DNA from: Selaginella moellendorffii
Lineage: Eukaryota; Plantae; Lycopodiophyta
Length of the DNA stretch: 64,000 bases
Direction: 5' to 3'
Assembly: GCF_000143415.4 (NCBI RefSeq)
Contig: NW_003314275.1
Span: 1-64,000, forward strand
In this document: positions 1-64,000 of the stretch, piece by piece
Layout of the letters: each line of letters begins with the position of its first letter
Position numbering within the stretch: the first letter of the stretch is position 1
Made by a program: the position numbers and the translations under genes
The notes under the pieces: generated by a model
Databases searched by the model: none
Told to the model about the DNA's origin: nothing
Seen by the model: the letters and a program-made list of their open reading frames with translations, nothing else

Positions 1-157
1 AAACCCTAAACCCTAGACCCTAAACCGTAAACCCTAAACCCTAAACCCTAAACCCTAAACCCTAAACCCTAAACCCTAAACCCTAAACCCTAAACCCTAA
101 ACCCTAAACCCTAAACCCTAAACCCTAAACCCTAAACCCTAAACCCTAAACCCTAAA
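1..157 (+). repeat. Terminal telomeric tract (CCCTAAA)n, C-strand of a left chromosome end
   Basis: About 22 CCCTAAA units from base 1, with variants CCCTAGA and CCGTAAA. Confidence 0.97.
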
Positions 158-359
158 CAGGTGATGGATGAAGCTCCCGCAGACACACTCCCCTGAGTGA
201 TCACGTGCTGGAGATGCCTCCCGAATCCCGGTTCGTTCCTGGTCATGGCTAAACTCGCTTTGCGAGCTTAGCCACATCTTTTACTACGCTTTGCAAGAGA
301 CGGAAGCATATGATTGCATCCTTCTTTGCGTAACCGATGACCTTCAGGGTCTGGCCGAT

Positions 360-1125
360 GGACTCTAGGTATGTCCCAGTCACCTCTGGTCGTCCCCCAC
401 CGGTCAACGCCCGGTCAACGCGCAGTCTACTGTCCAAACAGGAATATTCCCGAATATTCCCTGACAGTCAGATTGTTGACCGAGTCAACGAGGCCTACAC
501 CATTCGATTCTGCACCCCTTTCCAAGTTTGACAACGTTGGTCTCATCTCCTTACGATGGATACCACACCTTGGAAAGCTTGCGAATCTCATAATGATGCC
601 ATGCGACGACGTCGACGTCACACACGCCGACACCTCGCAGGAAAAGGACCTTTCTGCATGACCAAAAGACCTCGGGTACGTACCAGTCACTCCAGGCCAC
701 CTCCCTTTCGAGTCAACGCCCGGTCAACGCGGAGTCAACGGTCAGAACGGAATATTCCCCAATATTCCGACTGTATCCCTGTTGACCGAGTCAAAACGGC
801 ATATACCGTTGGATTCCGCTCTTCCTTCCGATCGTGAATATGTGAGTTTCAACTCTGAACTCCTCACACGATTCGTTGAAAAGCGTGTATTCCGTTAAAA
901 CGGTACCGCTCCTTCGACATCGGCGATGCACGCCGACAACTTGCGGGATGGCTCTCCCCTGCACCACCGCTGGACTTCGGGTATGTATGAGTGACCTCAG
1001 GCCCTCCACCATCCCAGTCCACACACGGTCAACGCGGGGACAACGGTCAACGACGGAATATTCCCAGAATATTCCCTGCAAAGTGGACCACGTTTTTCGC
1101 TGCCGGGTATGTACGAGTGACACAA
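360..1125 (+). promoter_or_regulatory. Three tandem subrepeats (~310-bp period) with W-box clusters (GGTCAA/TTGACC) and heat-shock-element-like arrays; also in units 2, 3, 6 and partly 4
   Basis: gGAAtaTTCccGAAtaTTCc at 441-460 is a perfect 4-pentamer HSE, with imperfect copies near 749 and 1056. GGTCAA at 402, 413, 722, 1027, 1045. Subrepeat starts near 364, 671, 976 and 1102. Confidence 0.5.
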
Positions 1126-1350
1126 GCATTGTGGACGTAACGCATGCATCATATCATGCCGCGTTTACAAGTTATCTTGTGTCAAAGGTATGTCACCCGC
1201 CGGCCAAACGCTTACTGTCTTCGGCAATTAGCCGAAGTCATTCTCCGCGACTACCACTGCTGTGGAGTAACCAACACCAGCTTTGCTACGTTCGCACCCT
1301 CGCGAGCCAACGCTGCCACGCCAGTTCGCATGGCCGCCACACGGACTCGC

Positions 1351-1376
1351 GCCACGTGACAGAGCCAAAATATAAG
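1351..1376 (+). promoter_or_regulatory. Putative core promoter of the PLE pseudo-LTR (G-box GCCACGTG and TATA-like TATAAG)
   Basis: GCCACGTG at 1351-1358 and TATAAG at 1371-1376, about 55 nt upstream of the hammerhead core. Confidence 0.4.
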
Positions 1377-1412
1377 TAGAGTCGGCACCGAGCTAGGGTT
1401 AGGGTAGACACT

Positions 1413-1470
1413 AGACGACTACACCCGGCTGATGAGTCCCAAAAAGGACGAAACCGGTCTCGGGTTGTCT
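1413..1470 (+). ncRNA. Type I minimal hammerhead ribozyme (PLE-type)
   Basis: Stem I ACCCGG/TCGGGT (extended by AGACG/TGTCT), CTGATGA at 1429-1435, stem II GTCC-caaaaa-GGAC, GAAA, palindromic mini stem III ACCGGT, GTC cleavage triplet at 1457-1459. Confidence 0.9.
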
Positions 1471-1829
1471 CTTGTCCTCTCCCTCGCTCACGAATGAATG
1501 AAAATTCATTCCCTTGCCTCCTCTACTTGCTCTCGATCACGCCGTTTCAACAACGGCACACGGAGAATGTGGATTGCACAAAGTGGTGCCGCGATCTCGC
1601 CGGATTGCAGCACCGCGGGGTGTCTTTGACCCTAAACGCCTAAACGCGCCTAAATCCTAAACTCTCTGCGGTTCAAAAGCATCCGAGCGGGCCTCACCAG
1701 CTTTGCTCGGTTGCAAAAGCACATCCCACGCACCAAGTAAGCTTAAGTTCTCACACTGTTTCTATTGTTTCCAGAAGAATTCAGTAAATTTGAACAACAA
1801 TCTACCAAAGTCAAACCTCTTTGCCAATG

Positions 1830-4800
1830 GCAGGCCAAGACAACTCCATACATGGCTCTGGGATAGGAGAAGCCAGCCACGATGCCCCTCACTCCCTGCG
1901 CACAGGTCTGGCACAGCAAGTCTCCAGGCCGGGCATTTGTGTTGGCCCTTGCGCGCTGCACCTCACCGCCAGGACGCCACAGAAATCCCTGCCTGGAGCT
2001 GCTAACCGCCACTAAGAGTCTGGGAGCTAGCTCGGCATCTCCACACAACAGTTTCTCTGGCGTCTCGGGTGGCCCAGCTCCTCTGACTCAGGTCCAGCAC
2101 AGCAAGTGCCCCACAAAGGCTTTTTGGCCGCCTCTGGTTGCTGCCTCGGCACCACCAAAGGATCTCCAAAAAGCCTAAGGGGATTGCTCCCTGCTGTTGA
2201 GAGCACGCGCCCCACCCAGACATCACCACAGAACTGTTGTGATCGACCAGAATCCGCCGTAGGAGACACAATTGCAACTGCAACTACAAATGCCCGCCTC
2301 TGCTCCTCCAGCATCCTCTCCACCGTCAGATCTCCCGATCTAACGGCCCACGTGGTCCAAGCCTCAATCGTAAAAAATTCTAAGTCCCAGCACTTAGATT
2401 TTTTAATGGGCTATGGAGGAGAAAGATGCAAGGAGCAGCCACGGCAGAGCATTCTGTCTTGAGCACGCCACAGCAGCAAGCCAACGGCAAGCCAAGACAA
2501 CCCCAAGCATGATTCTGGATTCAGAGAAACCAGCCACGATGCCCCTCTCTCCCCTCGCTAGGGTCTGGCACAGCAAGTCTCCAGGCCAGGCATTTGCGTT
2601 GGCCCCTGTGCGCCGCACTTCGCTGCCACAGCGCCACAAAAAATCCCTGCCCGGAGCCGCTCACCGCCACTAAGAGTCTGGGAGCTAGCTTGGATTCTCA
2701 ACACAGCAATCTTTTTGGTGTTTCCCGCGGCCCAGCTCCCCTGAATCGGGTCTGGCACAGCTAACTCCCCACAAAGGCTTTTTGCCCCTTTTGGTCCAGT
2801 GCCTTGGCACCACCAAGAGATCATCAAAAATGCCAAGGGAGCTGCTCCCTGCCACACAGAGCGCCCACCCCGCCCAGAGATCACCATAAAAACGCTGTGC
2901 TTCACCAAAATCTGCCATGGGAGAAGCCTTTGCAACAGCAATTGCAAAGGGCCACTCACGCTGCCCTCTCTTCCCTCCTCCACCATTGGATCATACAGAT
3001 CTAACGGCTCAAACGCTCAGCCTTTGAGTTGCCAAAAATTTCTAAGTCCTAGCACTTGGTTTTTGGCAATGGAGAGGAAGCTACGTGAGCATCGCAGCTA
3101 CGTCTTGAGCACGCCACGGCCCAAGTCACCACAGCCAGCTGCTCCAGCAGCAGCAGCAGCCGCCGACGCAGGCAGCACCAGCCACTGCAACAGCCCGCGG
3201 CCTGCCAACACCAGCAGCTGCCGCGGCTGCTGCCCCAGCCGGCCAGCCAGCAGTGCCACGGCCGGCCTCCAGCGACCGCCACAGCGAGCACTTGGGCCAG
3301 CACTCGCCGCCCAAAGCGCCAGCTCTGTGGCTAGCCGTGGCCCAGCCCGTTAGCACCGCGTCCCGGCCAGCCGCTGCTCAGCAGCACCACCAGCGCTGCC
3401 CAGCAGCGCCCTGCTGCACCAGGCACCTCTGCATGATGCTGCGCGCCGCCCAGCAGCGCCAAGCACCGCTGCACGCCGTTCAGGGCCGCCACGCGCCGCC
3501 CGGAGCTGCTGCGCCCTGCCTAGCGCCTCCCTGCACTGCCTGGTGCCAACAGCAAACCAAGAAAACTCCATACGTGACTCTGGGACAGGAGAAGCCAGCC
3601 ATGATGCCCCTCACTCCCTGCATACAGGTCTGGCACAGCAAGTCCCCAGGCCGGGCATTTCCGTAGGTCCCTGTGCGTGCTGCACCTCACCGCCAGGACG
3701 CCACAGAAATCCCTGCCTGGAGCTGCTAACCGCCACTAAGAGTCTGGGAGCTAGCTCGGCATCTCCACACAACAGCTTCTCTGACGTCTTGTGCGGCCCA
3801 GCCCCTCCGACTCAGGTCCGGCACAGCAAATGCCCCACAAAGGCTTTTTGGCCCCCCTTGGTTGCTGCCTCGGCACCACCAAGGGATCTCCAAAAATGCT
3901 AAGGGGATTGCTCCCTGCTGTTGAGAGCACCCACACCACCCAGACATCACCACAAAGCTGTTGTGATCCACTAGAATCTGCCGTGGGGGACACAATTGCA
4001 ACTGCAATTGCAAATGCCCACCTCTGCTCCTCCAGCATCCTCTCCACCGTCAGATCTCCCGATCTAACGGTCCACGTGGTCCAAGCCTGAATCGTAAAAA
4101 TTCTAAGTCCCAGCACTTAGAATTTTTTCTGGGCTATGGAGGAGAAAGATGCAAGGAGCAGCCACGGCAGGGCATTCTGTCTTGACCACGCCACAACATC
4201 AAGCCAGGACAACTCCAAGCATGGTTCTGGATTCAGAGAAACCAGCCATGTGCCCTTCTCTCCCCTCGCCAGGGTCTGGCACAGCAAGTCCCCAAGCCAG
4301 GCATTTGCGTTGGCCCCTGTGTGCCACACCTCGCTGCCACAGCGCCACAAAAAATCCCTGCCTGGAGCTGCTCACTGCCACTAAGAGTCTGGGAACTAGC
4401 TTGGCTTCTCGACACAACAATCTCTTTGGTGTTTCCTGCGGCCCAGCTCCCCTGAATCGTGTCTGGCATAGCAAACTCCCCACAAAGGCTTTTTGCCCCT
4501 TTTGGTCCAGTGCCTTGGCACCACCAAGAGATCATCAAAAATGCCAAGGGAGCTGCTCCCTACCACACAGAGCCCCAGAGATCACCATAGCAATTGCTGT
4601 GCCTCACCAAAATCCACCATGGGAGAAGCCTTTGCAACAACAACAGCCATTGCAAAGGCCGACTCACGCTCCCCTCTCCTCTCTCCTCCACCGTCGGATC
4701 GCACAAATCCAACGGCTCAAACGCTCAGCCTTTGAGTTGCCAGAAATTTCTAAGTCCTAGCACTTGGTTTTTGGCAATGGTAGAGGAAGCTACGGGAGCA

Positions 4801-6100
4801 TGGCCGCTGCGTCTTGAGCACGCCACAGCCCAGGCCACCACAGCCAGCTGCTCCAGCAGCAACAGCCGCTGACGCAGGCAGCGCCAGCCATCGCAGCAGC
4901 CCGCGGCTTGCGAACACCAACAGCTGCCGCGGCTGCTGCGCCAGCCGGCCAGCCAGCTGTGCCACGGCCGGCCTCCAGCGACCGCCACAGTGAGCACTTG
5001 GGCCAGCACTCGCCGCCCAAAGCGCCAGCTCTGTGGCTCGTCGTGGCCCAGCCCATCAGCACCGCGTCCCGGCCAGCCGCTGCCCAGCAGCACCACCAGC
5101 GCTGCCCAGCAGTGCTCCACCGCGCCAAGCACGACCGCACGCTGCTCAGGGCCGCCACGTGCTGCCCAGAGCCGCTGCGTGCTGCCTAGTGCCGCCCCGT
5201 GCCGCCCAGTGCTGCTCACGTGTGCCCAGCACCGCCCAGTGATGTGCTGTACCGCCAGCGACGCGCGGTACTGCACAGTGACGTGCGGCACTGCCCAGCG
5301 ACGCGCGGTACTGCACAGTGACGCACGGCACTGCCCAGCGACACGCAGTACTTCCAGAGACACGCGGTACAGTCCAGTGCCGCCCAGCGGCTCCAGGCCG
5401 GGCATTTACGTAGGCCCCTATGCGCTGCACCTCACTGCCAAGACGCCACAAAAATCCCTGCCTGGAGCCACTAAGAGTCTTGGAGCTAGCTTGGCATCTC
5501 CACACAACAGCTTTTCTGGCACCTGGTGCGGCCCAGCTCCCCCGACTCAGGTCCGGCATAGCAAATGCCCCACAAAGGCTTTTTGGCCCCCCTCGGCTGC
5601 TGCTTCGGCACCACCAAGGGATTTCCAAAAATGCTAAGGGGACTGCTCCCTGCTGTTGAGAGCACCCGTGCCACCCAGACATCACCACAAAGCTGCTGTG
5701 ATCTCTGGCACGATGCCCCTCACTCCCCTCGCACGGGTCTGGCACAGCATGTCTCCAGGCTGGGCATTCACACTGGCCTCTGCGCGCTGCGTTCTGCCAC
5801 CAGAGCGCCACAAAAGATCCCCACCTGGAGCTGCTCACGGCCACTAAGAGTTTGGGAGCTAGCTTGACATCTCCACTCTGCAGTCTTTTCGACGTCTAGC
5901 GCAGCCCAGCTCCCCTGACCTGGGTATGGCACAGCAAATCCCTCACAAAGGCTTTTTGCGCCCCTTTGGTATGTTGCCTTGGCACCACCAAAGGATCACC
6001 AAAGATGCCAATGGGAATGCTCCTTGCCACTCAGAGCACCCAAGCTGCCTAGACACTGCCACAACGCTGCCAAAAATCCAATCTGCCATGGATCCCCTGC
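1830..6100 (+). repeat. GC-rich complex satellite-like payload inside the PLE
   Basis: GCCACTAAGAGT-GGAGCTAGC motif recurs near 2008, 2666, 3732, 4377, 5467 and 5840; higher-order duplication ~1830-3560 vs ~3560-5190 (period ~1.72 kb); CAG/GCC-rich stretches. Confidence 0.85.
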
Positions 6101-6349
6101 AATCACTAGTGCTAGCACTGGCCCTGCAACTGCAGAGCCAAGCACTATGCCGATGGCACGGGCTCTCTCACCACCTCTGGTGCCAGATCCCTTGCAATCG
6201 CCACCCAGGCCAGCCCCTGCCACTGGAACAGAGCAGCGAGCCCTCTCGCCTTAACGCTCTCCAGGACCTGGCCCAGCGCAGCAGCCACCGTCACCTCTGC
6301 ACCTGGCTCTGCTCTGCGTGTCCATGGCACCACGCTCAACACTGTCCCC

Positions 6350-7033
6350 ACAGACTCGACGAGTGCCTCGACACAACCAACAAATCGCCCTTCCATCTAC
6401 GGAGGTACACGAGCAGGCCTTGAACGATGGCTCCGAGGATATGGCACGCTTCGTCCCTCGATCAAGATCACCTCGGTGATCCTGCTCGAGGAGTTGGATA
6501 TCCTCGATATCCACTTCTTCAAAGGCCCTCACTTTGAAGAGACACGCTGCCTCGACTCGTCCACGTTCCAGAAGCCCCTCAACGCCTACCAGTACCTCCC
6601 CTGGACGTCGGTTCACCCATGGCACCAGAAAGTGGCATTTATCCGCAGCGAGCTCCGGAGATACCTCCTCCGTGAGAGCACGGCCCATGGATCTCATGCC
6701 ATGCGCATGCGGTTCTACCACCGCCTCTGTGTCCGGGGACACCCGATCTCCTTCCTCCAACACTGCCTCTCTAGCATCTCCTCTGACCAGCGACATGAAG
6801 CTCTCCTTGCACGCTCGCGCCGCTCTAGCGACGCTTGTCGACGGACCCCCCTCGCCTTTAAGCTCCCCTACACGCTTCACAGCACGCAGCTAGGCTTGGG
6901 GGACATCCTAAACCCTAAACAGGTGATGGATGAAGCTCCCGCAGACACACTCCCCTGAGTGATCACGTGCTGGAGATGCCTCCCGAATCCCGGTTCGTTC
7001 CTGGTCATGGCTAAACTCGCTTTGCGAGCTTAG
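6350..7033 (+). pseudogene. PLE reverse transcriptase C-terminal fragment with the catalytic YTDD deleted
   Basis: Same sequence as 10350-11065 but with a 32-bp deletion between AGGTACAC direct repeats at ~6410. Confidence 0.85.
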
Positions 7034-8174
7034 CCACATCTTTTACTACGCTTTGCAAGAGACGGAAGCATATGATTGCATCCTTCTTTGCGTAACCGAT
7101 GACCTTCAGGGTCTGGCCGATGGACTCTAGGTATGTCCCAGTCACCTCTGGTCGTCCCCCACCGGTCAACGCCCGGTCAACGCGCAGTCTACTGTCCAAA
7201 CAGGAATATTCCCGAATATTCCCTGACAGTCAGATTGTTGACCGAGTCAACGAGGCCTACACCATTCGATTCTGCACCCCTTTCCAAGTTTGACAACGTT
7301 GGTCTCATCTCCTTACGATGGATACCACACCTTGGAAAGCTTGCGAATCTCATAATGATGCCATGCGACGACGTCGACGTCACACACGCCGACACCTCGC
7401 AGGAAAAGGACCTTTCTGCATGACCAAAAGACCTCGGGTACGTACCAGTCACTCCAGGCCACCTCCCTTTCGAGTCAACGCCCGGTCAACGCGGAGTCAA
7501 CGGTCAGAACGGAATATTCCCCAATATTCCGACTGTATCCCTGTTGACCGAGTCAAAACGGCATATACCGTTGGATTCCGCTCTTCCTTCCGATCGTGAA
7601 TATGTGAGTTTCAACTCTGAACTCCTCACACGATTCGTTGAAAAGCGTGTATTCCGTTAAAACGGTACCGCTCCTTCGACATCGGCGATGCACGCCGACA
7701 ACTTGCGGGATGGCTCTCCCCTGCACCACCGCTGGACTTCGGGTATGTATGAGTGACCTCAGGCCCTCCACCATCCCAGTCCACACACGGTCAACGCGGG
7801 GACAACGGTCAACGACGGAATATTCCCAGAATATTCCCTGCAAAGTGGACCACGTTTTTCGCTGCCGGGTATGTACGAGTGACACAAGCATTGTGGACGT
7901 AACGCATGCATCATATCATGCCGCGTTTACAAGTTATCTTGTGTCAAAGGTATGTCACCCGCCGGCCAAACGCTTACTGTCTTCGGCAATTAGCCGAAGT
8001 CATTCTCCGCGACTACCACTGCTGTGGAGTAACCAACACCAGCTTTGCTACGTTCGCACCCTCGCGAGCCAACGCTGCCACGCCAGTTCGCATGGCCGCC
8101 ACACGGACTCGCGCCACGTGACAGAGCCAAAATATAAGTAGAGTCGGCACCGAGCTAGGGTTAGGGTAGACACT

Positions 8175-8232
8175 AGACGACTACACCCGGCTGATGAGTC
8201 CCAAAAAGGACGAAACCGGTCTCGGGTTGTCT
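8175..8232 (+). ncRNA. Hammerhead ribozyme copy 2
   Basis: Identical to 1413-1470; CTGATGA at 8191. Confidence 0.9.
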
Positions 8233-8416
8233 CTTGTCCTCTCCCTCGCTCACGAATGAATGAAAATTCATTCCCTTGCCTCCTCTACTTGCTCTCGATC
8301 ACGCCGTTTCAACAACGGCACACGGAGAATGTGGATTGCACAAAGTGGTGCCGCGATCTCGCCGGATTGCAGCACCGCGGGGTGTCTTTGACCCTAAACG
8401 CCTAAACGCGCCTAAA

Positions 8417-8607
8417 CCCTAAACCCTAAACCCTAAACCCTAAACCCTAAACCCTAAACCCTAAACCCTAAAACCCTAAAACCCTAAACCTAAACCCTAA
8501 ACCCCTAAACCTAAACCCTAAACCCTAAACCCTAAACCCTAAACCCTAAACCCTAAACCCTAAACCCTAAACCCTAAACCCTAAAACCCTAAACCCTAAA
8601 CCCTAAA
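8417..8607 (+). repeat. Interstitial telomeric tract
   Basis: (CCCTAAA)n with single-base indel variants. Confidence 0.95.
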
Positions 8608-10349
8608 GCCTCACCAAAATCCACCATGGGAGAAGCCTTTGCAACAACAACAGCCATTGCAAAGGCCGCTCCCCTCTCCTCTCTCCTCCACCGTCGGATC
8701 GCACAAATCCAACGGCTCAAACGCTCAGCCTTTGAGTTGCCAGAAATTTCTAAGTCCTAGCACTTGGTTTTTGGCAATGGTAGAGGAAGCTACGGGAGCA
8801 TGGCCGCTGCGTCTTGAGCACGCCACGGCCCAGGCCACCACAGCCAGCTGCTCCAGCAGCAACAGCCGCTGACGCAGGCAGCGCCAGCCATCGCAGCAGC
8901 CCGCGGCTTGCGAACACCAACAGCTGCCGCGGCTGCTGCGCCAGCCAGCCAGCCAGCTGTGCCACGGCCGGCCTCCAGCGACCGCCACAGTGAGCACTTG
9001 GGCCAGCACTCGCCGCCCAAAGCGCCAGCTCTGTGGCTCGTCGTGGCCCAGCCCGTCAGCACCGCGTCCCGGCCAGCCGCTGCCCAGCAGCACCACCAGC
9101 GCTGCCCAGCAGTGCTCCACTGCGCCAAGCACGACCGCACGCTGCTCAGGGCCGCCACGTGCTGCCCAGAGCCGCTGCGTGCTGCCTAGTGCCGCCCCGT
9201 GCTGCCCAGTGCTGCTCACGTGTGCCCAGCACCGCCCAGCGATGTGCTGTACTGCCAGCGACGCGCGGTACTGCACAGTGACGTGCGGCACTGCCCAGCG
9301 ACGCGCGGTACTGCACAGTGACGCACGGCACTGCCCAGCGACACGCAGTACTTCCAGAGACACGCGGTACAGTCCAGTGCCGCCCAGCGGCTCCAGGCCG
9401 GGCATTTACGTAGGCCCCTATGCGCTGCACCTCACTGCCAAGACGCCACAAAAATCCCTGCCTGGAGCCACTAAGAGTCTTGGAGCTAGCTTGGCATCTC
9501 CACACAACAGCTTTTCTGGCACCTGGTGCGGCCCAGCTCCCCCGACTCAGGTCCAGCATAGCAAATGCCCCACAAAGGCTTTTTGGCCCCCCTCGGCTGC
9601 TGCTTCGGCACCACCAAGGGATTTCCAAAAATGCTAAGGGGACTGCTCCCTGCTGTTGAGAGCACCCGTGCCACCCAGACATCACCACAAAGCTGCTGTG
9701 ATCTCTGGCACGATGCCCCTCACTCCCCTCGCACGGGTCTGGCACAGCATGTCTCCAGGCTGGGCATTCACACTGGCCTCTGCGTGCTGCGTTCTGCCAC
9801 CAGAGCGCCACAAAAGATCCCCACCTGGAGCTGCTCACGGCCACTAAGAGTTTGGGAGCTAGCTTGACATCTCCACTCTGCAGTCTTTTCGACGTCTAGC
9901 GCAGCCCAGCTCCCCTGACCTGGGTATGGCACAGCAAATCCCTCACAAAGGCTTTTTGCGCCCCTTTGGTATGTTGCCTTGGCACCACCAAAGGATCACC
10001 AAAGATGCCAATGGGAATGCTCCTTGCCACTCAGAGCACCCAAGCTGCCTAGACATTGCCACAACGCTGCCAAAAATCCAATCTGCCATGGATCCCCTGC
10101 AATCACTAGTGCTAGCACTGGCCCTGCAACTGCAGAGCCAAGCACTATGCCGATGGCACGGGCTCTCTCACCACCCCTGGTGCCAGATCCCTTGCAATCG
10201 CCACCCAGGCCAGCCCCTGCCACTGGAACAGAGCAGCGAGCCCTCTCGCCTTAACGCTCTCCAGGACCTGGCCCAGCGCAGCAGCCACCGTCACCTCTGC
10301 ACCTGGCTCTGCTCTGCGTGTCCATGGCACCACGCTCAACACTGTCCCC

Positions 10350-11065
10350 ACAGACTCGACGAGTGCCTCGACACAACCAACAAATCGCCCTTCCATCTAC
10401 GGAGGTACACAGATGACGGAGTGAGCACTTGGACAGGTACACGAGCAGGCCTTGAACGATGGCTCCGAGGATATGGCACGCTTCGTCCCTCGATCAAGAT
10501 CACCTCGGTGATCCTGCTCGAGGAGTTGGATATCCTCGATATCCACTTCTTCAAAGGCCCTCACTTTGAAGAGACACGCTGCCTCGACTCGTCCACGTTC
10601 CAGAAGCCCCTCAACGCCTACCAGTACCTCCCCTGGACGTCGGTTCACCCATGGCACCAGAAAGTGGCATTTATCCGCAGCGAGCTCCGGAGATACCTCC
10701 TCCTTGAGAGCACGGCCCATGGATTCCATGCCATGCGCATGCGGTTCTACCACCGCCTCTGTGTCCGGGGACACCCGATCTCCTTCCTCCAACACTGCCT
10801 CTCTAGCATCTCCTCTGACCAGCGACATGAAGCTCTCCTTGCACGCTCGCGCCGCTCTAGCGACGCTTGTCGACGGACCCCCCTCGCCTTTAAGCTCCCC
10901 TACACGCTTCACAGCACGCAGCTAGGCTTGGGGGACATCCTAAACCCTAAACAGGTGATGGATGAAGCTCCCGCAGACACACTCCCCTGAGTGATCACGT
11001 GCTGGAGATGCCTCCCGAATCCCGGTTCGTTCCTGGTCAGGGCTAAACTCGCTTTGCGAGCTTAG
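10350..11065 (+). pseudogene. Penelope-like RT, motif C through thumb/linker; N-terminal half absent; no GIY-YIG
   Basis: RRYTDDG..WTG..LRPSIKIT..LDILDI..FQKPLNAYQYLPWTSVHPWHQKVAFIRSELRRY..RGHP..LAFKLPY; after TGA (10988-10990) the same frame continues VITCWRCLPNPGSFLVRAKLALRA*, resembling the PLE linker motif. Confidence 0.85.
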
Positions 11066-12206
11066 CCACATCTTTTACTACGCTTTGCAAGAGACGGAAG
11101 CATATGATTGCATCCTTCTCTGCGTAACCGATGACCTTCAAGGTCTGGCCGATGGACTCTAGGTATGTCCCAGTCACCTCTGGTCGTCCCCCACCGGTCA
11201 ACGCCCGGTCAACGCGCAGTCTACTGTCCAAACAGGAATATTCCCGAATATTCCCTGACAGTCAGATTGTTGACCGAGTCAACGAGGCCTACACCATTCG
11301 ATTCTGCACCCCTTTCCAAGTTTGACTACGTTGGTCTCATCTCCTTACGATGGATACCACACCTTGGAAAGCTTGCGAATCTCATAATGATGCCATGCGA
11401 CGACGTCGACGTCACACACGCCGACACCTCGCAGGAAAAGGACCTTTCTGCATGACCAAAAGACCTCGGGTACGTACCAGTCACTCCAGGCCACCTCCCT
11501 TTCGAGTCAACGCCCGGTCAACGCGGAGTCAACGGTCAGAACGGAATATTCCCCAATATTCCGACTGTATCCCTGTTGACCGAGTCAAAACGGCATATAC
11601 CGTTGGATTCCGCTCTTCCTTCCGATCGTGAATATGTGAGTTTCAACTCTGAACTCCTCACACGATTCGTTGAAAAGCGTGTATTCCGTTAAAACGGTAC
11701 CGCTCCTTCGACATCGGCGATGCACGCCGACAACTCGCGGGATGGCTCTCCCCTGCACCACCGCTGGACTTCGGGTATGTATGAGTGACCTCAGGCCCTC
11801 CACCATCCCAGTCCACACACGGTCAACGCGGGGTCAACGGTCAACGACGGAATATTCCCAGAATATTCCCTGCAAAGTGGACCACGTTTTTCGCCGCCGG
11901 GTATGTACGAGTGACACAAGCATTGTGGACGTAACGCATGCATCATATCATGCCGCGTTTACAAGTTATCTTGTGTCAAAGGTATGTCACCCGCCGGCCA
12001 AACGCTTACTGTCTTCGGCAATTAGCCGAAGTCATTCTCCGCGACTACCACTGCTGTGGAGTAACCAACACCAGCTTTGCTACGTTCGCACCCTCGCGAG
12101 CCAACGCTGCCACGCCACTTCGCATGGCCGCCACACGGACTCGCGCCACGTGACAGAGCCAAAATATAAGTAGAGTCGGCACCGAGCTAGGGTTAGGGTA
12201 GACACT

Positions 12207-12264
12207 AGACGACTACACCCGGCTGATGAGTCCCAAAAAGGACGAAACCGGTCTCGGGTTGTCT
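12207..12264 (+). ncRNA. Hammerhead ribozyme copy 3
   Basis: CTGATGA at 12223, identical core. Confidence 0.9.
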
Positions 12265-12455
12265 CTTGTCCTCTCCCTCGCTCACGAATGAATGAAAATT
12301 CATTCCCTCGCCTCCTCTACTTGCTCTCGATCACGCCGTTTCGACAACGGCACACGGAGAATGTGGATTGCACAAAGTGGTGCCGCGACCTCGCCGGATT
12401 GCAGCACCGCGGGGTGTCTTTGACCCTAAACGCCTAAACGCGCCTAAATCCTAAA

Positions 12456-12580
12456 CCCTAAACCCTAAACCCTAAACCCTAAACCCTAAACCCTAAACCC
12501 TAAACCTAAACCCTAAACCCTAAACCCTAAACCCTAAACCCTAAACCCTAAACCCTAAACCCTAAACCCTAAACCCTAAA
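12456..12580 (+). repeat. Interstitial telomeric tract
   Basis: (CCCTAAA)n. Confidence 0.95.
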
Positions 12581-13411
12581 CCTTCCGATCGTGAATATGT
12601 GAGTTTCAACTCTGAACTCCTCACACGATTCGTTGAAAAGCGTGTATTCCGTTAAAACGGTACCGCTCCTTCGACATCGGCGATGCACGCCGACAACTCG
12701 CGGGATGGCTCTCCCCTGCACCACCGCTGGACTTCGGGTATGTATGAGTGACCTCAGGCCCTCCACCATCCCAGTCCACACACGGTCAACGCGGGGTCAA
12801 CGGTCAACGACGGAATATTCCCAGAATATTCCCTGCAAAGTGGACCACGTTTTTCGCCGCCGGGTATGTACGAGTGACACAAGCATTGTGGACGTAACGC
12901 ATGCATCATATCATGCCGCGTTTACAAGTTATCTTGTGTCAAAGGTATGTCACCCGCCGGCCAAACGCTTACTGTCTTCGGCAATTAGCCGAAGTCATTC
13001 TCCGCGACTACCACTGCTGTGGAGTAACCAACACCAGCTTTGCTACGTTCGCACCCTCGCGAGCCAACGCTGCCACGCCAGTTCGCATGGCCGCCACACG
13101 GACTCGCGCCACGTGACAGAGCCAAAATATAAGTAGAGTCGGCACCGAGCTAGGGTTAGGGTAGACACTAGACGACTACACCCGGCTGATGAGTCCCAAA
13201 AAGGACGAAACCGGTCTCGGGTTGTCTCTTGTCCTCTCCCTCGCTCACGAATGAATGAAAATTCATTCCCTCGCCTCCTCTACTTGCTCTCGATCACGCC
13301 GTTTCGACAACGGCACACGGAGAATGTGGATTGCACAAAGTGGTGCCGCGACCTCGCCGGATTGCAGCACCGCGGGGTGTCTTTGACCCTAAACGCCTAA
13401 ACGCGCCTAAA
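12581..13411 (+). mobile_element. PLE unit 4, 5'-truncated
   Basis: Starts at the equivalent of ~824 (CCTTCCGATC) and has the same 3' seed. Confidence 0.88.
13170..13227 (+). ncRNA. Hammerhead ribozyme copy 4
   Basis: CTGATGA at 13186, identical core. Confidence 0.9.
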
Positions 13412-13448
13412 CCCTAAACCCTAAACCCTAAACCCTAAACCCTAAACC
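13412..13448 (+). repeat. Short telomeric tract
   Basis: About 5 CCCTAAA units. Confidence 0.9.
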
Positions 13449-13449
13449 G

Positions 13450-13542
13450 GTGGATTGCACAAAGTGGTGCTGCAATCTCGCCGGATTGCAGCACCGCGGG
13501 GTGTCTTTGACCCTAAACGCCTAAACGCGCCTAAATCCTAAA
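13450..13542 (+). mobile_element. PLE unit 5, ~93-bp 3' tail only
   Basis: Matches 1569-1661 with two substitutions. Confidence 0.88.
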
Positions 13543-13608
13543 CCCTAAACCCTAAACCCTAAACCCTAAACCCTAAACCCTAAACCCTAAAACCCTAAAC
13601 CCTAAACC
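13543..13608 (+). repeat. Short telomeric tract
   Basis: (CCCTAAA)n followed by GGTTTTAGGG. Confidence 0.9.
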
Positions 13609-13617
13609 GGTTTTAGG

Positions 13618-15936
13618 GCCAGGCACTATGCCGATGGCACGGGCTCTCTCACCACCTCTGGTGCCGGATCCCTTGCAATCGCCACCCAGGCCAGCCCCTG
13701 CCACTGGAACAGAGCAGCGAGCCCTCTCGCCTTAACGCTCTCCAGGACCTGGCCCAGCGCAGCAACCACCGTCACCTCTGCACCTGGCTCTGCTCTGCGT
13801 GTCCATGGCACCACGCTCAACACTGTCCCCACAGACTCGACGAGTGCCTCGACACAACCAACAAATCGCCCTTCCATCTACGGAGGCACACAGATGACGG
13901 AGTGAGCACTTGGACAGGTACACGAGCAGGCCTTGAACGATGGCTCCGAGGATATGGCACGCTTCGTCCCTCGATCAAGATCACCTCGGTGATCCTGCTC
14001 GAGGAGTTGGATATCCTCGATATCCACTTCTTCAAAGGCCCTCACTTTGAAGAGACACGCTGCCTCGACTCGTCCACGTTCCAGAAGCCCCTCAACGCCT
14101 ACCAGTACCTCCCCTGGACGTCGGTTCACCCATGGCACCAGAAAGTGGCATTTATCCGCAGCGAGCTCCGGAGATACCTCCTCCGTGAGAGCACGGCCCA
14201 TGGATTCCATGCCATGCGCATGCGGTTCTACCACCGCCTCTGTGTCCAGGGACACCCGATCTCCTTCCTCCAACACTGCCTCTCTAGCATCTCCTCTGAC
14301 CAGCGACATGAAGCTCTCCTTGCACGCTCGCGCCGCTCTAGCGACGCTTGTCGACGGACCCCCCTCGCCTTTAAGCTCCCCTACACGCTGCACAGCACGC
14401 AGCTAGGCTTGGGGGACATCCTAAACCCTAAACAGGTGATGGATGAAGCTCCCGCAGACACACTCCCCTGAGTGATCACGTGCTGGAGATGCCTCCCGAA
14501 CCCCGGTTCGTTCCTGGTCAGGGCTAAACTCGCTTTGCGAGCTTAGCCACATCTTTTACTACGCTTTGCAAGAGACGGAAGCATATGATTGCATCCTTCT
14601 CTGCGTAACCAATGACCTTCAGGGTCTGGCCGATGGACTCTAGGTATGTCCCAGTCACCTCTGGTCGTCCCCCACCGGTCAACGCCCGGTCAACGCGCAG
14701 TCTACTGTCCAAACAGGAATATTCCCGAATATTCCCTGACAGTCAGATTGTTGACCGAGTCAACGAGGCCTACACCATTCGATTCTGCACCCCTTTCCAA
14801 GTTTGACTACGTTGGTCTCATCTCCTTACGATGGATACCACACCTTGGAAAGCTTGCGAATCTCATAATGATGCCATGCGACGACGTCGACGTCACACAC
14901 GCCGACACCTCGCAGGAAAAGGACCTTTCTGCATGACCAAAAGACCTCGGGTACGTACCAGTCACTCCAGGCCACCTCCCTTTCGAGTCAACGCCCGGTC
15001 AACGCGGAGTCAACGGTCAGAACGGAATATTCCCCAATATTCCGACTGTATCCCTGTTGACCGAGTAAAAACGGCATATACCGTTGGATTCCGCTCTTCC
15101 TTCTGATCGTGAATATGTGAGTTTCAACTCTGAACTCCTCACACGATTCGTTGAAAAGCGTGTATTCCGTTAAAACGGTACCGCTCCTTCGACATCGGCG
15201 ATGCACGCCGACAACTCGCGGGATGGCTCTCCCCTGCACCACCGCTGGACTTCTGGTATGTATGAGTGACCTCAGGAGCCCCACCATCCCAGTCCACACA
15301 CGGTCAACGCGGGGTCAACGGTCAACGACGGAATATTCCCAGAATATTCCCTGCAAAGTGGACCACGTTTTTCGCCGCCGGGTACGTACAAGTGACACAA
15401 GCATTGTGGACGTAACGCATGCATCATATCATGCCGCGTTTACAAGTTATCTTGTGTCAAAGGTATGTCACCCGCCGGCCAAACGCTTACTGTCTTCGGC
15501 AATTAGCCGAAGTCATTCTCCGCGACTACCACTGCTGTGGAGTAACCAACACCAGCTTTGCTACGTTCGCACCCTCGCGAGCCAACGCTGCCACGCCACT
15601 TCGCATGGCCGCCACACGGACTCGCGCCACGTGACAGAGCCAAAATATAAGTAGAGTCGGCACCGAGCTAGGGTTAGGGTAGACACTAGACGACTACACC
15701 CGGCTGATGAGTCCCAAAAAGGACGAAACCGGTCTCGGGTTGTCTCTTGTCCTCTCCCTCGCTCACGAATGAATGAAAATTCATTCCCTCGCCTCCTCTA
15801 CTTGCTCTCGATCACGCCGTTTCGACAACGGCACACGGAGAATGTGGATTGCACAAAGTGGTGCCGCGATCTCGCCGGATTGCAGCACCGCGGGGTGTCT
15901 TTGACCCTAAACGCCTAAACGCGCCTAAATCCTAAA
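13618..15936 (+). mobile_element. PLE unit 6, 5'-truncated; RT fragment ~13830-14546 (HTDD variant)
   Basis: Starts at the equivalent of ~6137; ORF 13902-14471; same 3' seed. Confidence 0.88.
15688..15745 (+). ncRNA. Hammerhead ribozyme copy 5
   Basis: CTGATGA at 15704, identical core. Confidence 0.9.
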
Positions 15937-16073
15937 CCCTAAACCCTAAAACCGGCTAAACCCTAAACCCTAAACCCTAAACCCTAAACCTAAACCCTAA
16001 ACCCTAAACCCTAAACCCTAAACCCTAAACCCTAAACCCTAAACCCTAAACCCTAAATCCTAAACCCTAAACC
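15937..16073 (+). repeat. Interstitial telomeric tract capping the LINE
   Basis: (CCCTAAA)n with an ACCGGCTAAA variant. Confidence 0.95.
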
Positions 16074-16074
16074 A

Positions 16075-17502
16075 GTTGAAGCCTTCCTTGAGGAGGAGCA
16101 CGCCCTGCCAGACAAGAGAACAGAGTCTCGGGCGTACCAGCACCAGGAGGTTGACACCCCGGAGCGAGTGGCAAAAGCCCAGTCGAGAGTGAGGAAGACT
16201 CGGGGCTGCGGAAAGGTGGTAGAAGCGCTGCACTCCTCGGACGGGAACAGTGATGCTAACAAGGAGTACACCTCACATAAAGTGAACGAGGGAACACATG
16301 GTCAGGCCGAAGAGCACAAGGTGGCAGCAGTAGGGGAAGGTGGAAGTGACTTGGTCCACGACGACACGAGAGGAAAGGCCGTCCCTGTCAAGCTGGCTGA
16401 GACTCTGCAAAGAGCAGTAGCAGAGAAGGAAGAGGAACTCCGCAAGAAGGCACTGATTGCTGTTTTCAGGGGGAAGTTCCCAACAGGTCGCATGGCTAAC
16501 GATTGGATCAATGCAACGCTGGGCCAGGGAATCCTCATGAAGAAGATGCTGCCGCATGGGAAGGGCTGCTACACAGTTGTCTTTGAGACAGAGGAGGCAC
16601 GGTCTCAGGCGGAGGCCATGCATGGCCTCATTGATGAGAATTGGGCGGTGTCATTCCACCCATGGATCCCAAGGTTCACCGCAGAGGACCAGGCTCGTCT
16701 CAAGGGCGGGAGCTTTCCAGTGAACATTGCATTGTGGGACGTTCCCATGGAAATGCGGATCACACCGGTGATACAGGAGCTGGTTGAAGGAAGTATTGGC
16801 CAGATAGCGGCCGGCCTCGACACTGTAGAAGCAGAGGGTGTGCTAGGTCCCATCCGTCTCAAAGTTTTCGTGTCAGCCCCGGCTGAAATCCCGACAGAGA
16901 TCGCAGTGCTGGGCCAGTATATCAGGATCCAAACGGAGAACTCAGAACCTAGATGCAACTTTTGCCAGTGCGCTGGACACCGGGAGGAGGCCTGCTCAGT
17001 CAAGCGGAACAGGTTGGCATCCCAGAAGCCGTTTGAGTTACCTGCAGAGCAGGAGCGGATCTTGAAGGCACGCCCTCCGGACCAAGCTCCCCACATTCGC
17101 TTCCCGGTCGCCCCACCACTCTTGGGCTCATCCTCACAGCCCAAACTGTTCGAGGGACCTATTACGGATGTCGAAGGAGATGGCTTCCAGCCGGTCCTCC
17201 CTCGAACAGTAGGAATGGCGGTCAGGTGGATTCCCCCTAAGCGGGAATTAAGTCCCACAGAGGCGGGAGACTGGCTGATGTGCCGCGGGAACACAGCCTT
17301 CCCAGAGGTTGTCACTATTGGAGACTACCACACACGCATGGAGAGTGCTATCACTGAGTGGACGGGCTTTGCGAAGTACACTGTCCGAGGCTTCTCCTGG
17401 ACGAAGCACAGGGGGAAGATGACTGCGGTGTGGACCATCTCCACAGAATGGAGGGCGAGACCCCGTAACTCCTCACTTTCTTGGAAGTACGTGGCTCCAT
17501 GA
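16075..17502 (+). CDS. LINE ORF1 (DUF4283/RRM-like region + CCHC zinc knuckle), 5'-incomplete
   Basis: Frame is open back to the telomere junction; GCYTVVFETEE..FHPWIPRF; CNFCQCAGHREEAC; stop overlaps the ORF2 start as ATGA (17499-17502). Confidence 0.85.
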   Translation, partial: VEAFLEEEHALPDKRTESRAYQHQEVDTPERVAKAQSRVRKTRGCGKVVEALHSSDGNSDANKEYTSHKVNEGTHGQAEEHKVAAVGEGGSDLVHDDTRGKAVPVKLAETLQRAVAEKEEELRKKALIAVFRGKFPTGRMANDWINATLGQGILMKKMLPHGKGCYTVVFETEEARSQAEAMHGLIDENWAVSFHPWIPRFTAEDQARLKGGSFPVNIALWDVPMEMRITPVIQELVEGSIGQIAAGLDTVEAEGVLGPIRLKVFVSAPAEIPTEIAVLGQYIRIQTENSEPRCNFCQCAGHREEACSVKRNRLASQKPFELPAEQERILKARPPDQAPHIRFPVAPPLLGSSSQPKLFEGPITDVEGDGFQPVLPRTVGMAVRWIPPKRELSPTEAGDWLMCRGNTAFPEVVTIGDYHTRMESAITEWTGFAKYTVRGFSWTKHRGKMTAVWTISTEWRARPRNSSLSWKYVAP

Positions 17503-20500
17503 CAACTCTCACGCTCGTCACCTGGAACTGCCGGGGACTCAGCTGGACCGGCAGTCGACTCAACAAAAGGGCGCAGCTCAAGTCCCACATCCGAGAGATC
17601 AGCTTAGAAGGAGATATCGACATCCTATGCTTGCAAGAGCACAAAATGACTGTGGCCCCAGACTACACCTTTGGAATGAGGGGACGGCTCTGGTGGAACC
17701 CGGCCACGCAAGCAGTGGCCAGACCAGGAGGGGGCACAGCAGTGGTAGTCTCAACCAAATGGTCTGCTCAGGTACGAAACCACCTTGTTCTCGTCCCAGG
17801 AAAGGCTCAATTGCTTGTCCTTCACCTCCACTTTGGACGGGTGGGGATAATCAACGTCTATGCACCAACGAAGAAAGGGAGACGTGCAGAATTCTGGCTG
17901 AGTGTGTTACAGTCTGCCCAGGGGCAAGCAGATGAATGGCTGGTCCTGGGAGATTTCAACATGGTCGAGGACGTCTGTGATCGCAGGGGTATGCAGGAAA
18001 CAATTCAGCCACGTGAACAGAAGCAGTGGAGTCAGCTCATGGACATACTGGGGCTCATGGACCTCCAGCATGCTGCGGGATTCGCACCTCATGCTCACCC
18101 TTTTACAAGGCGACAGACAGTATCCTCCCAGTCGAGACTGGACCGGATTTACGCCTCGTCTCGCATACGGCAGGATGGGGGAAGCCTAAAAACGTGGCTG
18201 GGATTTGCCTCCTTCTCAGATCACGACCCCCTCAGATGCGTGATCCAGCTCCAAAGGGACAAAGGGACAGCGGTCCAGCGATCAATCACTAGAGCCACGC
18301 TGCGAGACCCAGTGGCAATTGGGCTTATACACGACGCTCTTGCGCAGAACAAGCTGGGACTGATCCCTGTGCTCTTGTCTTGCTCACAGAAGCTCCGGGC
18401 GCGCCAGAAGGATCTCAAAGGGGTGGTGATGAAGGACCTTAGACTGGCCAGGAAGAAGGTCGCAGCTGCACACAGGATGTTGCTGAACACGCAAGATGAG
18501 CTCAAGTGGCAAACAATACTGGATGAACGTGAAGCCGAGCTACGTGACATGGAGTACGCTGCATGGAGCAAGGGCGTTCGGGCCATGGAAGATGGATGGG
18601 CCCTGAATGAACGCCTTCTCAACAAGGCTTTCTTTAGGGGAATCAGGCCAGTGAAGGACTCTCCTCCCATTCTAGGACTGAAGCACAGTGACGGGCGAGT
18701 CATCGAGGACCAACAGGGGATGCAACAGCTCGCCCAGGAGTTTTACCAACTTCTATATACGGCCCAGCAGTGGACTCCAGAGAGGGAAAGGGCGGCGGTG
18801 GAAGTGCTTGCGTCCCTTCCCCAGCGAGTCCCCCATGAGTGGCACGACTCACTGAAGACGGACTTCACACTGGAGGAGCTTCGGGAAGCGCTCGGGAAGC
18901 TCAGCAACGACAAGCAGCCAGGTATCGATGGCCTCTTGCCCATTTTCTTCGAGGAGCACTGGGAGACCATAGGCCCGCTGCTGCTACAAGCATGGTGGGA
19001 TGCTCAACGTGATGGGACCTTGCCTCGCGAGATCCTTGAGGGCCAGATTGCGCTTATTCCAAAGAGGGGGGACCTGCAGGAGCTGAAGAATTGGAGGCCA
19101 ATCACCATGCTCAACACGTCCTACAAGGTCTATGCCAAAGCAATGACCCTCAAGCTCCAAGCTGTCATGCCGCTGATCATCCGGGAGCAGCAGACAGGGT
19201 TTGTTCCAGGGCGGCAAATCGCAGAAAACATCTGGACGTACCTGCTGGCTCAGAGATGGGCAGAGATCTCTAACCAACAAACTGCAGCATGGCTTTTGGA
19301 CTTCGAGAAGGCCTACGATCGGGTGGACTGGAGGTTCCTAGAGGAGTGCATGAACACGATCGGCATCCCGAGAGAGATGGTCACTAGGATCTCGTTACTA
19401 TACCGAGGAGCCACAAGCAGAGTCACAATCAATGGCGAGACGGGACCGAGTTTCCAGCTGGGACGTTCAATACGCCAAGGGTGTCCACTAGCACCCTATC
19501 TTTTTCTGATTGTGGCTGAGGCCCTGGGCACGTTTCTAGCGGAAGGCGGACGCATTAAAGGACTCACACTGCCGGCTGCGAGACAGCAACTTCCGGGAAC
19601 CACAAGGGTGTCTCGGGAACTCCTTGATGGTGCTTTTGCGGACGACACTGCCTTGTTCCTACTTGCGACTAAGGAGAACATGGATGCAGCTAAGAAGGCG
19701 CTGGAGACGTTCAACCTCGCGGCTGGTGCAGCAATTAACTGGAACAAATCAGTGGGCATAAATTGGGGGCAACCAGGCATCGAATCTTGGGGGCAGGACA
19801 TTGGCTTCCAGTGGCTCAAACCAGGAGAAGACGCTAGGTACCTGGGGATCCAGGTTGGTACTCGGTTCAGTGCAGCACTTCAGGATGACACCTTGCTCCG
19901 ACGGGTACGAACGTCAATCCAGAAGTGGGCTCCCCGGAAACTCGGCTTGCCAGCGAGAGTGGTAGTCGCTAGGAGCATCATTCTGCCTGGCATCTGGTAC
20001 CACCTCTCCATCTGGCCTGTTCCAGAACGCACTCTTAGAAAGGTACGCACGATGGTCCGTCAGTATTTGTGGCGGGGCGCTCTGGTCACAGGGAGGAGCA
20101 TGGCCAAGGTCGCGTGGCAATCTACAGCACGTCCGCGAGTCTTGGGAGGACTTGGAGTAATCGATCCGAGTGACATGGCGAAGGCGCTACGGTACAAAAT
20201 CCTCCTCATGGGCCTTCAACCAGGTAATCAACCTTGGAGACTCATGTTTAGGCAGAACTTGTTGGCAATCCGGCCCAAGCACAACACTGCAAGACCGTGG
20301 GAAGAAGATCCACGTTGGCTCTTTGCTGAGGGGCCGAAGCAAGTAGTCAAGGGCGGCACTCTAGTCCAGGGGCTTCTCCGGTTATGGAGCGCGTTTCCAG
20401 TCAGTAGGGAATTGCCAGGGCGAGCGGAGGACTGGCTGAACCAGCCCCTGTTCTTCAACGACCTCTTCAAACTGGATGATAGGACATTGGGCAGGGAGGA

Positions 20501-22001
20501 CCACTACACAATCTGGAGAAAGCTACATAGCGCAGGCTTCCGAACTCTCAAGCAGCTAGTGCGGGTTCTGGACAAGGACAGGAGGAAGACTACGAGGCAT
20601 ATGCAGGTCTTTAACCCGGGACGGTGGAGGAAAGTCCACCTTGATCTTCTTCGCATTATCAGAGCAGTGAGTGAGGCGAAGCAGGGGCAGCTCTGGCCTA
20701 GGCGTTGTCTCAAATCTGGAGACTTTGTGGCTCTGCAACGGGACGTGGAGTCAGACAGGGAACGAGTTAGCTTGGGGGCCTGGACACGGGCGTTTACGGC
20801 CCCAACACCAGCTTGGGAGGACAGGGATGTGGAGGTATGGTTCGTTGTGTCTCCAGACCAAAATGTTGGGCGTCCTTTTCGAGTCTTGAGAGGCGACATG
20901 CTGTTGCCAGCAGGGGACGAACAGGTCATGCCGATGGTGACGGATGACGAGGTCAAGGGTAGGATTCGAGTAATACGACAGGCTCCGAAACAATCGGTGG
21001 TGGTTCAATCGTTGGCTGCACTAGAAGGGGAAGGCATTCTTAGATGGTGGCGACAGCAGCTCATCGAGGATCTGGATTGGGACCCCGCAGCATGGAAACG
21101 AGGAGCGAGGAGCTTCTTCTCCTTCGGCGTCAAGGAAGCAAGGGATGGTCTCTTGACCAGCAGGGAGGAGGCCCGAGGGGAGATCCCCAAGCTCTGGAAG
21201 AAATGGATCGAGCAAGGAGTTGAAGCAAATCAGGTGGTGGGCAACACGCTTGCATTCTGGAAACTACCGGTACAGGAGAAAGTCAAGGCCACCTCTTGGT
21301 TGGTGGCAAATAACGGGCTGCCGGTAGGGCAGCGGTTCCAGGAAGAAGCATGCCGACGGTGCAAGGAGTGTGGCGAGTTGGAGACAGCGCAACATGTCCT
21401 ATGGGAATGCGACGTGGCGAGAGAAGTTTGGCGACAGATCTTCAAGGCGACGCAGGAACTCGGAGACATTCCAGAGTTTGAGGCTCGGAGTGGGGATATC
21501 CTCCACTGGTTTGAGGGAGCCAGAGGCCCAGCCATTGGTCCAGCTTGGAGGCGTATTCGCTGCTATGGACGGCACCGATGGAACATGCGAGTCCGGTGGG
21601 ACGTGACAGGGGCTGAAGTTGGGATGTCCATCTGGGAGGCGTTGGGCCAAGAGTGCTGGTCCATTTGGAGGGCAACAGGACTGCAGGCACTTTGGGAGGC
21701 ACGGAACCACTGTCGCTTTGATGGGCAACAAGCGAGAATATCGGCAGTGGTGGCATCATGGTGGAGACTCACTCTCGCAGCGGTGCGTCTTCACTACACC
21801 ATCCTGAAAGAGCGGGTGAAACCGAGGCAGCTCGAGGAGTGGAGATCTAGGTGGCTCCCATGCTTCGGCAAATTGGGAGGTGGCGAGATTCGCTGGCAAT
21901 GGCGCCCCCCAGACTCTGTTCTAAGGTCAGCTCATGGGGGAGACTTGGACATCGACATGATTCGCTCGAGACGACCACGTCCACTTCTACTCCAGGACTA
22001 G
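17499..22001 (+). CDS. LINE ORF2: APE endonuclease, reverse transcriptase, C-terminal zinc finger (1500 aa)
   Basis: TWNCRGL, LQEHK, GDFN, SRLDRIY, SDH; PGIDG, WRPITMLN, DFEKAYD, RQGCPLAP, FADD; CKECGELETAQHVLWEC. Confidence 0.96.
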   Translation: MTTLTLVTWNCRGLSWTGSRLNKRAQLKSHIREISLEGDIDILCLQEHKMTVAPDYTFGMRGRLWWNPATQAVARPGGGTAVVVSTKWSAQVRNHLVLVPGKAQLLVLHLHFGRVGIINVYAPTKKGRRAEFWLSVLQSAQGQADEWLVLGDFNMVEDVCDRRGMQETIQPREQKQWSQLMDILGLMDLQHAAGFAPHAHPFTRRQTVSSQSRLDRIYASSRIRQDGGSLKTWLGFASFSDHDPLRCVIQLQRDKGTAVQRSITRATLRDPVAIGLIHDALAQNKLGLIPVLLSCSQKLRARQKDLKGVVMKDLRLARKKVAAAHRMLLNTQDELKWQTILDEREAELRDMEYAAWSKGVRAMEDGWALNERLLNKAFFRGIRPVKDSPPILGLKHSDGRVIEDQQGMQQLAQEFYQLLYTAQQWTPERERAAVEVLASLPQRVPHEWHDSLKTDFTLEELREALGKLSNDKQPGIDGLLPIFFEEHWETIGPLLLQAWWDAQRDGTLPREILEGQIALIPKRGDLQELKNWRPITMLNTSYKVYAKAMTLKLQAVMPLIIREQQTGFVPGRQIAENIWTYLLAQRWAEISNQQTAAWLLDFEKAYDRVDWRFLEECMNTIGIPREMVTRISLLYRGATSRVTINGETGPSFQLGRSIRQGCPLAPYLFLIVAEALGTFLAEGGRIKGLTLPAARQQLPGTTRVSRELLDGAFADDTALFLLATKENMDAAKKALETFNLAAGAAINWNKSVGINWGQPGIESWGQDIGFQWLKPGEDARYLGIQVGTRFSAALQDDTLLRRVRTSIQKWAPRKLGLPARVVVARSIILPGIWYHLSIWPVPERTLRKVRTMVRQYLWRGALVTGRSMAKVAWQSTARPRVLGGLGVIDPSDMAKALRYKILLMGLQPGNQPWRLMFRQNLLAIRPKHNTARPWEEDPRWLFAEGPKQVVKGGTLVQGLLRLWSAFPVSRELPGRAEDWLNQPLFFNDLFKLDDRTLGREDHYTIWRKLHSAGFRTLKQLVRVLDKDRRKTTRHMQVFNPGRWRKVHLDLLRIIRAVSEAKQGQLWPRRCLKSGDFVALQRDVESDRERVSLGAWTRAFTAPTPAWEDRDVEVWFVVSPDQNVGRPFRVLRGDMLLPAGDEQVMPMVTDDEVKGRIRVIRQAPKQSVVVQSLAALEGEGILRWWRQQLIEDLDWDPAAWKRGARSFFSFGVKEARDGLLTSREEARGEIPKLWKKWIEQGVEANQVVGNTLAFWKLPVQEKVKATSWLVANNGLPVGQRFQEEACRRCKECGELETAQHVLWECDVAREVWRQIFKATQELGDIPEFEARSGDILHWFEGARGPAIGPAWRRIRCYGRHRWNMRVRWDVTGAEVGMSIWEALGQECWSIWRATGLQALWEARNHCRFDGQQARISAVVASWWRLTLAAVRLHYTILKERVKPRQLEEWRSRWLPCFGKLGGGEIRWQWRPPDSVLRSAHGGDLDIDMIRSRRPRPLLLQD

Positions 22002-22109
22002 GTCTAGCTGCGGCATATGAGGATCACGTAGAGTAGCTCATGGAGAGGGCGGCACGCCCATTTTTTGTATTAGTCCCATTGGGACATGGGGAATGTACAT
22101 ACACGTTCA

Positions 22110-22173
22110 GCGATCTCGCCGGATTGCAGCACCGCGGGGTGTCTTTGACCCTAAACGCCTAAACGCGCCTAAA
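22110..22173 (+). mobile_element. 64-bp PLE 3' tail fused to the LINE 3' UTR
   Basis: GCGATCTCGCCGGATTGCAGCACCGCGGGGTGTCTTTGACCCTAAACGCCTAAACGCGCCTAAA, identical to 1591-1654. Confidence 0.92.
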
Positions 22174-22227
22174 CCCTAAACCCTAAACCCTAAACCCTAA
22201 ACCGGTAAACCCTAAACCCTAAACCCA
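22174..22227 (+). repeat. Innermost telomeric tract
   Basis: (CCCTAAA)n with an ACCGGTAAA variant. Confidence 0.92.
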
Positions 22228-24303
22228 AAGTTCCCAACAGGTCGCATGGCTAACGATTGGATCAATGCAACGCTAGGCCAGGGAATCCTCATGAAGATGA
22301 TGCTGCCACATGGAAAGGGCTGCTACACAGTTGTCTTTGAGACAGAGGAGGCACGGTCTCAGGCGGAGGCCATGCATGGCCTCATTGATGAGAATTGGGC
22401 GGTGTCATTCCACCCATGGATCCCAAGGTTCACCGCAGAGGACCAGGCTCGTCTCAAGGGCGGGAGCTTTCCAGTGAACATTGCATTGTGGGATGTTCCC
22501 ATGGAAATGCGGATCACACTGGTGATACAGGAGCTGGTTGAAGGAAGTATCGGCCAGATAGCGGCCGGCCTCGACACTGTAGAAGCAGAGGGTGTTCTAG
22601 GTCCCATCCGCCTCAAAGTTTTCGTGTCAGCCCCGGCAGAGATTGCAGTGCTGGGCCAGTATATCAGGATCCAAACGGAGAACTCAGAACCTAGATGCAA
22701 CTTTTGTCAGCGTGCTGGACACCGGGAGGAGGCCTGCTCAGTCAAGCGGAACAGGTTGGCATCCCAGAAGCCGTTTGAGTTACCTGTAGAGCAGGAGCGG
22801 ATCTTGAAGGCACGCCCTCTGGACCAAGCTCCCCACATTCGCTTCCCGGTCGCCCCACCACTCTTGGGCTCATCCTCACAGCCCAAACTGTTCGAGGGAC
22901 CTATTACAGATGTCGAAGGAGATGGCTTCCAGCCGGTCCTCCCTCGAACAGTAGGAATGGCGGTCAGGTGGATTCCCCCTAAGCGGGAATTAAGTCCCAC
23001 AGAGGCGGGAGACTGGCTGATGTGCCGCGGGAACACAACCTTCCCAAAGGTCGTCACTATTGGAGACTACCACACACGCATGGAGAGTGCTATCACTGAG
23101 TGGACGGGCTTTGCAAAGTACACTGTCCGAGGCTTCTCCTGGACGAAGCACAGGGGGAAGATGACTGCGGTGTGGACCATCTCCACAGAATGGAGGGCGA
23201 GACCCCGTAACTCCTCACTTTCTTGGAAGTACGTGGCTCCATGACAACTCTCACGCTCGTCACCTGGAACTGTCGGGGACTTAGCTGGACCGGCAGTCGA
23301 CTCAACAAAAGGGCGCAGCTCAAGTCCCACATCCGGGAGATCAGCTTAGAAGGAGATATCGACATCCTATGCTTGCAAGAGCACAAAATGACTGTGGCCC
23401 CAGACTACACCTTTGGAATGAGGGGACGGCTCTGGTGGAACCCGGCCACGCAAGCAGTGGCCAGACCAGGAGGGGGCACAGCAATGGTAGTCTCAACCAA
23501 ATGGTCTGCTCAGGTACGAAACCACCTTGTCCTCGTCCCAGGAAAGGCTCAATTGCTTGTCCTTCACGTCCACTTTGGACGGGTGGGGATAATCAACGTC
23601 TATGCACCAACGAAGAAAGGGAGACGTGCAGAATTCTGGCTGAGTGTGTTACAGTCTGCCCAGGGGCAAGCAGATGAATGGCTGGTCCTGGGAGATTTCA
23701 ACATGGTCGAGGACGTCTGTGATCGCAGGGGTATGCAGGAAACAATTCAGCCACGTGAACAGAAGCAGTGGAGTCAGCTCATGGACATACTGGGGCTCAT
23801 GGACCTTCAGCATGCTGCGGGATTCGCACCTCACGCTCACCCTTCTACAAGGCGACAGACAGTATCCTCCCAGTCGAGACTGGACCGGATTTACGCCTCA
23901 TCTCGCATACGGCAGGATGGGGGAAGCCTTAAAACGTGGCTGGGATTTGCCTCCTTCTCAGATCACGACCCCCTCAGATGCGTGATCCAGCTCCAAAGGG
24001 ACAAAGGGACAGCGGTCCAGCGATCAATCACTAGAGCCACGCTGGGAGACCCGGTGGCGATTGGGCTTATACACGACGCTCTTGCGCAGAACAAGCTGGG
24101 GCTGATCCCTGTGCTCTTGTCTTGCTCACAGAAGCTCCGGGCGCGCCAGAAGGATCTCAAAGGGGCGGTGATGAAGGACCTTAGACTGGCCAGGAAGAAG
24201 GTCGCAGCAGCACACAGGATGTTGCTGAACACGCAAGATGAGTTCAAGTGGCAAACAATACTGGATGAACGTGAAGCAGAGCTACGTGACATGGAGTACG
24301 CTG
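22228..24303 (+). mobile_element. Second LINE copy, truncated at both ends (partial ORF1 22246-23244; APE part of ORF2 23241-24303)
   Basis: Near-identical to 16474-18561 with scattered SNPs and a 12-bp in-frame deletion (PAEIPTEIAV to PAEIAV). Confidence 0.93.
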
Positions 24304-25109
24304 TTCCGTGAACTGCTCACTGTTCCAAAAGACTATACCACCGCTTGCAGGCTTCGGCAAGACCAAGTGTAGACAATCTGTGCTATCTCCACCCTGTCTC
24401 AAGTCCGTGCAGCGCCTCGTCACTGGGGGCTGTGGGCTGGATCGGGGCCTCACACTTGAGGAACGAGCTGGTGAAGCTGGGAGTGAAGCTCTGGGCTTGT
24501 TTGTCAGGTCCGACAAGCATCTGTGGGCAAACTTCAGTGTCCAAAGAGGCAGCTCCTTGTTCAGTCCTAGGACCACGGCTGAACGATCTGGCTCTCTGGA
24601 GATCTCTTGGCTTGGTTGTGCCTCTGAATGGGGGATTGTGAACTCACCTTCTAGTGAGGCTTCCATGTTGAGCCTGCAGGACAGAAGTGCATCGTCCTGT
24701 TCCCCTCTGTTTTTGGACGTTCTGGGTGGGGCAGACTTGAGTTCTCCTGTCCCACGTCCTGGCTCCGACCATGACCTTGTAGCAGTCCTTGTGGAAGCCG
24801 AATGCTGAGGCCCCTACCTTGCGCTCCTCAACCTTGAGAGCTTAGATTGCTAGGCATGGATGCCGTGACTCCCTTGTGGCTGTTCTCTATATTGCTAGCA
24901 AGAGAGTTAGTACACAGCAGAAACAAAGAAAGGGGAACAATGCTGCCCTGAATCTCAAGGCAGATGCCCCTGCCGACAGTAACAAGTGCGAGGAGATTGC
25001 ATGCTCTCCCCTGTGCGTTCTTCTACCTCTAGCTACACTGTTGATCACGGTAGCCATGGTGCTAGGTGCCTTTCACCACCGCCTCCCCTAAACTCGTCCA
25101 ACATTAGGG

Positions 25110-25840
25110 TTTTCCGTGCATGGAGGTTGGGTTCAAGTCCCAACCCTCTAATGCTTGGGTTCAAGTCCCAACTCATTAGGGTGTGGTAATGGTTTGGAAT
25201 ATAAGGATGCTTATTTTTCGATGGCCATGGACTCTCAATAAAGAGATTGGCTTGGGCACATTGCCAAGCGGGGAATGCCCTAAAGTTGTGATACATGGTT
25301 AGATTGTTTAGTGTGAAAGTCTGGCATATTTAACTTGAACACTTTGGTACAAGTGGCACTAAGAATGTAGTAAATGAAATGGGGGCATCCAGTCTCAATT
25401 GCTATGAACCCTTGGTTAGAAGGGCTACCTTGGGTGCATTGCCAAGTGTATGCCCTCAGGGTCATGGTCAATAATTTAAAGGTTTGTAAGATTTAGTACT
25501 TATTAGCAAACTTGTTAAAGTGTCAAAGTTAGATTATTAGGTGATCTTACGGTTAAAGAAGAACAAGGTCCTTATGAAGTTAAGGAATAAGCTTCCTAGT
25601 TCAAAGTATTGATTTCAACTATTGGTAATAGTGTGGCTTGGTCAAGGTGACCAAGTGGGAATGACACCTAAGAAAAATAAATTACAACAATACAATAGTA
25701 TTATGAGTTCAAAAAAATAGTTTCTAAGAAAGGACCCATGAGTGGGTTGCAAGGTTGGACCATGGATAAAGTGTATACATAAATATATTGGAGAGACTTA
25801 CTAAGGGTGAACACCTTTTAAACTTAGTAAAGCATAGCCT
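25110..25840 (+). mobile_element. Decayed fragment of the LARD-like (family B) internal region
   Basis: Aligns by eye to 49710-50430 with mostly C>T/G>A changes. Confidence 0.75.
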
Positions 25841-26542
25841 TTAATTACACCAACTTAAATGAGTTAAGATATAATGCAAATGCATTACCAATTTAAACAC
25901 CTTTTGGTCATCATTGATAAAGAAATGACCAACATAGTTAGCCACTCTAATTGCTCTGAATGTTATTCAGCTTACAAAAGTGTAATATGCCTCTACCTGT
26001 AGAAATATAGAGAGAGAAGGTAAAGGCCTCAACCCTTATGAACAAAGAAACCAAACTCGTCAATAAGGTTTAAATAGACTACTGTAAATAAGCAGTTAGA
26101 ATTATTTACAAGGTCATGCCTTTTACCAAAATAAAGAACATCAACAAAGAGGTGGGTGATATGACCAATCAACAGTAGCTGCCCTATAACTAGATATTTC
26201 ACCATTCACACAAAGTGTCAAAGCTAATCTACCCATACTGGCCCAAACAGAAAGATCAGGAAATAGACAATATTAAAGTCATAGATAATGATATCTTAGA
26301 GACTTAATTATCAATGAATAAATCTTATATATGAACATCAAAGTATTCTAAATAAGTTATCATCCGAGAAACCAAAATTATAGTATAAGAACTATCAAGA
26401 TCATCATAATTGAAAAATATAGGATTCATCATTGAACAAAATTCAATAGCTAGTGTATCATTAAAAAAACTCAATGATAAACTTAACAATCAAAGATTGT
26501 AGATAGCATGCTAAACAATTTACCTAAGATAACTCAAACCAA

Positions 26543-28366
26543 CATTTTTAATATCGATCACTAACTCTTCCTTTTGTGAAGTTAACATAGTTATGATTAA
26601 ATTAGTTTTCAAGGAAAAACTCAAAACTCAACCCCTACTAAATAATCTTGTCTAAAACACAATTAATTCAACTTGTCACTCAGCTCGCTTGAATACTAAC
26701 ATAATTGCTAGCTATCAAATGCACTAATGCTAATAACACAAAGCTATAGCCCAAGTATCATCACTATTTACATCGAGACTAATAAAACACAATATCAATC
26801 TTATAGAGAGACATTTCATTTCACTCGAATCTAAATATCAACAATGTCAATGATAAAGCATCACTTCAATGTCATCAATATTAAAACAAAGTTAATAAAA
26901 AGTAAGAGCGAATCACCACTCAAAACTCTTTAGCAACTAAGCTAACCAAAGTCAAAGATACCTTAATTAGTATTCAAGACTAATCCTTTAATAATACTCA
27001 ATTATAAATAACACATCATCAAGGAGTGATTCCCCATATTCAAGACTCAATATAATCTAATACCACGGACTAAATGTAACTAAACGATATCGACAAAAGT
27101 AGAAATCAATATGCCAACATGGAAAAATTATATAAGTTTAACGACACGATCCTTCACAACACTATTCGGTAAAACAAACCCATCACTAATAAATCTTCAT
27201 CAAGTGAAACAAATGTTAATAGTCCTCAATAAAATCTACAAGCAATCACTAGTTGCAAAGCAACTAACAATCACTCTTCAACTTGTCTTCACAAAACCCA
27301 AACACTAAACTCATACTATCAAGTTATATACTTGTTTAATATGAACGTAATATCCCAGGTATCAGATGAAGGTTCATAGATAGACATAGACTAAATGACC
27401 ACTTGAATCCAATCAAACCGCAATAAGCTCACTAATATGTTTAGTCAATTCACCAATAGGTAAAATAAATAATATAATAAATAAAATTGGTAAAAGTAAA
27501 CCTTCCTTATTGGTTAAACATATTGGTGAGTTTATTGCAATTTGATTAAATTTAAGTGGTTATTTAGTTTGTATTTATCTATGAACCTTTATCTCATATT
27601 TGGGGTATTACTGAGTTTAGTGTTTAGATCTTGTGAAAGCAAGTTGAAGAATGATTGTTAGTTATTTTGTAACTAGTGATTTCTTGTAGATTTTGTTGAG
27701 GACTATTAATACTTGCTTCATTTGATGAAGATTTATCAATGATAAGCTTGCTTTATCGGATTGTGTCGTTAGACTTTCATAGTTTTTCTATACTGGCATA
27801 TTGATTCTACCTCTATCAATATCATTTAGTTATGTTTAATTTGTAATATTGAATTACATTGAGTCTTGGATATGGGAAATTACTCTTTGATGATGTGTTA
27901 TCTATAATTGAGTATTGTTAAAGGATTGGTCTTGAATACTAATTAAGGTATCTTTGACTTTGGTTAGCTTAGTTGCTAAAGAGTTTTAAATGGTGATTCA
28001 CTTTTGCTTTCTACTAGCTTTGTTTTAATATTGATGATATTGAAGTGATACCCTGTCATTGACATTATTGATATTTAGATTCAAGTGAAATGAGATGTCT
28101 CTCTATAAGATTGATATTGAGTTTCATTAGTCTTGATACAAATAGTAATGATAATTAGGTTATATCTTTGTGTTATTAACATTGGTGCATTTGATAGTTA
28201 GCAATTATGTTAGTGTTCAAATGAGCGGAGTGGCAAATCGAATTAGTTGTGTTTTAGACAAGATTATTTAGTAGGGGATGAGTTTTGAGCTTTTCCTTGA
28301 AAAATGATTTAGTCGTGACTATATTAACTTTACGAGAGGAAGACTTAGTGATCGATATTAAAGATA
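26543..28366. repeat. Long AT-rich inverted repeat (arms ~26543-27444 and ~27513-28366, spacer ~70 bp)
   Basis: For example, AAAACTCTTTAGCAACTAAGCTAACCAAAGTCAAAGATACCTTAATTAGTATTCAAGAC (~26922) is the reverse complement of ~27928-27987. Confidence 0.9.
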
Positions 28367-28659
28367 TTAGTTCTTTGTTGGATTTAAGTTGGGATACATC
28401 AATCATTGATGATTTCTCTTATGCTTGTTATGAAGTGAGTTATGTTTTACTATAGATAGATTCATGGAGGATCAATTGGTAAACACTTGTTGAGCATAGC
28501 TTCATTGTATTTGGCTTTTGAATTGATTCAAAAATATTTTTCATTAGCTTTGGCATTATAAAGTTTAACTTTTAGTTGTGTTAAAAAGAATATTATGGGT
28601 TGTACCATGATTTCTTCTTTAACATTGAAATTAATTCATGTAAGACTCATGATCATTAT

Positions 28660-28880
28660 TAGGCTAGACATGGCTGAAAACTTGGTCTCGTCTCACCATT
28701 TATCATAACTCTACTTGCAACTCTATAGTACAGTAGTGACATTCTTGAGACCATCTCTTCCGGGATGCTAATCTTGCACATACACTCCTCAAAGAACCTA
28801 TAGTCCACATAATTGTAGGCCTTCTCAAAATCTAGTAACCACACTACAATTTGTTAGTTGGAGATCTCTACCCATCTCTT
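28660..28880 (-). pseudogene. Old LINE RT fragment related to the telomeric LINE
   Basis: WLLDFEKAYNYVDYRFFEECM..SRVMINGETRPSF. Confidence 0.85.
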
Positions 28881-30870
28881 GTAATTGGTCAGGTTCCAAT
28901 GCATCACCTCGCGGTGAGCCCAGGTTTGCAAGCCTAATATGAAGGCATGGAACGCATCCATATCACCCATATCCGTGACTAGTATCCTCTTTGCCATAAA
29001 CCCATTCACATACTATTGAATGGTTTCGGTCTGCTTCAGCTTACTCAGTTCATCCCTTAGGTGTAGAGTAGCATTCGGAGGAACGTACGTCATATGGATC
29101 CTCACCTTCATCATTTCCCAAGTGGCCACCGGTCCTTCGTTGGCCTCCGTCGTTCTCCACCAAGACTTGGCATTATCTGCCAAGTATGGTTTTGCATATG
29201 GGACCTTCTCTGAGCTCGATAACCGCAACACTCGGAAGTAGTCCTCCATATCGTAAAACCAATCCTCCACCACCTTATAGTCATTCACTCCCTTGAAGAC
29301 CGGTGGGGGCTTTGGTTTGTACTTGGGAACTGCTTGAGGGACTGATTCCACTTCGGTTTGTTCGACCTTGTTTGGTTCTGCCTCAGTCCCAATCGAAGCG
29401 TCCGCACCTTCTGCGCTGCCAGCATCCGTAGTCTTTCGCTTTTTCTTCCGCTTCTCGTCACGCTTTAGCTTGCATACGAGAGTCTCCAGCAGGGCATTGA
29501 TTTGTGCCAATTGTCCTTCTAGAACGTCCAATCGAGCATTGGACGACTGAACCTCACCACCGGACTCCTGTTTGGAAGTTTCCTCATTGGAGTCCTCCTC
29601 ATGCAAGGATTCCTCATCCATAGCTTTTTGTTCAACCGGAGGCTCCAGCTCTGGCGGAGGTTCTGTCTCCGCCTTGGTTTGTTTACACCCCGCCTCTATC
29701 CTTCGCTAGAACTGAGGAAAAGGCTCTGATACCAAATTGTAAACCACAAATTTTTCCTTTCCAATTTGCCAACTTACCTCGTCTATTTGACCAACACTGC
29801 CTTGGCTTTTGCTAAGTTCCCTCGCCAAAGTTCCCGCCTATTGTACCAGCTCCTACTTAGTCCTACTTGGTTTTAGCTACTCACTGCACGAGCAACAGAG
29901 CATTAACCATCCATCCACGGATTCCCAAATCTCTCCCAATCCCCGTCCCCGGGTTAGACTTGACTTAAGGTTATGCTACACTCCCCGCAGGCACAAGCAG
30001 CCAAGCACATCAAACCTCTAAGTTCCTAACATCCCTTGGTACAACAAAACTTGATCATGGGACCCTCTAAATCCCAAGCCTTAGGTGCAACACTTGCTTC
30101 AAGACACCGGGGCGAAACACTATGGCCTAACTGCCCGGTATGGGTACCTCTACCCCCCCACTTCCATCCCAAAGGGCAGGTCCAAGCCCCTAGGAAGGGC
30201 GAGGACCAATGAGCCACAAGGTACTCAAGTGGGGCACCACTCTACATGAGCCGGGAGCACCACAGTTGGTTTCCCTTTCGAGAGTGGGAGCTGCTTTTGA
30301 GCACTTCCTTGGGTGGCCCCTCCGGCACCACCCAAGTCCATGCTCACTCCCACCCAAGGCCCCTCGGCCCTAATCTCAACCTCAAATCAATTTAGAAGCA
30401 CCATTGGAGAGTTCCTTCAAGACTGGTTCCTGGACCTCACTATCCCTATTATACTTTTGGAACCCCTTGCAGCACCCCCCCCCGGGAGATGCACGCTTTG
30501 GGCTTTCACCCCTTGACCTATATTAGTATTTGGACTTGGTCTCGGACTCGATCTCAGACTCAATCTCGGACCCGACTTCGGACTCGGTCTCGCACTCGAT
30601 CTCGAACTCGATCTCAGACCCGACCTCGGACTCGACTTTGGACTCGATCTCGGACTCGGTCTTGGACCCAATTCAGATCTCGGACTCTGTCTCAAACTCA
30701 GTCTCCGATTCGGCCTCGAGCTCAACCCCGAACTCTATCTCAAACTCAATCTCAGAGTCGGTCTTGGACTCGATCTCAGACTCGGTCCCATCTGATGAAT
30801 TCTTTGTCATTTTGGTCATGCTTTCGGGGATCGTTTAGCCTACGACACCTCAGGGAGTTGGTTCCTTACA
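28881..30870 (-). mobile_element. Truncated Gypsy family A copy: 5' LTR 29738-30870, PBS 29723-29734, gag fragment
   Basis: TG..CA LTR ends; TGGTATCAGAGC (tRNA-iMet PBS) on the minus strand; gag ORF 29013-29621. Confidence 0.88.
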
Positions 30871-31239
30871 CTTTTGTCTTGCTAGCCTCACCTCCTTCAA
30901 GACTTCCCCTTTGAGTGTTGCCTACCTTTCCTGAAGCTTGGTGGAGCAAGTACTTGGTGCTAGGATTTACACCTCCACCAGCCCCCCACCATCTTGTCAG
31001 CCTGGTGGAGGTGTAAATCCTATCCATGTGTGCTTAGCACCTCATCAATTGCCGTCTCCTGAATGGATGGGAATGACCAGCAAAACCCTCCACATGCTGG
31101 AGGTCTAGGATTCCCAAGGCTTCCACTAGTGCTATCCAACTCTTCCACTCTCGCCCCTAAATGGTTTCTAGTGACCCTTGATGGTCGCTCAAATCCTCAA
31201 CCATGTTGAAGTCTCCTACCAAGTCTCCTACCATGAACC
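30871..31239 (-). pseudogene. Old LINE APE-domain fragment (continuous with 61098 onward before the Gypsy insertion)
   Basis: DEWFMVGD..GDFNMVED across the GAACC TSD; DRIYTSTR; LKGEVLKEVRLARQK matches LKGVVMKDLRLARKK. Confidence 0.8.
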
Positions 31240-32809
31240 TGTAAGCCACAAAATTTTCCTTTCCAATTTGCCAGCTTACCTCGTCTACCTGACCAACACT
31301 GCCTTGGCTTATGCTAAGTTCCCTTGCCAAGGTTCTCGCCTATTATACCAGCTCCTACTTGGTCCTACTTGGTTTCAGCTACTCACTGCACGAGCAACGG
31401 AGTGTTAGCCATCCATCTACGAATTCCCAAATCTCTCCCAATCCCCCTCCCCGGGTTAGACTGGACTTAAGGTTCGGCTACACTCCCCGCAAGCACAAGC
31501 AGCCAAGCACACCAAACCTCCAGGTTCCTAACACCCCTTGGTACAACAAGACTTGATCATGGGACCCTCTAAATCCCAAGCCTTGGGTGCAGCACTTGCT
31601 TCGGGACGTCGGGGCGAAACACCGTGGCCTAACGGCCCGGAATGGGTACCTCTACCCCCTCACTTCCATCCCGAAGGGAAGGCCCAAGCCCCTAGGAAGG
31701 GCGAGGACCAATGAGCCGCAAGGTACTCAAGTGGGGCACCACTCCACATGAGCTAGGAGCACCGCAGTCGGTTTCCGTTTCGAGAGTGGGAGCTGCTCTT
31801 GAACACTTCCCTGGGTGGCCCCTCCGGCACCAGCCAAGTCCATGCTCACTCCCACCCAAGGCCCCTCGGTCCCAGTCCCAACCTCAAGTCGGTTTGGAAG
31901 CCCAACTGGAGAGTCCCTTCAAAACTGGTTCCTGGACCTCACTATCCCTACTNNNNNNNNNNNNNNNNNNNNNNNNNNNNNNNNNNNNNNNNNNNNNNNN
32001 NNNNNNNNNNNNNNNNNNNNNNNNNNNNNNNNNNNNNNNNNNNNNNNNNNNNNNNNNNNNNNNNNNNNNGGATCCGACTTCGGATTCGGGTCTCGGACTC
32101 AATCTCGGACTCGATCTCGGACCCGATCTGGGACCCGACCTCGGACTCGACCTCGGACTCGGTCTCGGACCCGATTTCGGATCTTGGACTCCGTCTCGAG
32201 CTCGGTCTCGAACTCGGTCTCCGAGTCAGTCTCGGACTCGATTCCAGACTCTATCTCGAACTCAGTCTTATAGTTGGTCTTGGACTTGATCTTAGACTTG
32301 GTCTCATCCGATGAATTCTTTATCATTTTGGTCAAGCTTTCGGGGCTCCTTTAGCCTACGACACCTCGGTGAGTTGGTTCCTTACAACTCCACCACCCAG
32401 AGAAGAAGTTCGATGCCCACATCGAACGTCTCTTTTTTATCCTACGACTTGTTGACCATGTCTCCGGGGGCATCCCCCCACTTAGTGGTGTGCCTAAGTT
32501 AGCCTCCCCGGCCAAGAGCCCATGACAACGGAATATAGGTGTCCCTATACTCCTCACCTCACCACGCCCTAGTATGGGGTCGGGACTTGAACCCAGCCTT
32601 GCTTTACTAGGGGGTTGGGACTTGAGCCCAACCTCCGTAAAATACGTCTACGGATTCGACATCCCCGCAGGGAGTCGGGCGTAGCTCTCTACGCCTGGTC
32701 GACCTAGCTAACCCATGCTAATTAGCTTACCTTTGGCGCGCCTTCGGGTCCCAACATATGCCATTGCTCAACTTCACAAATTGATACTTTAATTGAACTT
32801 TGCATAAGT

Positions 32810-34048
32810 ACATAAAGTTTTGCCTTGCAAAAATTCCTCCACTAGATCTCGCGCATTCGCTAGGTTCTCCTCCGGTTCCCATGTTGCTTCGCAGCGTGGA
32901 AATCTTTTCCACTTCACATGGAACTCTCTCACCTCGCGTCCTTGTCGCTTGCTCCTGCGCGCATTGAGGATGGCCTCGACTTCCTATTCCTCTTCCCCTT
33001 GGATAACCTCAGGTAAACGTCTTACTTGGTCCTTGCAAAGCGGATCCTCAAAATACGGCTTGAATAAGTTCACGTGGAACACGGGATGCATCTTCCCCAT
33101 CTCTCAAGGAAGTCGGAGTCAGTAAGCCACTTTACCGATTCGAGCCTCAATCTCGTAAGGCCCCGCGAACCTGCTTAAGGAACTCAAGATCAATTCATTT
33201 ACAGGAATACATGCATTTTTACCTTTGGGTCAACTTTCGGCTGATCCCACTTGGTAGCCTGAGGTTCTTGGTGTTCAGCCACACCTTCTCCCCAGCTTGG
33301 AACTCTACATCCCAGCGCTTCTGGTTCGCGTACTTAGTTTGCCTTTGTTGAGCTCGTTCCAAGGAATCCCTCATTAGATTCCAAATGTTGAGTCTTTCCG
33401 CCATGAATGCCTCCACTGCGGGTAACTCTCCATGATACTCGGCCACGCCGAGTTCCACAGGACCTTCAATAGCTCGCCCATTGATGACTTCCCATGGACT
33501 CACCCCGATGCTCAAATGTGGTGAGTTCTTATAACACATTTTCGCAAGTCCCAAATGACTTACCCAATTGGTCTGGTCTCCTGAGACATAGCATCGCAAA
33601 TAATCCTCCAGCTGCCTATTCACCCTTTCCGTTTGTCCGTCTGTCAAGAAGTGTTAGTGCCATCAACTTGACTTAATACCCCATACCTGTCTGTGGGTGA
33701 TAGGCTGTGCTGAATTTCAACTTGGTGCGATACTGTTCCAGGAGGGTTCTCCAGAACCTACTGGTGAAGATTTTATCTCGATCTGAGATAATCTCTTCCG
33801 GCCTTCCCCGTACTCGAACCACTTGTTCGAAGAACAGCTTCGCCACACCTTCCGCATCCACTTCCGTTGTGGTGGGTATGAAATGTGCCATTTTCGAAAA
33901 TCAGTCCACCACTACGAATATCGCATCAAACCCCTCGTTTGGGGGAAGTCCCGTGATGAAGTCCATCGTAAGACATTTCCACGGACAATCTGGAATTGGG
34001 ATGCTTTGCAGAAGCCCCCACTAGCCTTAGTCACGGCTTTGACCTGTT
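32810..34048 (-). pseudogene. Integrase core/C-terminus + chromodomain of the outer element, with introns 33641-33686 and 33171-33222
   Basis: [17 protein letters not shown]|DGQTER, KLTQ|RFAGPY, HPVFHVNLFK, EVEAIL..FHVKWKRFPRCEATWEPEENL. Confidence 0.85.
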
Positions 34049-35629
34049 TGTAAGCCACAAATTTTTCCTTTCCAATTTGCTAGCTTACCTCGTCTATCCG
34101 TCCGACCGTGCCTTGGCTTTTGCTAACTTCCCTCGCCAAGGTTCTCGCCTATGGTACCAGCTCTTACTTGGTCCTACTTGCTTTCAGCTACTCACTGCAT
34201 GAGCAACGGAGTGTTAGCCATCCATCCACAGATTCCCAATCTCTCCCAATCCCCCTCCCCGGGTTAAACTGGACTTAAGGTTCGGCTACACTCCCCGCAC
34301 GCACAAGCAGCCAAGCACACCAAGCTTCCAGGTTCCTAACATCCCTTGGTACCACAAGACTTGATCATGGGACCCTCTAAATCCCAAGTCTTGAGTGCAA
34401 CACTTGCTTCGGGACGCTGGGGCGAAACACCGTGGCCTAGCGGCCCGGTATGGGTACCTCTACCCCCCCACTTCCATCCCGAAGGAAGGCCCAAGCCCCT
34501 AGGAAGGGTGAGGACCAATGAGCCGCATGGTACTCAAGTGGGGCACCAATCCATATAAGCCGGGAGCACCGCAATCGGTTTCCCTTTCGAGAGTGGGAGC
34601 TGTTCTTGAGCACTTCCTTGGATGGCCCCTCCGGCACCAACCAAGTCCATGCTCACTCCCACCCAAGGCCCCTCGGTCCCAGTCCCAACCTCAAGTCAGT
34701 TTGGGAGCCCCACTGGAGAGTCCCTTCGAAACTGGTTCCTGGACCTCACTATCCCTACTATACTTTTGGAACCCCCTGCAGCCCCCCTCCCCCCCCCCTG
34801 GGAGACGCACGCTTTGGGCTTTCACCCCTTGACCCGTATTAGTATTTGGACTTAGTCTCTGGCTCGATCTCGGACCCGATTTCGGATCCGACTTCGGATT
34901 CAGTCTCGGACTCGATCTCGTACCCGATCTGGGACCCGATCTCGGACCCGACCTCGGACCCGACCTCAGACTCGACCTCGGACTCGGTCTCAGACCCGAT
35001 TTCGGATCTCAGACTCCATCTCGAACTCGGTCTCGAACTCGGACTCGAACTCGGTCCCTGAATCGGTCTCGGACTCGATTCCGGACTCTATCTCGAACTC
35101 GGTCCTAGAGTCGGTCTTGGACTCGATCCTCGACTTGGTCCCATCCGATGAACTCTTTGTCATTTTGGTCATGCTTTCGGGGTTCCTTTAGCCTACGACA
35201 CCTTGGCGAGTTGGTTCCTTACAACTCCACCACCCATAGAAGAAGTTCGATGCCCACATCGAACGTCTCGTTTTATCCTACGACTTGTTGACCATGTCTC
35301 CGGGGGCATCCCCCCACTTAGTGGTGTGCCTAAGTTAGCCTCCCCGGCCAAGAGCCCATGACAACAGAATATAGGTGTCCCTATACTCCTCACCTCACCA
35401 TGCCCTAATATGGGGTCGGGACTTGAACCCAGCCTTGCTTTACTAGGGGGTTGGGACTCGAACCCAACCTCCGTAAAATACGTCTACGGATTCAACATCC
35501 CTACAAGGAGTCGGGCGTAGCTCCCTACGCCTGGTCGACCTAGCTAACCCATGCTAATTAGCTTACCTTCGGCGCGCCTTCGGGTCCCAACATATGCCAT
35601 TGCTCAACTTCTCAAATTGATACTTTTAA

Positions 35630-38600
35630 TTGAACTTTGCATAAGTACATAGAGTTCTGCCTTGCAGAAATTCCTCCATTAGATCTCGCGCATTCGCTAG
35701 GTTCTCCTCCGGTTCCCATGTTGCTTCGCAGTGTGGAAATCCTTTCCACTTCACATGGAACTCTCTCACCTCGCGTCCTTGTCGCTTGCTCCTGCGCGCA
35801 TTGAGGATGACCTCGACTTCCTATTCCTCTTCCCCTTGGATAACCTCAGGTAAAGGCCTTCCTTGGTCCTTGCGAAGCGGATCCTCAAAGTACGGCTTGA
35901 GTAAGTTCACGTGGAACACAGGATGCATCTTCCCCATCTCTCGAGGAAGTCGGAGTCGGTAAGCCACTTTACCGATTCGAGCCTCAATCTCGTAAGGCCC
36001 CGCGAACCTGCTTAAGGAACTCAAGATCAATTCATTTACAGGAATACATCCATTTTTACCTTTGGGTCAACTTCCGGCTGATCCCACTTGGTAGCCTGAG
36101 GTTCTTGGTGTTCAGCCACACCTTCTCCCCAGCTTGGAACTCTACGTCCCGACGCTTCTGGTTCGCGTACTTAGTTTGCCTTTGTTGAGCTCGTTCCAAG
36201 GAATCCCTCACTAGATTCCAAATGTTGAGTCTTTCCGCCGTGAATGCCTCCACTGCAGGTAACTCTCCATGATACTCGGCCACGCCGAGTTCCACAGGAC
36301 CTTCAATAGTTCACCCATTGATGACTTCCCATGGACTCACCCCAATGCTCGAATGTGGTGAGTTGTTATAACACATTTCCGCAAGTCCCAAATGACTTAC
36401 CCAATCGGTCTGATCTCCGGAGACATAGCATCGCAAATAATCCTCCAGCTGCCTATTCACCCTTTTCGTTTGTCTGTCTGTCAAGAAGTGTTAGTGCCAT
36501 CAACTTGACTTAATACCCCATACATGTCTGTGGGTGATAGGCTGTGCTGAATTTCAACTTGGTGCGATACTGTTCCAGGAGGGTTCTCCAGAACCTACTG
36601 GTGAAGATTTTATCTCGATCTGAGATAATCTCTTCTGGCCTTCCCTGCACTCGAACCACTTGTTCGAAGAACAGCTTCGCCACACCTTCCGCATCCACTT
36701 CCGTTGTGGTGGGTATGAAATGTGCCATCTTTGAAAATCGGTCCACCACCACGAATATCACATCAAACCCCTCGCTTGGGGGAAGTCCCGTGATGAAGTC
36801 CATTGTAAGACATTTCCATGGACGATCTGGAATTGGGATGCTTTGCAATAAGCCCCCACTAGCTTTAGTCACGGCTTTGACCTGCTGACATGTTGGACAT
36901 GTCTTTACATAGTTTTGGACGTCCTTAGTCATATCTGGCCAATGGTACTTCCTCTTGAGTAAGCCCATCGTCTTGGGCACTCCGCCGTGTCCCGCAAGAA
37001 GTCCGTCATGACACTCTTCTAAGGCTACCTTCCTTAGTTCCCCTTCTGGAACATACACCCTCGTTTGCTTGTAATAGATGAGTCTGTTGCGTTCCACATA
37101 ACCCGTTTTCTCTTCCGTTGGCAGCTCACCTCTCTGGTGAGCTTCCCGCGCCTCTAGATTCCTCAGCAACACTTCTTGTGCTAGACCATCGTTCTCATAT
37201 GCTGTCTGCACATCGTCCCAGAAGGTTGTTGTTGCACTGGATATCACCAACCTCAAGCTCGCTTTTCGACTTAGCGCATCTGCCACGATGTTGCTCTTCC
37301 CAGGCTTGTACAGAATCTCGCAATCAAACTCGGCCAAGGCATTGGCCCACCGACCTTGTTTCCCTCTCAGGTCGGGCTGTGACAAGAAGTGTTTCGTTGC
37401 CACATTGTCCGTGTAAACCTTGAAGTGTCTCCCAAGGTAGTGTCGCCACTCCTTGAGCGCCTTGACCACCGCAAGCAATTCCTTCTCGTGGGTAGGCCAC
37501 TACCGTTGAGCCTTGTCCAACTTCTTCGAGAAGAACGCTACTGGATGGTTGTCTTGCTTCAAAACTACGCCCAACACAAAGTCCGAAGCATCCGTTTCTA
37601 CCTCAAAGTCCTTACCAAAATTTGGTAATGCCAACACGGGAGCCTTCCTCAACTTCCCCTTGAAGTGGACGAATGCCGCCTCACATTCTGCTTTCCATAC
37701 CATCTTCCCTTTTCCCGTTTGGTCCGTTAAGGGTAGGGCCACTCTCGAATAGTGTCTGATAAACTTTCGATAGTAGTTGCATAGCCCCAAGAATGCCCTT
37801 AACTCATGTACATTCGATGGTCACTCCCATTCCTGGATCGCTTGGACCTTCTCCGGGTCCACCTTGAGCCCGTCTTGGCCCACCACATGCCCGAGAAACT
37901 TTACCTCTTGTTGAGCAAAGTCACATTTGCTCTCTTTAGCATACAGTTTGTGTTCCGTTAGTTTCTCAAACACCTTCGCCAAGTGTTCGGCATGCTCCTC
38001 TAGCGTCTCGCTATAGATCAGGTGTAAGCGACTAATTTTTCCATTCTACTTTAGTCACTTAACCACACCTCCGTCCACTTGGAAGAGTCTCATTCACAAC
38101 CTCCATAAGTCCAACTCAGGACTTGGGGCTTGCTAGCCCCGAGAATGGCATCCATGCCACTCAACCTTAGCACTTGGTCCAAGTGCTCCACGTGTCCGAT
38201 CCCATGATCGACACCCCAAGGTACCACCGACGTATCGGCCCGTTACGCTAAGGCCATGCCCAATTACCTTGGTCACACTGGTGGTCCAACACCACCTGCA
38301 TTCCAATCCCGTCTCTCAAAGACTGGGTCATTCGTCCATGAGGGATCATCCCAGATCCACTCCTTAACATCCTTAGGATGCCTATAGACATGGGGAATAG
38401 CCTTCCCCAATATCTCTGTTCCGGTCCCCACCAAGTCCCTTTCTGTCCTTGGCTGTGTTCGCCAACACTGCCACTGGATCAAGGCCCACTGGCTCGACCA
38501 CTAAGTCCCACTATCCTCGAGGACTTCCTCACTGTGTGACTGTGTCCTTGGTCACCCCACCAGAGGGCTACCCCTCTTCCTTTCCACAGTCTGGGACTTT

Positions 38601-40885
38601 GGGACACCATTTCGGAACACCGTGGCCTTACGCGAGCCACCTGGGTACTCTCCCCACCTTTCGCCTTTAGATGCTCTAGCCATGGGCTTAGAGCGAGGTT
38701 CCGTTGAGCCACGCCTGGTATCCAAGTAGGTAGTGCCACCCACACTTGGATTGGGAGCATCAGCCAGTCGATCTCCCGGGGGAACTAGAGCCGGCTCTTG
38801 AACACTTCACCAAGCTACCCCGCTTGTCGGTCGGTGTTCACTCTAGTCTTGGACTTCCCAGTGGGCAGCTCATCATCCAACACTGGGTCTGGCCTTCCTA
38901 GGCCAAACTGGCCTTTCCTGGCCAAACTGGCTCCACTGCAGTCCTCCCCCCTACTATACTTTTGGAGCTCACCAAACCCCCCAGGGTCTGGGAGACGAAC
39001 GCTTTGGGCTTTCACCCTCTCAGGCTCCGGACTCGGACTCGGACTCGGACTCGGACTCGGACTCGGACTCGGACTCAGACTCGGGCTCGGGCTCGGTCTC
39101 GGTCTCGGTCCCGATCTCGGTCTTGGTCTCGGTCTCGGTCCCGGTCTCGGTCTCGACTTCGGACTCCATCTCGGACTCCATCTCGGACTCCATCTCGGGT
39201 CCATCTCGGGTCCATCTCGGACTCCATCTCGGACTCCATCTCGGGTCCATCTCGGACTCCATCTCGGACTCCATTTCGGGTCCATCTCGGGTCCACCTCG
39301 GACTCCATCTCGGACTCCATCTCGGACTCCACTTCGGACTCCAACACGGGTCCATCTCGGGTCCACCTCGGACTCCACTTCGGACTCCTTCTCGGACTCC
39401 AACTCGGGTCCATCTCGGACTCCACTTCGGACTCCAACTCGGGTCCATCTCGGACTCCTCTTCGGACTCCAACTCGGGTCCATCTCGGACACTCCCACGT
39501 GTCATGTGTTGGCCCTTTTGGGTCCCTTTTTGGAGCCTCGCCTTTTGCTCGCTTCGTGCTCGTTCCTCGAGCACTTCGTTGGGAGTTCCACTCCCGCTCT
39601 TGACTTTTCAAGTCGGAGCTTTTGGTCCAAACGTGTTACGCTCGTTTGGCTCTCGCTTCGGCCACTACCACGTGGCACCCTTTCCGGCTCCACTTTGGGG
39701 CCTAGGGATTTTGTGTCTCACACTCGCTTCGGCCACTACCACGTGGCGCCCTTCCAACTCCACTTTGGGGCCTAGGGATTTTGTGTCTCACATCAGGATG
39801 TCGTCGATATAGACGACCATGAAGTGATCCAGATAGGGTACAAAGATGTGGTTCATCAGCGCCAAAAACGTTGCCGGCGCATTGCATAGCCCAAAGGGCA
39901 TCACCAAAAACTCAAAGCTCCCATACCTCATTCGATAGGTTGTCTTCTTGACATCTTCCTCGGCTACCCTGATCTGGTAGTATCCTGACCTTAGGTCAAT
40001 CCTCGAGAAGTATTTTGCCTTTCCCAACCTATCGAACAGATCCTCAATTCTTGGCAAAGGGTACTTGTTCTTCTTTGTATACTTGTTGAGCAACCGGTAG
40101 TCTATGCACATGCGCACAGAACCATCTTTCTTCTTCACAAATAACACCGGCGCCCCATACGGCGACTTGCTCAACCTAACATACCCTTTGTTCACCAACT
40201 CCTCTAGTTGGCACTTGAGCTCCTTGAGTTCTTTTTCGTTCAAACGATAGGGGGGACGAACCACCGCCTCAGCACCCTCGACCAGCTCAATCTTATATTC
40301 TATCAGTCGTGCGGGGGGCAACCCCGCCGGTAGCTCCTCCGGCATGGTATCTTGGAATTGATCCAACACCCGCTGGATCACCAAAGGTACTTCTTCCTTT
40401 CCTGTCTTTTTGTCACTCTTCACCGAGAGTAAGCACAAAAAGGCTGCCTTAGTTCCTTTGGTGAGTTGTCCTCTCGTGGACACCAGGTTTAAGCAGGAAT
40501 CTTTGGCCTTACTTTGCCCTACCTTTAGATCCTGGGCCTCCACCCTAGATCTTCTTCCTTGGGCATTCGCCAGTACCACAAGGTTCCTACCTTGTCCATA
40601 CAGGGCTACCACGAACCGATTGAACCAATCCATTCCGAAGATCACATCAAATCCCGCCATGTCTAACACGGTGAAATCCATGTCTACTTTCCATGTCCCT
40701 ACTTCGACTCTCGCTTGTCGAAGTACCTCATCGGTGCTTTGGCTACCTTGAACAAACTCTATAGTCCTTGGTTCACCTAGCCGCTGCACTGTTAGTCCGG
40801 CTTGCCGGACTATGTCTACAGCCACAAAATTATCCGAAGCACCCGTGTCAATAAGGATTTTAACAAAGCTACCTCCGAGCTTCCC
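35630..40885 (-). pseudogene. pol (PR-RT-RNase H-IN-chromodomain) of the inner element; disrupted by stops and a solo LTR; introns 36478-36523 and 36008-36059
   Basis: [57 protein letters not shown] zinc finger, GPY motif. Confidence 0.9.
38023..39792 (-). mobile_element. Solo LTR of family B inserted in RT; terminal ~70 bp duplicated
   Basis: TSD TCAGG at 38018-38022 and 39793-39797. Confidence 0.9.
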
Positions 40886-42172
40886 TCAGAGGGCTAGTAG
40901 ATGTCGCGAACGACTCTCTACCAAAGTTGCTCGTGTAATGAGTAACTTTGAGTTAGGGACTGGATCACATACCTCAGTTTGGACTTCACCCGACTTGATG
41001 GCTATATTGGCTCTGGCCTTCTTCGGGTAGGGACATTCCCTCGAAAAGTGTCCCGCTTCACCGCAGTTGTAGCATACGTTGTTTCCCACGCTGCTATACG
41101 ACTTGACCTTCTTATCCGTGGGTTTGTCTTTTTTCGCTTGACTCCCCCACGTACTCGCTCGCTGGCCACCAAATTTGCCTTTCTGGAACCCCAAGGACTC
41201 ATTCTTAGAGAAACTCTTCTTGAATTTCCCCCTGCTATACGTTCCCCTTGGTTTGGCCCCTTTGCTAAATGTGGATCCCGACCCCGTCGTGTTCCCCTTT
41301 CGCAGGTTATCATTGAAATACACCTTGATGGCCGCATCCAACGCTTCCTTGTAGTTGGTTGGGTTCCACCGCATCACCTTGCTGCGAGTCCAGGTTTGCA
41401 ACCCTGATATGAAGGCATGGAACGCATCCATATCCCCCATGTCCATGACCAGTATCCTCTTTGCCATGAACCCATTCACATATTCTTGGATGGTTCCAGT
41501 CTGCTTCAGCCTACTCAGCTCATCTCTCAAATACAGAGTGGCATTCGGAGGAACGTATGTTGCGCGGATCCTCGCCTTCATCATGTCCCAAGTGGCCACC
41601 GGTCCTTCGTTGGCCTCTGTCGTTCTCCACCAGGACTTGGCATTATCTGCCAAGTATGGTTTTGCACATGGGACCTTCTCCGAGCTCGGTAATCGCAACG
41701 CTCGGAAGTAGTCCTCCATATCGTAAAACCAATCCTCCACCACCTTATAGTCATTCACTCCCTTGAAGACCGGTGGGGGCTTTGGTTTGTACTTGGGAAC
41801 TGCCTGAGGGACTGATTCTACTTCGGTCTGTTTGACCTTGTCTAGTTTTGCCTCAGTCCCTGCCGAAGGGTCCACACCTTCTGCGCTGCCAGCATCCGTA
41901 GTCTTTCGCCTTTTCTTCCGGTTCTCGTCACGCTTTAGCTTGCGTACGAGAGTCTCCAGCAGGGCATTGGTCTGTGCCAATTGTCCTTCTAGAACGTCCA
42001 ATGGAGCCTTGGACGACCGAACCTCGCCACCGGACTCCTGTTTGGAAGTTTCCTCACTGGAGTCCTCCTCATGCAAGGATTCCTCATCCATAGCCTCTTG
42101 TTCGACCGGAGGCTCCAGCTCTGGCGGAGGTTCTGTCTCCGCCTGGGTTCGCTTACGCCCTGCCCTTGCCAT
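40886..42172 (-). CDS. Gypsy gag (retrotransposon gag domain + CCHC zinc knuckle)
   Basis: ATG at 42172 (MARAGRKR); AKSWW, LKQTGTIQEY, CYNCGEAGHFSREC. Confidence 0.85.
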   Translation of the reverse strand: MARAGRKRTQAETEPPPELEPPVEQEAMDEESLHEEDSSEETSKQESGGEVRSSKAPLDVLEGQLAQTNALLETLVRKLKRDENRKKRRKTTDAGSAEGVDPSAGTEAKLDKVKQTEVESVPQAVPKYKPKPPPVFKGVNDYKVVEDWFYDMEDYFRALRLPSSEKVPCAKPYLADNAKSWWRTTEANEGPVATWDMMKARIRATYVPPNATLYLRDELSRLKQTGTIQEYVNGFMAKRILVMDMGDMDAFHAFISGLQTWTRSKVMRWNPTNYKEALDAAIKVYFNDNLRKGNTTGSGSTFSKGAKPRGTYSRGKFKKSFSKNESLGFQKGKFGGQRASTWGSQAKKDKPTDKKVKSYSSVGNNVCYNCGEAGHFSRECPYPKKARANIAIKSGEVQTEVCDPVPNSKLLITRATLVESRSRHLLAL

Positions 42173-45007
42173 CTCCCTAAGTTCCCTCGCCAAGGTTCTT
42201 GCCTATGGTAACAGCTCCTACTTGATCCTACTTGCTTTCAGCTACTCACTACACGAGCAACGGAGTGTTAGCCATCCATCCACGGATTCCCAATCTCTCC
42301 CAATCCCCCTCCCGGGGTTAGACTGGACTTAAGGTTCGGCTACACTCCCCGCACGCACAAGCAGCCAAGCACACCAAGCTTCCAGGTTCCTAACATCCCT
42401 TGGTACCACAAGACTTGATCATGGGACCCTCTAAATCCCAAGTCTTGAGTGCAACACTTGCTTCGGGACGCCGGGGCGAAACACCGTGGCTTAGCGGCCC
42501 GGTATGGGTACCTCTACCCCCCCACTTCCATCCCGAAGGAAGGCCCAAGCCCCTAGGAAGGGCGAGGACCAATGAGCCGCATGGTACTCAAGTGGGGCAC
42601 CACTCTACATGAGCCAGGAGCACCGCAATCGGTTTCCCTTTCGGGAGTGGGAGCTGCTCTTGAGCACTTCCTTGGATGGCCCCTCCGGCACCAACCAAGT
42701 CCATGCTCACTCCCACCCAAGGCCCCTCAGTCCCAGTCCCAACCTCAAGTCAGTTTGGGAGCCCCACTGGAGAGTCCCTTCTAAACTGGTTCCTGGACCT
42801 CACTATCCCTACTATACTTTTGGAACCCCCTGCAGCCCCCCCCCCCCCCCCCCCTGGGAGACGCACGCTTTGGGCTTTAACCCCTTGACCCGTATTAGTA
42901 TTTGGACTTAGTCTCTGGCTCGATCTCGGACCCGATTTCGGATCCAACTTCGGATTCGGTCTCAGACTCGATCTCGGACTCGATCTCAGACCCGATCTCG
43001 GACCTGACCTCGGACTCGACCTCGGACTCGGTCTCGGACCCGATTTCGGATCTCAGACTCCGTCTCGAACTCGGTCTCAAACTCGAACTCGAACTCGGTC
43101 CCCGAGTCGGTCTCGGACTTGATTCCGGACTCTATCTCGAACTCGGTCCTAGAGTCGGTCTTGGACTTGATCCTCGACTTGGTCCCATCCGATGAACTCT
43201 TTGTCATTTTGGTTATGCTTTCGGGGTTCCTTTAGCCTACGACACCTCGGCGAGTTGGTTCCTTACACTGTTGACATGTTGGACATGTCTTTACATAGTC
43301 TTGGACGTCCTTAGCCATATCTGGCCCTCTTGAGTAAGCCCATCATCCTGGGCACTCTGTCGTGTTCCGCAAGAAGTCCGTCATGACACTCTTCTAAGGC
43401 TACCTTCCTTAGTTCTCCTTCTGGAGCATACACCCTCGTTTGCTTGTAATAGATGAGTCTGTTGCATTCCGCATAGCCCATTTTCTCTTCCATTGGCAGC
43501 TCACCTCTCTAGTGAGCTTCCCGTGCCTCTAGATTCCTCAGCAACACTTCTTGTGCTAGACCATCGTTCTCATATGCTGTCTGCACATCGTCCCAGAAGG
43601 TTGCTGTTGCGCTGGATATCGCCAACCTCAAGCTCGCTTTTCGACTTAGCCCATCCGCCACGATGTTGCTCTTCCCAGGCTTGTACAGAATTTCGCAATC
43701 AAACTCGGCCAAGGCATTGGCCCACCGACCTTATTTCCCTCTCAGGTCGGGCTGTGACAAGAAGTGTTTCGTTGCCACATTGTCCATGTAAACCTTGAAG
43801 TGTCTCCCAAGGTAGTGTCGCCACTCCTTGAGCGCCTTGACCACCGCAAACAATTCCTTCTTGTGGGCAGGCCACTTCTGTTGAGCCTTGTCCAACTTCT
43901 TCGAGAAGAACGCTACTAGATGGTTGTCTTGCTTCAAAATTGCACCCAACGCAAAGTCCAAAGCATCCGTTTCTACCTCAAAGTCCTTACCAAAGTCTGG
44001 TAATGCCAACACGGGAACCTTCCTCAACTTCCCTTTGAGGTGGACAAATGGCGCCTCACATTCCGCTGTCCATACCATCTTCCCTTTTCCTGTTTGGTCT
44101 GTTAAGGGCAGGGCTACTCTCGAATAGTGTCTGATAAACTTTCGGTAGTAGTTGCATAGCCCCAAGAACGCCCTCAACTCATGTACATTCGATGATCGCT
44201 CCCATTCATGGATCGCTTGGACCTTCTCCGGGTCCACCTTGAGCCCGTCCTGGCCCACCACATACCCGAGAAACTTTACCTCTTGTTGAGCAAAGTCACA
44301 TTTGCTCTTTTTAGCATACAGTTTGTGTTCCCTTAGTTTCTCAAACACCTTCGCCAAGTGTTCGGCATGCTCCTCTAGCCTCTCGCTATAGATCAGGATG
44401 TCGTCGATATAAATGACCACGAAGTGATCCAAATAGGGTACAAAGATGTGGTTCATCAATCCGAAAACGTTGCCGGCGCATTGCACAGCCCGAAGGGCAT
44501 CACCAAAAACTCAAAGCTCCCATACCTCGTTCGACAGGTTGTCTTCTCGACATCTTCCTCTGCTACCCTGATCTGGTAGTATCCTGACCTTAGGTCAATC
44601 CTCGAGAAGTATTTTGCCTTTCTCAACCTATCGAACAGGTCCTCAATCCTTGGCAAAGGGTACTTGTTCTTCTTTGTATACTTGTTGAACAACCGGTAAT
44701 CTATGCACATGCGCATAGATCCATCTTTCTTTTTCACAAATAACACCGGCGCTCCATACGGCGACTTGCTCAACCTAATATACCCTTTGTCCACCAACTC
44801 CTCTAGTTGGCACTTGAGCTCCTTGAGTTCTTTTTCGTTCAAACAATAGGGGGGATAAACCACCGCCTCAGCACCCTCGACCAGCTCAATCTTATGTTCT
44901 ATCGGTCGTGCGGGGGGCAACCCCGCCGGTAACTCCTCCGGCATGGTATCCTGGAATTGGTCTAACACCCGTTGGATCACTAAAGGTACTTCTTCCGTTC
45001 CTGTCTC

Positions 45008-45340
45008 TCTTGACACCCTACCCCTCGGGTCGAGCCCAGCGGGAGCAAACTGGACCAGCCAGATGTCAATCAACATGTGGTGTGATTCCCCTAGCCAACC
45101 AATAGAGTCGGACCCGAGACCCCTCTGATACCAAATATAAGCTCCTGAATTTGGACTTCCCGGGAGGTCACCCAGCCCAGTACTATTCAAACCCAAGGAC
45201 GCTTAACTCCAACTATCCCAAGACCCTTAACCGATTGGAAAAGGGGGTGCACTCTTGTTCATGGGCCCTTTCCCTCTATATTTTAACCCCAACGGATCGT
45301 CTCTCAAGTCGTTCCCTTTGGTTGCTTACAATCCCGTCCC
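45008..45340 (-). mobile_element. Cassandra-like TRIM fragment: LTR 45136-45330 containing 5S A/C boxes, PBS 45123-45133, ~118-bp non-coding internal region, PPT ~45016-45026
   Basis: Minus strand TGTAAGC...GCTTATA, then TGGTATCAGAG, then GAGGGGTAGGG-TG. Confidence 0.72.
45153..45208 (-). promoter_or_regulatory. 5S rRNA-derived internal control region (Pol III type 1 promoter) inside an LTR
   Basis: AGTTAAGCGTCCTTGGGTTTGAATAGTACTGGGCTGGGTGACCTCCCGGGAAGTCC resembles plant 5S (from recall) AGTTAAGCGTGCTTGGGCGAGAGTAGTACTAGGATGGGTGACCTCCTGGGAAGTCC. Confidence 0.85.
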
Positions 45341-45430
45341 GACCCTCTAGTGCTTGGGTTCGAGTCCCAAATCATTAGGGCGTGGTGATGGTTTGGAATA
45401 TGAGGACACTCATATTTCGGTGGTCATGGA

Positions 45431-48400
45431 TGTGAGACACAAAATCCCTAGGCCCCAAAGTGGAGCCGGAAGGGCGCCACATGGTAGTGGCCAAAGCGAG
45501 AGCCAAACGAGCGTAACGGGTTTGGACCAAAAGCTCCGACTTGAAAAGTCAAGAGCGGGAGTGGAACTCCCAACGAAATGCTCGAGGAACGAGCACGAAG
45601 CGAGCAAAAGGCGAGGCTCCAAAAAGGGACCCAAAAGGACCAACACATGACACATGGGAGTGTCCGAGATGGACTCGAGTTGGAGTCCGAAGTGGAGTCC
45701 GAGATGGACCCGAGTTGGAGTCCGAAGTGGAGTCCGAGATGGACCCGAGTTGGAGTCCGAAGAGGAGTCCGAGATGGACCCGAGTTGGAGTCCGAAGTGG
45801 AGTCCGAGACGGACCCGAGATGGAGTCCGAGATGGAGTCCGAAGTGGAGTCCGAGGTGGACCCGAGATGGAGTCCGAGATGGAGTCCGAGATGGAGTCCG
45901 AGATGGAGTCCGAGATGGAGTCCAAGATGGACCTGAGATGGACCCGAGATGGAGTCCGAGATGGAGTCCGAGATGGAGTCCGAGATGGAGTCCGAAGTCG
46001 AGACCGAGACCGGGACCGAGACGGAGACCGAGACCGAGACCGAGACCGAGATCGGGACCGAGACCGAGACCGAGGCCGAGCCCGAGACCGAGCCCGAGCC
46101 CGAGTCCGAGTCCGAATCCGAGTCCGAGTCCGAGTCCGAGTCCGAGTCCGAGTCCGAGTCCGGAGCCTGAGAGGGTGAAAGCCCAAAGCGTTCGTCTCCC
46201 AGACCCTGGGGGGTTTGGTGAGCTCCAAAAGTATAGTAGGGGGAGGACTGCAGTGGAGCCAGTTTGGCCAGGAAAGGCCAGTTTGGCCCAGGAAGGCTGG
46301 ACCCAGTGTTGGGTGATGAGCTGCCCACTGGGAAGTCCAAGACTAGAGTGAACACAGACCGACAAGCGGGGTAGCTTGGTGAAGTGTTCAAGAGCCGGCT
46401 CTAGTTCCCCCGGGAGATCGACTGGCCGATGTTCCCAGTCCAAGTGTGGGTGGCACTACCTACTTGGATACCTGGTGTGGCTCAACGGAACCCGCTCTAA
46501 GCCCATGGCTAGAGCACCCAAGGGCAGAAGGCGAGGAGAGTACCCAGGTGGCTCGCGTAAGGCCACGGTGTTCCGAAATGTTGTCCCAAAGGCCCAGACT
46601 GTGGAAAGGAAGAGGAGCAGTCCTCTGGGGTAGTGACCAAGGACACAGTCGTGTGGTGAGGAAGTCCCAGAGGACCGTGGGACTTAGTGGTCGGGCCTAT
46701 GGGTCTCGATCCAGTGGCAGTGTTGGCAAACACGGCCAGGGGCAGAAAGGGACTTAGTGGGGACTGACAGAGGGATATTGGGGAAGGCTATTCCCCTTGT
46801 CGGTGGGCATCCTAAGGATGCTAAGGAGTGGATCTGAGATGACCACTCACGGATGGTTTGCCTAGTCTTGGAGAGCCAAGACGGTGATGCAAGTGGTATT
46901 GGACTACCAGTGTAGCAAAGGTGATTGGGCATGGCCTTAGCGTAACGGGCTGCTATGTCGGTGGTACCTTTGAGTGTCGGTCATGGGATCGGACACGTGG
47001 AGCACTTGGACCAAGTGCAAATGTTGAGTGGCATGGATGCCATTCTCGGGGCTAGCAAGTCCCAAGTCCTGGATTGGACTTATGGAGGTTGTGAATGAGA
47101 CTCCTCCAAGTGGTCAGAGGTGTGGTTAAGTGACTAAAGTAGAATGGAAAATTTAGTCGCTTACAATTTGGTATCGGAGCTGTTCCTTAGTCCAACTTTT
47201 ATTGGTGCTCAAGTATATCACCACTGGTGTTGGCAACGGAAGGTCCGAGAAGTGGGCCTATCCTTGAGGAGTAGCAGGTCGGGAAGATATGGCTCTCCAT
47301 TACAGTTCATGTGTGAACTTGTAGACAAGGTGGTGGATAGAAAAGGGCCAATAATGGAACGACTTTGGGATCTTGGGAACAGTATATGGTTTTCCTCAAA
47401 GAGTTGAGGATGTGATCCAGATGAGCGTTTGACTTAGCAAACTGGCTAATGTAGTTGTGGTAAACAACTACAGTTGGGATCACGGGAAAGATAAAGACTC
47501 CAAAGCAATAAAGGAGTCACAAGATTTTCCTCATATAGTTGATGTTGGTGCTCATGAATGTGAGACCAGAAGTAATGACCGTGGGAGGTCAAATACGGAA
47601 GAGGACTCAAGTCCTTGAAAAGGTAGCCGTGGCTACCTCTAATAAATGCTGGAACAACCCAAGGAGTTGGGGGTGTATTAAGTGGATGAGTTGGTGTTCT
47701 CATCACATGGACAAGTAGTCCTCAGGGGCAAAGGTGGCCCCCAGAGAACAAAATCAAGTGTCGGAGTAACACTTGTGAAAATAGTCCTTTTGAGTAGGAC
47801 AGGAATGCAAGAAGTGTATTCCAGTGAGCTAGTGCCTCACAAGTAGGACCTTACGGGTCTGTGGATTAACCAAGTCCAAAACTACTGGATGACTCAAGTA
47901 GAGTCAACGGATGGTCCTAAAAGGACTGATGGAAGCATTTGGACTGAGGTGTGTTGTACCCCACAAAGGATGGGGGGGGATCATAGGATCCAAGGATGAG
48001 AACAGAGGGTATCTCCTCGATGGCAAAATGTGCCATGCTAAAGTTATGGGAAAGGTGTTCCCAGAAGAAAACAACTTTGACATAAAGTTGTGTGTGACCT
48101 CTATAGTGCAGTGCTAACGGATGGTTGGCATGAGAAAGAGCGGTGTTGGTCTTGGCAAAGACTTAGACACGAAGGGGAAATGTCATAGAGGTAGGCTCGT
48201 GGAGCCGATGGTGTGGAGACACCAAATATGCCAAGGTGTGATACCTTGAGGCTATGTTGGTGGGTTCATGAGAACCCCTTGCCAAAGGAATCCCAATGGA
48301 AATGGGAATAGCATAGCCTAAGCTGCAGAGCATGCAGTTGGAGTGTGGTGACCCAGATAATGATGGAGGTGTGAAAGCACCAAGCAATGAGTTGTAGGAC

Positions 48401-51400
48401 TTGACAATTATGAGGCAACTAAGCAAGAGATGCAAAATAACTGGTTAAACGGGTAGAAGGTAGCTACCCAAGACTTCTTAATAGCATAGGGAAGTTGGAT
48501 ATACCCTTACGGGGGATAAGTTGCTTGTGTTGCGATATAGTAAGTCAATGTCATAAAAGGAAATACTCATTGTCAAGAAAGCCATCATTGGGACACCCGA
48601 ACACTCTAGAACACTAGAAGGTGGTGTTTGATGTCGCGAGGGCAATGGATAAAGCCCAAGGGACTAAGTCCCTAGCGAATGATGGATAGAAGGTGTTATC
48701 CAAATGTCCAAGGTTGCGGAGACAGGAGAGGACTGTCTACCCGAGTTGGACAAAGCCAAAAATGGAATTTTGGCAAGGCTAGTGATGGGCATGTAAAGGC
48801 CCATAAGCAACAATGTAATCCCAGTGTGTGGGATTATAAGGTGAGCATACCCGGATTGAAGAACCACTCCCTAGGCTATTGGGTAGGTTCATCCCTAAGA
48901 ATACTTGCTAAAGCATGATAGAAAGTGCAAAGCTATCCTTCTGGTCTGGAGGAGAATGACCAAAGGAAAGGTGTGAAGCCAAAAAGCAAGAAGTAAAGGG
49001 ATAGAACCGAACCGTAGGAATCAAAGGGCATAACCAAGGTTGGTTATGCCAGCTGGGAGTGAAGAATCAAGTGGGGGCTCGAGGGTGTTGCCACTAGCAA
49101 CCGTGATGCCATGGAAAGTCTAAAATATGGAATTGTCCATGTTAGACTATGTGGCATTTGGAAGGCTTGCAAAAAGGGAGGCCTTAGCAAGCTGAGGGAC
49201 AGAGTTCCTTCAAGGTTCCCAAAGACGATTCTAGGTAGCTTAGTACCTAGAAAGGCCAAGTGTAAATGGTTCATGGAACGCGCGAAATCAGAGTGGCGCA
49301 GCAGAAGCGTGGTCTTGAAGCTTGCCATGAGGCAAGGCTATCAAGGTTAGGGAAGTAGTTCCCGAGTGTTCAAGGAGAGGGCTTTGAACGAAAGTCGATG
49401 GTCAAGGACTTTCACGCTTATGCAGGAACCATGTTACAGTGGTCGGAGGACTTGCCAAGCGAGATTGGCACGTCGGGGGAACAAATACCCTAGTTGAAGG
49501 TGATAACTTCAAAAAGGGTGGGCCATGGGGCCAAGCATGGAGGAGCCCATGCATGATCACGGACATGTCAAGTGAGAGGACTTGGCAGTGTGGAGGAACT
49601 AGGTTCCTAAGCTGTGATCTGTAGCGCGCTTTAAAAATAAAAATAAGTTGGTGCACCGGCGTGGGGAGTCACGCCAGGCATCTTGTGTGATGCCGTCCGT
49701 AGATGCATATACGGAGGTTGGGTTCGAGTCCCGACCCTCTAGTGCTTGGGTTCGAGTCCCAAATCACTAGGGCGTGGTGATGGTTTGGAATATGAGGACA
49801 CTCATATTTCGGTGGTCATGGACTCTCAGTGGGGAGACTGGTTTGGGCACACCGCCAAGCGAGGGATGCCTCGGAGTTGTGATGCACGGTTAGATTGCTT
49901 AGTGTGAAAGCTCGGCATATCTAACTTGAACGCTTTGGTGCAAGTGGCACCAAGGACGTGGTGAGTGAGATGGGGACACCTAATCTCAGTTGCTATGGAC
50001 CCTTGGCCGGAAGGGCTGGCTTAGGCGCACCGCCAAGTGTGGGGGATGCCCCCGGGGTCATAGGTAACAAATTAAAGGTCTGGAAGACCTAGTACCTATT
50101 GGCAAACCTGTTAAGGTGCTGAGGTGAGATCACTAGGTGATCTTGTGGCTAAATAAGGACAAGGTCCTTGTTTGGGTTAAGGAATAAGGTTCCTAGTTCA
50201 AAGTGTTGATTTGAACTATTGATGATGGTGTGGCTTGGTCAAGGTGACCAAGTGGGAAAAGCACCTTAGGGAAATGAGCTATGTCATTGCGATGGCATAG
50301 TGTGTCCAAGGAAAGTAGTCTCTAAAAAGACCCATGAGAGGGTCACAAAGTTGGGCCGAGGATAGAGCCCACAGCAGAAGATGCTAAAAGAGACTTACTA
50401 GGGGTGAACACCCTAGTCTTGGCAAAGCAGAGCCTTTGCTATGGAATCAAAAGAACACCTCAAGGAGGGAGGTAGAGATTCGATGTTGCTTGGTGCAACA
50501 ATCAATGGATAGGAGCAAAAGATGAGTGGCCAAGATAGGGCCGTGGAATTCCTTGGAAGGAATCCAAGTGACAAAGTTAGGCGAGGAACACTAATGTGTT
50601 GGACGCTAACAAATTGGGGGAAAGGAAGTGTGTTTCCAAGGATGGATTCCGAATTGCTCCGATTTGGCAAAAAGTGGAAGCTCCAAGGGAGGGAGCGGTA
50701 AGGTAGCCAAATGATAGGGCCATGAATAGTCCTAGCACAAAGTATGATAACTGGAACTTTAGCACGAAATAGAAGAGAGGATGATGGTGCCCTCGAGTAG
50801 AGAACTTCCTAGGATAGGAAGTGGAGTTGCACAAGAGGTGCAAGGCAAGGTGTCAGAGACACCTAGGAAATTGACTCCAAGAAGTCAAAATTCAAAGTTC
50901 CAAAGTGCAAAGGTTATATCGATGGAAATTGAGACTACTCGAGAAGGAGTAATGGGATTGACTTAGAGAAGGGTCTTTAAGAGGTTTAGCAAGAACTAAA
51001 TCAATAAAAGGAGAGAACCACTATATGTGGTCCAATTAGTCTCTAAGTTGGAAAGACTACCCTCCTTAGAGGATATGCAAAAGGCATGGTGAGCCTTCAA
51101 TGTCCAACCATTGACGAATATGGAGAAGGCATGGTGAGCCTTCAATGTCACAGCATTGACAAATATTGGCTACGCGCCAAGGATGGAAATGGTAACACAT
51201 GCGGGTGTTACTTTATAAAATGGTTCACCGTTCGATGAGGACATCGAACTTCGTCTATGGGTGGTGGAGTTGTGAGACACAAAATCCCTAGGCCCCAAAG
51301 TGGAGCCGGAAGGGCGCCACATGGTAGTGGCCGAAGCGAGAGCCAAACGAGCGTAACAGGTTTGGACCAAAAGCTCCGACTTGAAAAGTCAAGAGCGGGA

Positions 51401-51863
51401 GTGGAACTCCCAACGAAATGCTCGAGGAACGAGCACGAAGCGAGCAAAAGGCGAGGCTCCAAAAAGGGACCCAAAAGGACTAACACATGACACATGGGAG
51501 TGTCCGAGATGGACTCGAGTTGGAGTCCGAAGTGGAGTCCGAGATGGACCCGAGTTGGAGTCCGAAGTGGAGTCCGAGATGGACCCGAGTTGGAGTCCGA
51601 AGTGGAGTCCGAGACGGACCCGAGATGGAGTCCGAGATGGAGTCCGAAGTGGAGTCCGAGGTGGACCCGAGATGGAGTCCGAGATGGAGTCCGAGATGGA
51701 GTCTGAGGTGGACCCGAGATGGACCCGAAATGGAGTCCGAGATGGAGTCCGAGATGGACCCGGAATGGAGTCCGAGATGGAGTCCGAGATGGACCCGAGA
51801 TGGACCCGAGATGGAGTCCAAGATGGAGTCCGAGATGGAGTCCGAAGTCGAGACCGAGACCGG

Positions 51864-51895
<32 letters not shown>

Positions 51896-53021
51896 TCGGG
51901 ACCGAGACCGAGACCGAGGCCGAGGCCGAGACCGAGCCCGAGCCCGAGTCCGAGTCCGAATCCGAGTCCGAGTCCGAGTCCGAGTCCGAGTCCGAGTCTG
52001 AGTCTGAGTCCGAGTCCGGAGCCTGAGAGGGTGAAAGCCCAAAGCGTTCGTCTCCCAGACCCTGGGGGGTTTGGTGAGCTCCAAAAGTATAGTAGGGGGA
52101 GGACTGCAGTGGAGCCAGTTTGGCCAGGAAAGGCCAGTTTGGCCCAACAAGGCCGGACCCAGTGTTGGGTGATGAGCTGCCCACTGGGAAGTCCAAGACT
52201 AGAGTGAACACAGACCGACAAGCGGGGTAGCTTGGTGAAGTGTTCAAGAGCCGGCTCTAGTTCCCCCGGGAGATCGACTGGCCGATGCTCCCAGTCCAAG
52301 TGTGGGTGGCACTACCTACTTGGATACCTGGTGTGGCTCAACGGAACCCGCTCTAAGCCCATGGCTAGAGCACCCAAGGGCAGAAGGCGAGGAGAGTACC
52401 CAGGTGGCTCGCGTAAGGCCACGGTGTTCCGAAATGTTGTCCCAAAGGCCCAGACTGTGGAAAGGAAGAGGAGCAGTCCTCTGGGGTAGTGACCAAGGAC
52501 ACAGTCGTGTGGTGAGGAAGTCCCAGAGGACCGTGGGACTTAGTGGTCGGGCCTGTGGGTCTCGATCCAGTGGCAGTGTTGGCAAACACGGCCAGGGGCA
52601 GAAAGGGACTTAGTGGGGACTGACAGAGGGATATTGGGGAAGGCTATTCCCCTTGTTGGTGGGCATCCTAAGGATGCTAAGGAGTGGATCTGAGATGACC
52701 ACTCACGGATGGTTTGCCTAGTCTTGGAGAGCCAAGACGGTGATGCAAGTGGTATTGGACTACCAGTGTGGCAAAGGTGATTGGGCATGGCCTTAGCGTA
52801 ACGGGCTGCTATGTCGGTGGTACCTTTGAGTGTCGGTCATGGGATCGGACACGTGGAGCACTTGGACCAAGTGCAAATGTTGAGTGGCATGGATGCCATT
52901 CTCGGGGCTAGCAAGTCCCAAGTCCTGGATTGGACTTATGGAGGTTGTGAATGAGACTCCTCCAAGTGGTCAGAGGTGTGGTTAAGTGACTAAAGTAGAA
53001 TGGAAAATTTAGTCGCTTACA
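45431..53021 (+). mobile_element. Complete non-coding LTR element (LARD-like, family B): LTRs 45431-47165 and 51271-53021, PBS 47169-47180, PPT 51259-51269
   Basis: TSD ATGGA at 45426-45430 and 53022-53026; TG..CA ends; TGGTATCGGAGC; the 4.1-kb interior has no retroelement ORF. Confidence 0.9.
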
Positions 53022-56000
53022 ATGGACTCTCAATGAGGAGATTGGCTTGGGCACACCGCCAAGCGGGGGATGCCCCGGAGTCGTGATGCACGGTTAGATT
53101 GCTTAGTGTGAAAGCTCGTCATATCTAACTTGAACGCTTTGGTGCAAGTGGCACCAAGGACGTGGTGAGTGAGATAGGGACACCTAATCTCAGTTGCTAT
53201 GAACCCTTGGCCGTAAGGGCTAGCTTGGGTGCACCGCCAAGTGTGGGGGATGCCCCCGGGGTTATAGTCAACCACTTGAAGGTCTAGAAGACCAAGTACC
53301 TCTTGGCAACTCTGTTAAGGTGCCAAGGTGAGATCACTAGGTGATCTTATGGCCAAATAAGGACGAGGTCCTTGGTTGGCTAAAGAATGAAGTTCCTGGT
53401 TCAAAATGTTGAAATTGAACTGTTTAAGGTGGTGTGGCTTGGTCATGATGACCAAGTGGGAAGAGCACCTAAGGGAAATAAACTATGTCCGTGCGATGGC
53501 ATAGTGAGTCCGAGGAAGGTAGTCTCTATAAGAAACCCATGGGAGGGTCACGAAGTTGGGCCATGGATAGAGCCCATAGCAGAAAATGCTAAAGAGACGT
53601 ACTAGGGGTAAACATCCTCCGGACTTGGCAAAGAAGAGTCTTTGCTATGGAACCGAAAGGATACCTCAAGAATGGAGGTAGCAATCCTATGTTGCTGGGT
53701 GCAACAATCAAGGATAGGAGCAATGGACTAGTGGCCAAGATTGGGCCATGAAATTTAATGGAAGGGATCCAAATGGCAAAGTTAGGCAAAAAACACTAAT
53801 GTGTTGGACGCTAACCAATTGCGGGAAAAGAAGTGTGTTTCCAAGGATGGATTCCGAATTGCTCCGATTTGGCAAAAGTGGAAGCTCCAAGGGAGGAGCC
53901 CAATGATATGGCCATGGACAGCCCTAGCACAAAGTATGATAAATGGAACTTAGTGCCCAAGGTGGCACGAAATAGAAGAGAGGATGATGGTGCCCTCAAG
54001 TAAAGAACTTCCTAGGATGGGGAAGTGGAGTTGCACAATATGTGCAATGCAAGGTGTTGGAGACACCTAGGAAATTGACTTCCAGAAGTCAAAGAGTAAA
54101 AGTTCCAAAGTGCAAACGTTCAATAGATGGAAATTGAGACTACTCGAGAAGGAGTAGTGGGATTGACTTAGAGAAGGGTCTCTAAGAGGTTTAGCGAGAA
54201 CTAAATCAATAAAATGAGAGAACCACTATATGTGGTCCAATCAGTCTCTAAGTTGGAGAGACTACCCTCCTTAGAGGATAGGCAAGGCATGGTGAGCCTT
54301 TGGTGTCAAACCATTGAGGAATATGCAAAAGGCTTGGTGAGCTTTCAATGTCCAACCATTGACGAATATGGAGAAGGCATGGTGAGCCTTCAATGTCAAA
54401 CCATTGACAAATATTGGCTATGCGCCAAGGATGGAAATGGTAACACATGCGGGTGTTACTTTATAAAATGGTTCACCGTTTGATGAGGACATCCAACTTC
54501 GTCTATCGGTGGTGGAGTTGTGAGACACAAAATCCCTAGGCCCTGAAGTGGAGTCCGAGATGGAGTCCGAGGTGGACCCGAGATGGACCCGAAATGGAGT
54601 CCGAGATGGAGTCCGAGATGGACCTGAGATGGAGTCCGAGATGGAGTCCGAGATAGACCCGAGATGGAGTCCGAGATGGACCCGAGGTGGAGTCCGAGAT
54701 GGACCCGAGATGGAGTCCGAGATGGAGTCCGAGGTGGAGTCCGAGATGGACCCGAGATGGAGTCCGAGATGGACCCGAGATGGACCCGAGATGGGATCCG
54801 AGATGGACCCGAGATGGAGTCCGAGATGGAGTCCGAGAAGGACCCGAGATGGAGTCCGAGATGGAGTCCGAGAAGGACCCGAGATGGAGTCCGAGGTGGA
54901 GTCCGAGATGGACCTGAGATGGAGTCCGAGATGGAGTCCGAGATAGACCCGAGATGGAGTCCGAGATGGACCCGAGGTGGAGTCCGAGATGGACCCGAGA
55001 TGGAGTCCGAGATGGAGTCCGAGGTGGAGTCCGAGATGGACCCGAGATGGAGTCCGAGATGGAGTCCGAGATGGACCCGAGATGGAGTCCGAGATGGAGT
55101 CCGAGATGGACCCGAGATGGAGTCCGAGATGGAGTCCGAGGTGGAGTCCGAGATGGACCCGAGGTGGAGTCCGAGATGGACCCGAGATGGAGTCCGAGAT
55201 GGACCCGAGATGGAGTCCGAGATGGAGTCCGAGATGCACCCGAGATGGAGTCCGAGATGGACCCGAGATGGAGTCCGAAGTCGAGACCGAGACCGGGACC
55301 GAGACCGAGACCGAGATCAGGACCAAGACCAAGACCAAGGCCAAGGCCGAGACCGAGCCCGAGCCCGAGTCCGAGTCCGAGCCCGAGTCCGAGTCCGAGT
55401 CCGAGTCCGAGTCTGAGAGGGTGAAAGCCCAAAGCGTTCGTCTCCCAGACCCTGGGGGGTTTGGTGAGCTCCAAAAAGTATAGTAGGGGGAGGACTGCAG
55501 TGGAGCCAGTTTGGCCAGGAAAGGCCAGTTTGGCCCAGGAAGGCCGGACCCAGTGTTGGGTGATGAGCTGCCCACTGGGAAGTCCAAGACTAGAGTGAAC
55601 ACAGACCGACAAGCGGGGTAGCTTGGTGAAGTGTTCAAGAGCCGGCTCTAGTTCCCCCGGGAGATCGACTGGCCGATGCTCCCAGTCCAAGTGTGGGTGG
55701 CACTACCTACTTGGATACCTGTTGTGGCTCAATGGAACCTCGCTCTAAGCCCATGGCTAGAGCACCTAAAGGCGGAAGGCAGGGAGAGTACCCAGGTGGC
55801 TCGCGTAAGGCCACGGTGTTCCGAAATGTTGTCCCAAAGGCCCAGACTGTGGAAAGGAAGAGGAGCAGTCCTCTGGGGTAGTGACCAAGGACACAGTCGT
55901 GTGGTGAGGAAGTCCTAGAGGACCGTGGGACTTAGTGGTCGGGCTTGTGGGCCTCGATCCAGTGGCAGTGTTGGCAAACACAGCCAGGGGCAGAAAGGGA

Positions 56001-56359
56001 CTTAGTGGGGATTGACCGAGGGATATTGGGGAAGGCTATTCCCCTTGTCGGTGGGCATCCTAAGGATGTTAAGGAGTGGATCTGAGATGACCACTCATGG
56101 ATGGTTTGCTTAGTCTTGGAGAGCCAAGACTGTGATACAAGTGGTATTGGACTACCAGTGTGGCAAAAGTGATTGGGCATGGCCTTAGTGTAACAGGCTG
56201 CCATGTCGGTGGTACTTTTGAGTGGCATGGATGCCATTCTCGGGGCTAGCAAGTCCCAAGCCCTGAAATGGACTTATGGAGGTTGTGATTGAGACTCCTC
56301 CAAGTGGTCGAAGGTGTGATTAAGTGACTAAAGTAGAATGGAAAATTTAGTCGCTTACA
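53022..56359 (+). mobile_element. Host family B copy (interior continues from ~45335-45430; 3' LTR 54519-56359 with expanded 12-mer array)
   Basis: Homologous to 49820-51270; PPT then TGTGAGAC...GCTTACA; ~45-bp repeats at 54284-54418. Confidence 0.85.
54545..55415 (+). repeat. LTR-internal microsatellite: (GAGATGGAGTCC/GAGATGGACCC)n, then (GAGACC)n and (GAGTCC)n; also at 45665-46160, 51505-52020 and inverted at 39027-39490, 57380-57870
   Basis: Direct reading of the repeats. Confidence 0.95.
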
Positions 56360-58208
56360 GCCGATACGTCGGTGGTACCTTGGGGTGTCGATCATGGGAT
56401 CGGACACGTGGAGCACTTGGACCAAGTGCAAATGTTGAGTGGCATGGATGCCATTCTCGGGGCTAGCAAGTCCCTGTAAGCGACTAATTTTTCCATTTTA
56501 CTTTAGTCACTTAACTGCACCTCCGACCACTTGGAGGAGTCTCATTCACAACCTCCATANNNNNNNNNNNNNNNNNNNNNNNNNNNNNNNNNNNNNNNNN
56601 NNNNNNNNNNNNNNNNNNNNNNNNNNNNNNNNNNNNNNNNNNNNNNNNNNNNNNNNNNNATCATAATCCCATCTCTCAAAGACTAGGCCGTCCATCCATG
56701 AGTGACCATCCCAGGTCTACTCCTTAGCATCCTTAGGATGCCCGCAGACATGGGGAATAGCCTTCCCCGACAACTCTTTTCCAGTCCCCACCAAGTCCCT
56801 TTTAGTCTATGGCCGTGTTCGCCAACACTGCCACTGGATCAAGGCCCGCAAACCTGACCGCTAAATCCCACTATCCTTTGGGACTTCCTCACCATGTGAC
56901 CGTATCCTTGGTCACTGCATTAGAGGCCTACTCCTCTTCCCTTACACCGTTTGGGACTTTGGGACAACATTTCGGAACACCGTGGCCTTACGCAAGCCTC
57001 ATGGGTACTCTCCCCGCCTTTCGCCTTTAGGTGCTCTAGCCATGGGCTTAGAGCGAGGTTCCGTTGAGCCACGACAGGTATCCAAGTAGGTAGTGCCACC
57101 CACACTTGGACTAGGAGCATCGGCCAGTCGATCTCCCGGGGGAACTAGAGCCGGCTCTTGAGCACTTCACCAAGCTACCCCGCTTGTCGGTCCGTGTTCA
57201 CTTTAGTCTTGGACTTCCCAGTGGGCAGCTCATCACCCAACACTGGGTCCGGCCTTCCTGGGCCAAACTGGCCTTTCCTGGCCAAACTGGCTCCACTGCA
57301 GTCCTCCCCCTACTATACTTTTGGAGCTCACCAAACCCCCCAGGGTCTGGGAGACGAACGCTTTGGGCTTTCACCCTCTCAGACTCGAACTCGGACTTGG
57401 ACTCGGACTCGGACTCGGGCTCGGGCTCGGTCTCGGCCTCGGCCTCGGTCTTGGTCTCGGTCCCGATCTCGGTCTCGGTCTCGGTCCCGGTCTTGGTCCC
57501 GGTCTCGATCTCAACTTCGGACTCCGTCTCGGGTCCATCTCGGACTCCATCTCAGACTCCATCTCAGGTCCATCTCGGACTCCATCTCGGGTCCATCTCG
57601 GACTCCATCTCGGGTCCATCTTGGACTCCATCTCGGGTCCATCTCGGGTCCATCTCGGACTCCATGTCGGGTCCATCTCGGACTCTATCTGGGACTCCAT
57701 CTCGGGTCCATCTCGGACTCCATCTCGGACTCCATCTCGGGTCCATCTTGGGTCCATCTCGGACGCCATTTCGAGTCCATTTCGGGTCCATCTAAAACTC
57801 CATCTCAGGGTCTTTCTCGGACTCCACTTCGGACTCCACTTCGGACTCCAACTCGGGTCCATCTCGGACACTTCCACGTGTCATGTGTTAGTCCTTTTTG
57901 GGTCCCTTTTTGGAGCCTCGCTTATGGCTCGCTTCGTGCTCATTCCTCAAGCACTTTGTTAGGGGTTCCACTCCCGCTCTCGACCTTTCAAGGCAGAGCT
58001 TTTAGTCCAAACGTGTTGCGCTCGTTTGGCTTTTGCTTCGGCCACTACCACGTGGCGCCCCTCCGGCTCTACTTTGAGGCCTAGGGATTTTGTGTCTCAC
58101 AGTCCCAAGTCCTAAATTGGACTTATGGAGGTTGTGATTGAGACTCCTCCAAGTGGTCGGAGGTGTGGTTAAGTGACTAAAGTAGAATGGAAAATTTAGT
58201 CGCTTACA
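56360..58208. mobile_element. Family B LTR 3' fragment (+) interrupted by a solo family B LTR (-) at 56475-58101
   Basis: TSD GTCCC at 56470-56474 and 58102-58106; N-gap 56560-56659 inside. Confidence 0.85.
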
Positions 58209-61092
58209 ACCAGGTTTAAGCAGGAATCTTTGGCCTTGCTTTGCCCTACCTTTAGATCCTGGGCCTCCACCCTAGATCTTCTTCCTTGGGCATTCGCTAG
58301 TACCACAAGGTTCCTACCTTGTCCATGCAGGGCTACTACGAACCGATTGAACCAATCCATTCCGAAGATCACGTCAAATCACGCCATGTCTAACACGGTG
58401 AAATCCATGTCTACTTTCCATGACCCTACTTCGACTCTCGCTTGTCGAAGTACCTCATCGGTGCTTTGGCTATCTTGAACAAACTCTATAGTCCTTGGTT
58501 CGCCTAGCCGCTGCACCGTTAGTCCGGCTTGCTGGACTATGTCTGCAGCCACAAAATTATCCGAAGCACCTGTGTCAATAAGGATCTTAACAAAGCTACC
58601 TCCGAGCTTCCCTCAGAGGGCTAGTAGATGTCGCGAACGATTCTCTACCAAAGTTGCTCGTGTAATGAGTAACTTTGAGTTAGGGACTGGATCACATACC
58701 TCATTTTGGACTTCACCCGACTTGATGGCCATATTAGCTCTGGCCTTCTTCGGGTAGGGACATTCCTTCGAAAAATATCCCGCTTCACTGTAGTTGTAGC
58801 ATACGTTGCTATACGACTTGACCTTCTTATCCGTGGGTTTGTCTCTTTTCGCTTGACTCCCCCACGTACTCACTCGTTGGCAACCGGATTTGCCTTTCCG
58901 GAACCCCGAGGACTCATTCTTAGAGAAACTCTTCTTGAATTTCCCTCTGCTATACGTTCCTCTTGGTTTGGCCCCTTTGCTAAACGTGGATCCCGACCCC
59001 GTCGTGTTCCCCTTTCGCAGGTTATCGTTGAAATGCACCTTGATGGCCGCATCTAACGCTTCCTTGTAGTTAGTCGGGTTCCAGCACATCACCTCACCAC
59101 GAGCCCAGGTTTGCAAACCTAATATGAAGGCATGGAACGCATCCATATCCCCCATGTCCGTGACAAGTATCCTCTTTGCCATGAACCCATTCACATATTC
59201 CTGGATGGTTCCAGTCTGCTTCAGCCTACTCAGCTCATCTCTCAGATACAGAGTGGCATTTAGAGGAACGTATGTTGCGCGGATCCTCGCCTTCATCATG
59301 TCCCAAGTGGCCACTGGTCCTTCGTTGGCCTCCGTCGTTCTCCACCAAGACTTGGCATTATTTGCCAAGTATGGTTTTGCACATGGGACCTTCTCCGAGC
59401 TCGGTAATCGCAACGCTTAGAAGTAGTCTTCCATATCGTAAAACCAATCCTCCACCACGTTATAGTCATTCACTCCCTTGAAGACCAGTGGGGGCTTAGG
59501 TTTGTCCTTGGGAACTGCCTGAGGGACTGATTCTACTTCGGTCTGTTCGACTTTGTTTGGTTCTGCCTCAGTCCCTGCCGAAGGGTCCACACCTTCTGCG
59601 CTGCCAGCATCCGCAGTTTTTCTCTTTTTCTTCCGCTTTTTGTCACACTTTAGCTTGCGTACGAGAGTCTCCAGCAAGGCATTGGTCTGTGCCAACTGTC
59701 CTTCTAGCACGTCTAATCGAGCCTTGGACAACCGAACCTCGCCACCGGACTCCTATTTGGAAGTTTCCTCATTGGAGTCCTCCTCATGCAAGGATTCCTC
59801 ATCCATAGCCTCTTGTTCAACCGGAGGCTCCAGCTTCGGCAGAGGTTTCGTCTCCGCCTGGGTTCGCTTACGCCCTGCCCTTGCCATCTCCCAGCAATCC
59901 ACCTCTATCCTTCGCTAGAACTGAGGAAAAGGCTCTGATACCAAATTGTAAGCTACAAAATTTTCCTTTCCAATTTGCCAGCTTACCTCGTCTACCCGAC
60001 CAACACTACCTTGGCTTGTGCTAAGTTCCCTGGCCAAGGTTTTCGCCTATTGTACCAGCTCCTATTTGGTCCTACTTGGTTTCAGCTACTCACTGCACGA
60101 GCAACAGAGCATTAACCATCCATCCACGGATTCCCAAATCTCTCCCAATCCCCGTCCCCGGGTTAGACTGGACTTAAGGTTCGGCTACACTCCCCGCATG
60201 CACAAGCAGCCAAGCACACCAGCCTCCAGGTTCCTAACACCCCTTGGTACAACAAGACTTGATCATGGGACCCTCTAAATCCCAAGCCTTAGGTGCAACA
60301 CTTGCTTCGGGACGTCGGGGCGAAACACCGTGGCCTAACGGCCCGGTATGGGTACCTCTACCCCCCCACTTCCATCCCGAAGGGAAGGCCCAAGCCCCTA
60401 GGAAGGGCGAGGACCAATGAGCCGCAAGGTACTCAAGTGGGGCACCACTCCACATGAGCCGGGAGCACCGCAATCGGTTTCCCTTTCGGGAGTGGGAGCT
60501 GCTCTTGAACACTTCCCTGGGTGGCCCCTTCGGCACCACCCAAGCCCATGCTCACTCCCACCCAAGGCCCCTCGGCCCCAATCTCAACCTCAAGTCAGTT
60601 TGGAAGCACCACTGGAGAGTTCTTTCAAGACTGGTTCCTGGACCTCACTATCCCTACTATACTTTTGGAACCCCCTGCAACCCCCCCCCCCCCCCCCCCC
60701 CCCCGGGAGACGCACACTTTGGGCTTTCACCCCTTGACCCATATTAGTACTCGGACTTAGTCTCTGGCTCGATCTCAGACTCAATCTCGGGTTCGACTTC
60801 GGATTCGGTCTCGGACTCGATCTCGGACTCGATCTCGGACCCGATCTCGGACTCGACCTCAGACTCGGTCTCGGACCCGATTTTGGATCTCGGACTCCGT
60901 CTCGAGCTCAGTCTCGAACTCGGTCTTTGAGTCGGTCTCGGACTCGATTCCGAACTCTATCTCGAACTCGGTCTTAAAGTCGGTCTTGGACTCGATCTTA
61001 GACTTGGTCTCATCCGATGAACTCTTTATCATTTTGGTCAAGCTTTCGGGGCTCCTTTAGCCTACAACACCTCGGCGAGTTGGTTCTTTACA

Positions 61093-63276
61093 GAACCACT
61101 CATCCACCACTCCTTGAGTGCTCTGCTGAATTTCTTGTTTTGGTGGAACTTATATATACATTACTCAGAGTCCCTTAGAGACTAGTACAAAAGCAAATCA
61201 CTTATAGTGCTACTCTCTCAACAAAACCATCTTGCTATCTCCCACCTAATGGTGATCATTGCCTTCCAATCAGGGCTGTTGCGGTCATCTCCTCCGCAAA
61301 GCATCCAATGCCAAATCACCTTGTCTTGCCTCCTTTACAACAGTCCATTTCCATTTATACCTCCCACATATTCTCCTCCGTAGCAAGGGGTGCATTGTCA
61401 TCACCAAGCTTCTTGCACCTCTCTTTTACCATGTTCCTGGAGCAGCATATCCCTAAGGCAGACAGCAGCCAATGTGAACCTCCACCGATGTGCCATGATT
61501 GCCAATATTCAAGCATTTTGTCCCTCAAAGTGGCTGTGGTTCCTCGCTTCCCAAAGTGCCTATACCCTAGATGCACACCATATCTCCCATTTGGTCTGTC
61601 CAAGGGCCTCCCATACTGTGGTTTCGACCTGGGCTCCTACAGCATCCCACCTAACTTGAGTGCCCTATTTTAAGCGTCCCCAGCAACCAATCCTCTGCCA
61701 AGCTGATCCTCCTTTGGGAACCATTATGTGACATCTCCTTCATATATTTCAAAGTCTTGCTTGCTCCCTAGTTCCCTAGCCACCTTCACTACCTGTCTCT
61801 ATGTCTCCTTTGCCACATCACACTCCCAAAGGAAATGTGCTACTGTCTCAAACACCCCATATTCCGGGCACTTGCAGGCATCCTCTTCTTAGAATTGCTG
61901 TCCTACTGGCAAACCTACTATTGCCACAAGCCATGAAGTGACTTTTGACTTCTCTTAGATCAGTAGTTTCCAAAAAGCCACTGTGTTGTCGATCACTTGA
62001 TCTATTTCCACTCCTAGTGCAATCCATTTCTGCCAAATTTTTTGTACTTCCTCTCTCTCAAACTCCTTGTTCACCATCAGTTCATTCTATGTGTCCTTGA
62101 CCTCATATGTGAAAAATTCATTCACTCCATGTCTCCATGCTGCTGGGTCCCAATCGAGGTCCTCTATGAGCTCCTTACGCCACCATCTAGCCAGCATGGT
62201 GATTCTATCACCTCTGTCCATGTCGCTAACTATTTCAAGACTTGGATCCATCCTTTCACTTCGTCATCCATGACCTGTGGCATCATTTGTGTATCCCCTA
62301 CTGAAAGGAGTGTATCCCCTTTCACCACTTGAAAAGGCCTACCAAAGTTTAGATTTGGATCCGTCACAAACCACACCTCTGTCTCCCCTTCATTCCAAGC
62401 TAGAGTTGGTGTTGTGAATGCCTGAGTTCATCTTCCAAGTGCAAATTGTTCCCCATCCGGCATTTCCTCTCGTTGGATTGCCACAAAATCCCCAGCATGT
62501 AGTCTTCTTGCCGGCCACTTGTCCACAGTTCTTGCCTTTGTCACTGCTCGCAGTAACCTCAGCAGGTCCAGCTAAACATTTCACCACTTCCCTGGCCCAA
62601 AGACTTGGAAGCGCTGAGAATTTTTCTATTGGTCCAGGTCTATCACTCCAATTAGTTGTTTGACCATCTTAAATCCTCCCTGATGTATGCGCCTCCATAT
62701 GGTGTAGTGGTTCTTATGGCCTAGTGTTCAGTCCCCTACTTTAAACAATTCATTGAAGAAGAGAGGTTGGTTCAACCAATCCTCCACTCTAGTCAGGATG
62801 ACCTGTGTCAATGGGAATGACTTCTAGAGTTGAAGTAGACTCTGGATCAACTGTCCTCCCCCTATTACCTGTGTCTACCCTTCTGCAAACAACCACCGAG
62901 GATCTTCATCCCAAACTCTTGCAAATCCATATCTTGATCTGATCGCCAGCATGCTCTACCTGAAAAGAAGTTTCCAAGCTTAGGCCCCTAGTTGGAGGCT
63001 CATTAGTATGACTTTGTACCTCAACACCTTGATCATATCGCTCGGGTTTATTATCCCCAATCTTCCTAGAACTCATAGCCTCACCATGGACTGCCATGCC
63101 ACTTTTGCCATCGTCCAGCCACTAACCAGTGCTCCTACGTATGCACCATCAACCTTATACGCTTGATTGTTATCTCTAGCACTAGCCATATTGAGAGGTG
63201 GTACCATGTGTATAACAGCATAATGCTTTTCGCAACAACCACTCTAGCCAGAAGTCCTAGTTTCCGTGGAGCCCAT
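61093..63276 (-). pseudogene. Decayed LINE ORF2 C-terminal half related to the telomeric LINE, plus a short APE remnant at ~61093-61125
   Basis: KWAPRKLGL, WLNQPLFFN, LDWDPAAW, HFLWECDVA motifs with stops and frameshifts. Confidence 0.85.
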
Positions 63277-64000
63277 TGTTAATATTCAGGGGAATATGCC
63301 GACAAGTTGAAGAGTCAACGGTCGCGACAGTTAGACTGAGATAGATTATAACAGCGTGTTATCAATTCAATCTCTAGTTGAGTCGATTCGTTTCATGGTA
63401 TCGGAGCTGGAGTTAGTGAGCCTCCAGCTGCAGGTGGCGGTCATCCGATCTCACCAGTGGGTGGGAGTCAGGCCGATCAGGGGGGGAGCTCTCAAGCGAG
63501 TGATCAGGCAGTGGGTCTTGATCAGCAGGCTTCAGATGGCAGAGAGGTTGCCGTTTCAGCTCCACCGTTACGTCGATCCACTCGAGTAACAAAGCTCACA
63601 GAGGCAGGGCACCAGTACCAGGAGCAGCGTGATCTTGCTGTTGCCAAGCGTGAGTCCAGAGCAGAGGCTAAGGCAGTGAGAGAAAGAGCAGCATCGGCTC
63701 CTCAAGCTCCCTCAGGCTCTGGTGAGTCATTTTACTTTGCTTCCAGCGAGGAGGCAGGTGCAAAACAGGAAGGGTCAACGTTCATGCTACTCTTCAGCCA
63801 AGGCAGAGATGCTTTGGTGCCTCAGACCTTGGAGGAAGCCTTATCTGGTCCAGACGCATCCAAGTGGGAAGCCGCTCGTCAGGTGGAATACGATGCGTTG
63901 ATGGCGAACCAGACGTGGGACTTAGTGAAGCTCCCACCAGGGCGGAAGGTAATCAAAACCAAGTTCCTCCTGCGAGTGAAGACTACTCCGGATGGCAGCA
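63277..64000 (+). mobile_element. Ty1/Copia element, internally deleted, running off the window: LTR 63277-63395, PBS 63396-63407, IN-RT linker and RT start
   Basis: TG..CA-TGGTATCGGAGC; PPLRRSTR; PQTLEEAL..WEAARQVEYDALMANQTWDLVKLPPGRKVIKTK. Confidence 0.85.

What the first reader, a model, noticed from the sequence alone, without database searches (positions are those of the whole stretch)
1..24303. 24-kb chromosome end built by alternating retrotransposition and telomerase capping, using both a PLE and an L1-clade LINE
Seen: retroelement segments all on the C-strand with 5' ends toward the tip, separated by seven (CCCTAAA)n tracts, with variable 5' truncations, a fixed PLE 3' end and no TSDs. 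Known: endonuclease-deficient Athena/Coprina-type PLEs attach to telomeres in this polarity (reported in bdelloid rotifers, fungi and Selaginella), and Drosophila HeT-A/TART/TAHRE form head-to-tail telomere arrays without telomerase. Inference: each cDNA was primed on the G-strand 3' end and then re-capped by telomerase, so the array is a time series, oldest at 24303. A hybrid telomerase + PLE + LINE end-extension system in a plant is not something I recognise as described.
Basis: partly seen in the sequence, partly recalled or inferred. Interest (0 to 1): 0.9.

Follow-up and report, generated by a model that had tools for sequence, protein, structure and literature searches.

The report
Retroelement chain at spikemoss chromosome end
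The first 24 kb of this spikemoss chromosome end is a head-to-tail chain of truncated copies of a non-coding Penelope-like retroelement separated by short telomere-repeat tracts, a pattern already published for this plant. It also holds two copies of an L1-type jumping gene, which got there by targeting the Penelope element's tail hairpin, not by having a telomere-priming tail of its own.

Summary
There are seven (CCCTAAA)n tracts, all on the + strand. Six copies of one element (P) and two LINE copies lie sense-strand-up with their 5' ends toward the tip. Each has a different 5' end, and every P copy ends in the same hairpin plus variant telomere-like tail.

P is a non-autonomous, endonuclease-less Penelope-like element. 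It keeps only the RT C-terminus, which is 59% identical to a Selaginella moellendorffii PLE RT (E 5.5e-72), and it has a hammerhead ribozyme. This kind of telomere-attached PLE was published for S. moellendorffii in 2007.

The LINE part needs correcting. The 38 nt plus tail that the LINE "shares" with P is target flank. In an S. moellendorffii scaffold, a 1.64-kb partner element with the LINE's own 3' end sits twice inside that hairpin, at the same 3' junction, with 17-20-nt target-site duplications. So the LINE is an endonuclease-bearing, site-specific parasite of the PLE tail.

What is unusual here is that both LINE copies are capped 5' by telomere tracts. The innermost copy is also 3'-truncated at 24303 with no tract.

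Earlier notes of this scan describe the same LINE-in-hairpin pairing on other pieces of this genome.

The parts
1..158 (+). Terminal telomere tract (C-strand repeats) at the start of the assembled piece
159..1662 (+). P1: the 3' 1.5 kb of the P unit, with hammerhead 1411-1478 and variant tail 1629-1662. It is joined directly to P2, giving a pLTR-like 1.2-unit tandem. Its 5' end coincides with P's internal telomere-like seed.
1663..8423 (+). P2: the longest P unit (6.76 kb). It has a 4.7-kb repetitive non-coding 5' part, a frameshifted RT C-terminal remnant at 6395-7018, hammerhead 8173-8240, hairpin 8345-8378 and variant tail 8391-8423.
8424..8611 (+). Telomere tract T1
8612..12455 (+). P3: 5'-truncated P. 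It holds the RT-remnant ORF 9926-10990 (RYTDD motif plus thumb only) and hammerhead 12205-12272.
12456..12582 (+). Telomere tract T2
12583..13418 (+). P4: the last 0.8 kb of P, with hammerhead 13168-13235
13419..13448 (+). Telomere tract T3 (4 units)
13449..13542 (+). P5: a micro-copy made of the 60-nt hairpin module plus tail. Its hairpin variant forms a perfect stem.
13543..13608 (+). Telomere tract T4
13609..15936 (+). P6: 5'-truncated P and the most divergent copy, with hammerhead 15686-15753. About 10 nt of inverted telomere unit sit at its 5' junction.
15937..16073 (+). Telomere tract T5
16074..22110 (+). LINE L1: ORF1 at 16168-17502 with a CCHC knuckle, and ORF2 at 17481-22001 with APE, RT and zf-RVT, both open. 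It has no poly(A). Its 3' end is ambiguous by 2 nt (22109-22111).
22111..22180 (+). Remnant of a P tail: the 3' half of the hairpin plus the variant tail. This is the LINE's target flank.
22181..22226 (+). Telomere tract T6.
22227..24303 (+). LINE L2: equals L1 16474-18561 at 97.6% identity. It is truncated at both ends and stops inside ORF2, with no tract and no microhomology to the flank.

Best explanation
This is a chromosome end of Selaginella (S. moellendorffii or a very close relative), extended several times by an endonuclease-less Penelope-like element (PLE).

How P is added (inferred):
1. P is a non-autonomous derivative of the PLE and depends on a PLE RT supplied in trans.
2. The P RNA ends in a 34-nt hairpin followed by about 3.5 variant telomere repeats and probably a few canonical repeats.
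3. That tail anneals to the G-strand 3' end, which primes the cDNA.
4. The cDNA stops short, or the new end erodes.
5. Telomerase then extends the new 3' end. In one case it started from a 14-nt telomere-like seed inside P.
6. Repetition leaves units with their 3' ends inward, separated by short tracts.
7. P1+P2 is one 1.2-unit tandem, made by a template jump or by rolling reverse transcription.

How the LINE got there. The L1-type LINE is a separate, endonuclease-bearing element. Together with a 1.64-kb non-coding partner, X, it inserts at one position at the base of the upper stem of the PLE hairpin, making 17-20-nt target-site duplications. This step is shown in S. moellendorffii.

In this window, L1 was reverse-transcribed from a nick in the tail of a PLE copy that lay at or near the end. 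Its 5' side was then resolved by one of two routes:
- the distal fragment was lost and telomerase healed the end; or
- a deletion ran into the upstream tract.
Both routes are inferred.

L2, which is 3'-truncated, marks either an older break healed by endonuclease-independent LINE reverse transcription or a later deletion. This too is inferred.
For: Anatomy and polarity.

P is a PLE derivative:
- The RT remnant hits a 580-aa S. moellendorffii RT (P0075) at 59% identity, E 5.5e-72.
- P0075 has PLE motifs and ends 26 aa after the thumb.
- More distant relatives of P0075 carry GIY-YIG.
- No GIY-YIG match appears in the window or in L001.
- The window covers only aa 346-576 of that RT, so P is non-autonomous.
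- The hammerhead HH9 hit occurs five times at E 6e-7, with the core intact.

The tail as docking module:
- The hairpin folds at -29.7 kcal/mol, z -2.6, and the P5 variant makes a perfect stem.
- The autonomous PLE copy and P share only the last 113 nt plus tail at 97-99% identity, while their RT regions are about 75% identical at nucleotide level.

Order of addition:
- Copies group by position: P1=P2, P3~P4, P6 apart.
- The two innermost tracts are the least pure.

LINE targeting:
- Two X insertions in L001 share the window LINE's 3' junction, have TSDs of different length, and share the LINE's last ~66 nt, including a compensatory stem change.
- The LINE's APE, RT and CCHC motifs are intact.
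Against:
- Only one LINE 3' junction lies in this window. Repeated targeting rests on two X insertions in one other scaffold, plus unverified notes of this scan.
- No P body or TSD lies upstream of L1, so its route is inferred.
- The hammerhead score (40.8 bits) is below Rfam's gathering score of 52.
- The positional similarity of copies could also come from local gene conversion.
- The key 2007 paper could not be read.
Confidence: 0.6

Rival explanations
1. Hitch-hiking chimera. A LINE copy sitting in a PLE hairpin is transcribed through into the remaining 38 nt, the tail and the repeats. This chimeric RNA docks on the G-overhang like a PLE RNA and is copied onto the end by the LINE's own RT or by the PLE RT. 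Telomerase then caps it.
For: - L1 (and L2) have telomere tracts rather than PLE body at their 5' side.
- L1 is intact and near full length, and has no poly(A) or other evident terminator.
- The tail downstream of L1 is identical to the P tails.
Against: - The chimeric RNA would keep only half of the hairpin module that the autonomous PLE and P share.
- X insertions in L001 show the ordinary TSD route.
- L2 has no tail at all.
- No RNA evidence could be obtained.
Confidence: 0.25
2. All units were inserted by the LINE endonuclease into a pre-existing long telomere, in the manner of TRAS/SART. P would be a SINE-like passenger that uses the LINE's 3' tail.
For: The LINE has an intact APE domain, and the last 38 nt plus tail are identical in the LINE context and in P.
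Against: - The shared stretch is target flank, duplicated as a TSD around X.
- The LINE's own 3' end is shared with X, not with P.
- P shares its 3' module with an autonomous PLE.
- The LINE junction lies in the hairpin, not in a telomere repeat.
Confidence: 0.04
3. The array is not a record of retrotransposition. It would be a misassembly, or the product of recombination such as unequal exchange, break-induced replication or an ALT-like process among subtelomeric repeats.
For: - Copies are 98.4-99.9% identical.
- The inner boundary at 24303 is abrupt.
Against: - Every unit has its own 5' breakpoint, and the copies carry private substitutions.
- P5 belongs to a different sequence lineage from its neighbour.
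- The same architecture occurs in an independent S. moellendorffii assembly.
Confidence: 0.08

Closest known systems
Telomere-associated endonuclease-deficient PLEs of Selaginella moellendorffii (Gladyshev & Arkhipova 2007), with hammerheads (Cervera & de la Pena 2014, PMC4209133)
   Same: Same genus. The RT is homologous (59% identity over the remnant), there is no GIY-YIG domain, a hammerhead is present, the 3' end carries reverse-complement telomere repeats, the polarity is the same, and short tracts lie between 5'-truncated units.
   Different: The units here are a non-autonomous derivative with a 4.7-kb unrelated repetitive 5' part. The hammerhead has a loop-less palindromic helix III, which is the dimer type, whereas PMC4209133 describes canonical helices. 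I could not read the 2007 paper to compare details.
Athena PLEs and Terminons of bdelloid rotifers
   Same: They attach to G-overhangs through C-rich repeats at the RNA 3' end, with a hammerhead nearby, and form chains of units with telomere repeats between them (as summarised in PMC8557442 and PMC12477314).
   Different: Terminons are giant multi-ORF units of more than 40 kb. Here the unit is 6.8 kb and non-coding. The clade was not determined.
Site-specific APE-type LINEs: R1 and Tx1-type elements, TRAS/SART of Bombyx, and Tx1-1_ACar in telomere repeats (PMC7265360, PMC10088271)
   Same: An endonuclease-bearing LINE with one exact 3' junction and TSDs, living in a multicopy 'safe' target at chromosome ends, and with a non-autonomous partner sharing its 3' stem-loop.
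   Different: The target is not a host repeat or gene but the terminal hairpin of another retroelement, a telomeric PLE. There is no poly(A).
Endonuclease-independent L1 retrotransposition at dysfunctional telomeres or breaks (Morrish et al. 2002 and 2007; from my own knowledge, not read here)
   Same: LINE cDNA joined to a DNA end without a TSD, possibly 3'-truncated, as for L2 at 24303.
   Different: Those events were seen in repair-deficient cultured cells. Here the mechanism is only inferred from one junction.
Drosophila HeT-A/TART/TAHRE and Chlorella Zepp
   Same: Head-to-tail LINE arrays at chromosome ends with 3' ends inward. Zepp is in the green lineage.
   Different: Drosophila lacks telomerase and has no intervening simple repeats. 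Here telomerase tracts separate the units, and the main builder is a PLE, not a LINE.

Membership tests
Endonuclease-deficient Penelope-like elements (Athena/Coprina type) | PLE-type reverse transcriptase | tested here: met
   The remnant (window 10370-10987) gives 2477 hits at E<=0.001. The best is the S. moellendorffii RT P0075 (E 5.5e-72), which has ADKN, FLPKIHK, YIDD and thumb motifs. Relatives at ~30% identity carry GIY-YIG. Only the C-terminal third survives in the window.
Endonuclease-deficient Penelope-like elements (Athena/Coprina type) | No GIY-YIG endonuclease | tested here: met
   P0075 ends 26 aa after the thumb and has no PF01541 hit. EN+ relatives align only to the RT and thumb in the window and in L001.
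Endonuclease-deficient Penelope-like elements (Athena/Coprina type) | Reverse-complement telomere repeats at the 3' end, located at telomeres with the 3' end inward | tested here: met
   The invariant variant tail follows all seven hairpin modules, and all units lie on the C-strand.
Endonuclease-deficient Penelope-like elements (Athena/Coprina type) | Hammerhead ribozyme motif | tested here: met
   Five HH9 hits at 40.8 bits, E 5.8e-07, below the gathering score of 52. The CUGAUGA...GAAA...GUC core is intact.
Endonuclease-deficient Penelope-like elements (Athena/Coprina type) | Autonomous: a complete RT ORF | tested here: not met
   Only aa 346-576 of the RT are present and RT motifs 1-4 are absent. 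P is therefore filed as a non-autonomous derivative.
Endonuclease-deficient Penelope-like elements (Athena/Coprina type) | Clade placement (Coprina or Athena) by RT phylogeny | not tested
   No labelled reference sequences were on hand. The nearest relatives are ~600-aa RTs of conifers, Ginkgo and Closterium, with a Puccinia RT further off.
L1-clade LINE | N-terminal AP endonuclease, RT and C-terminal CCHC in ORF2 | tested here: met
   Pfam hits are Exo_endo_phos 3.9e-14, RVT_1 9.2e-26 and zf-RVT 3.5e-08. The GDFN, SDH and FADD motifs are present. The best database relatives are plant LINEs at <=29% identity.
L1-clade LINE | Placement in the L1 clade by RT phylogeny | not tested
   No reference set was available. 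The ORF1 CCHC knuckle and Atlas leads to DUF4283/zf-CCHC are only suggestive.
L1-clade LINE | Poly(A) 3' end | tested here: not met
   The element ends ...GTTCAGC, directly abutting the target.
Telomere-repeat-specific LINEs (TRAS/SART type) | Endonuclease cuts within the telomere repeat itself | tested here: not met
   The 3' junction lies in the PLE hairpin, 38 nt upstream of the first repeat, in the window and in two X insertions.
Telomerase-independent retrotransposon telomeres (HeT-A/TART) | Arrays without telomerase repeats | tested here: not met
   Six internal tracts plus a terminal tract are present.

The most novel reading that the evidence does not exclude
The LINE has turned the PLE's docking tail into its own route to chromosome ends. 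Read-through LINE+tail RNAs would be reverse-transcribed onto G-overhangs, so a cross-class chimera contributes links to a plant telomere. Separately, the innermost, 3'-truncated LINE would record the healing of a terminal deletion by endonuclease-independent LINE reverse transcription in a wild-type plant.
Probability: 0.25. Interest if true: 0.75.

Novelty: new variant of a known kind. Interest (0 to 1): 0.55.

Why it matters
- The PLE chain is a clean natural record of repeated end addition in a telomerase-positive plant. It has dated layers, a tandem junction, micro-copies, and one healing event seeded by an internal telomere-like motif.
- The internal tracts are 30-190 bp, against published terminal fragments of 1.5-5.5 kb (PMC3400083). 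This suggests additions happen on very short or uncapped ends.
- The first TTAA site lies 895 bp in, so such restriction-fragment measurements include retroelement sequence.
- A LINE whose only seen target is the tail hairpin of a telomeric PLE is a parasite of a parasite, sitting at the site that links retroelements to telomerase evolution. I found no description of it in five literature searches.
- It offers a testable case of endonuclease specificity for a structured target.

Tried and rejected
Reads:
There is therefore no DNA or RNA read evidence.
- For disclosure: sandbox scripts read the whole window, including a local BLAST against L001. The Rfam scan of L001 covered that locus's own telomere-like tracts.

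Protein searches:
- Searches with LINE ORF2 and with its C-terminal 407 aa found no close relative (best 29% identity; none). No other LINE copies could be fetched.
- Pfam found nothing in any P ORF.

Literature:
- PMC1890498 and PMC5850863 are not held.

Ideas considered and rejected:
- P as a SINE-like partner of the LINE sharing its tail. This was my first reading. It is rejected by the TSDs around X and by the LINE and X sharing a different 3' end.
- P5 as a local 124-bp slippage duplicate (TRF). It differs from P4 at 3 of 60 positions and matches another lineage.
- GIY-YIG remnants in the 1.4-kb P 3' region: none found.
- Continuation of L2 elsewhere in the window: none found.

Organism: names of the sequencing runs were coded. 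The species assignment rests on L001 and on shared TE families at 85-96% identity.
Full report
**Observation**

A search for three CCCTAAA units gave 77 matches, all on the + strand, against none in shuffles. TRF and direct reading resolve seven tracts:
- 1-158 at the very start of the piece
- 8391-8611
- 12423-12582
- 13386-13448
- 13510-13608
- 15904-16073
- 22148-22226

No such repeats occur beyond 24303 or in the opposite orientation. Self-comparison shows two repeat families between the tracts.

The first family is an element I call P, in six copies that all end at the same nucleotide but start at different ones:

| Copy | Coordinates | Size |
|---|---|---|
| P1 | 159-1662 | 1.5 kb |
| P2 | 1663-8423 | 6.76 kb, the longest |
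| P3 | 8612-12455 | 3.8 kb |
| P4 | 12583-13418 | 0.8 kb |
| P5 | 13449-13542 | 60 nt plus tail |
| P6 | 13609-15936 | 2.3 kb |

The second family is a LINE in two copies:
- L1 (16074-~22110) has both ORFs open.
- L2 (22227-24303) equals L1 16474-18561 at 97.6% identity.

The sense strand is the + (C-rich telomere) strand throughout, so 5' ends face the tip.
- P1 and P2 are joined with no tract.
- The first 33 nt of each internal "tract" is an invariant variant tail that belongs to the element.
- L1 is followed by 38 nt of P sequence before that tail.
- L2 has no 3' end and no tract at 24303.

**What P is**

Pfam finds nothing in any P ORF. However, the ORF at 9926-10990 contains RYTDD and a thumb-like stretch.

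An exhaustive HMMER search with residues 149-354 gave 2477 hits at E<=0.001. The best is P0075 at 59% identity and E 5.5e-72, aligned to its residues 351-554 of 580. P0075 is [quoted passage not shown] and lies on GL377752.1 of GCA_000143415.2.

Evidence that P0075 is an endonuclease-less PLE RT:
- It carries PLE-type motifs...KPADKNLG..., FLPKIHK, YIDD and the thumb.
- It stops 26 residues after the thumb.
- Its closest relatives are ~600-aa proteins of conifers, Ginkgo and Closterium without an endonuclease.
- Relatives at about 30% identity carry GIY-YIG (PF01541).
- Those EN+ relatives align only to the RT and thumb part of the window and of L001.

The window covers only residues 346-576 of P0075. 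The 4.7 kb upstream in P2 is repetitive and unrelated to the autonomous copy. P is therefore a non-autonomous, endonuclease-less PLE derivative.

Each P copy long enough to include the site has a hammerhead, giving five HH9 hits (E 5.8e-07, below gathering score) with an intact core. Helix III is the loop-less palindrome ACCGGU, so it should act as a dimer. The cut falls after 8221, which is 169 nt before the tail.

**The 3' module**

The last ~70 nt fold into a 7+7-bp hairpin (8345-8378; -29.7 kcal/mol, z -2.6), followed by the variant tail.
- The P5 variant changes two positions so that the stem becomes perfect.
- In L001, the autonomous PLE copy (ORF 10001-11743) has a different, hammerhead-less 3' UTR. 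It shares the last 113 nt plus tail with P at 97-99% identity, whereas the RT regions are ~75% identical at nucleotide level.

That is the pattern expected for a cis-acting 3' module shared by an autonomous element and its non-autonomous partner.

**The LINE**

- ORF2 (1506 aa) has Exo_endo_phos, RVT_1 and zf-RVT domains. The GDFN, SDH and FADD motifs and a terminal CCHC are present.
- ORF1 has a CX2CX4HX4C knuckle.
- The nearest database proteins are plant LINEs at <=29% identity.
- The element has no poly(A).

L001 shows otherwise:
- A 1.64-kb non-coding element X occurs twice there (99.8% alike).
- Both copies interrupt the PLE hairpin at the same 3' junction as the window LINE (...AGC | GATCTCGCC...).
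- Both are flanked by direct repeats of the upper stem-loop, about 20 nt in one case and about 17 nt in the other.
- X shares only its last ~66 nt with the LINE. That stretch includes a stem-loop with a compensatory G-C to A-U change.

So the LINE and X form an autonomous/non-autonomous pair that inserts site-specifically, by staggered cuts, into the PLE tail. The "shared tail" is target flank. Earlier notes of this scan on other pieces of this genome say the same. One of them gave me the lead, and I verified it only on L001.

**How the chain was built**

For the P units, the known PLE model fits. The tail anneals to the G-strand 3' end, cDNA is made toward the tip, and the new end is capped.

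Evidence for independent, ordered events:
- All 5' breakpoints differ, with 0-4 nt of overlap with the repeat.
- The P5 micro-copy belongs to another sequence lineage than its neighbour.
- Copies cluster by position: P1=P2, P3 and P4 differ at 1 of 803 sites, and P6 has five private changes.
- The two innermost tracts are the least pure.

Deviations from strict alternation:
- P1/P2 is a seamless 1.2-unit tandem. This is pLTR-like and is best read as one event with a template jump or rolling reverse transcription.
- P1's 5' end coincides with a 14-nt telomere-like seed inside P, so the terminal telomere grows straight out of the element.
- Three tracts have exactly seven perfect units after the tail before the first irregular unit. 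This hints that part of each tract is RNA-templated.

The internal tracts are 30-190 bp, against published terminal fragments of 1.5-5.5 kb (PMC3400083). Additions therefore seem to occur on very short ends, or the tracts shrink later.

**How the LINE copies entered the chain**

This is not settled. L1 has the PLE tail at its 3' side but a telomere tract, not PLE body plus TSD, at its 5' side. Three routes are possible:
1. Target-primed reverse transcription from a nick in a terminal PLE copy, followed by loss of the distal fragment and telomerase healing.
2. Insertion into a P5-like micro-copy, with a deletion running into the upstream tract.
3. Read-through LINE+tail RNA docking on the overhang.

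I favour routes 1 and 2 together (about 0.45) over route 3 (about 0.25-0.3), because the only junctions with both sides preserved show the ordinary TSD route. Nothing in this window excludes route 3.

L2 stops inside ORF2 at 24303, with no tract and no microhomology to the flank. This is either endonuclease-independent priming at a broken end or a later deletion. It also means the array's original base is not preserved.

**Known or new**

Telomere-attached endonuclease-less PLEs in S. moellendorffii, and their hammerheads, are published. The source is Gladyshev & Arkhipova 2007, as cited in PMC12477314, PMC8557442 and PMC4209133. I could not read the 2007 paper.

Five literature searches found no LINE that targets a PLE tail and no LINE links in a plant telomere chain.

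**Limits**

- Only one LINE 3' junction lies in this window.
- Species names of the sequencing runs were coded.
- Assignment to Selaginella rests on L001 and on shared flanking TE families at 85-96% identity.

Noticed in passing
window 6907-6921 (also 145-158, 10939-10953, 14420-14434); L001 11616-11629: P and the autonomous PLE carry a 14-nt telomere-like stretch inside the RT C-terminal coding region (LNPKQV). P1's 5' end falls exactly there, so the terminal telomere continues seamlessly from it.
   Followed up: partly
window 13446-13450, 13603-13622, 15951-15960, 22202-22209; L001 ~13975-13985: An 'ACCGG' irregularity recurs at two P 5' junctions and inside two tracts, and also in the S. 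moellendorffii locus. At P6 it forms a ~10-nt inverted telomere unit (…AAACCGGTTTT…). Its origin is unexplained.
   Followed up: no
window 8424-8480, 12456-12510, 13543-13600: Three tracts have exactly seven perfect units after the variant tail, then an irregular unit. These may be an RNA-templated part of the tract.
   Followed up: partly
L001 4787-6424 and 12234-13873: X is a 1.64-kb non-coding partner of the LINE (two copies, 99.8% alike). It holds a long hairpin that gives weak MIR156-like Rfam hits. It is absent from this window.
   Followed up: partly
L001 14060-14120: A telomere tract in the S. moellendorffii scaffold abuts a 5'-truncated gypsy-type RT sequence (…MPFGLTNAP…). This looks like a broken LTR retrotransposon healed by telomerase at the base of that chain.
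   Followed up: no
window 1822-6100: The 5' 4.4 kb of P2 is C-rich, with nested ~650/1066-bp repeats, a 1.7-kb tandem duplication (89%) and a 20-bp GC-rich minisatellite (5141-5383, 9141-9370). It has no recognisable coding capacity.
   Followed up: no
window 61377-63278 (-), 28674-28898 (-), 30998-31318 (-): Fragments of a second LINE family, about 50% amino-acid identical to L1 ORF2, lie in the TE-rich flank.
   Followed up: no
window 45139-45226 (-); L001 19286-19374 (-), 19686-19774 (-): 5S-rRNA-like hits just below the Rfam threshold lie inside a repeated element, a possible 5S-derived retroelement module.
   Followed up: no
window 30500-61100, many sites: Long 12/35-nt minisatellite arrays (GGACTCGATCTC-like) occur in both orientations inside a repeated 3-6-kb element. 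The same families are present at 85-96% identity in L001.
   Followed up: no
window 26537-27104 / 27805-28372: An AT-rich inverted repeat with 568-nt arms (87% complementary) and a 700-nt spacer, in a 30% GC island. It is a candidate foldback-type transposon.
   Followed up: no

Follow-up and report, generated by a model that had tools for sequence, protein, structure and literature searches.

A seamless hammerhead-bearing tandem at a Selaginella moellendorffii chromosome end, probably the pseudo-LTR form of a non-autonomous PLE

It has long been debated how Penelope-like elements (PLEs) recover their upstream repeat each time they jump, a question that bears on the links among PLEs, telomerase, and ribozyme-bearing circular RNAs. 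We analyzed a window of 64,000 nucleotides from Selaginella moellendorffii (positions 1 to 64,000, forward strand, of NW_003314275.1 in GCF_000143415.4) in which an initial annotation had described a 1.2-unit tandem as possibly copied onto the telomere from a retrozyme-like circular RNA. The chromosome end lies at the left because the C-rich strand runs 5′ to 3′ inward. With a live chromosome end, zero differences between the repeats, an exact junction, and a ribozyme type predicted to depend on dimers, the locus is a clean and very young test case, and precise primers and predictions can be drawn from it for RNA work in Selaginella.

The units form an array between telomere tracts (Table 1). 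All of them are on the plus strand with their tails pointing inward, and TRF, BLAST, and the sequence placed six internal tracts behind the terminal one. Priming of reverse transcription on the C-strand-like 3′ tail by a G-rich telomere overhang would be expected to give this orientation. The window contains one apparently full-length copy and one seamless junction. In the coordinates of unit 2, the other units are truncated at 6921, 4601, 7586, 8331, and 6134 and the predicted ribozyme cut is at 8222; in no unit of the array does the 5′ end coincide with the cut site. In each unit, copying ran through a ribozyme site that was either uncut or re-joined.

Table 1. Features of the telomeric array, with positions in the window
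Feature	Position	Strand	Evidence
Terminal telomere tract, (CCCTAAA)n	1..158	+	TRF period 7, 22.6 copies; sequence
Unit 1, pseudo-LTR copy truncated at its 5′ end and matching the final 1.5 kb of unit 2	159..1661	+	Mismatch count; BLAST
Unit 1 hammerhead, type I, predicted cut after C1459	1423..1465	+	RF00163, 40.5 bits, E 7.8e-07; HH9-type extended helix I
Unit 1 3′ tail (priming seed), degenerate C-strand telomere repeats	1629..1661	+	Sequence
Unit 2, sole apparently full-length copy, 6.76 kb	1662..8416	+	Self-BLAST, ORF list, Pfam, tblastn
Diverged internal repeats of ~330-650 bp (76-89% identical) in a non-coding array	1822..6070	+	BLAST self-hits; TRF
20-bp microsatellite-like repeats	5141-5383	+	TRF
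PLE RT remnant, from just past the catalytic motif through the thumb	6395..7018	+	tblastn, phmmer, alignment, unit 3 translation
Internal telomere-like 13-mer CCTAAACCCTAAA, in the RT remnant, encoding LNPK	6907..6919	+	Sequence; protein alignment
Three ~300-bp repeats with W-box-like CGGTCAACG and heat-shock-element-like GAAnnTTC arrays	7117..7840	+	Pattern counts versus shuffles; BLAST
Unit 2 hammerhead, type I, predicted cut after C8221	8185..8227	+	RF00163, 40.5 bits; HH9 alignment: helix III loopless
Unit 2 structured 3′ tail, hairpins and degenerate telomere repeats	8353..8416	+	BLAST; fold z = -4.4
Older telomere tract that primed unit 2	8417..8611	+	TRF; sequence
Older 5′-truncated units, each followed by a telomere tract	8608..16073	+	BLAST; mismatch matrix; junction contexts
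Unit 3	8608-12448	+	BLAST; mismatch matrix
Unit 4	12581-13411	+	BLAST; mismatch matrix
Unit 5	13450-13535	+	BLAST; mismatch matrix
Unit 6	13615-15929	+	BLAST; mismatch matrix

The sequence at 1629 to 1671 agrees with the seamless join reported earlier: at 1661/1662, the unit 1 tail (...GCGCCTAAATCCTAAA) is followed by CTCTCTGCGG, with no telomere tract, microhomology, or filler. This tail ends in TCCTAAA and abuts unit 2 directly, and an equal tail closes units 2 to 6. Each of the remaining six unit junctions carries 62 to 220 bp of (CCCTAAA)n. Exact alignment of the repeat ends, initially delimited as 158-1654 and 6920-8416, revealed 0 mismatches in 1,496 nt (159-1654 versus 6921-8416). BLAST gave 100% identity between 145-1628 and 6907-8390, the identity extending through the stretch 145-158, over which the left boundary of unit 1 is ambiguous because it sits on the internal telomere-like 13-mer. 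The earliest difference is a T at 1655 versus a C at 8417, and the T variant is common to units 3, 5, and 6. All four alleles said to separate units 1 and 2 from units 3, 4, and 6, where these overlap, were recovered, i.e., position 246 (T in unit 1, G in units 3 and 6) and positions 942 (T/C), 1040 (A/T), and 1549 (A/G), at which units 3, 4, and 6 carry the other allele.

The initial annotation had explained the identical greater-than-unit product by a circle, but zero differences are nothing exceptional in this array. Units 3 and 4 are separate additions, given the 160 bp of telomere between them, and they differ at 1 of 831 sites; at this rate, ~1.8 differences are expected in 1,496 nt and the probability of none is ~0.17. 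The identity of units 1 and 2 is therefore non-discriminating and no proof of a single event. At its outer end, unit 1 meets the terminal telomere exactly at the 13-mer, so that 1.2 units is a minimum size. Outside the telomere tracts, this 13-mer occurs only at 6907, 10939, and 14420 (one per unit; chance expectation, 0).

Type I hammerheads (Rfam RF00163; gathering score, 34) were found in all five units long enough to contain the ribozyme (at 1423, 8185, 12217, 13180, and 15698, all plus strand), with a score of 40.5 bits. Cleavage is predicted after GUC, at 1459/1460 and 8221/8222, which reproduces the spacing of 6,762 nt. The unit 1 cut site is 170 nt upstream of the seed start and 202 nt from the tail end, where ~200 nt had been estimated. 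The reasoning that a hammerhead-to-hammerhead monomer would have the seed near its 5′ end is sound. Helix III consists of the palindrome ACCGGU alone and, according to folding and the HH9 alignment, is unable to close in a monomer; the dimer-type assignment holds to this extent, making dimer-dependent activity plausible.

Of the RT, the element family keeps the C-terminal ~210-230 aa (catalytic motif through thumb), about one third. A tblastn search with residues 369-576 of P0001 matched the remnant of unit 2 with 59% identity (E 3e-71), and its best match was S. moellendorffii XP_024523476 (59% identity; E 7e-72). The remnant aligns to PLE-type RTs only from residue ~346 onward, and tblastn did not find the N-terminal part (~345 aa) anywhere in the window; the ORF ends 10 codons past LNPKQ. 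In unit 2, a 32-bp deletion at ~6402 between 8-bp direct repeats has removed the YTDD catalytic motif, which is kept in units 3 and 6 (alignment; unit 3 translation). The nearest atlas clusters were rotifer/animal DUF8422/HTH_animal/RVT_1 families, i.e., a PLE architecture. No GIY-YIG or other endonuclease, nor any Pfam domain, was detected in the plus-strand ORFs of units 2 and 3. With the RT cut to its C-terminal third and YTDD gone from unit 2, neither the family nor unit 2 would be able to copy itself, and the element reads as a PLE derivative rather than an intact member. The term retrozyme-like is apt as regards this non-autonomy, which follows from the absence of a functional RT, but not as regards size and copy number (6,762 nt and 1.2 copies, versus ~170-1,100 nt).

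The ORFs of the internal repeat array (1822 to 6070) had no Pfam matches. Promoter-like motifs are enriched in the 3′ region of unit 2 (pattern counts versus shuffles), and a TATA-like AATATAAG is present at ~8129, ~55 nt upstream of the ribozyme; these motif matches point to a putative promoter in the 3′ region of the pseudo-LTR, just upstream of the ribozyme. The 3′ tail of the units also occurs at the 3′ end of a neighbouring L1-type LINE (22110-22173), and BLAST aligned 22110-22181 with 1591-1662 at 98.6% identity.

We conclude that units 1 and 2 are probably the pseudo-LTR form of a non-autonomous, hammerhead-bearing, telomere-attaching PLE of Selaginella (of the endonuclease-lacking Coprina/Athena type). 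An apparently full-length copy is preceded by a seamless truncated direct copy, as in pseudo-LTRs, and, as in Coprina/Athena, a tail of reverse-complement telomere repeats is joined to the tract and the copies are truncated and share one orientation. Each older unit is 5′-truncated and has been re-capped by telomerase. For units 2 and 1, an RT supplied in trans would have made both in a single uninterrupted cDNA synthesis, reading through more template than a single unit and with telomerase not intervening between the two. The distal copy would later have eroded or aborted, with telomerase healing at the internal 13-nt motif. The extra upstream copy probably matters, in that its 3′ region, judging by the motifs, resembles a promoter that would drive the next unit, an arrangement like those of Penelope, Chlamys-3, and Drosophila HeT-A.

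As for the template of this synthesis, it is possible but short of probable that the RT jumped end to end from one linear RNA to another of the same source; a read-through transcript of a tandem donor is doubtful, and use of a monomer cut by the ribozyme as a circle, whether covalent or nicked, is somewhat less likely still. The initial annotation had held that full-length copying from the seed needs a circle or an uncleaved tandem; the seamless identical product of more than one unit is consistent with both, but jumps on a linear monomer or between RNAs are further routes to it. The same DNA results whether the RT passes from the 5′ end of a cut linear monomer to its 3′ end, with helix I holding the monomer together, or copies an uncleaved tandem transcript, jumps between two RNAs, or uses a circle. 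Nothing in the DNA requires a covalent circle, and sequence alone is no proof of one.

In its full form, the circle would come from a tandem transcript cleaved at its two hammerheads, with ligation of the resulting 6,762-nt monomer; the overhang would then prime on the internal seed, and rolling-circle reverse transcription would exceed one turn. The cut-to-cut unit with its seed 170 to 202 nt from the 5′ end suits this reading, helix I would hold both ends together, helix III is the dimer-type palindrome, and a product identical from birth fits the lack of mismatches. Pairing of the primer with CCUAAAUCCUAAA, allowing a single G-U wobble, is conceivable and would account for the C at 8417 versus the T at 1655. 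The model has already been published for PLEs (PMC4209133), and circles have been demonstrated for retrozymes (PMC4918200 and PMC7229834). However, known hammerhead circles are ~170-1,100 nt, far smaller than 6.8 kb, a nicked (unligated) monomer or an inter-RNA jump yields equal DNA, and the independent units 3 and 4 match such identity. A circle, moreover, could propagate the junction at 1661/1662 but not create it; it needs a donor that already has it, so the origin of the junction is left unexplained. We consider this route unlikely.

A serious possibility, although we would not call it probable, is that units 2 and 1 were two additions, a second RNA of the same source having been reverse-transcribed onto the bare 5′ end of unit 2 before telomerase capping by an RT that either remained bound (a template jump) or started afresh with no pairing to the telomere. 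RTs of the R2 type are known to jump end to end between templates. The junction has a complete tail including the T at 1655, as if the whole RNA 3′ end (...UCCUAAA) had been copied; it also lacks microhomology and filler, and neighbouring independent units can be near-identical, as units 3 and 4 are. This reading needs 1662 to be the true RNA 5′ end, whereas transcription in other PLEs starts inside the pseudo-LTR, which would be upstream of 1662 (PMC8557442). Against it, too, all six other junctions of the array carry at least 62 bp of telomere. Very improbable, in our view, is a terminal 1.5-kb repeat produced by misassembly, unequal exchange, or break-induced replication between copies, even though assemblers err at perfect repeats that terminate a sequence and recombination is common in chromosome-end regions. 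Recombination between array members would bring a telomere tract at the tail rather than a tail-to-5′-end fusion, the tails of units 1 and 2 differ at 1655 as expected of a copied RNA end, and partial tandems are the norm for PLEs (PMC8557442).

Hammerheads in Selaginella PLE pseudo-LTRs were described, and a circular-RNA template for PLE tandems was proposed, by Cervera and de la Pena in 2014 (PMC4209133). Both the layout and the circle hypothesis are thus already published, and the locus on its own introduces no new principle; its sequence does not distinguish a circle from a template jump, a nicked circle, or a tandem transcript. New here are the non-autonomy, the 13-mer boundary, the copying across intact ribozyme sites, and the near-identity of the separate units 3 and 4. 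It seems unlikely that telomere-primed reverse transcription runs on an endless template provided by the RT-less PLE derivative, namely its 6.8-kb RNA bounded by ribozymes and closed either covalently or as a nicked circle held by helix I. If so, each new copy at a chromosome end would regain a stress-responsive promoter (heat-shock and W-box motifs) upstream of the ribozyme, and the element, a type I "giant retrozyme", would be the first of its kind in plants and would directly support the 2014 proposal that pseudo-LTRs form by way of circles.

The closest known systems are the endonuclease-deficient telomere-associated PLEs (Coprina/Athena; Gladyshev and Arkhipova 2007, as cited in PMC8557442 and PMC4209133), among which S. 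moellendorffii is included. They share head-to-tail 5′-truncated copies between telomere repeats, a reverse-complement telomere tail with an adjoining hammerhead, and the absence of an endonuclease; their RT is PLE-type, as is, by its matches, the remnant here. In contrast, two thirds of the RT, counted from the N-terminus, are missing from the present family (as is the catalytic motif from unit 2), 4.2 kb of internal non-coding repeats are present, and the RT remnant shares just 59% identity with the closest annotated PLE protein of Selaginella. Partial tandems that form hammerhead-carrying pseudo-LTRs are typical of PLEs, and transcription starts within the pseudo-LTR in Penelope and Chlamys-3 (PMC8557442). 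The truncated direct copy before a full copy and the single type I hammerhead per repeat are shared with the PLE pseudo-LTRs of PMC4209133, whereas the present tandem is at a live chromosome end with its outer edge probably healed at a telomere-like motif.

Animal non-LTR retrozymes (PMC7229834; bioRxiv 10.64898/2026.07.22.740005) are likewise non-autonomous PLE derivatives with one dimer-type type I hammerhead per unit and are thought to use PLE RTs. They are non-coding multi-copy tandems of a few hundred nucleotides with demonstrated circular RNAs, whereas the present element is a telomere-targeted plant element of 6.76 kb in 1.2 copies that retains an RT remnant. Plant LTR retrozymes (PMC4918200) are also non-autonomous plant elements whose terminal repeats contain hammerheads together with the promoter (NbRZ1; PMC12029980), but they have type III hammerheads and true LTRs with a primer-binding site and a polypurine tract and are Gypsy-mobilised, none of which applies here. 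On the side of the present element, the promoter in this likeness is putative. Drosophila HeT-A is a ribozyme-free non-LTR element whose copies end in oligo(A); in its telomeric arrays, each unit's 3′ end is considered the promoter for the next inward unit ("promoting in tandem"). The present array resembles HeT-A as a telomeric array with a putative 3′ promoter, a role here suggested by motifs.

A 158-bp (CCCTAAA)n tract, evident in the sequence and detected by TRF, opens the window, thus placing the chromosome end on the left and making the plus strand the C-rich strand. Self-BLAST and ungapped comparison identified six copies (units 1 to 6) of one element within the first 16 kb, all on the plus strand. 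Every unit terminates in a common tail (...GACCCTAAACGCCTAAACGCGCCTAAA), and telomere repeats (62 to 220 bp) directly follow each of units 2 to 6.

Coordinates of the element units, their internal repeats, and the adjoining LINE copies
Feature	Position	Strand	Remarks
Unit 1	159-1661	+	Equals the last 1.5 kb of unit 2
Unit 2	1662-8416	+	Whole unit, 6.76 kb
Unit 3	8608-12448	+	From unit 2 coordinate 4601
Unit 4	12581-13411	+	From unit 2 coordinate 7586
Unit 5	13450-13535	+	From unit 2 coordinate 8331
Unit 6	13615-15929	+	From unit 2 coordinate 6134
Three ~300-bp repeats	355-1080 and 7117-7840		Also in units 3, 4, and 6
LINE copy 1	16073-22230		ORF 17481-22001 intact
LINE copy 2	22228-24303		

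No Pfam domains were found in 19 ORFs of the element. An exhaustive phmmer search with a 354-aa ORF of unit 3 (reading ...RRYTDDGV...) matched 2,368 proteins, from residue ~145 onward only. The best match was XP_024523476 (S. moellendorffii, 580 aa; 59% identity over its residues 346 to 554; E value, 7e-72). In the alignment, this protein and its relatives contained KPADKN, DVxSLYPSIP, GTAMG, and RYIDD, which we take to be the motif set of Penelope-like reverse transcriptases (RTs), and the nearest atlas clusters were rotifer and animal DUF8422/HTH_animal/RVT_1 families. On the basis of tblastn searches with nine proteins of the Penelope-like element (PLE) type, only the C-terminal third of the RT is present, in units 2, 3, and 6, while the N-terminal ~345 residues have no counterpart anywhere in the 64 kb. 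Unit 2 has also lost YTDD through deletion of 32 bp flanked by 8-bp direct repeats (AGGTACAC), and its region 1822-6070 is a decayed array of ~330- to 650-bp repeats (self-BLAST). A Protein Data Bank sequence search with P0001, a PLE-type RT query, yielded no match, nor did the unit 2 5' end and ribozyme core in the scanned metagenomes. Endonuclease-deficient, telomere-attaching PLEs have been described in S. moellendorffii (PMC8557442 and PMC4209133). The RT remnant and the loss of YTDD thus indicate that the element is a non-autonomous derivative of these PLEs.

Units 1 and 2 are joined without a telomere tract (...GCGCCTAAATCCTAAA|CTCTCTGCGG), as the initial annotation had reported. Its other concrete statements also proved correct, including four diagnostic alleles (positions 246, 942, 1040, and 1549) shared by these two units and a ribozyme cut ~200 nt upstream of the priming seed: the GUC sites of units 1 and 2 lie 202 nt before the tail end and 6,762 nt apart. 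The exact alignment of the two units contained 0 differences in 1,496 aligned positions, with the first mismatch at T1655 versus C8417. We considered whether this identity proves that both came from one template molecule and dropped the argument. Between units 3 and 4, only 1 of 831 sites differs despite 160 bp of intervening telomere repeats; since being parted by telomere implies independent origins, a complete match such as that of units 1 and 2 is unremarkable. Evidently, successive additions draw on one source within a short time.

The T at tail position 1655 is also found in units 3, 5, and 6, and the C in units 2 and 4 and in the adjoining LINE. An RNA ending in ...GCGCCUAAAUCCUAAA would account for both tails: the T would stay if the primer annealed to the final 6 nt, and the primer's own C would stay if annealing extended over 13 nt and included one G-U wobble. 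In unit 1, the T is present and unit 2 follows directly, which suggests that the tail there was copied in full with no telomere primer involved.

The outer edge of unit 1 falls exactly on a telomere-like 13-mer, CCTAAACCCTAAA (6907-6919 in unit 2), which lies inside the RT remnant, codes for LNPK, and occurs outside the telomere tracts once per unit (0 expected by chance). The chance of a random truncation there is about 13 in 6,750, which makes it most likely that the distal copy was once longer. It was presumably cut back or aborted, after which telomerase would have extended from the internal 13-mer as a seed. The 1.2 units observed are a minimum size.

One hammerhead per unit had been proposed, and in the Rfam search five hammerheads of type I exceeded the gathering score. 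Their core (CUGAUGA, GAAA, and GUC), loop 2 (CAAAAA), and extended helix I with an internal loop all align with the HH9/Schistosoma type. Helix III lacks a loop and consists merely of the palindrome ACCGGU, so that its closure within one molecule is sterically impossible in the canonical monomer structure; this architecture is considered active as a dimer only (PMC4209133). All five units long enough to contain the ribozyme were reverse transcribed straight across the cut site (8222 in unit 2), and none of the array units starts at UCGGGU (5' ends at unit 2 coordinates 6921, 4601, 7586, 8331, and 6134). At its 3' ribozyme, the copied RNA was thus either uncut or re-joined, which would fit dimer-only activity. 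A weak-match Rfam search of 1-8700 revealed no other ribozyme that could set an RNA 3' end at 1661; apart from the hammerheads, it returned just two miRNA matches, both scoring far under their gathering thresholds. A G-strand-like CTAGGGTTAGGGTAG lies just 5' of the hammerhead (1391-1405 and 8153-8167). When 8160-8416 is folded to minimum energy (z = -4.4), UUAGGGU pairs with ACCCUAA, the seed within the tail; this predicted pairing puts ribozyme and tail into one domain and might mask the priming seed.

Upstream of the ribozyme, a 1.3-kb region contains three ~300-bp repeats. Each contains a W-box-like CGGTCAACG (22 matches; 0.26 expected), and a heat-shock-element-like GAAnnTTCnnGAAnnTTC has 4 matches (0 expected). 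A TATA-like AATATAAG is located at 1367 and 8129, ~55 nt before the ribozyme. Judged by these motifs, the region looks like a possible stress-responsive promoter inside the pseudo-LTR (i.e., the truncated copy, unit 1, that precedes the full copy, unit 2, head to tail). Transcription of Penelope and Chlamys-3 starts within the pseudo-LTR (PMC8557442), and retrozyme LTRs contain a promoter (PMC12029980); the putative promoter here is similarly positioned. If real, it would explain why a copy can be transcribed only when a partial copy precedes it. Each repeat also carries a heat-shock-element-like GAATATTCCCGAATATTC, and its GGTATGT motifs resemble 5' splice sites. In Penelope and Chlamys-3, an intron of the 5' UTR lies at the boundary between pseudo-LTR and body. 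A 38-nt stretch with intron-like ends (1727-1764; GTAAGC...TTTCCAG), 65 nt into unit 2 and near this boundary, is a candidate intron in a corresponding position.

The array contains telomere-primed, 5'-truncated additions in one orientation and one seamless longer-than-unit product, copied from template that crossed intact ribozyme sites. Units 2 and then 1 would have been laid down in one continuous cDNA synthesis with RT supplied in trans, and we regard continuous synthesis of some kind as quite probable; an artefact or a DNA-level event appears very improbable. The initial annotation had argued that a circular RNA explains this product. Its logic is sound, but several templates yield exactly the observed DNA, namely, two RNAs with an end-to-end jump, a read-through transcript from a tandem donor, and a ribozyme-cut monomer as a closed or nicked circle. 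In the nicked variant, helix I would hold the monomer together and the RT would jump from U1460 to C8221.

The position of the transcription start bears on these templates. If transcription starts in the pseudo-LTR near the ribozyme, a linear RNA of a 1.2-unit donor lacks 159-1400 upstream of the body, which favors a circle, a longer concatemer, or a jump. However, a circle would only propagate the 1661/1662 junction and never create it, and 6.8 kb far exceeds known hammerhead circles. We tentatively consider the jump between two RNAs a reasonable possibility and the read-through transcript somewhat unlikely; a cut monomer as a circle or nicked circle is unlikely, and its ligation into a covalent circle still more doubtful. 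For this very group of elements, the circle hypothesis has been in print since 2014 (PMC4209133). The underlying observation holds and its interpretation is partly supported, but the idea is not new. The locus offers a well-defined test case for pseudo-LTR formation.

The element array is followed by two copies of an L1-type LINE, in which Pfam detected APE endonuclease, RT, and zf-RVT domains. Both copies are truncated at the 5' side, at different points, and are directly capped there by telomere repeats. Copy 1 ends in the PLE tail (22110-22173; last 64 to 72 nt in common) and is bounded by telomere repeats. Neither LINE 5' junction contains the upstream half of a PLE tail, which suggests that a chimeric LINE-plus-tail RNA was added to the chromosome end in both cases and speaks against in-place insertion into a PLE tail. 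The RT of the LINE may be the mobilizer of the element. SINEs share their tail with a partner LINE; a tail-sharing partnership between the element and the adjacent LINE was set aside as unproven because the RT remnant points to PLE descent.

At units 5 and 6, CCGG separates the 5' end from the telomere repeats, and it recurs within the tract at 22202. It may represent the first nucleotides added by telomerase healing a non-telomeric end. The sequence TAAACCGG occurs three times in the window (13443-13450, 13603-13610, and 22198-22205), a count not significant by itself (1.2 expected). A 12-nt repeat (GGACTCGATCTC and variants; periods of 12, 24, 35, and 48) forms numerous arrays on both strands at 30500-61000, spread over the proximal 35 kb; these are probably part of a repeated LTR-retroelement or satellite sequence.

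What the first reader, a model, noticed from the sequence alone, without database searches (positions are those of the whole stretch)
21990..22227. Intact LINE ends in the PLE telomere-priming tail instead of poly(A)
Seen: the LINE 3' UTR (..ACACGTTCA) joins directly to the last 64 nt of the PLE (identical to 1591-1654), then telomere repeats, with no A-tail. Three models (inference): (a) the RT primed on PLE RNA and switched template to LINE RNA; (b) the LINE family has captured the tail as a telomere-addressing module; (c) a Tx1-like sequence-specific LINE targets this site in the PLE tail. The putative promoter/HHR of upstream unit 6 could also transcribe through the LINE to this tail, giving a Terminon-like composite RNA. 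ORF2 is the only intact RT in the window.
Basis: partly seen in the sequence, partly recalled or inferred. Interest (0 to 1): 0.85.

Follow-up and report, generated by a model that had tools for sequence, protein, structure and literature searches.

The report
LINE targeting a telomeric retroelement's hairpin
In the spikemoss Selaginella, one jumping gene keeps inserting at a single letter inside the end hairpin of another jumping gene that lengthens chromosome tips, so it only appears to own that telomere-docking tail; this habit is known in frogs and crocodilians, but I found it described for no plant.

Summary
The junction is real, but the 64-nt tail belongs to the target, not the LINE. Three independent public S. 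moellendorffii scaffolds hold nine more LINE 3' ends. Counting the window copy, none of the ten has poly(A); nine are followed by the first 17-18 nt of the tail. Two copies sit inside a Penelope-like (PLE) tail, flanked by a 17-18-bp target-site duplication. One full-length copy sits at an unrelated site with its own 16-bp duplication and no tail. Tail variants follow the locus, not the LINE. Model (c) is supported; (a) and (b) are refuted. The window copy is not intact: it lacks about 2.2 kb and its left duplication, replaced by telomere repeats, as in three other copies. The site lies in a hairpin with mirror-image ends; one copy seems inserted in the opposite orientation. ORF2 groups with fern and metagenome L1-type relatives; Tx1 membership is untested. 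The scan already found this on other pieces of this genome; I found no paper on it.

The parts
16074..22109 (+). LINE copy 1, 5'-truncated (last 6036 nt of an about 8.2-kb element); ends at ..ACACGTTCA without poly(A)
   Evidence: 99.5% identical to the TSD-flanked copy in L003
16075..17502 (+). 3' 475 codons of ORF1 (the frame is about 1140 codons in full-length copy L005); no Pfam match
17499..22001 (+). ORF2, 1500 aa, APE endonuclease - RT - zf-RVT; unbroken, excess of silent changes against other copies
22002..22109 (+). 108-nt 3' UTR, no polyadenylation signal, two small predicted terminal stem-loops
   Evidence: prediction only; last 47 nt conserved in the 51%-identical relative
22110..22127 (+). 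Right-hand copy of the 17-18-bp target-site duplication GCGATCTCGCCGGATTG(C); the left-hand copy is missing in this locus
22128..22226 (+). Remainder of the resident PLE 3' tail and telomere-type repeats
15904..16073 (+). Telomere-repeat tract capping the truncated LINE 5' end; the next PLE unit's tail sits on it
1585..1614 (+). Uninterrupted target: 30-bp pseudo-palindromic hairpin of the PLE tail (further copies start 6 nt before 8353, 12385, 13348, 13472, 15866)
   Evidence: (z -3.8 and -5.1)
15686..15753 (+). Hammerhead ribozyme of the adjacent PLE unit (also 1411, 8173, 12205, 13168)
   Evidence: Rfam HH9, E 2.7e-7, below the family's gathering score
9926..10990 (+). PLE reading-frame remnant holding the C-terminal part of a Penelope-type RT (also 13827-14471, 6346-6958)
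   Evidence: (PF26215 clusters, score 0.96)
22228..24303 (+). LINE copy 2 (97.6% to copy 1), 5' end capped by telomere repeats, 3' part lost
24301..25113 (-). Inverted pieces of the LINE 5' region (98% over LINE positions 815-1278; 81% over 8-349) fused to copy 2

Best explanation
A young, poly(A)-less L1-type LINE of S. moellendorffii inserts by target-primed reverse transcription at one base in the 3' hairpin of the telomere-attaching, endonuclease-less PLE. Shown from sequence: the insertion point, the 17-18-bp duplication, the true 3' end, tandem re-targeting, and one off-target copy. Inferred: the APE endonuclease nicks the G-rich strand at GATCGC^GGCACC; the freed 3' end, on the centromere side, primes cDNA that grows towards the chromosome tip; the second cut falls 17-18 nt away on the mirror arm of the hairpin. 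The rest of the tail then lies behind the LINE and looks like its own end. In this window the distal part, with the left duplication and 2.2 kb of LINE, was lost and healed with telomere repeats, either because the cDNA never joined the distal fragment or through later erosion. More PLE units were then added on top.
For: L003: PLE..GGTGCC + 18-mer + LINE + 18-mer + rest of tail. L005: the same with 17 bp and a full-length LINE. L004: full-length LINE at a non-PLE site, 16-bp duplication, no tail; the nick site matches the canonical one at 8 of 12 bases, P about 0.003. 9 of 10 3' ends are followed by the 17-18-mer, none by poly(A). All five young 5'-complete copies have the target directly upstream. 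Window and L003 LINEs differ at 15 of 3276 bases but their tails at 2 of 57 (P 0.03), and each tail equals PLE tails of its own locus. Four copies have telomere-capped 5' ends; one of them (L009 9352-9752) is followed by another LINE and not by a tail, so capping does not need the tail. ORF2 differences are mostly silent (18 of 25 against L003).
Against: This locus lacks the left duplication, so its origin is inferred from sister copies. Loci were reached through ORF1-containing gene models, a small and biased sample. No read data. No biochemical test. The off-target copy has a 16-bp duplication without a mirror motif, so the mirror arm is not required for the second cut. The opposite-orientation copy is known from one junction only.
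Confidence: 0.88

Rival explanations
1. Secondary mobilisation: the family is site-specific, but this copy arose when a read-through RNA (LINE plus resident tail and C-rich repeats) annealed to the telomere overhang and was copied by the PLE RT or by ORF2 without the endonuclease, like a PLE unit. This is compatible with the best explanation for the family and differs only for telomere-capped copies.
For: The copy has the same layout as its PLE neighbours: telomere cap, 5'-truncated body, tail, telomere repeats. There is no polyadenylation signal, so read-through is plausible. The LINE lies downstream of the hammerhead, so a LINE-tail RNA would not be cut by it. A terminal 613-nt copy with tail is similar.
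Against: The tail matches local PLE tails and not the tail of the closest LINE copy. Telomere capping also occurs on a copy with no tail (L009 9352-9752) and on copy 2. No RNA evidence.
Confidence: 0.2
2. One reading: the LINE family has captured the tail as its own telomere-addressing 3' end.
For: Six of ten 3' ends continue into the full tail.
Against: The off-target full-length copy has no tail; three ends run into the next LINE after 17-18 nt; the target start is duplicated upstream of 5' ends; tail variants are local.
Confidence: 0.03
3. One reading: a single template switch from PLE RNA to LINE RNA.
For: This locus alone shows no duplication.
Against: The same base is used in copies 0.5-2.4% apart, and in one 14% apart, on three other scaffolds, with different 5' ends and local tail variants.
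Confidence: 0.02
4. Misassembly of this locus in a repetitive chromosome end.
For: Near-identical tandem units; no read check was possible.
Against: The junction recurs in the independent assembly GCA_000143415; 18 runs hold half or more of the sampled words of 19500-22140.
Confidence: 0.04

Closest known systems
Xenopus Tx1L inserting into the DNA transposon Tx1D (PMC1950540, PMC4494074)
   Same: APE-type LINE with one defined insertion site inside another transposon, a harmless multicopy target.
   Different: Host is a land plant; the target is the telomere-docking 3' hairpin of a retroelement; the RT groups with fern and metagenome relatives, apart from the vertebrate sequences in my tree. 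Endonuclease specificity is shown for Tx1L, only inferred here.
Crocodilian Tx1-Mar and Tx1-9_AMi, inserting into Mariner-N4, Harbinger and LTR elements (PMC4494074)
   Same: Preference for a fixed position in another mobile element.
   Different: Animal Tx1 clade; targets are interstitial transposons, not chromosome-end elements.
Endonuclease-less telomeric PLEs of Selaginella and rotifer Terminons (PMC4209133, PMC12477314, PMC6431247; the 2007 and 2017 primary papers were not held)
   Same: This is the target element: hammerhead near the 3' end, C-rich repeats at the end, 5' ends truncated by telomere repeats, head-to-tail arrays.
   Different: The LINE has its own endonuclease and makes duplications; it is a secondary insertion, not a Terminon cargo shown to be co-transcribed.
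TRAS/SART of Bombyx and HeT-A/TART/TAHRE of Drosophila (mostly from memory; PMC1950540 and PMC12477314 mention them)
   Same: LINEs concentrated at chromosome ends in a polar arrangement, 5' end towards the tip, often truncated.
   Different: Those insert in telomere repeats or attach to the end through poly(A); this one targets a 30-bp hairpin of another element and has no poly(A). Telomerase-type repeats still cap the ends here.
'Stringent' plant L1 lineages with a structured 3' end (PMC3472496)
   Same: Conserved 3' terminus with predicted stem-loops.
   Different: No site specificity is reported in the abstract and opening text I read; the structure here is only predicted.
Selaginella PLE-X families targeting 28S rDNA (PMC8557442)
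   Same: Precise-site retrotransposition in the same genus; the authors call it the first plant example for rDNA.
   Different: That is a PLE without endonuclease targeting rDNA; here a LINE targets a PLE.

Membership tests
L1 group non-LTR retrotransposon (APE type) | ORF1 plus ORF2 with APE endonuclease, RT and C-terminal zinc motif | tested here: met
   (human L1 ORF2p E 4e-50, R2 E 8e-16)
L1 group non-LTR retrotransposon (APE type) | Target-site duplications and variable 5' truncation | tested here: met
   16-18-bp duplications in L003, L004, L005; truncations at many positions
Canonical (relaxed) L1 | 3' poly(A) tail and dispersed insertion at T-rich sites | tested here: not met
   0 of 10 3' ends have poly(A); 9 of 10 share one target
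Tx1 clade | RT phylogeny within Tx1 | tested here: inconclusive
   No labelled Tx1 reference was available. FastTree puts ORF2 with Adiantum and metagenome relatives (0.95), inside a group with Riccia and Chara (0.80-0.94), apart from vertebrate rows
Tx1 clade | Found in animals (as defined in PMC4494074) | tested here: not met
   Host is S. moellendorffii
Site-specific LINE (works like Tx1L) | Independent insertions at one base of a multicopy target | tested here: met
Site-specific LINE (works like Tx1L) | Endonuclease nicks the target in vitro | not testable with these tools
   needs recombinant protein
Terminon / EN-less telomeric PLE (for the LINE) | Penelope-type RT, no endonuclease, no duplication, own hammerhead plus C-rich 3' end | tested here: not met
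   L1-type RT with APE domain and duplications; no hammerhead in the LINE
Terminon / EN-less telomeric PLE (for the target units) | Hammerhead near 3' end, telomere-complementary end, Penelope RT, 5' ends capped by telomere repeats | tested here: met
   only the C-terminal RT part is present in this window
Terminon-like composite RNA | One transcript from the PLE unit through the LINE to the tail | not tested

The most novel reading that the evidence does not exclude
Because its target exists almost only in chromosome-end arrays and its cDNA always grows on the G-rich strand towards the tip, this LINE acts as a de facto end-extending element: incomplete insertions drop the distal DNA and are capped by telomerase, and read-through RNAs carrying the borrowed tail may dock on telomeres without the endonuclease. 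It would be a plant snapshot of how a site-specific LINE can turn into a HeT-A/TART-like telomeric element by way of another element's docking tail.
Probability: 0.25. Interest if true: 0.8.

Novelty: new variant of a known kind. Interest (0 to 1): 0.55.

Why it matters
Precise-site LINEs are well known in animals, but my searches found none described for a land-plant L1, and none with a Penelope-like element as target. The 30-bp target with mirror-image ends gives a direct biochemical test of how an APE LINE makes its second-strand cut and sets duplication length, an open step of the reaction. The telomere-capped copies bear on how LINEs come to live at, and perhaps extend, chromosome ends. 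A plant APE retrotransposon with a defined target is also a candidate for targeted insertion tools. The narrower claim in the title, a LINE that owns a telomere-priming tail, does not hold.

Tried and rejected
A DNA pattern of the LINE end found nothing in metagenome contigs. Full-length ORF2 search found no close relative; ORF1 and C-terminal queries gave the Selaginella loci. L006 (71% relative) is cut before its 3' end and is uninformative. L011 and L012 (JGI and Adiantum relatives) gave no readable ends. The apparently best hits P0035 and P0036 score high only through repeated RT stretches. Gladyshev and Arkhipova 2007, Christensen 2000 and Arkhipova 2017 were not held; Repbase was not available, so a prior database note cannot be excluded. 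The motif count was designed from the sites themselves and is not a test. One reconstruction line was mis-indexed; one search gives the correct L004 duplication. I considered the shared 18-mer at the end of distant relatives L001/L002 as a shared target and rejected it for L002/L010, where it lies inside the duplication-bracketed insert.

Full report
Setting. The window begins at a chromosome end: C-rich telomere repeats at 1-158, then a head-to-tail array to 16073 of units that share a 3' part and are separated by telomere tracts. Five units carry a hammerhead, and three carry the C-terminal part of a Penelope-type RT. ORF1 pieces match S. moellendorffii gene models at 85-100%. Telomere-associated, endonuclease-less PLEs with hammerheads are described for this species (PMC4209133; PMC12477314).

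Observation. Bases 22110-22173 are identical to 1591-1654 and follow the LINE 3' UTR with no A-run. Six other tails in the window are preceded by PLE sequence. The junction falls inside the 5' arm of a stable hairpin at 1585-1614, so the LINE splits a structure that belongs to the PLE. ORF2 is complete and is the only unbroken RT in the window. The element is not intact: ORF1 is open from the telomere tract with no start codon, and full-length copies are about 2.2 kb longer.

How my reading changed. I started at 45% template switch, 30% captured tail, 20% site-specific insertion. Earlier scan notes named the species and argued for site-specific insertion. I treated that as a lead and tested it on public scaffolds of assembly GCA_000143415, reached through ORF1-containing gene models.

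Test 1, duplications. In L003 a LINE 99.5% identical to the window copy lies between two copies of the 18-mer GCGATCTCGCCGGATTGC, with PLE sequence upstream and the rest of the tail downstream. In L005 a full-length copy has the same with 17 bp. That is a classical target-site duplication inside a PLE tail.

Test 2, a copy without the tail. In L004 a full-length copy sits at an unrelated site, flanked by the 16-bp duplication GCGAACTATATCTGTT, and ends at ..ACACGTTCA with neither tail nor poly(A). The LINE therefore ends before the tail. The inferred nick site there matches the usual one at 8 of 12 bases (binomial P about 0.003), and the duplication starts with the same four bases.

Test 3, tally. 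Of ten 3' ends, none has poly(A), six continue into the whole tail, three continue for 17-18 nt into the 5' end of another copy, and one is the off-target site. All five young copies that keep the 5' end have the target 17-18-mer directly upstream, followed by a few variable bases.

Test 4, tail variants. The window and L003 LINEs differ at 15 of 3276 bases, their tails at 2 of 57 (P 0.03). Each tail equals PLE tails in its own array. The tail was resident.

Mechanism. By established TPRT chemistry, the endonuclease nicks the G-rich strand at the left edge of the duplication, and the centromere-side 3' end primes cDNA towards the tip. The right edge of the duplication is the mirror position on the other hairpin arm (GATCGC^GGCACC against GATTGC^AGCACC). 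One LINE 5' end in L005 (25477-25502) adjoins the mirror 18-mer in the opposite orientation, which suggests either arm can be used; only one junction is visible. The off-target copy has no mirror motif, so symmetry is not needed for the second cut. With no polyadenylation signal, the RNA is probably recognised by its 3' stem-loops and may read a few bases into the target; this is inference. ORF2 differences between copies are mostly silent, which fits recent activity.

Why this copy has no left duplication. Its 5' end is capped by telomere repeats. So are copy 2 (22228) and two copies in L009, with one to two bases of overlap with the repeat. One of these has no tail behind it, so capping does not depend on the tail. 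The simplest reading is loss of distal DNA, during insertion or later, then telomerase healing of a G-strand end and further PLE additions. Attachment of a LINE-plus-tail read-through RNA to the telomere is not excluded for this copy (about 20%).

Relatives. ORF2 resembles human L1 ORF2p far more than R2. An RT tree of 175 sequences groups it with a Selaginella paralogue, Adiantum and metagenome elements (support 0.95), within a group containing Riccia and Chara, apart from angiosperm L1s and vertebrate rows. No labelled Tx1 was available, so Tx1 membership is open; rows under 300 aligned residues were left out. A 30%-identical relative (L002/L010) also lacks poly(A) and has a 17-bp duplication, so the tail-less end may be a lineage trait.

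Known systems. LINEs that target other transposons are known: Tx1L in Tx1D, and crocodilian Tx1-Mar (PMC1950540, PMC4494074). Six literature searches found no plant L1 with a fixed site and no LINE targeting a PLE, but three key papers and Repbase were not available.

Limits. The sample is about ten junctions on four sequences.

Verdict. Real; a site-specific plant LINE parasitising the 3' hairpin of a telomeric PLE. New variant of a known kind, already noted several times by this scan on other pieces of the genome. Interest 0.55.

Noticed in passing
L004 9908-9946: The off-target full-length copy carries at its 5' end the last 11 nt of another LINE copy plus the 18-bp target. Either its RNA began in the upstream member of a tandem pair (a HeT-A-like 5' tag) or the RT jumped to a second RNA that read 18 nt into the tail.
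   Followed up: partly
L005 25430-26240: A LINE 5' end adjoins the mirror 18-mer of the hairpin in the opposite orientation; the element is then interrupted and its other end was not fetched.
   Followed up: partly
L005 3083-3100, L009 9776-9795, window 25100-25113 (-): The LINE 5' end begins with an A-run and one telomere-like unit resembling the plant telo-box promoter element (from memory), preceded by variable GC-rich extra bases.
   Followed up: no
L009 9293-9352: Two LINE 3' fragments are joined head-to-head through a telomere tract, as expected from a telomere-to-break fusion.
   Followed up: no
L009 18510 (-): A LINE 3' fragment is joined at its 5' side to the interior of a PLE unit with no duplication; a solo LTR with a 5-bp duplication lies inside the fragment.
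   Followed up: no
window 22228-25113: Copy 2 is fused to inverted pieces of the LINE 5' region from two subfamilies (98% and 81%).
   Followed up: partly
window 61140-63278 (-): A decayed relative (51% amino-acid identity) keeps the 3'-terminal motif but is followed by neither the tail nor poly(A); it lies among gypsy elements.
   Followed up: partly
L010 103-126: A distant relative has a tRNA-like 5' addition just inside its duplication (resembles a tRNA-Trp 5' half, from memory; ARAGORN finds no whole gene).
   Followed up: partly
window 13450-13608; L005 1855, 2389; L003 3952: Very short PLE additions of only 67-120 nt (hairpin plus tail) between telomere tracts, without the hammerhead; the 13450 copy has a perfectly paired hairpin.
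   Followed up: no
window 1666-6100: The long PLE unit has about 4.4 kb of internally repeated, apparently non-coding DNA upstream of the RT remnant.
   Followed up: no
window 26000-28700: AT-rich (29% GC) block with long degenerate inverted repeats, unlike the rest of the window.
   Followed up: no
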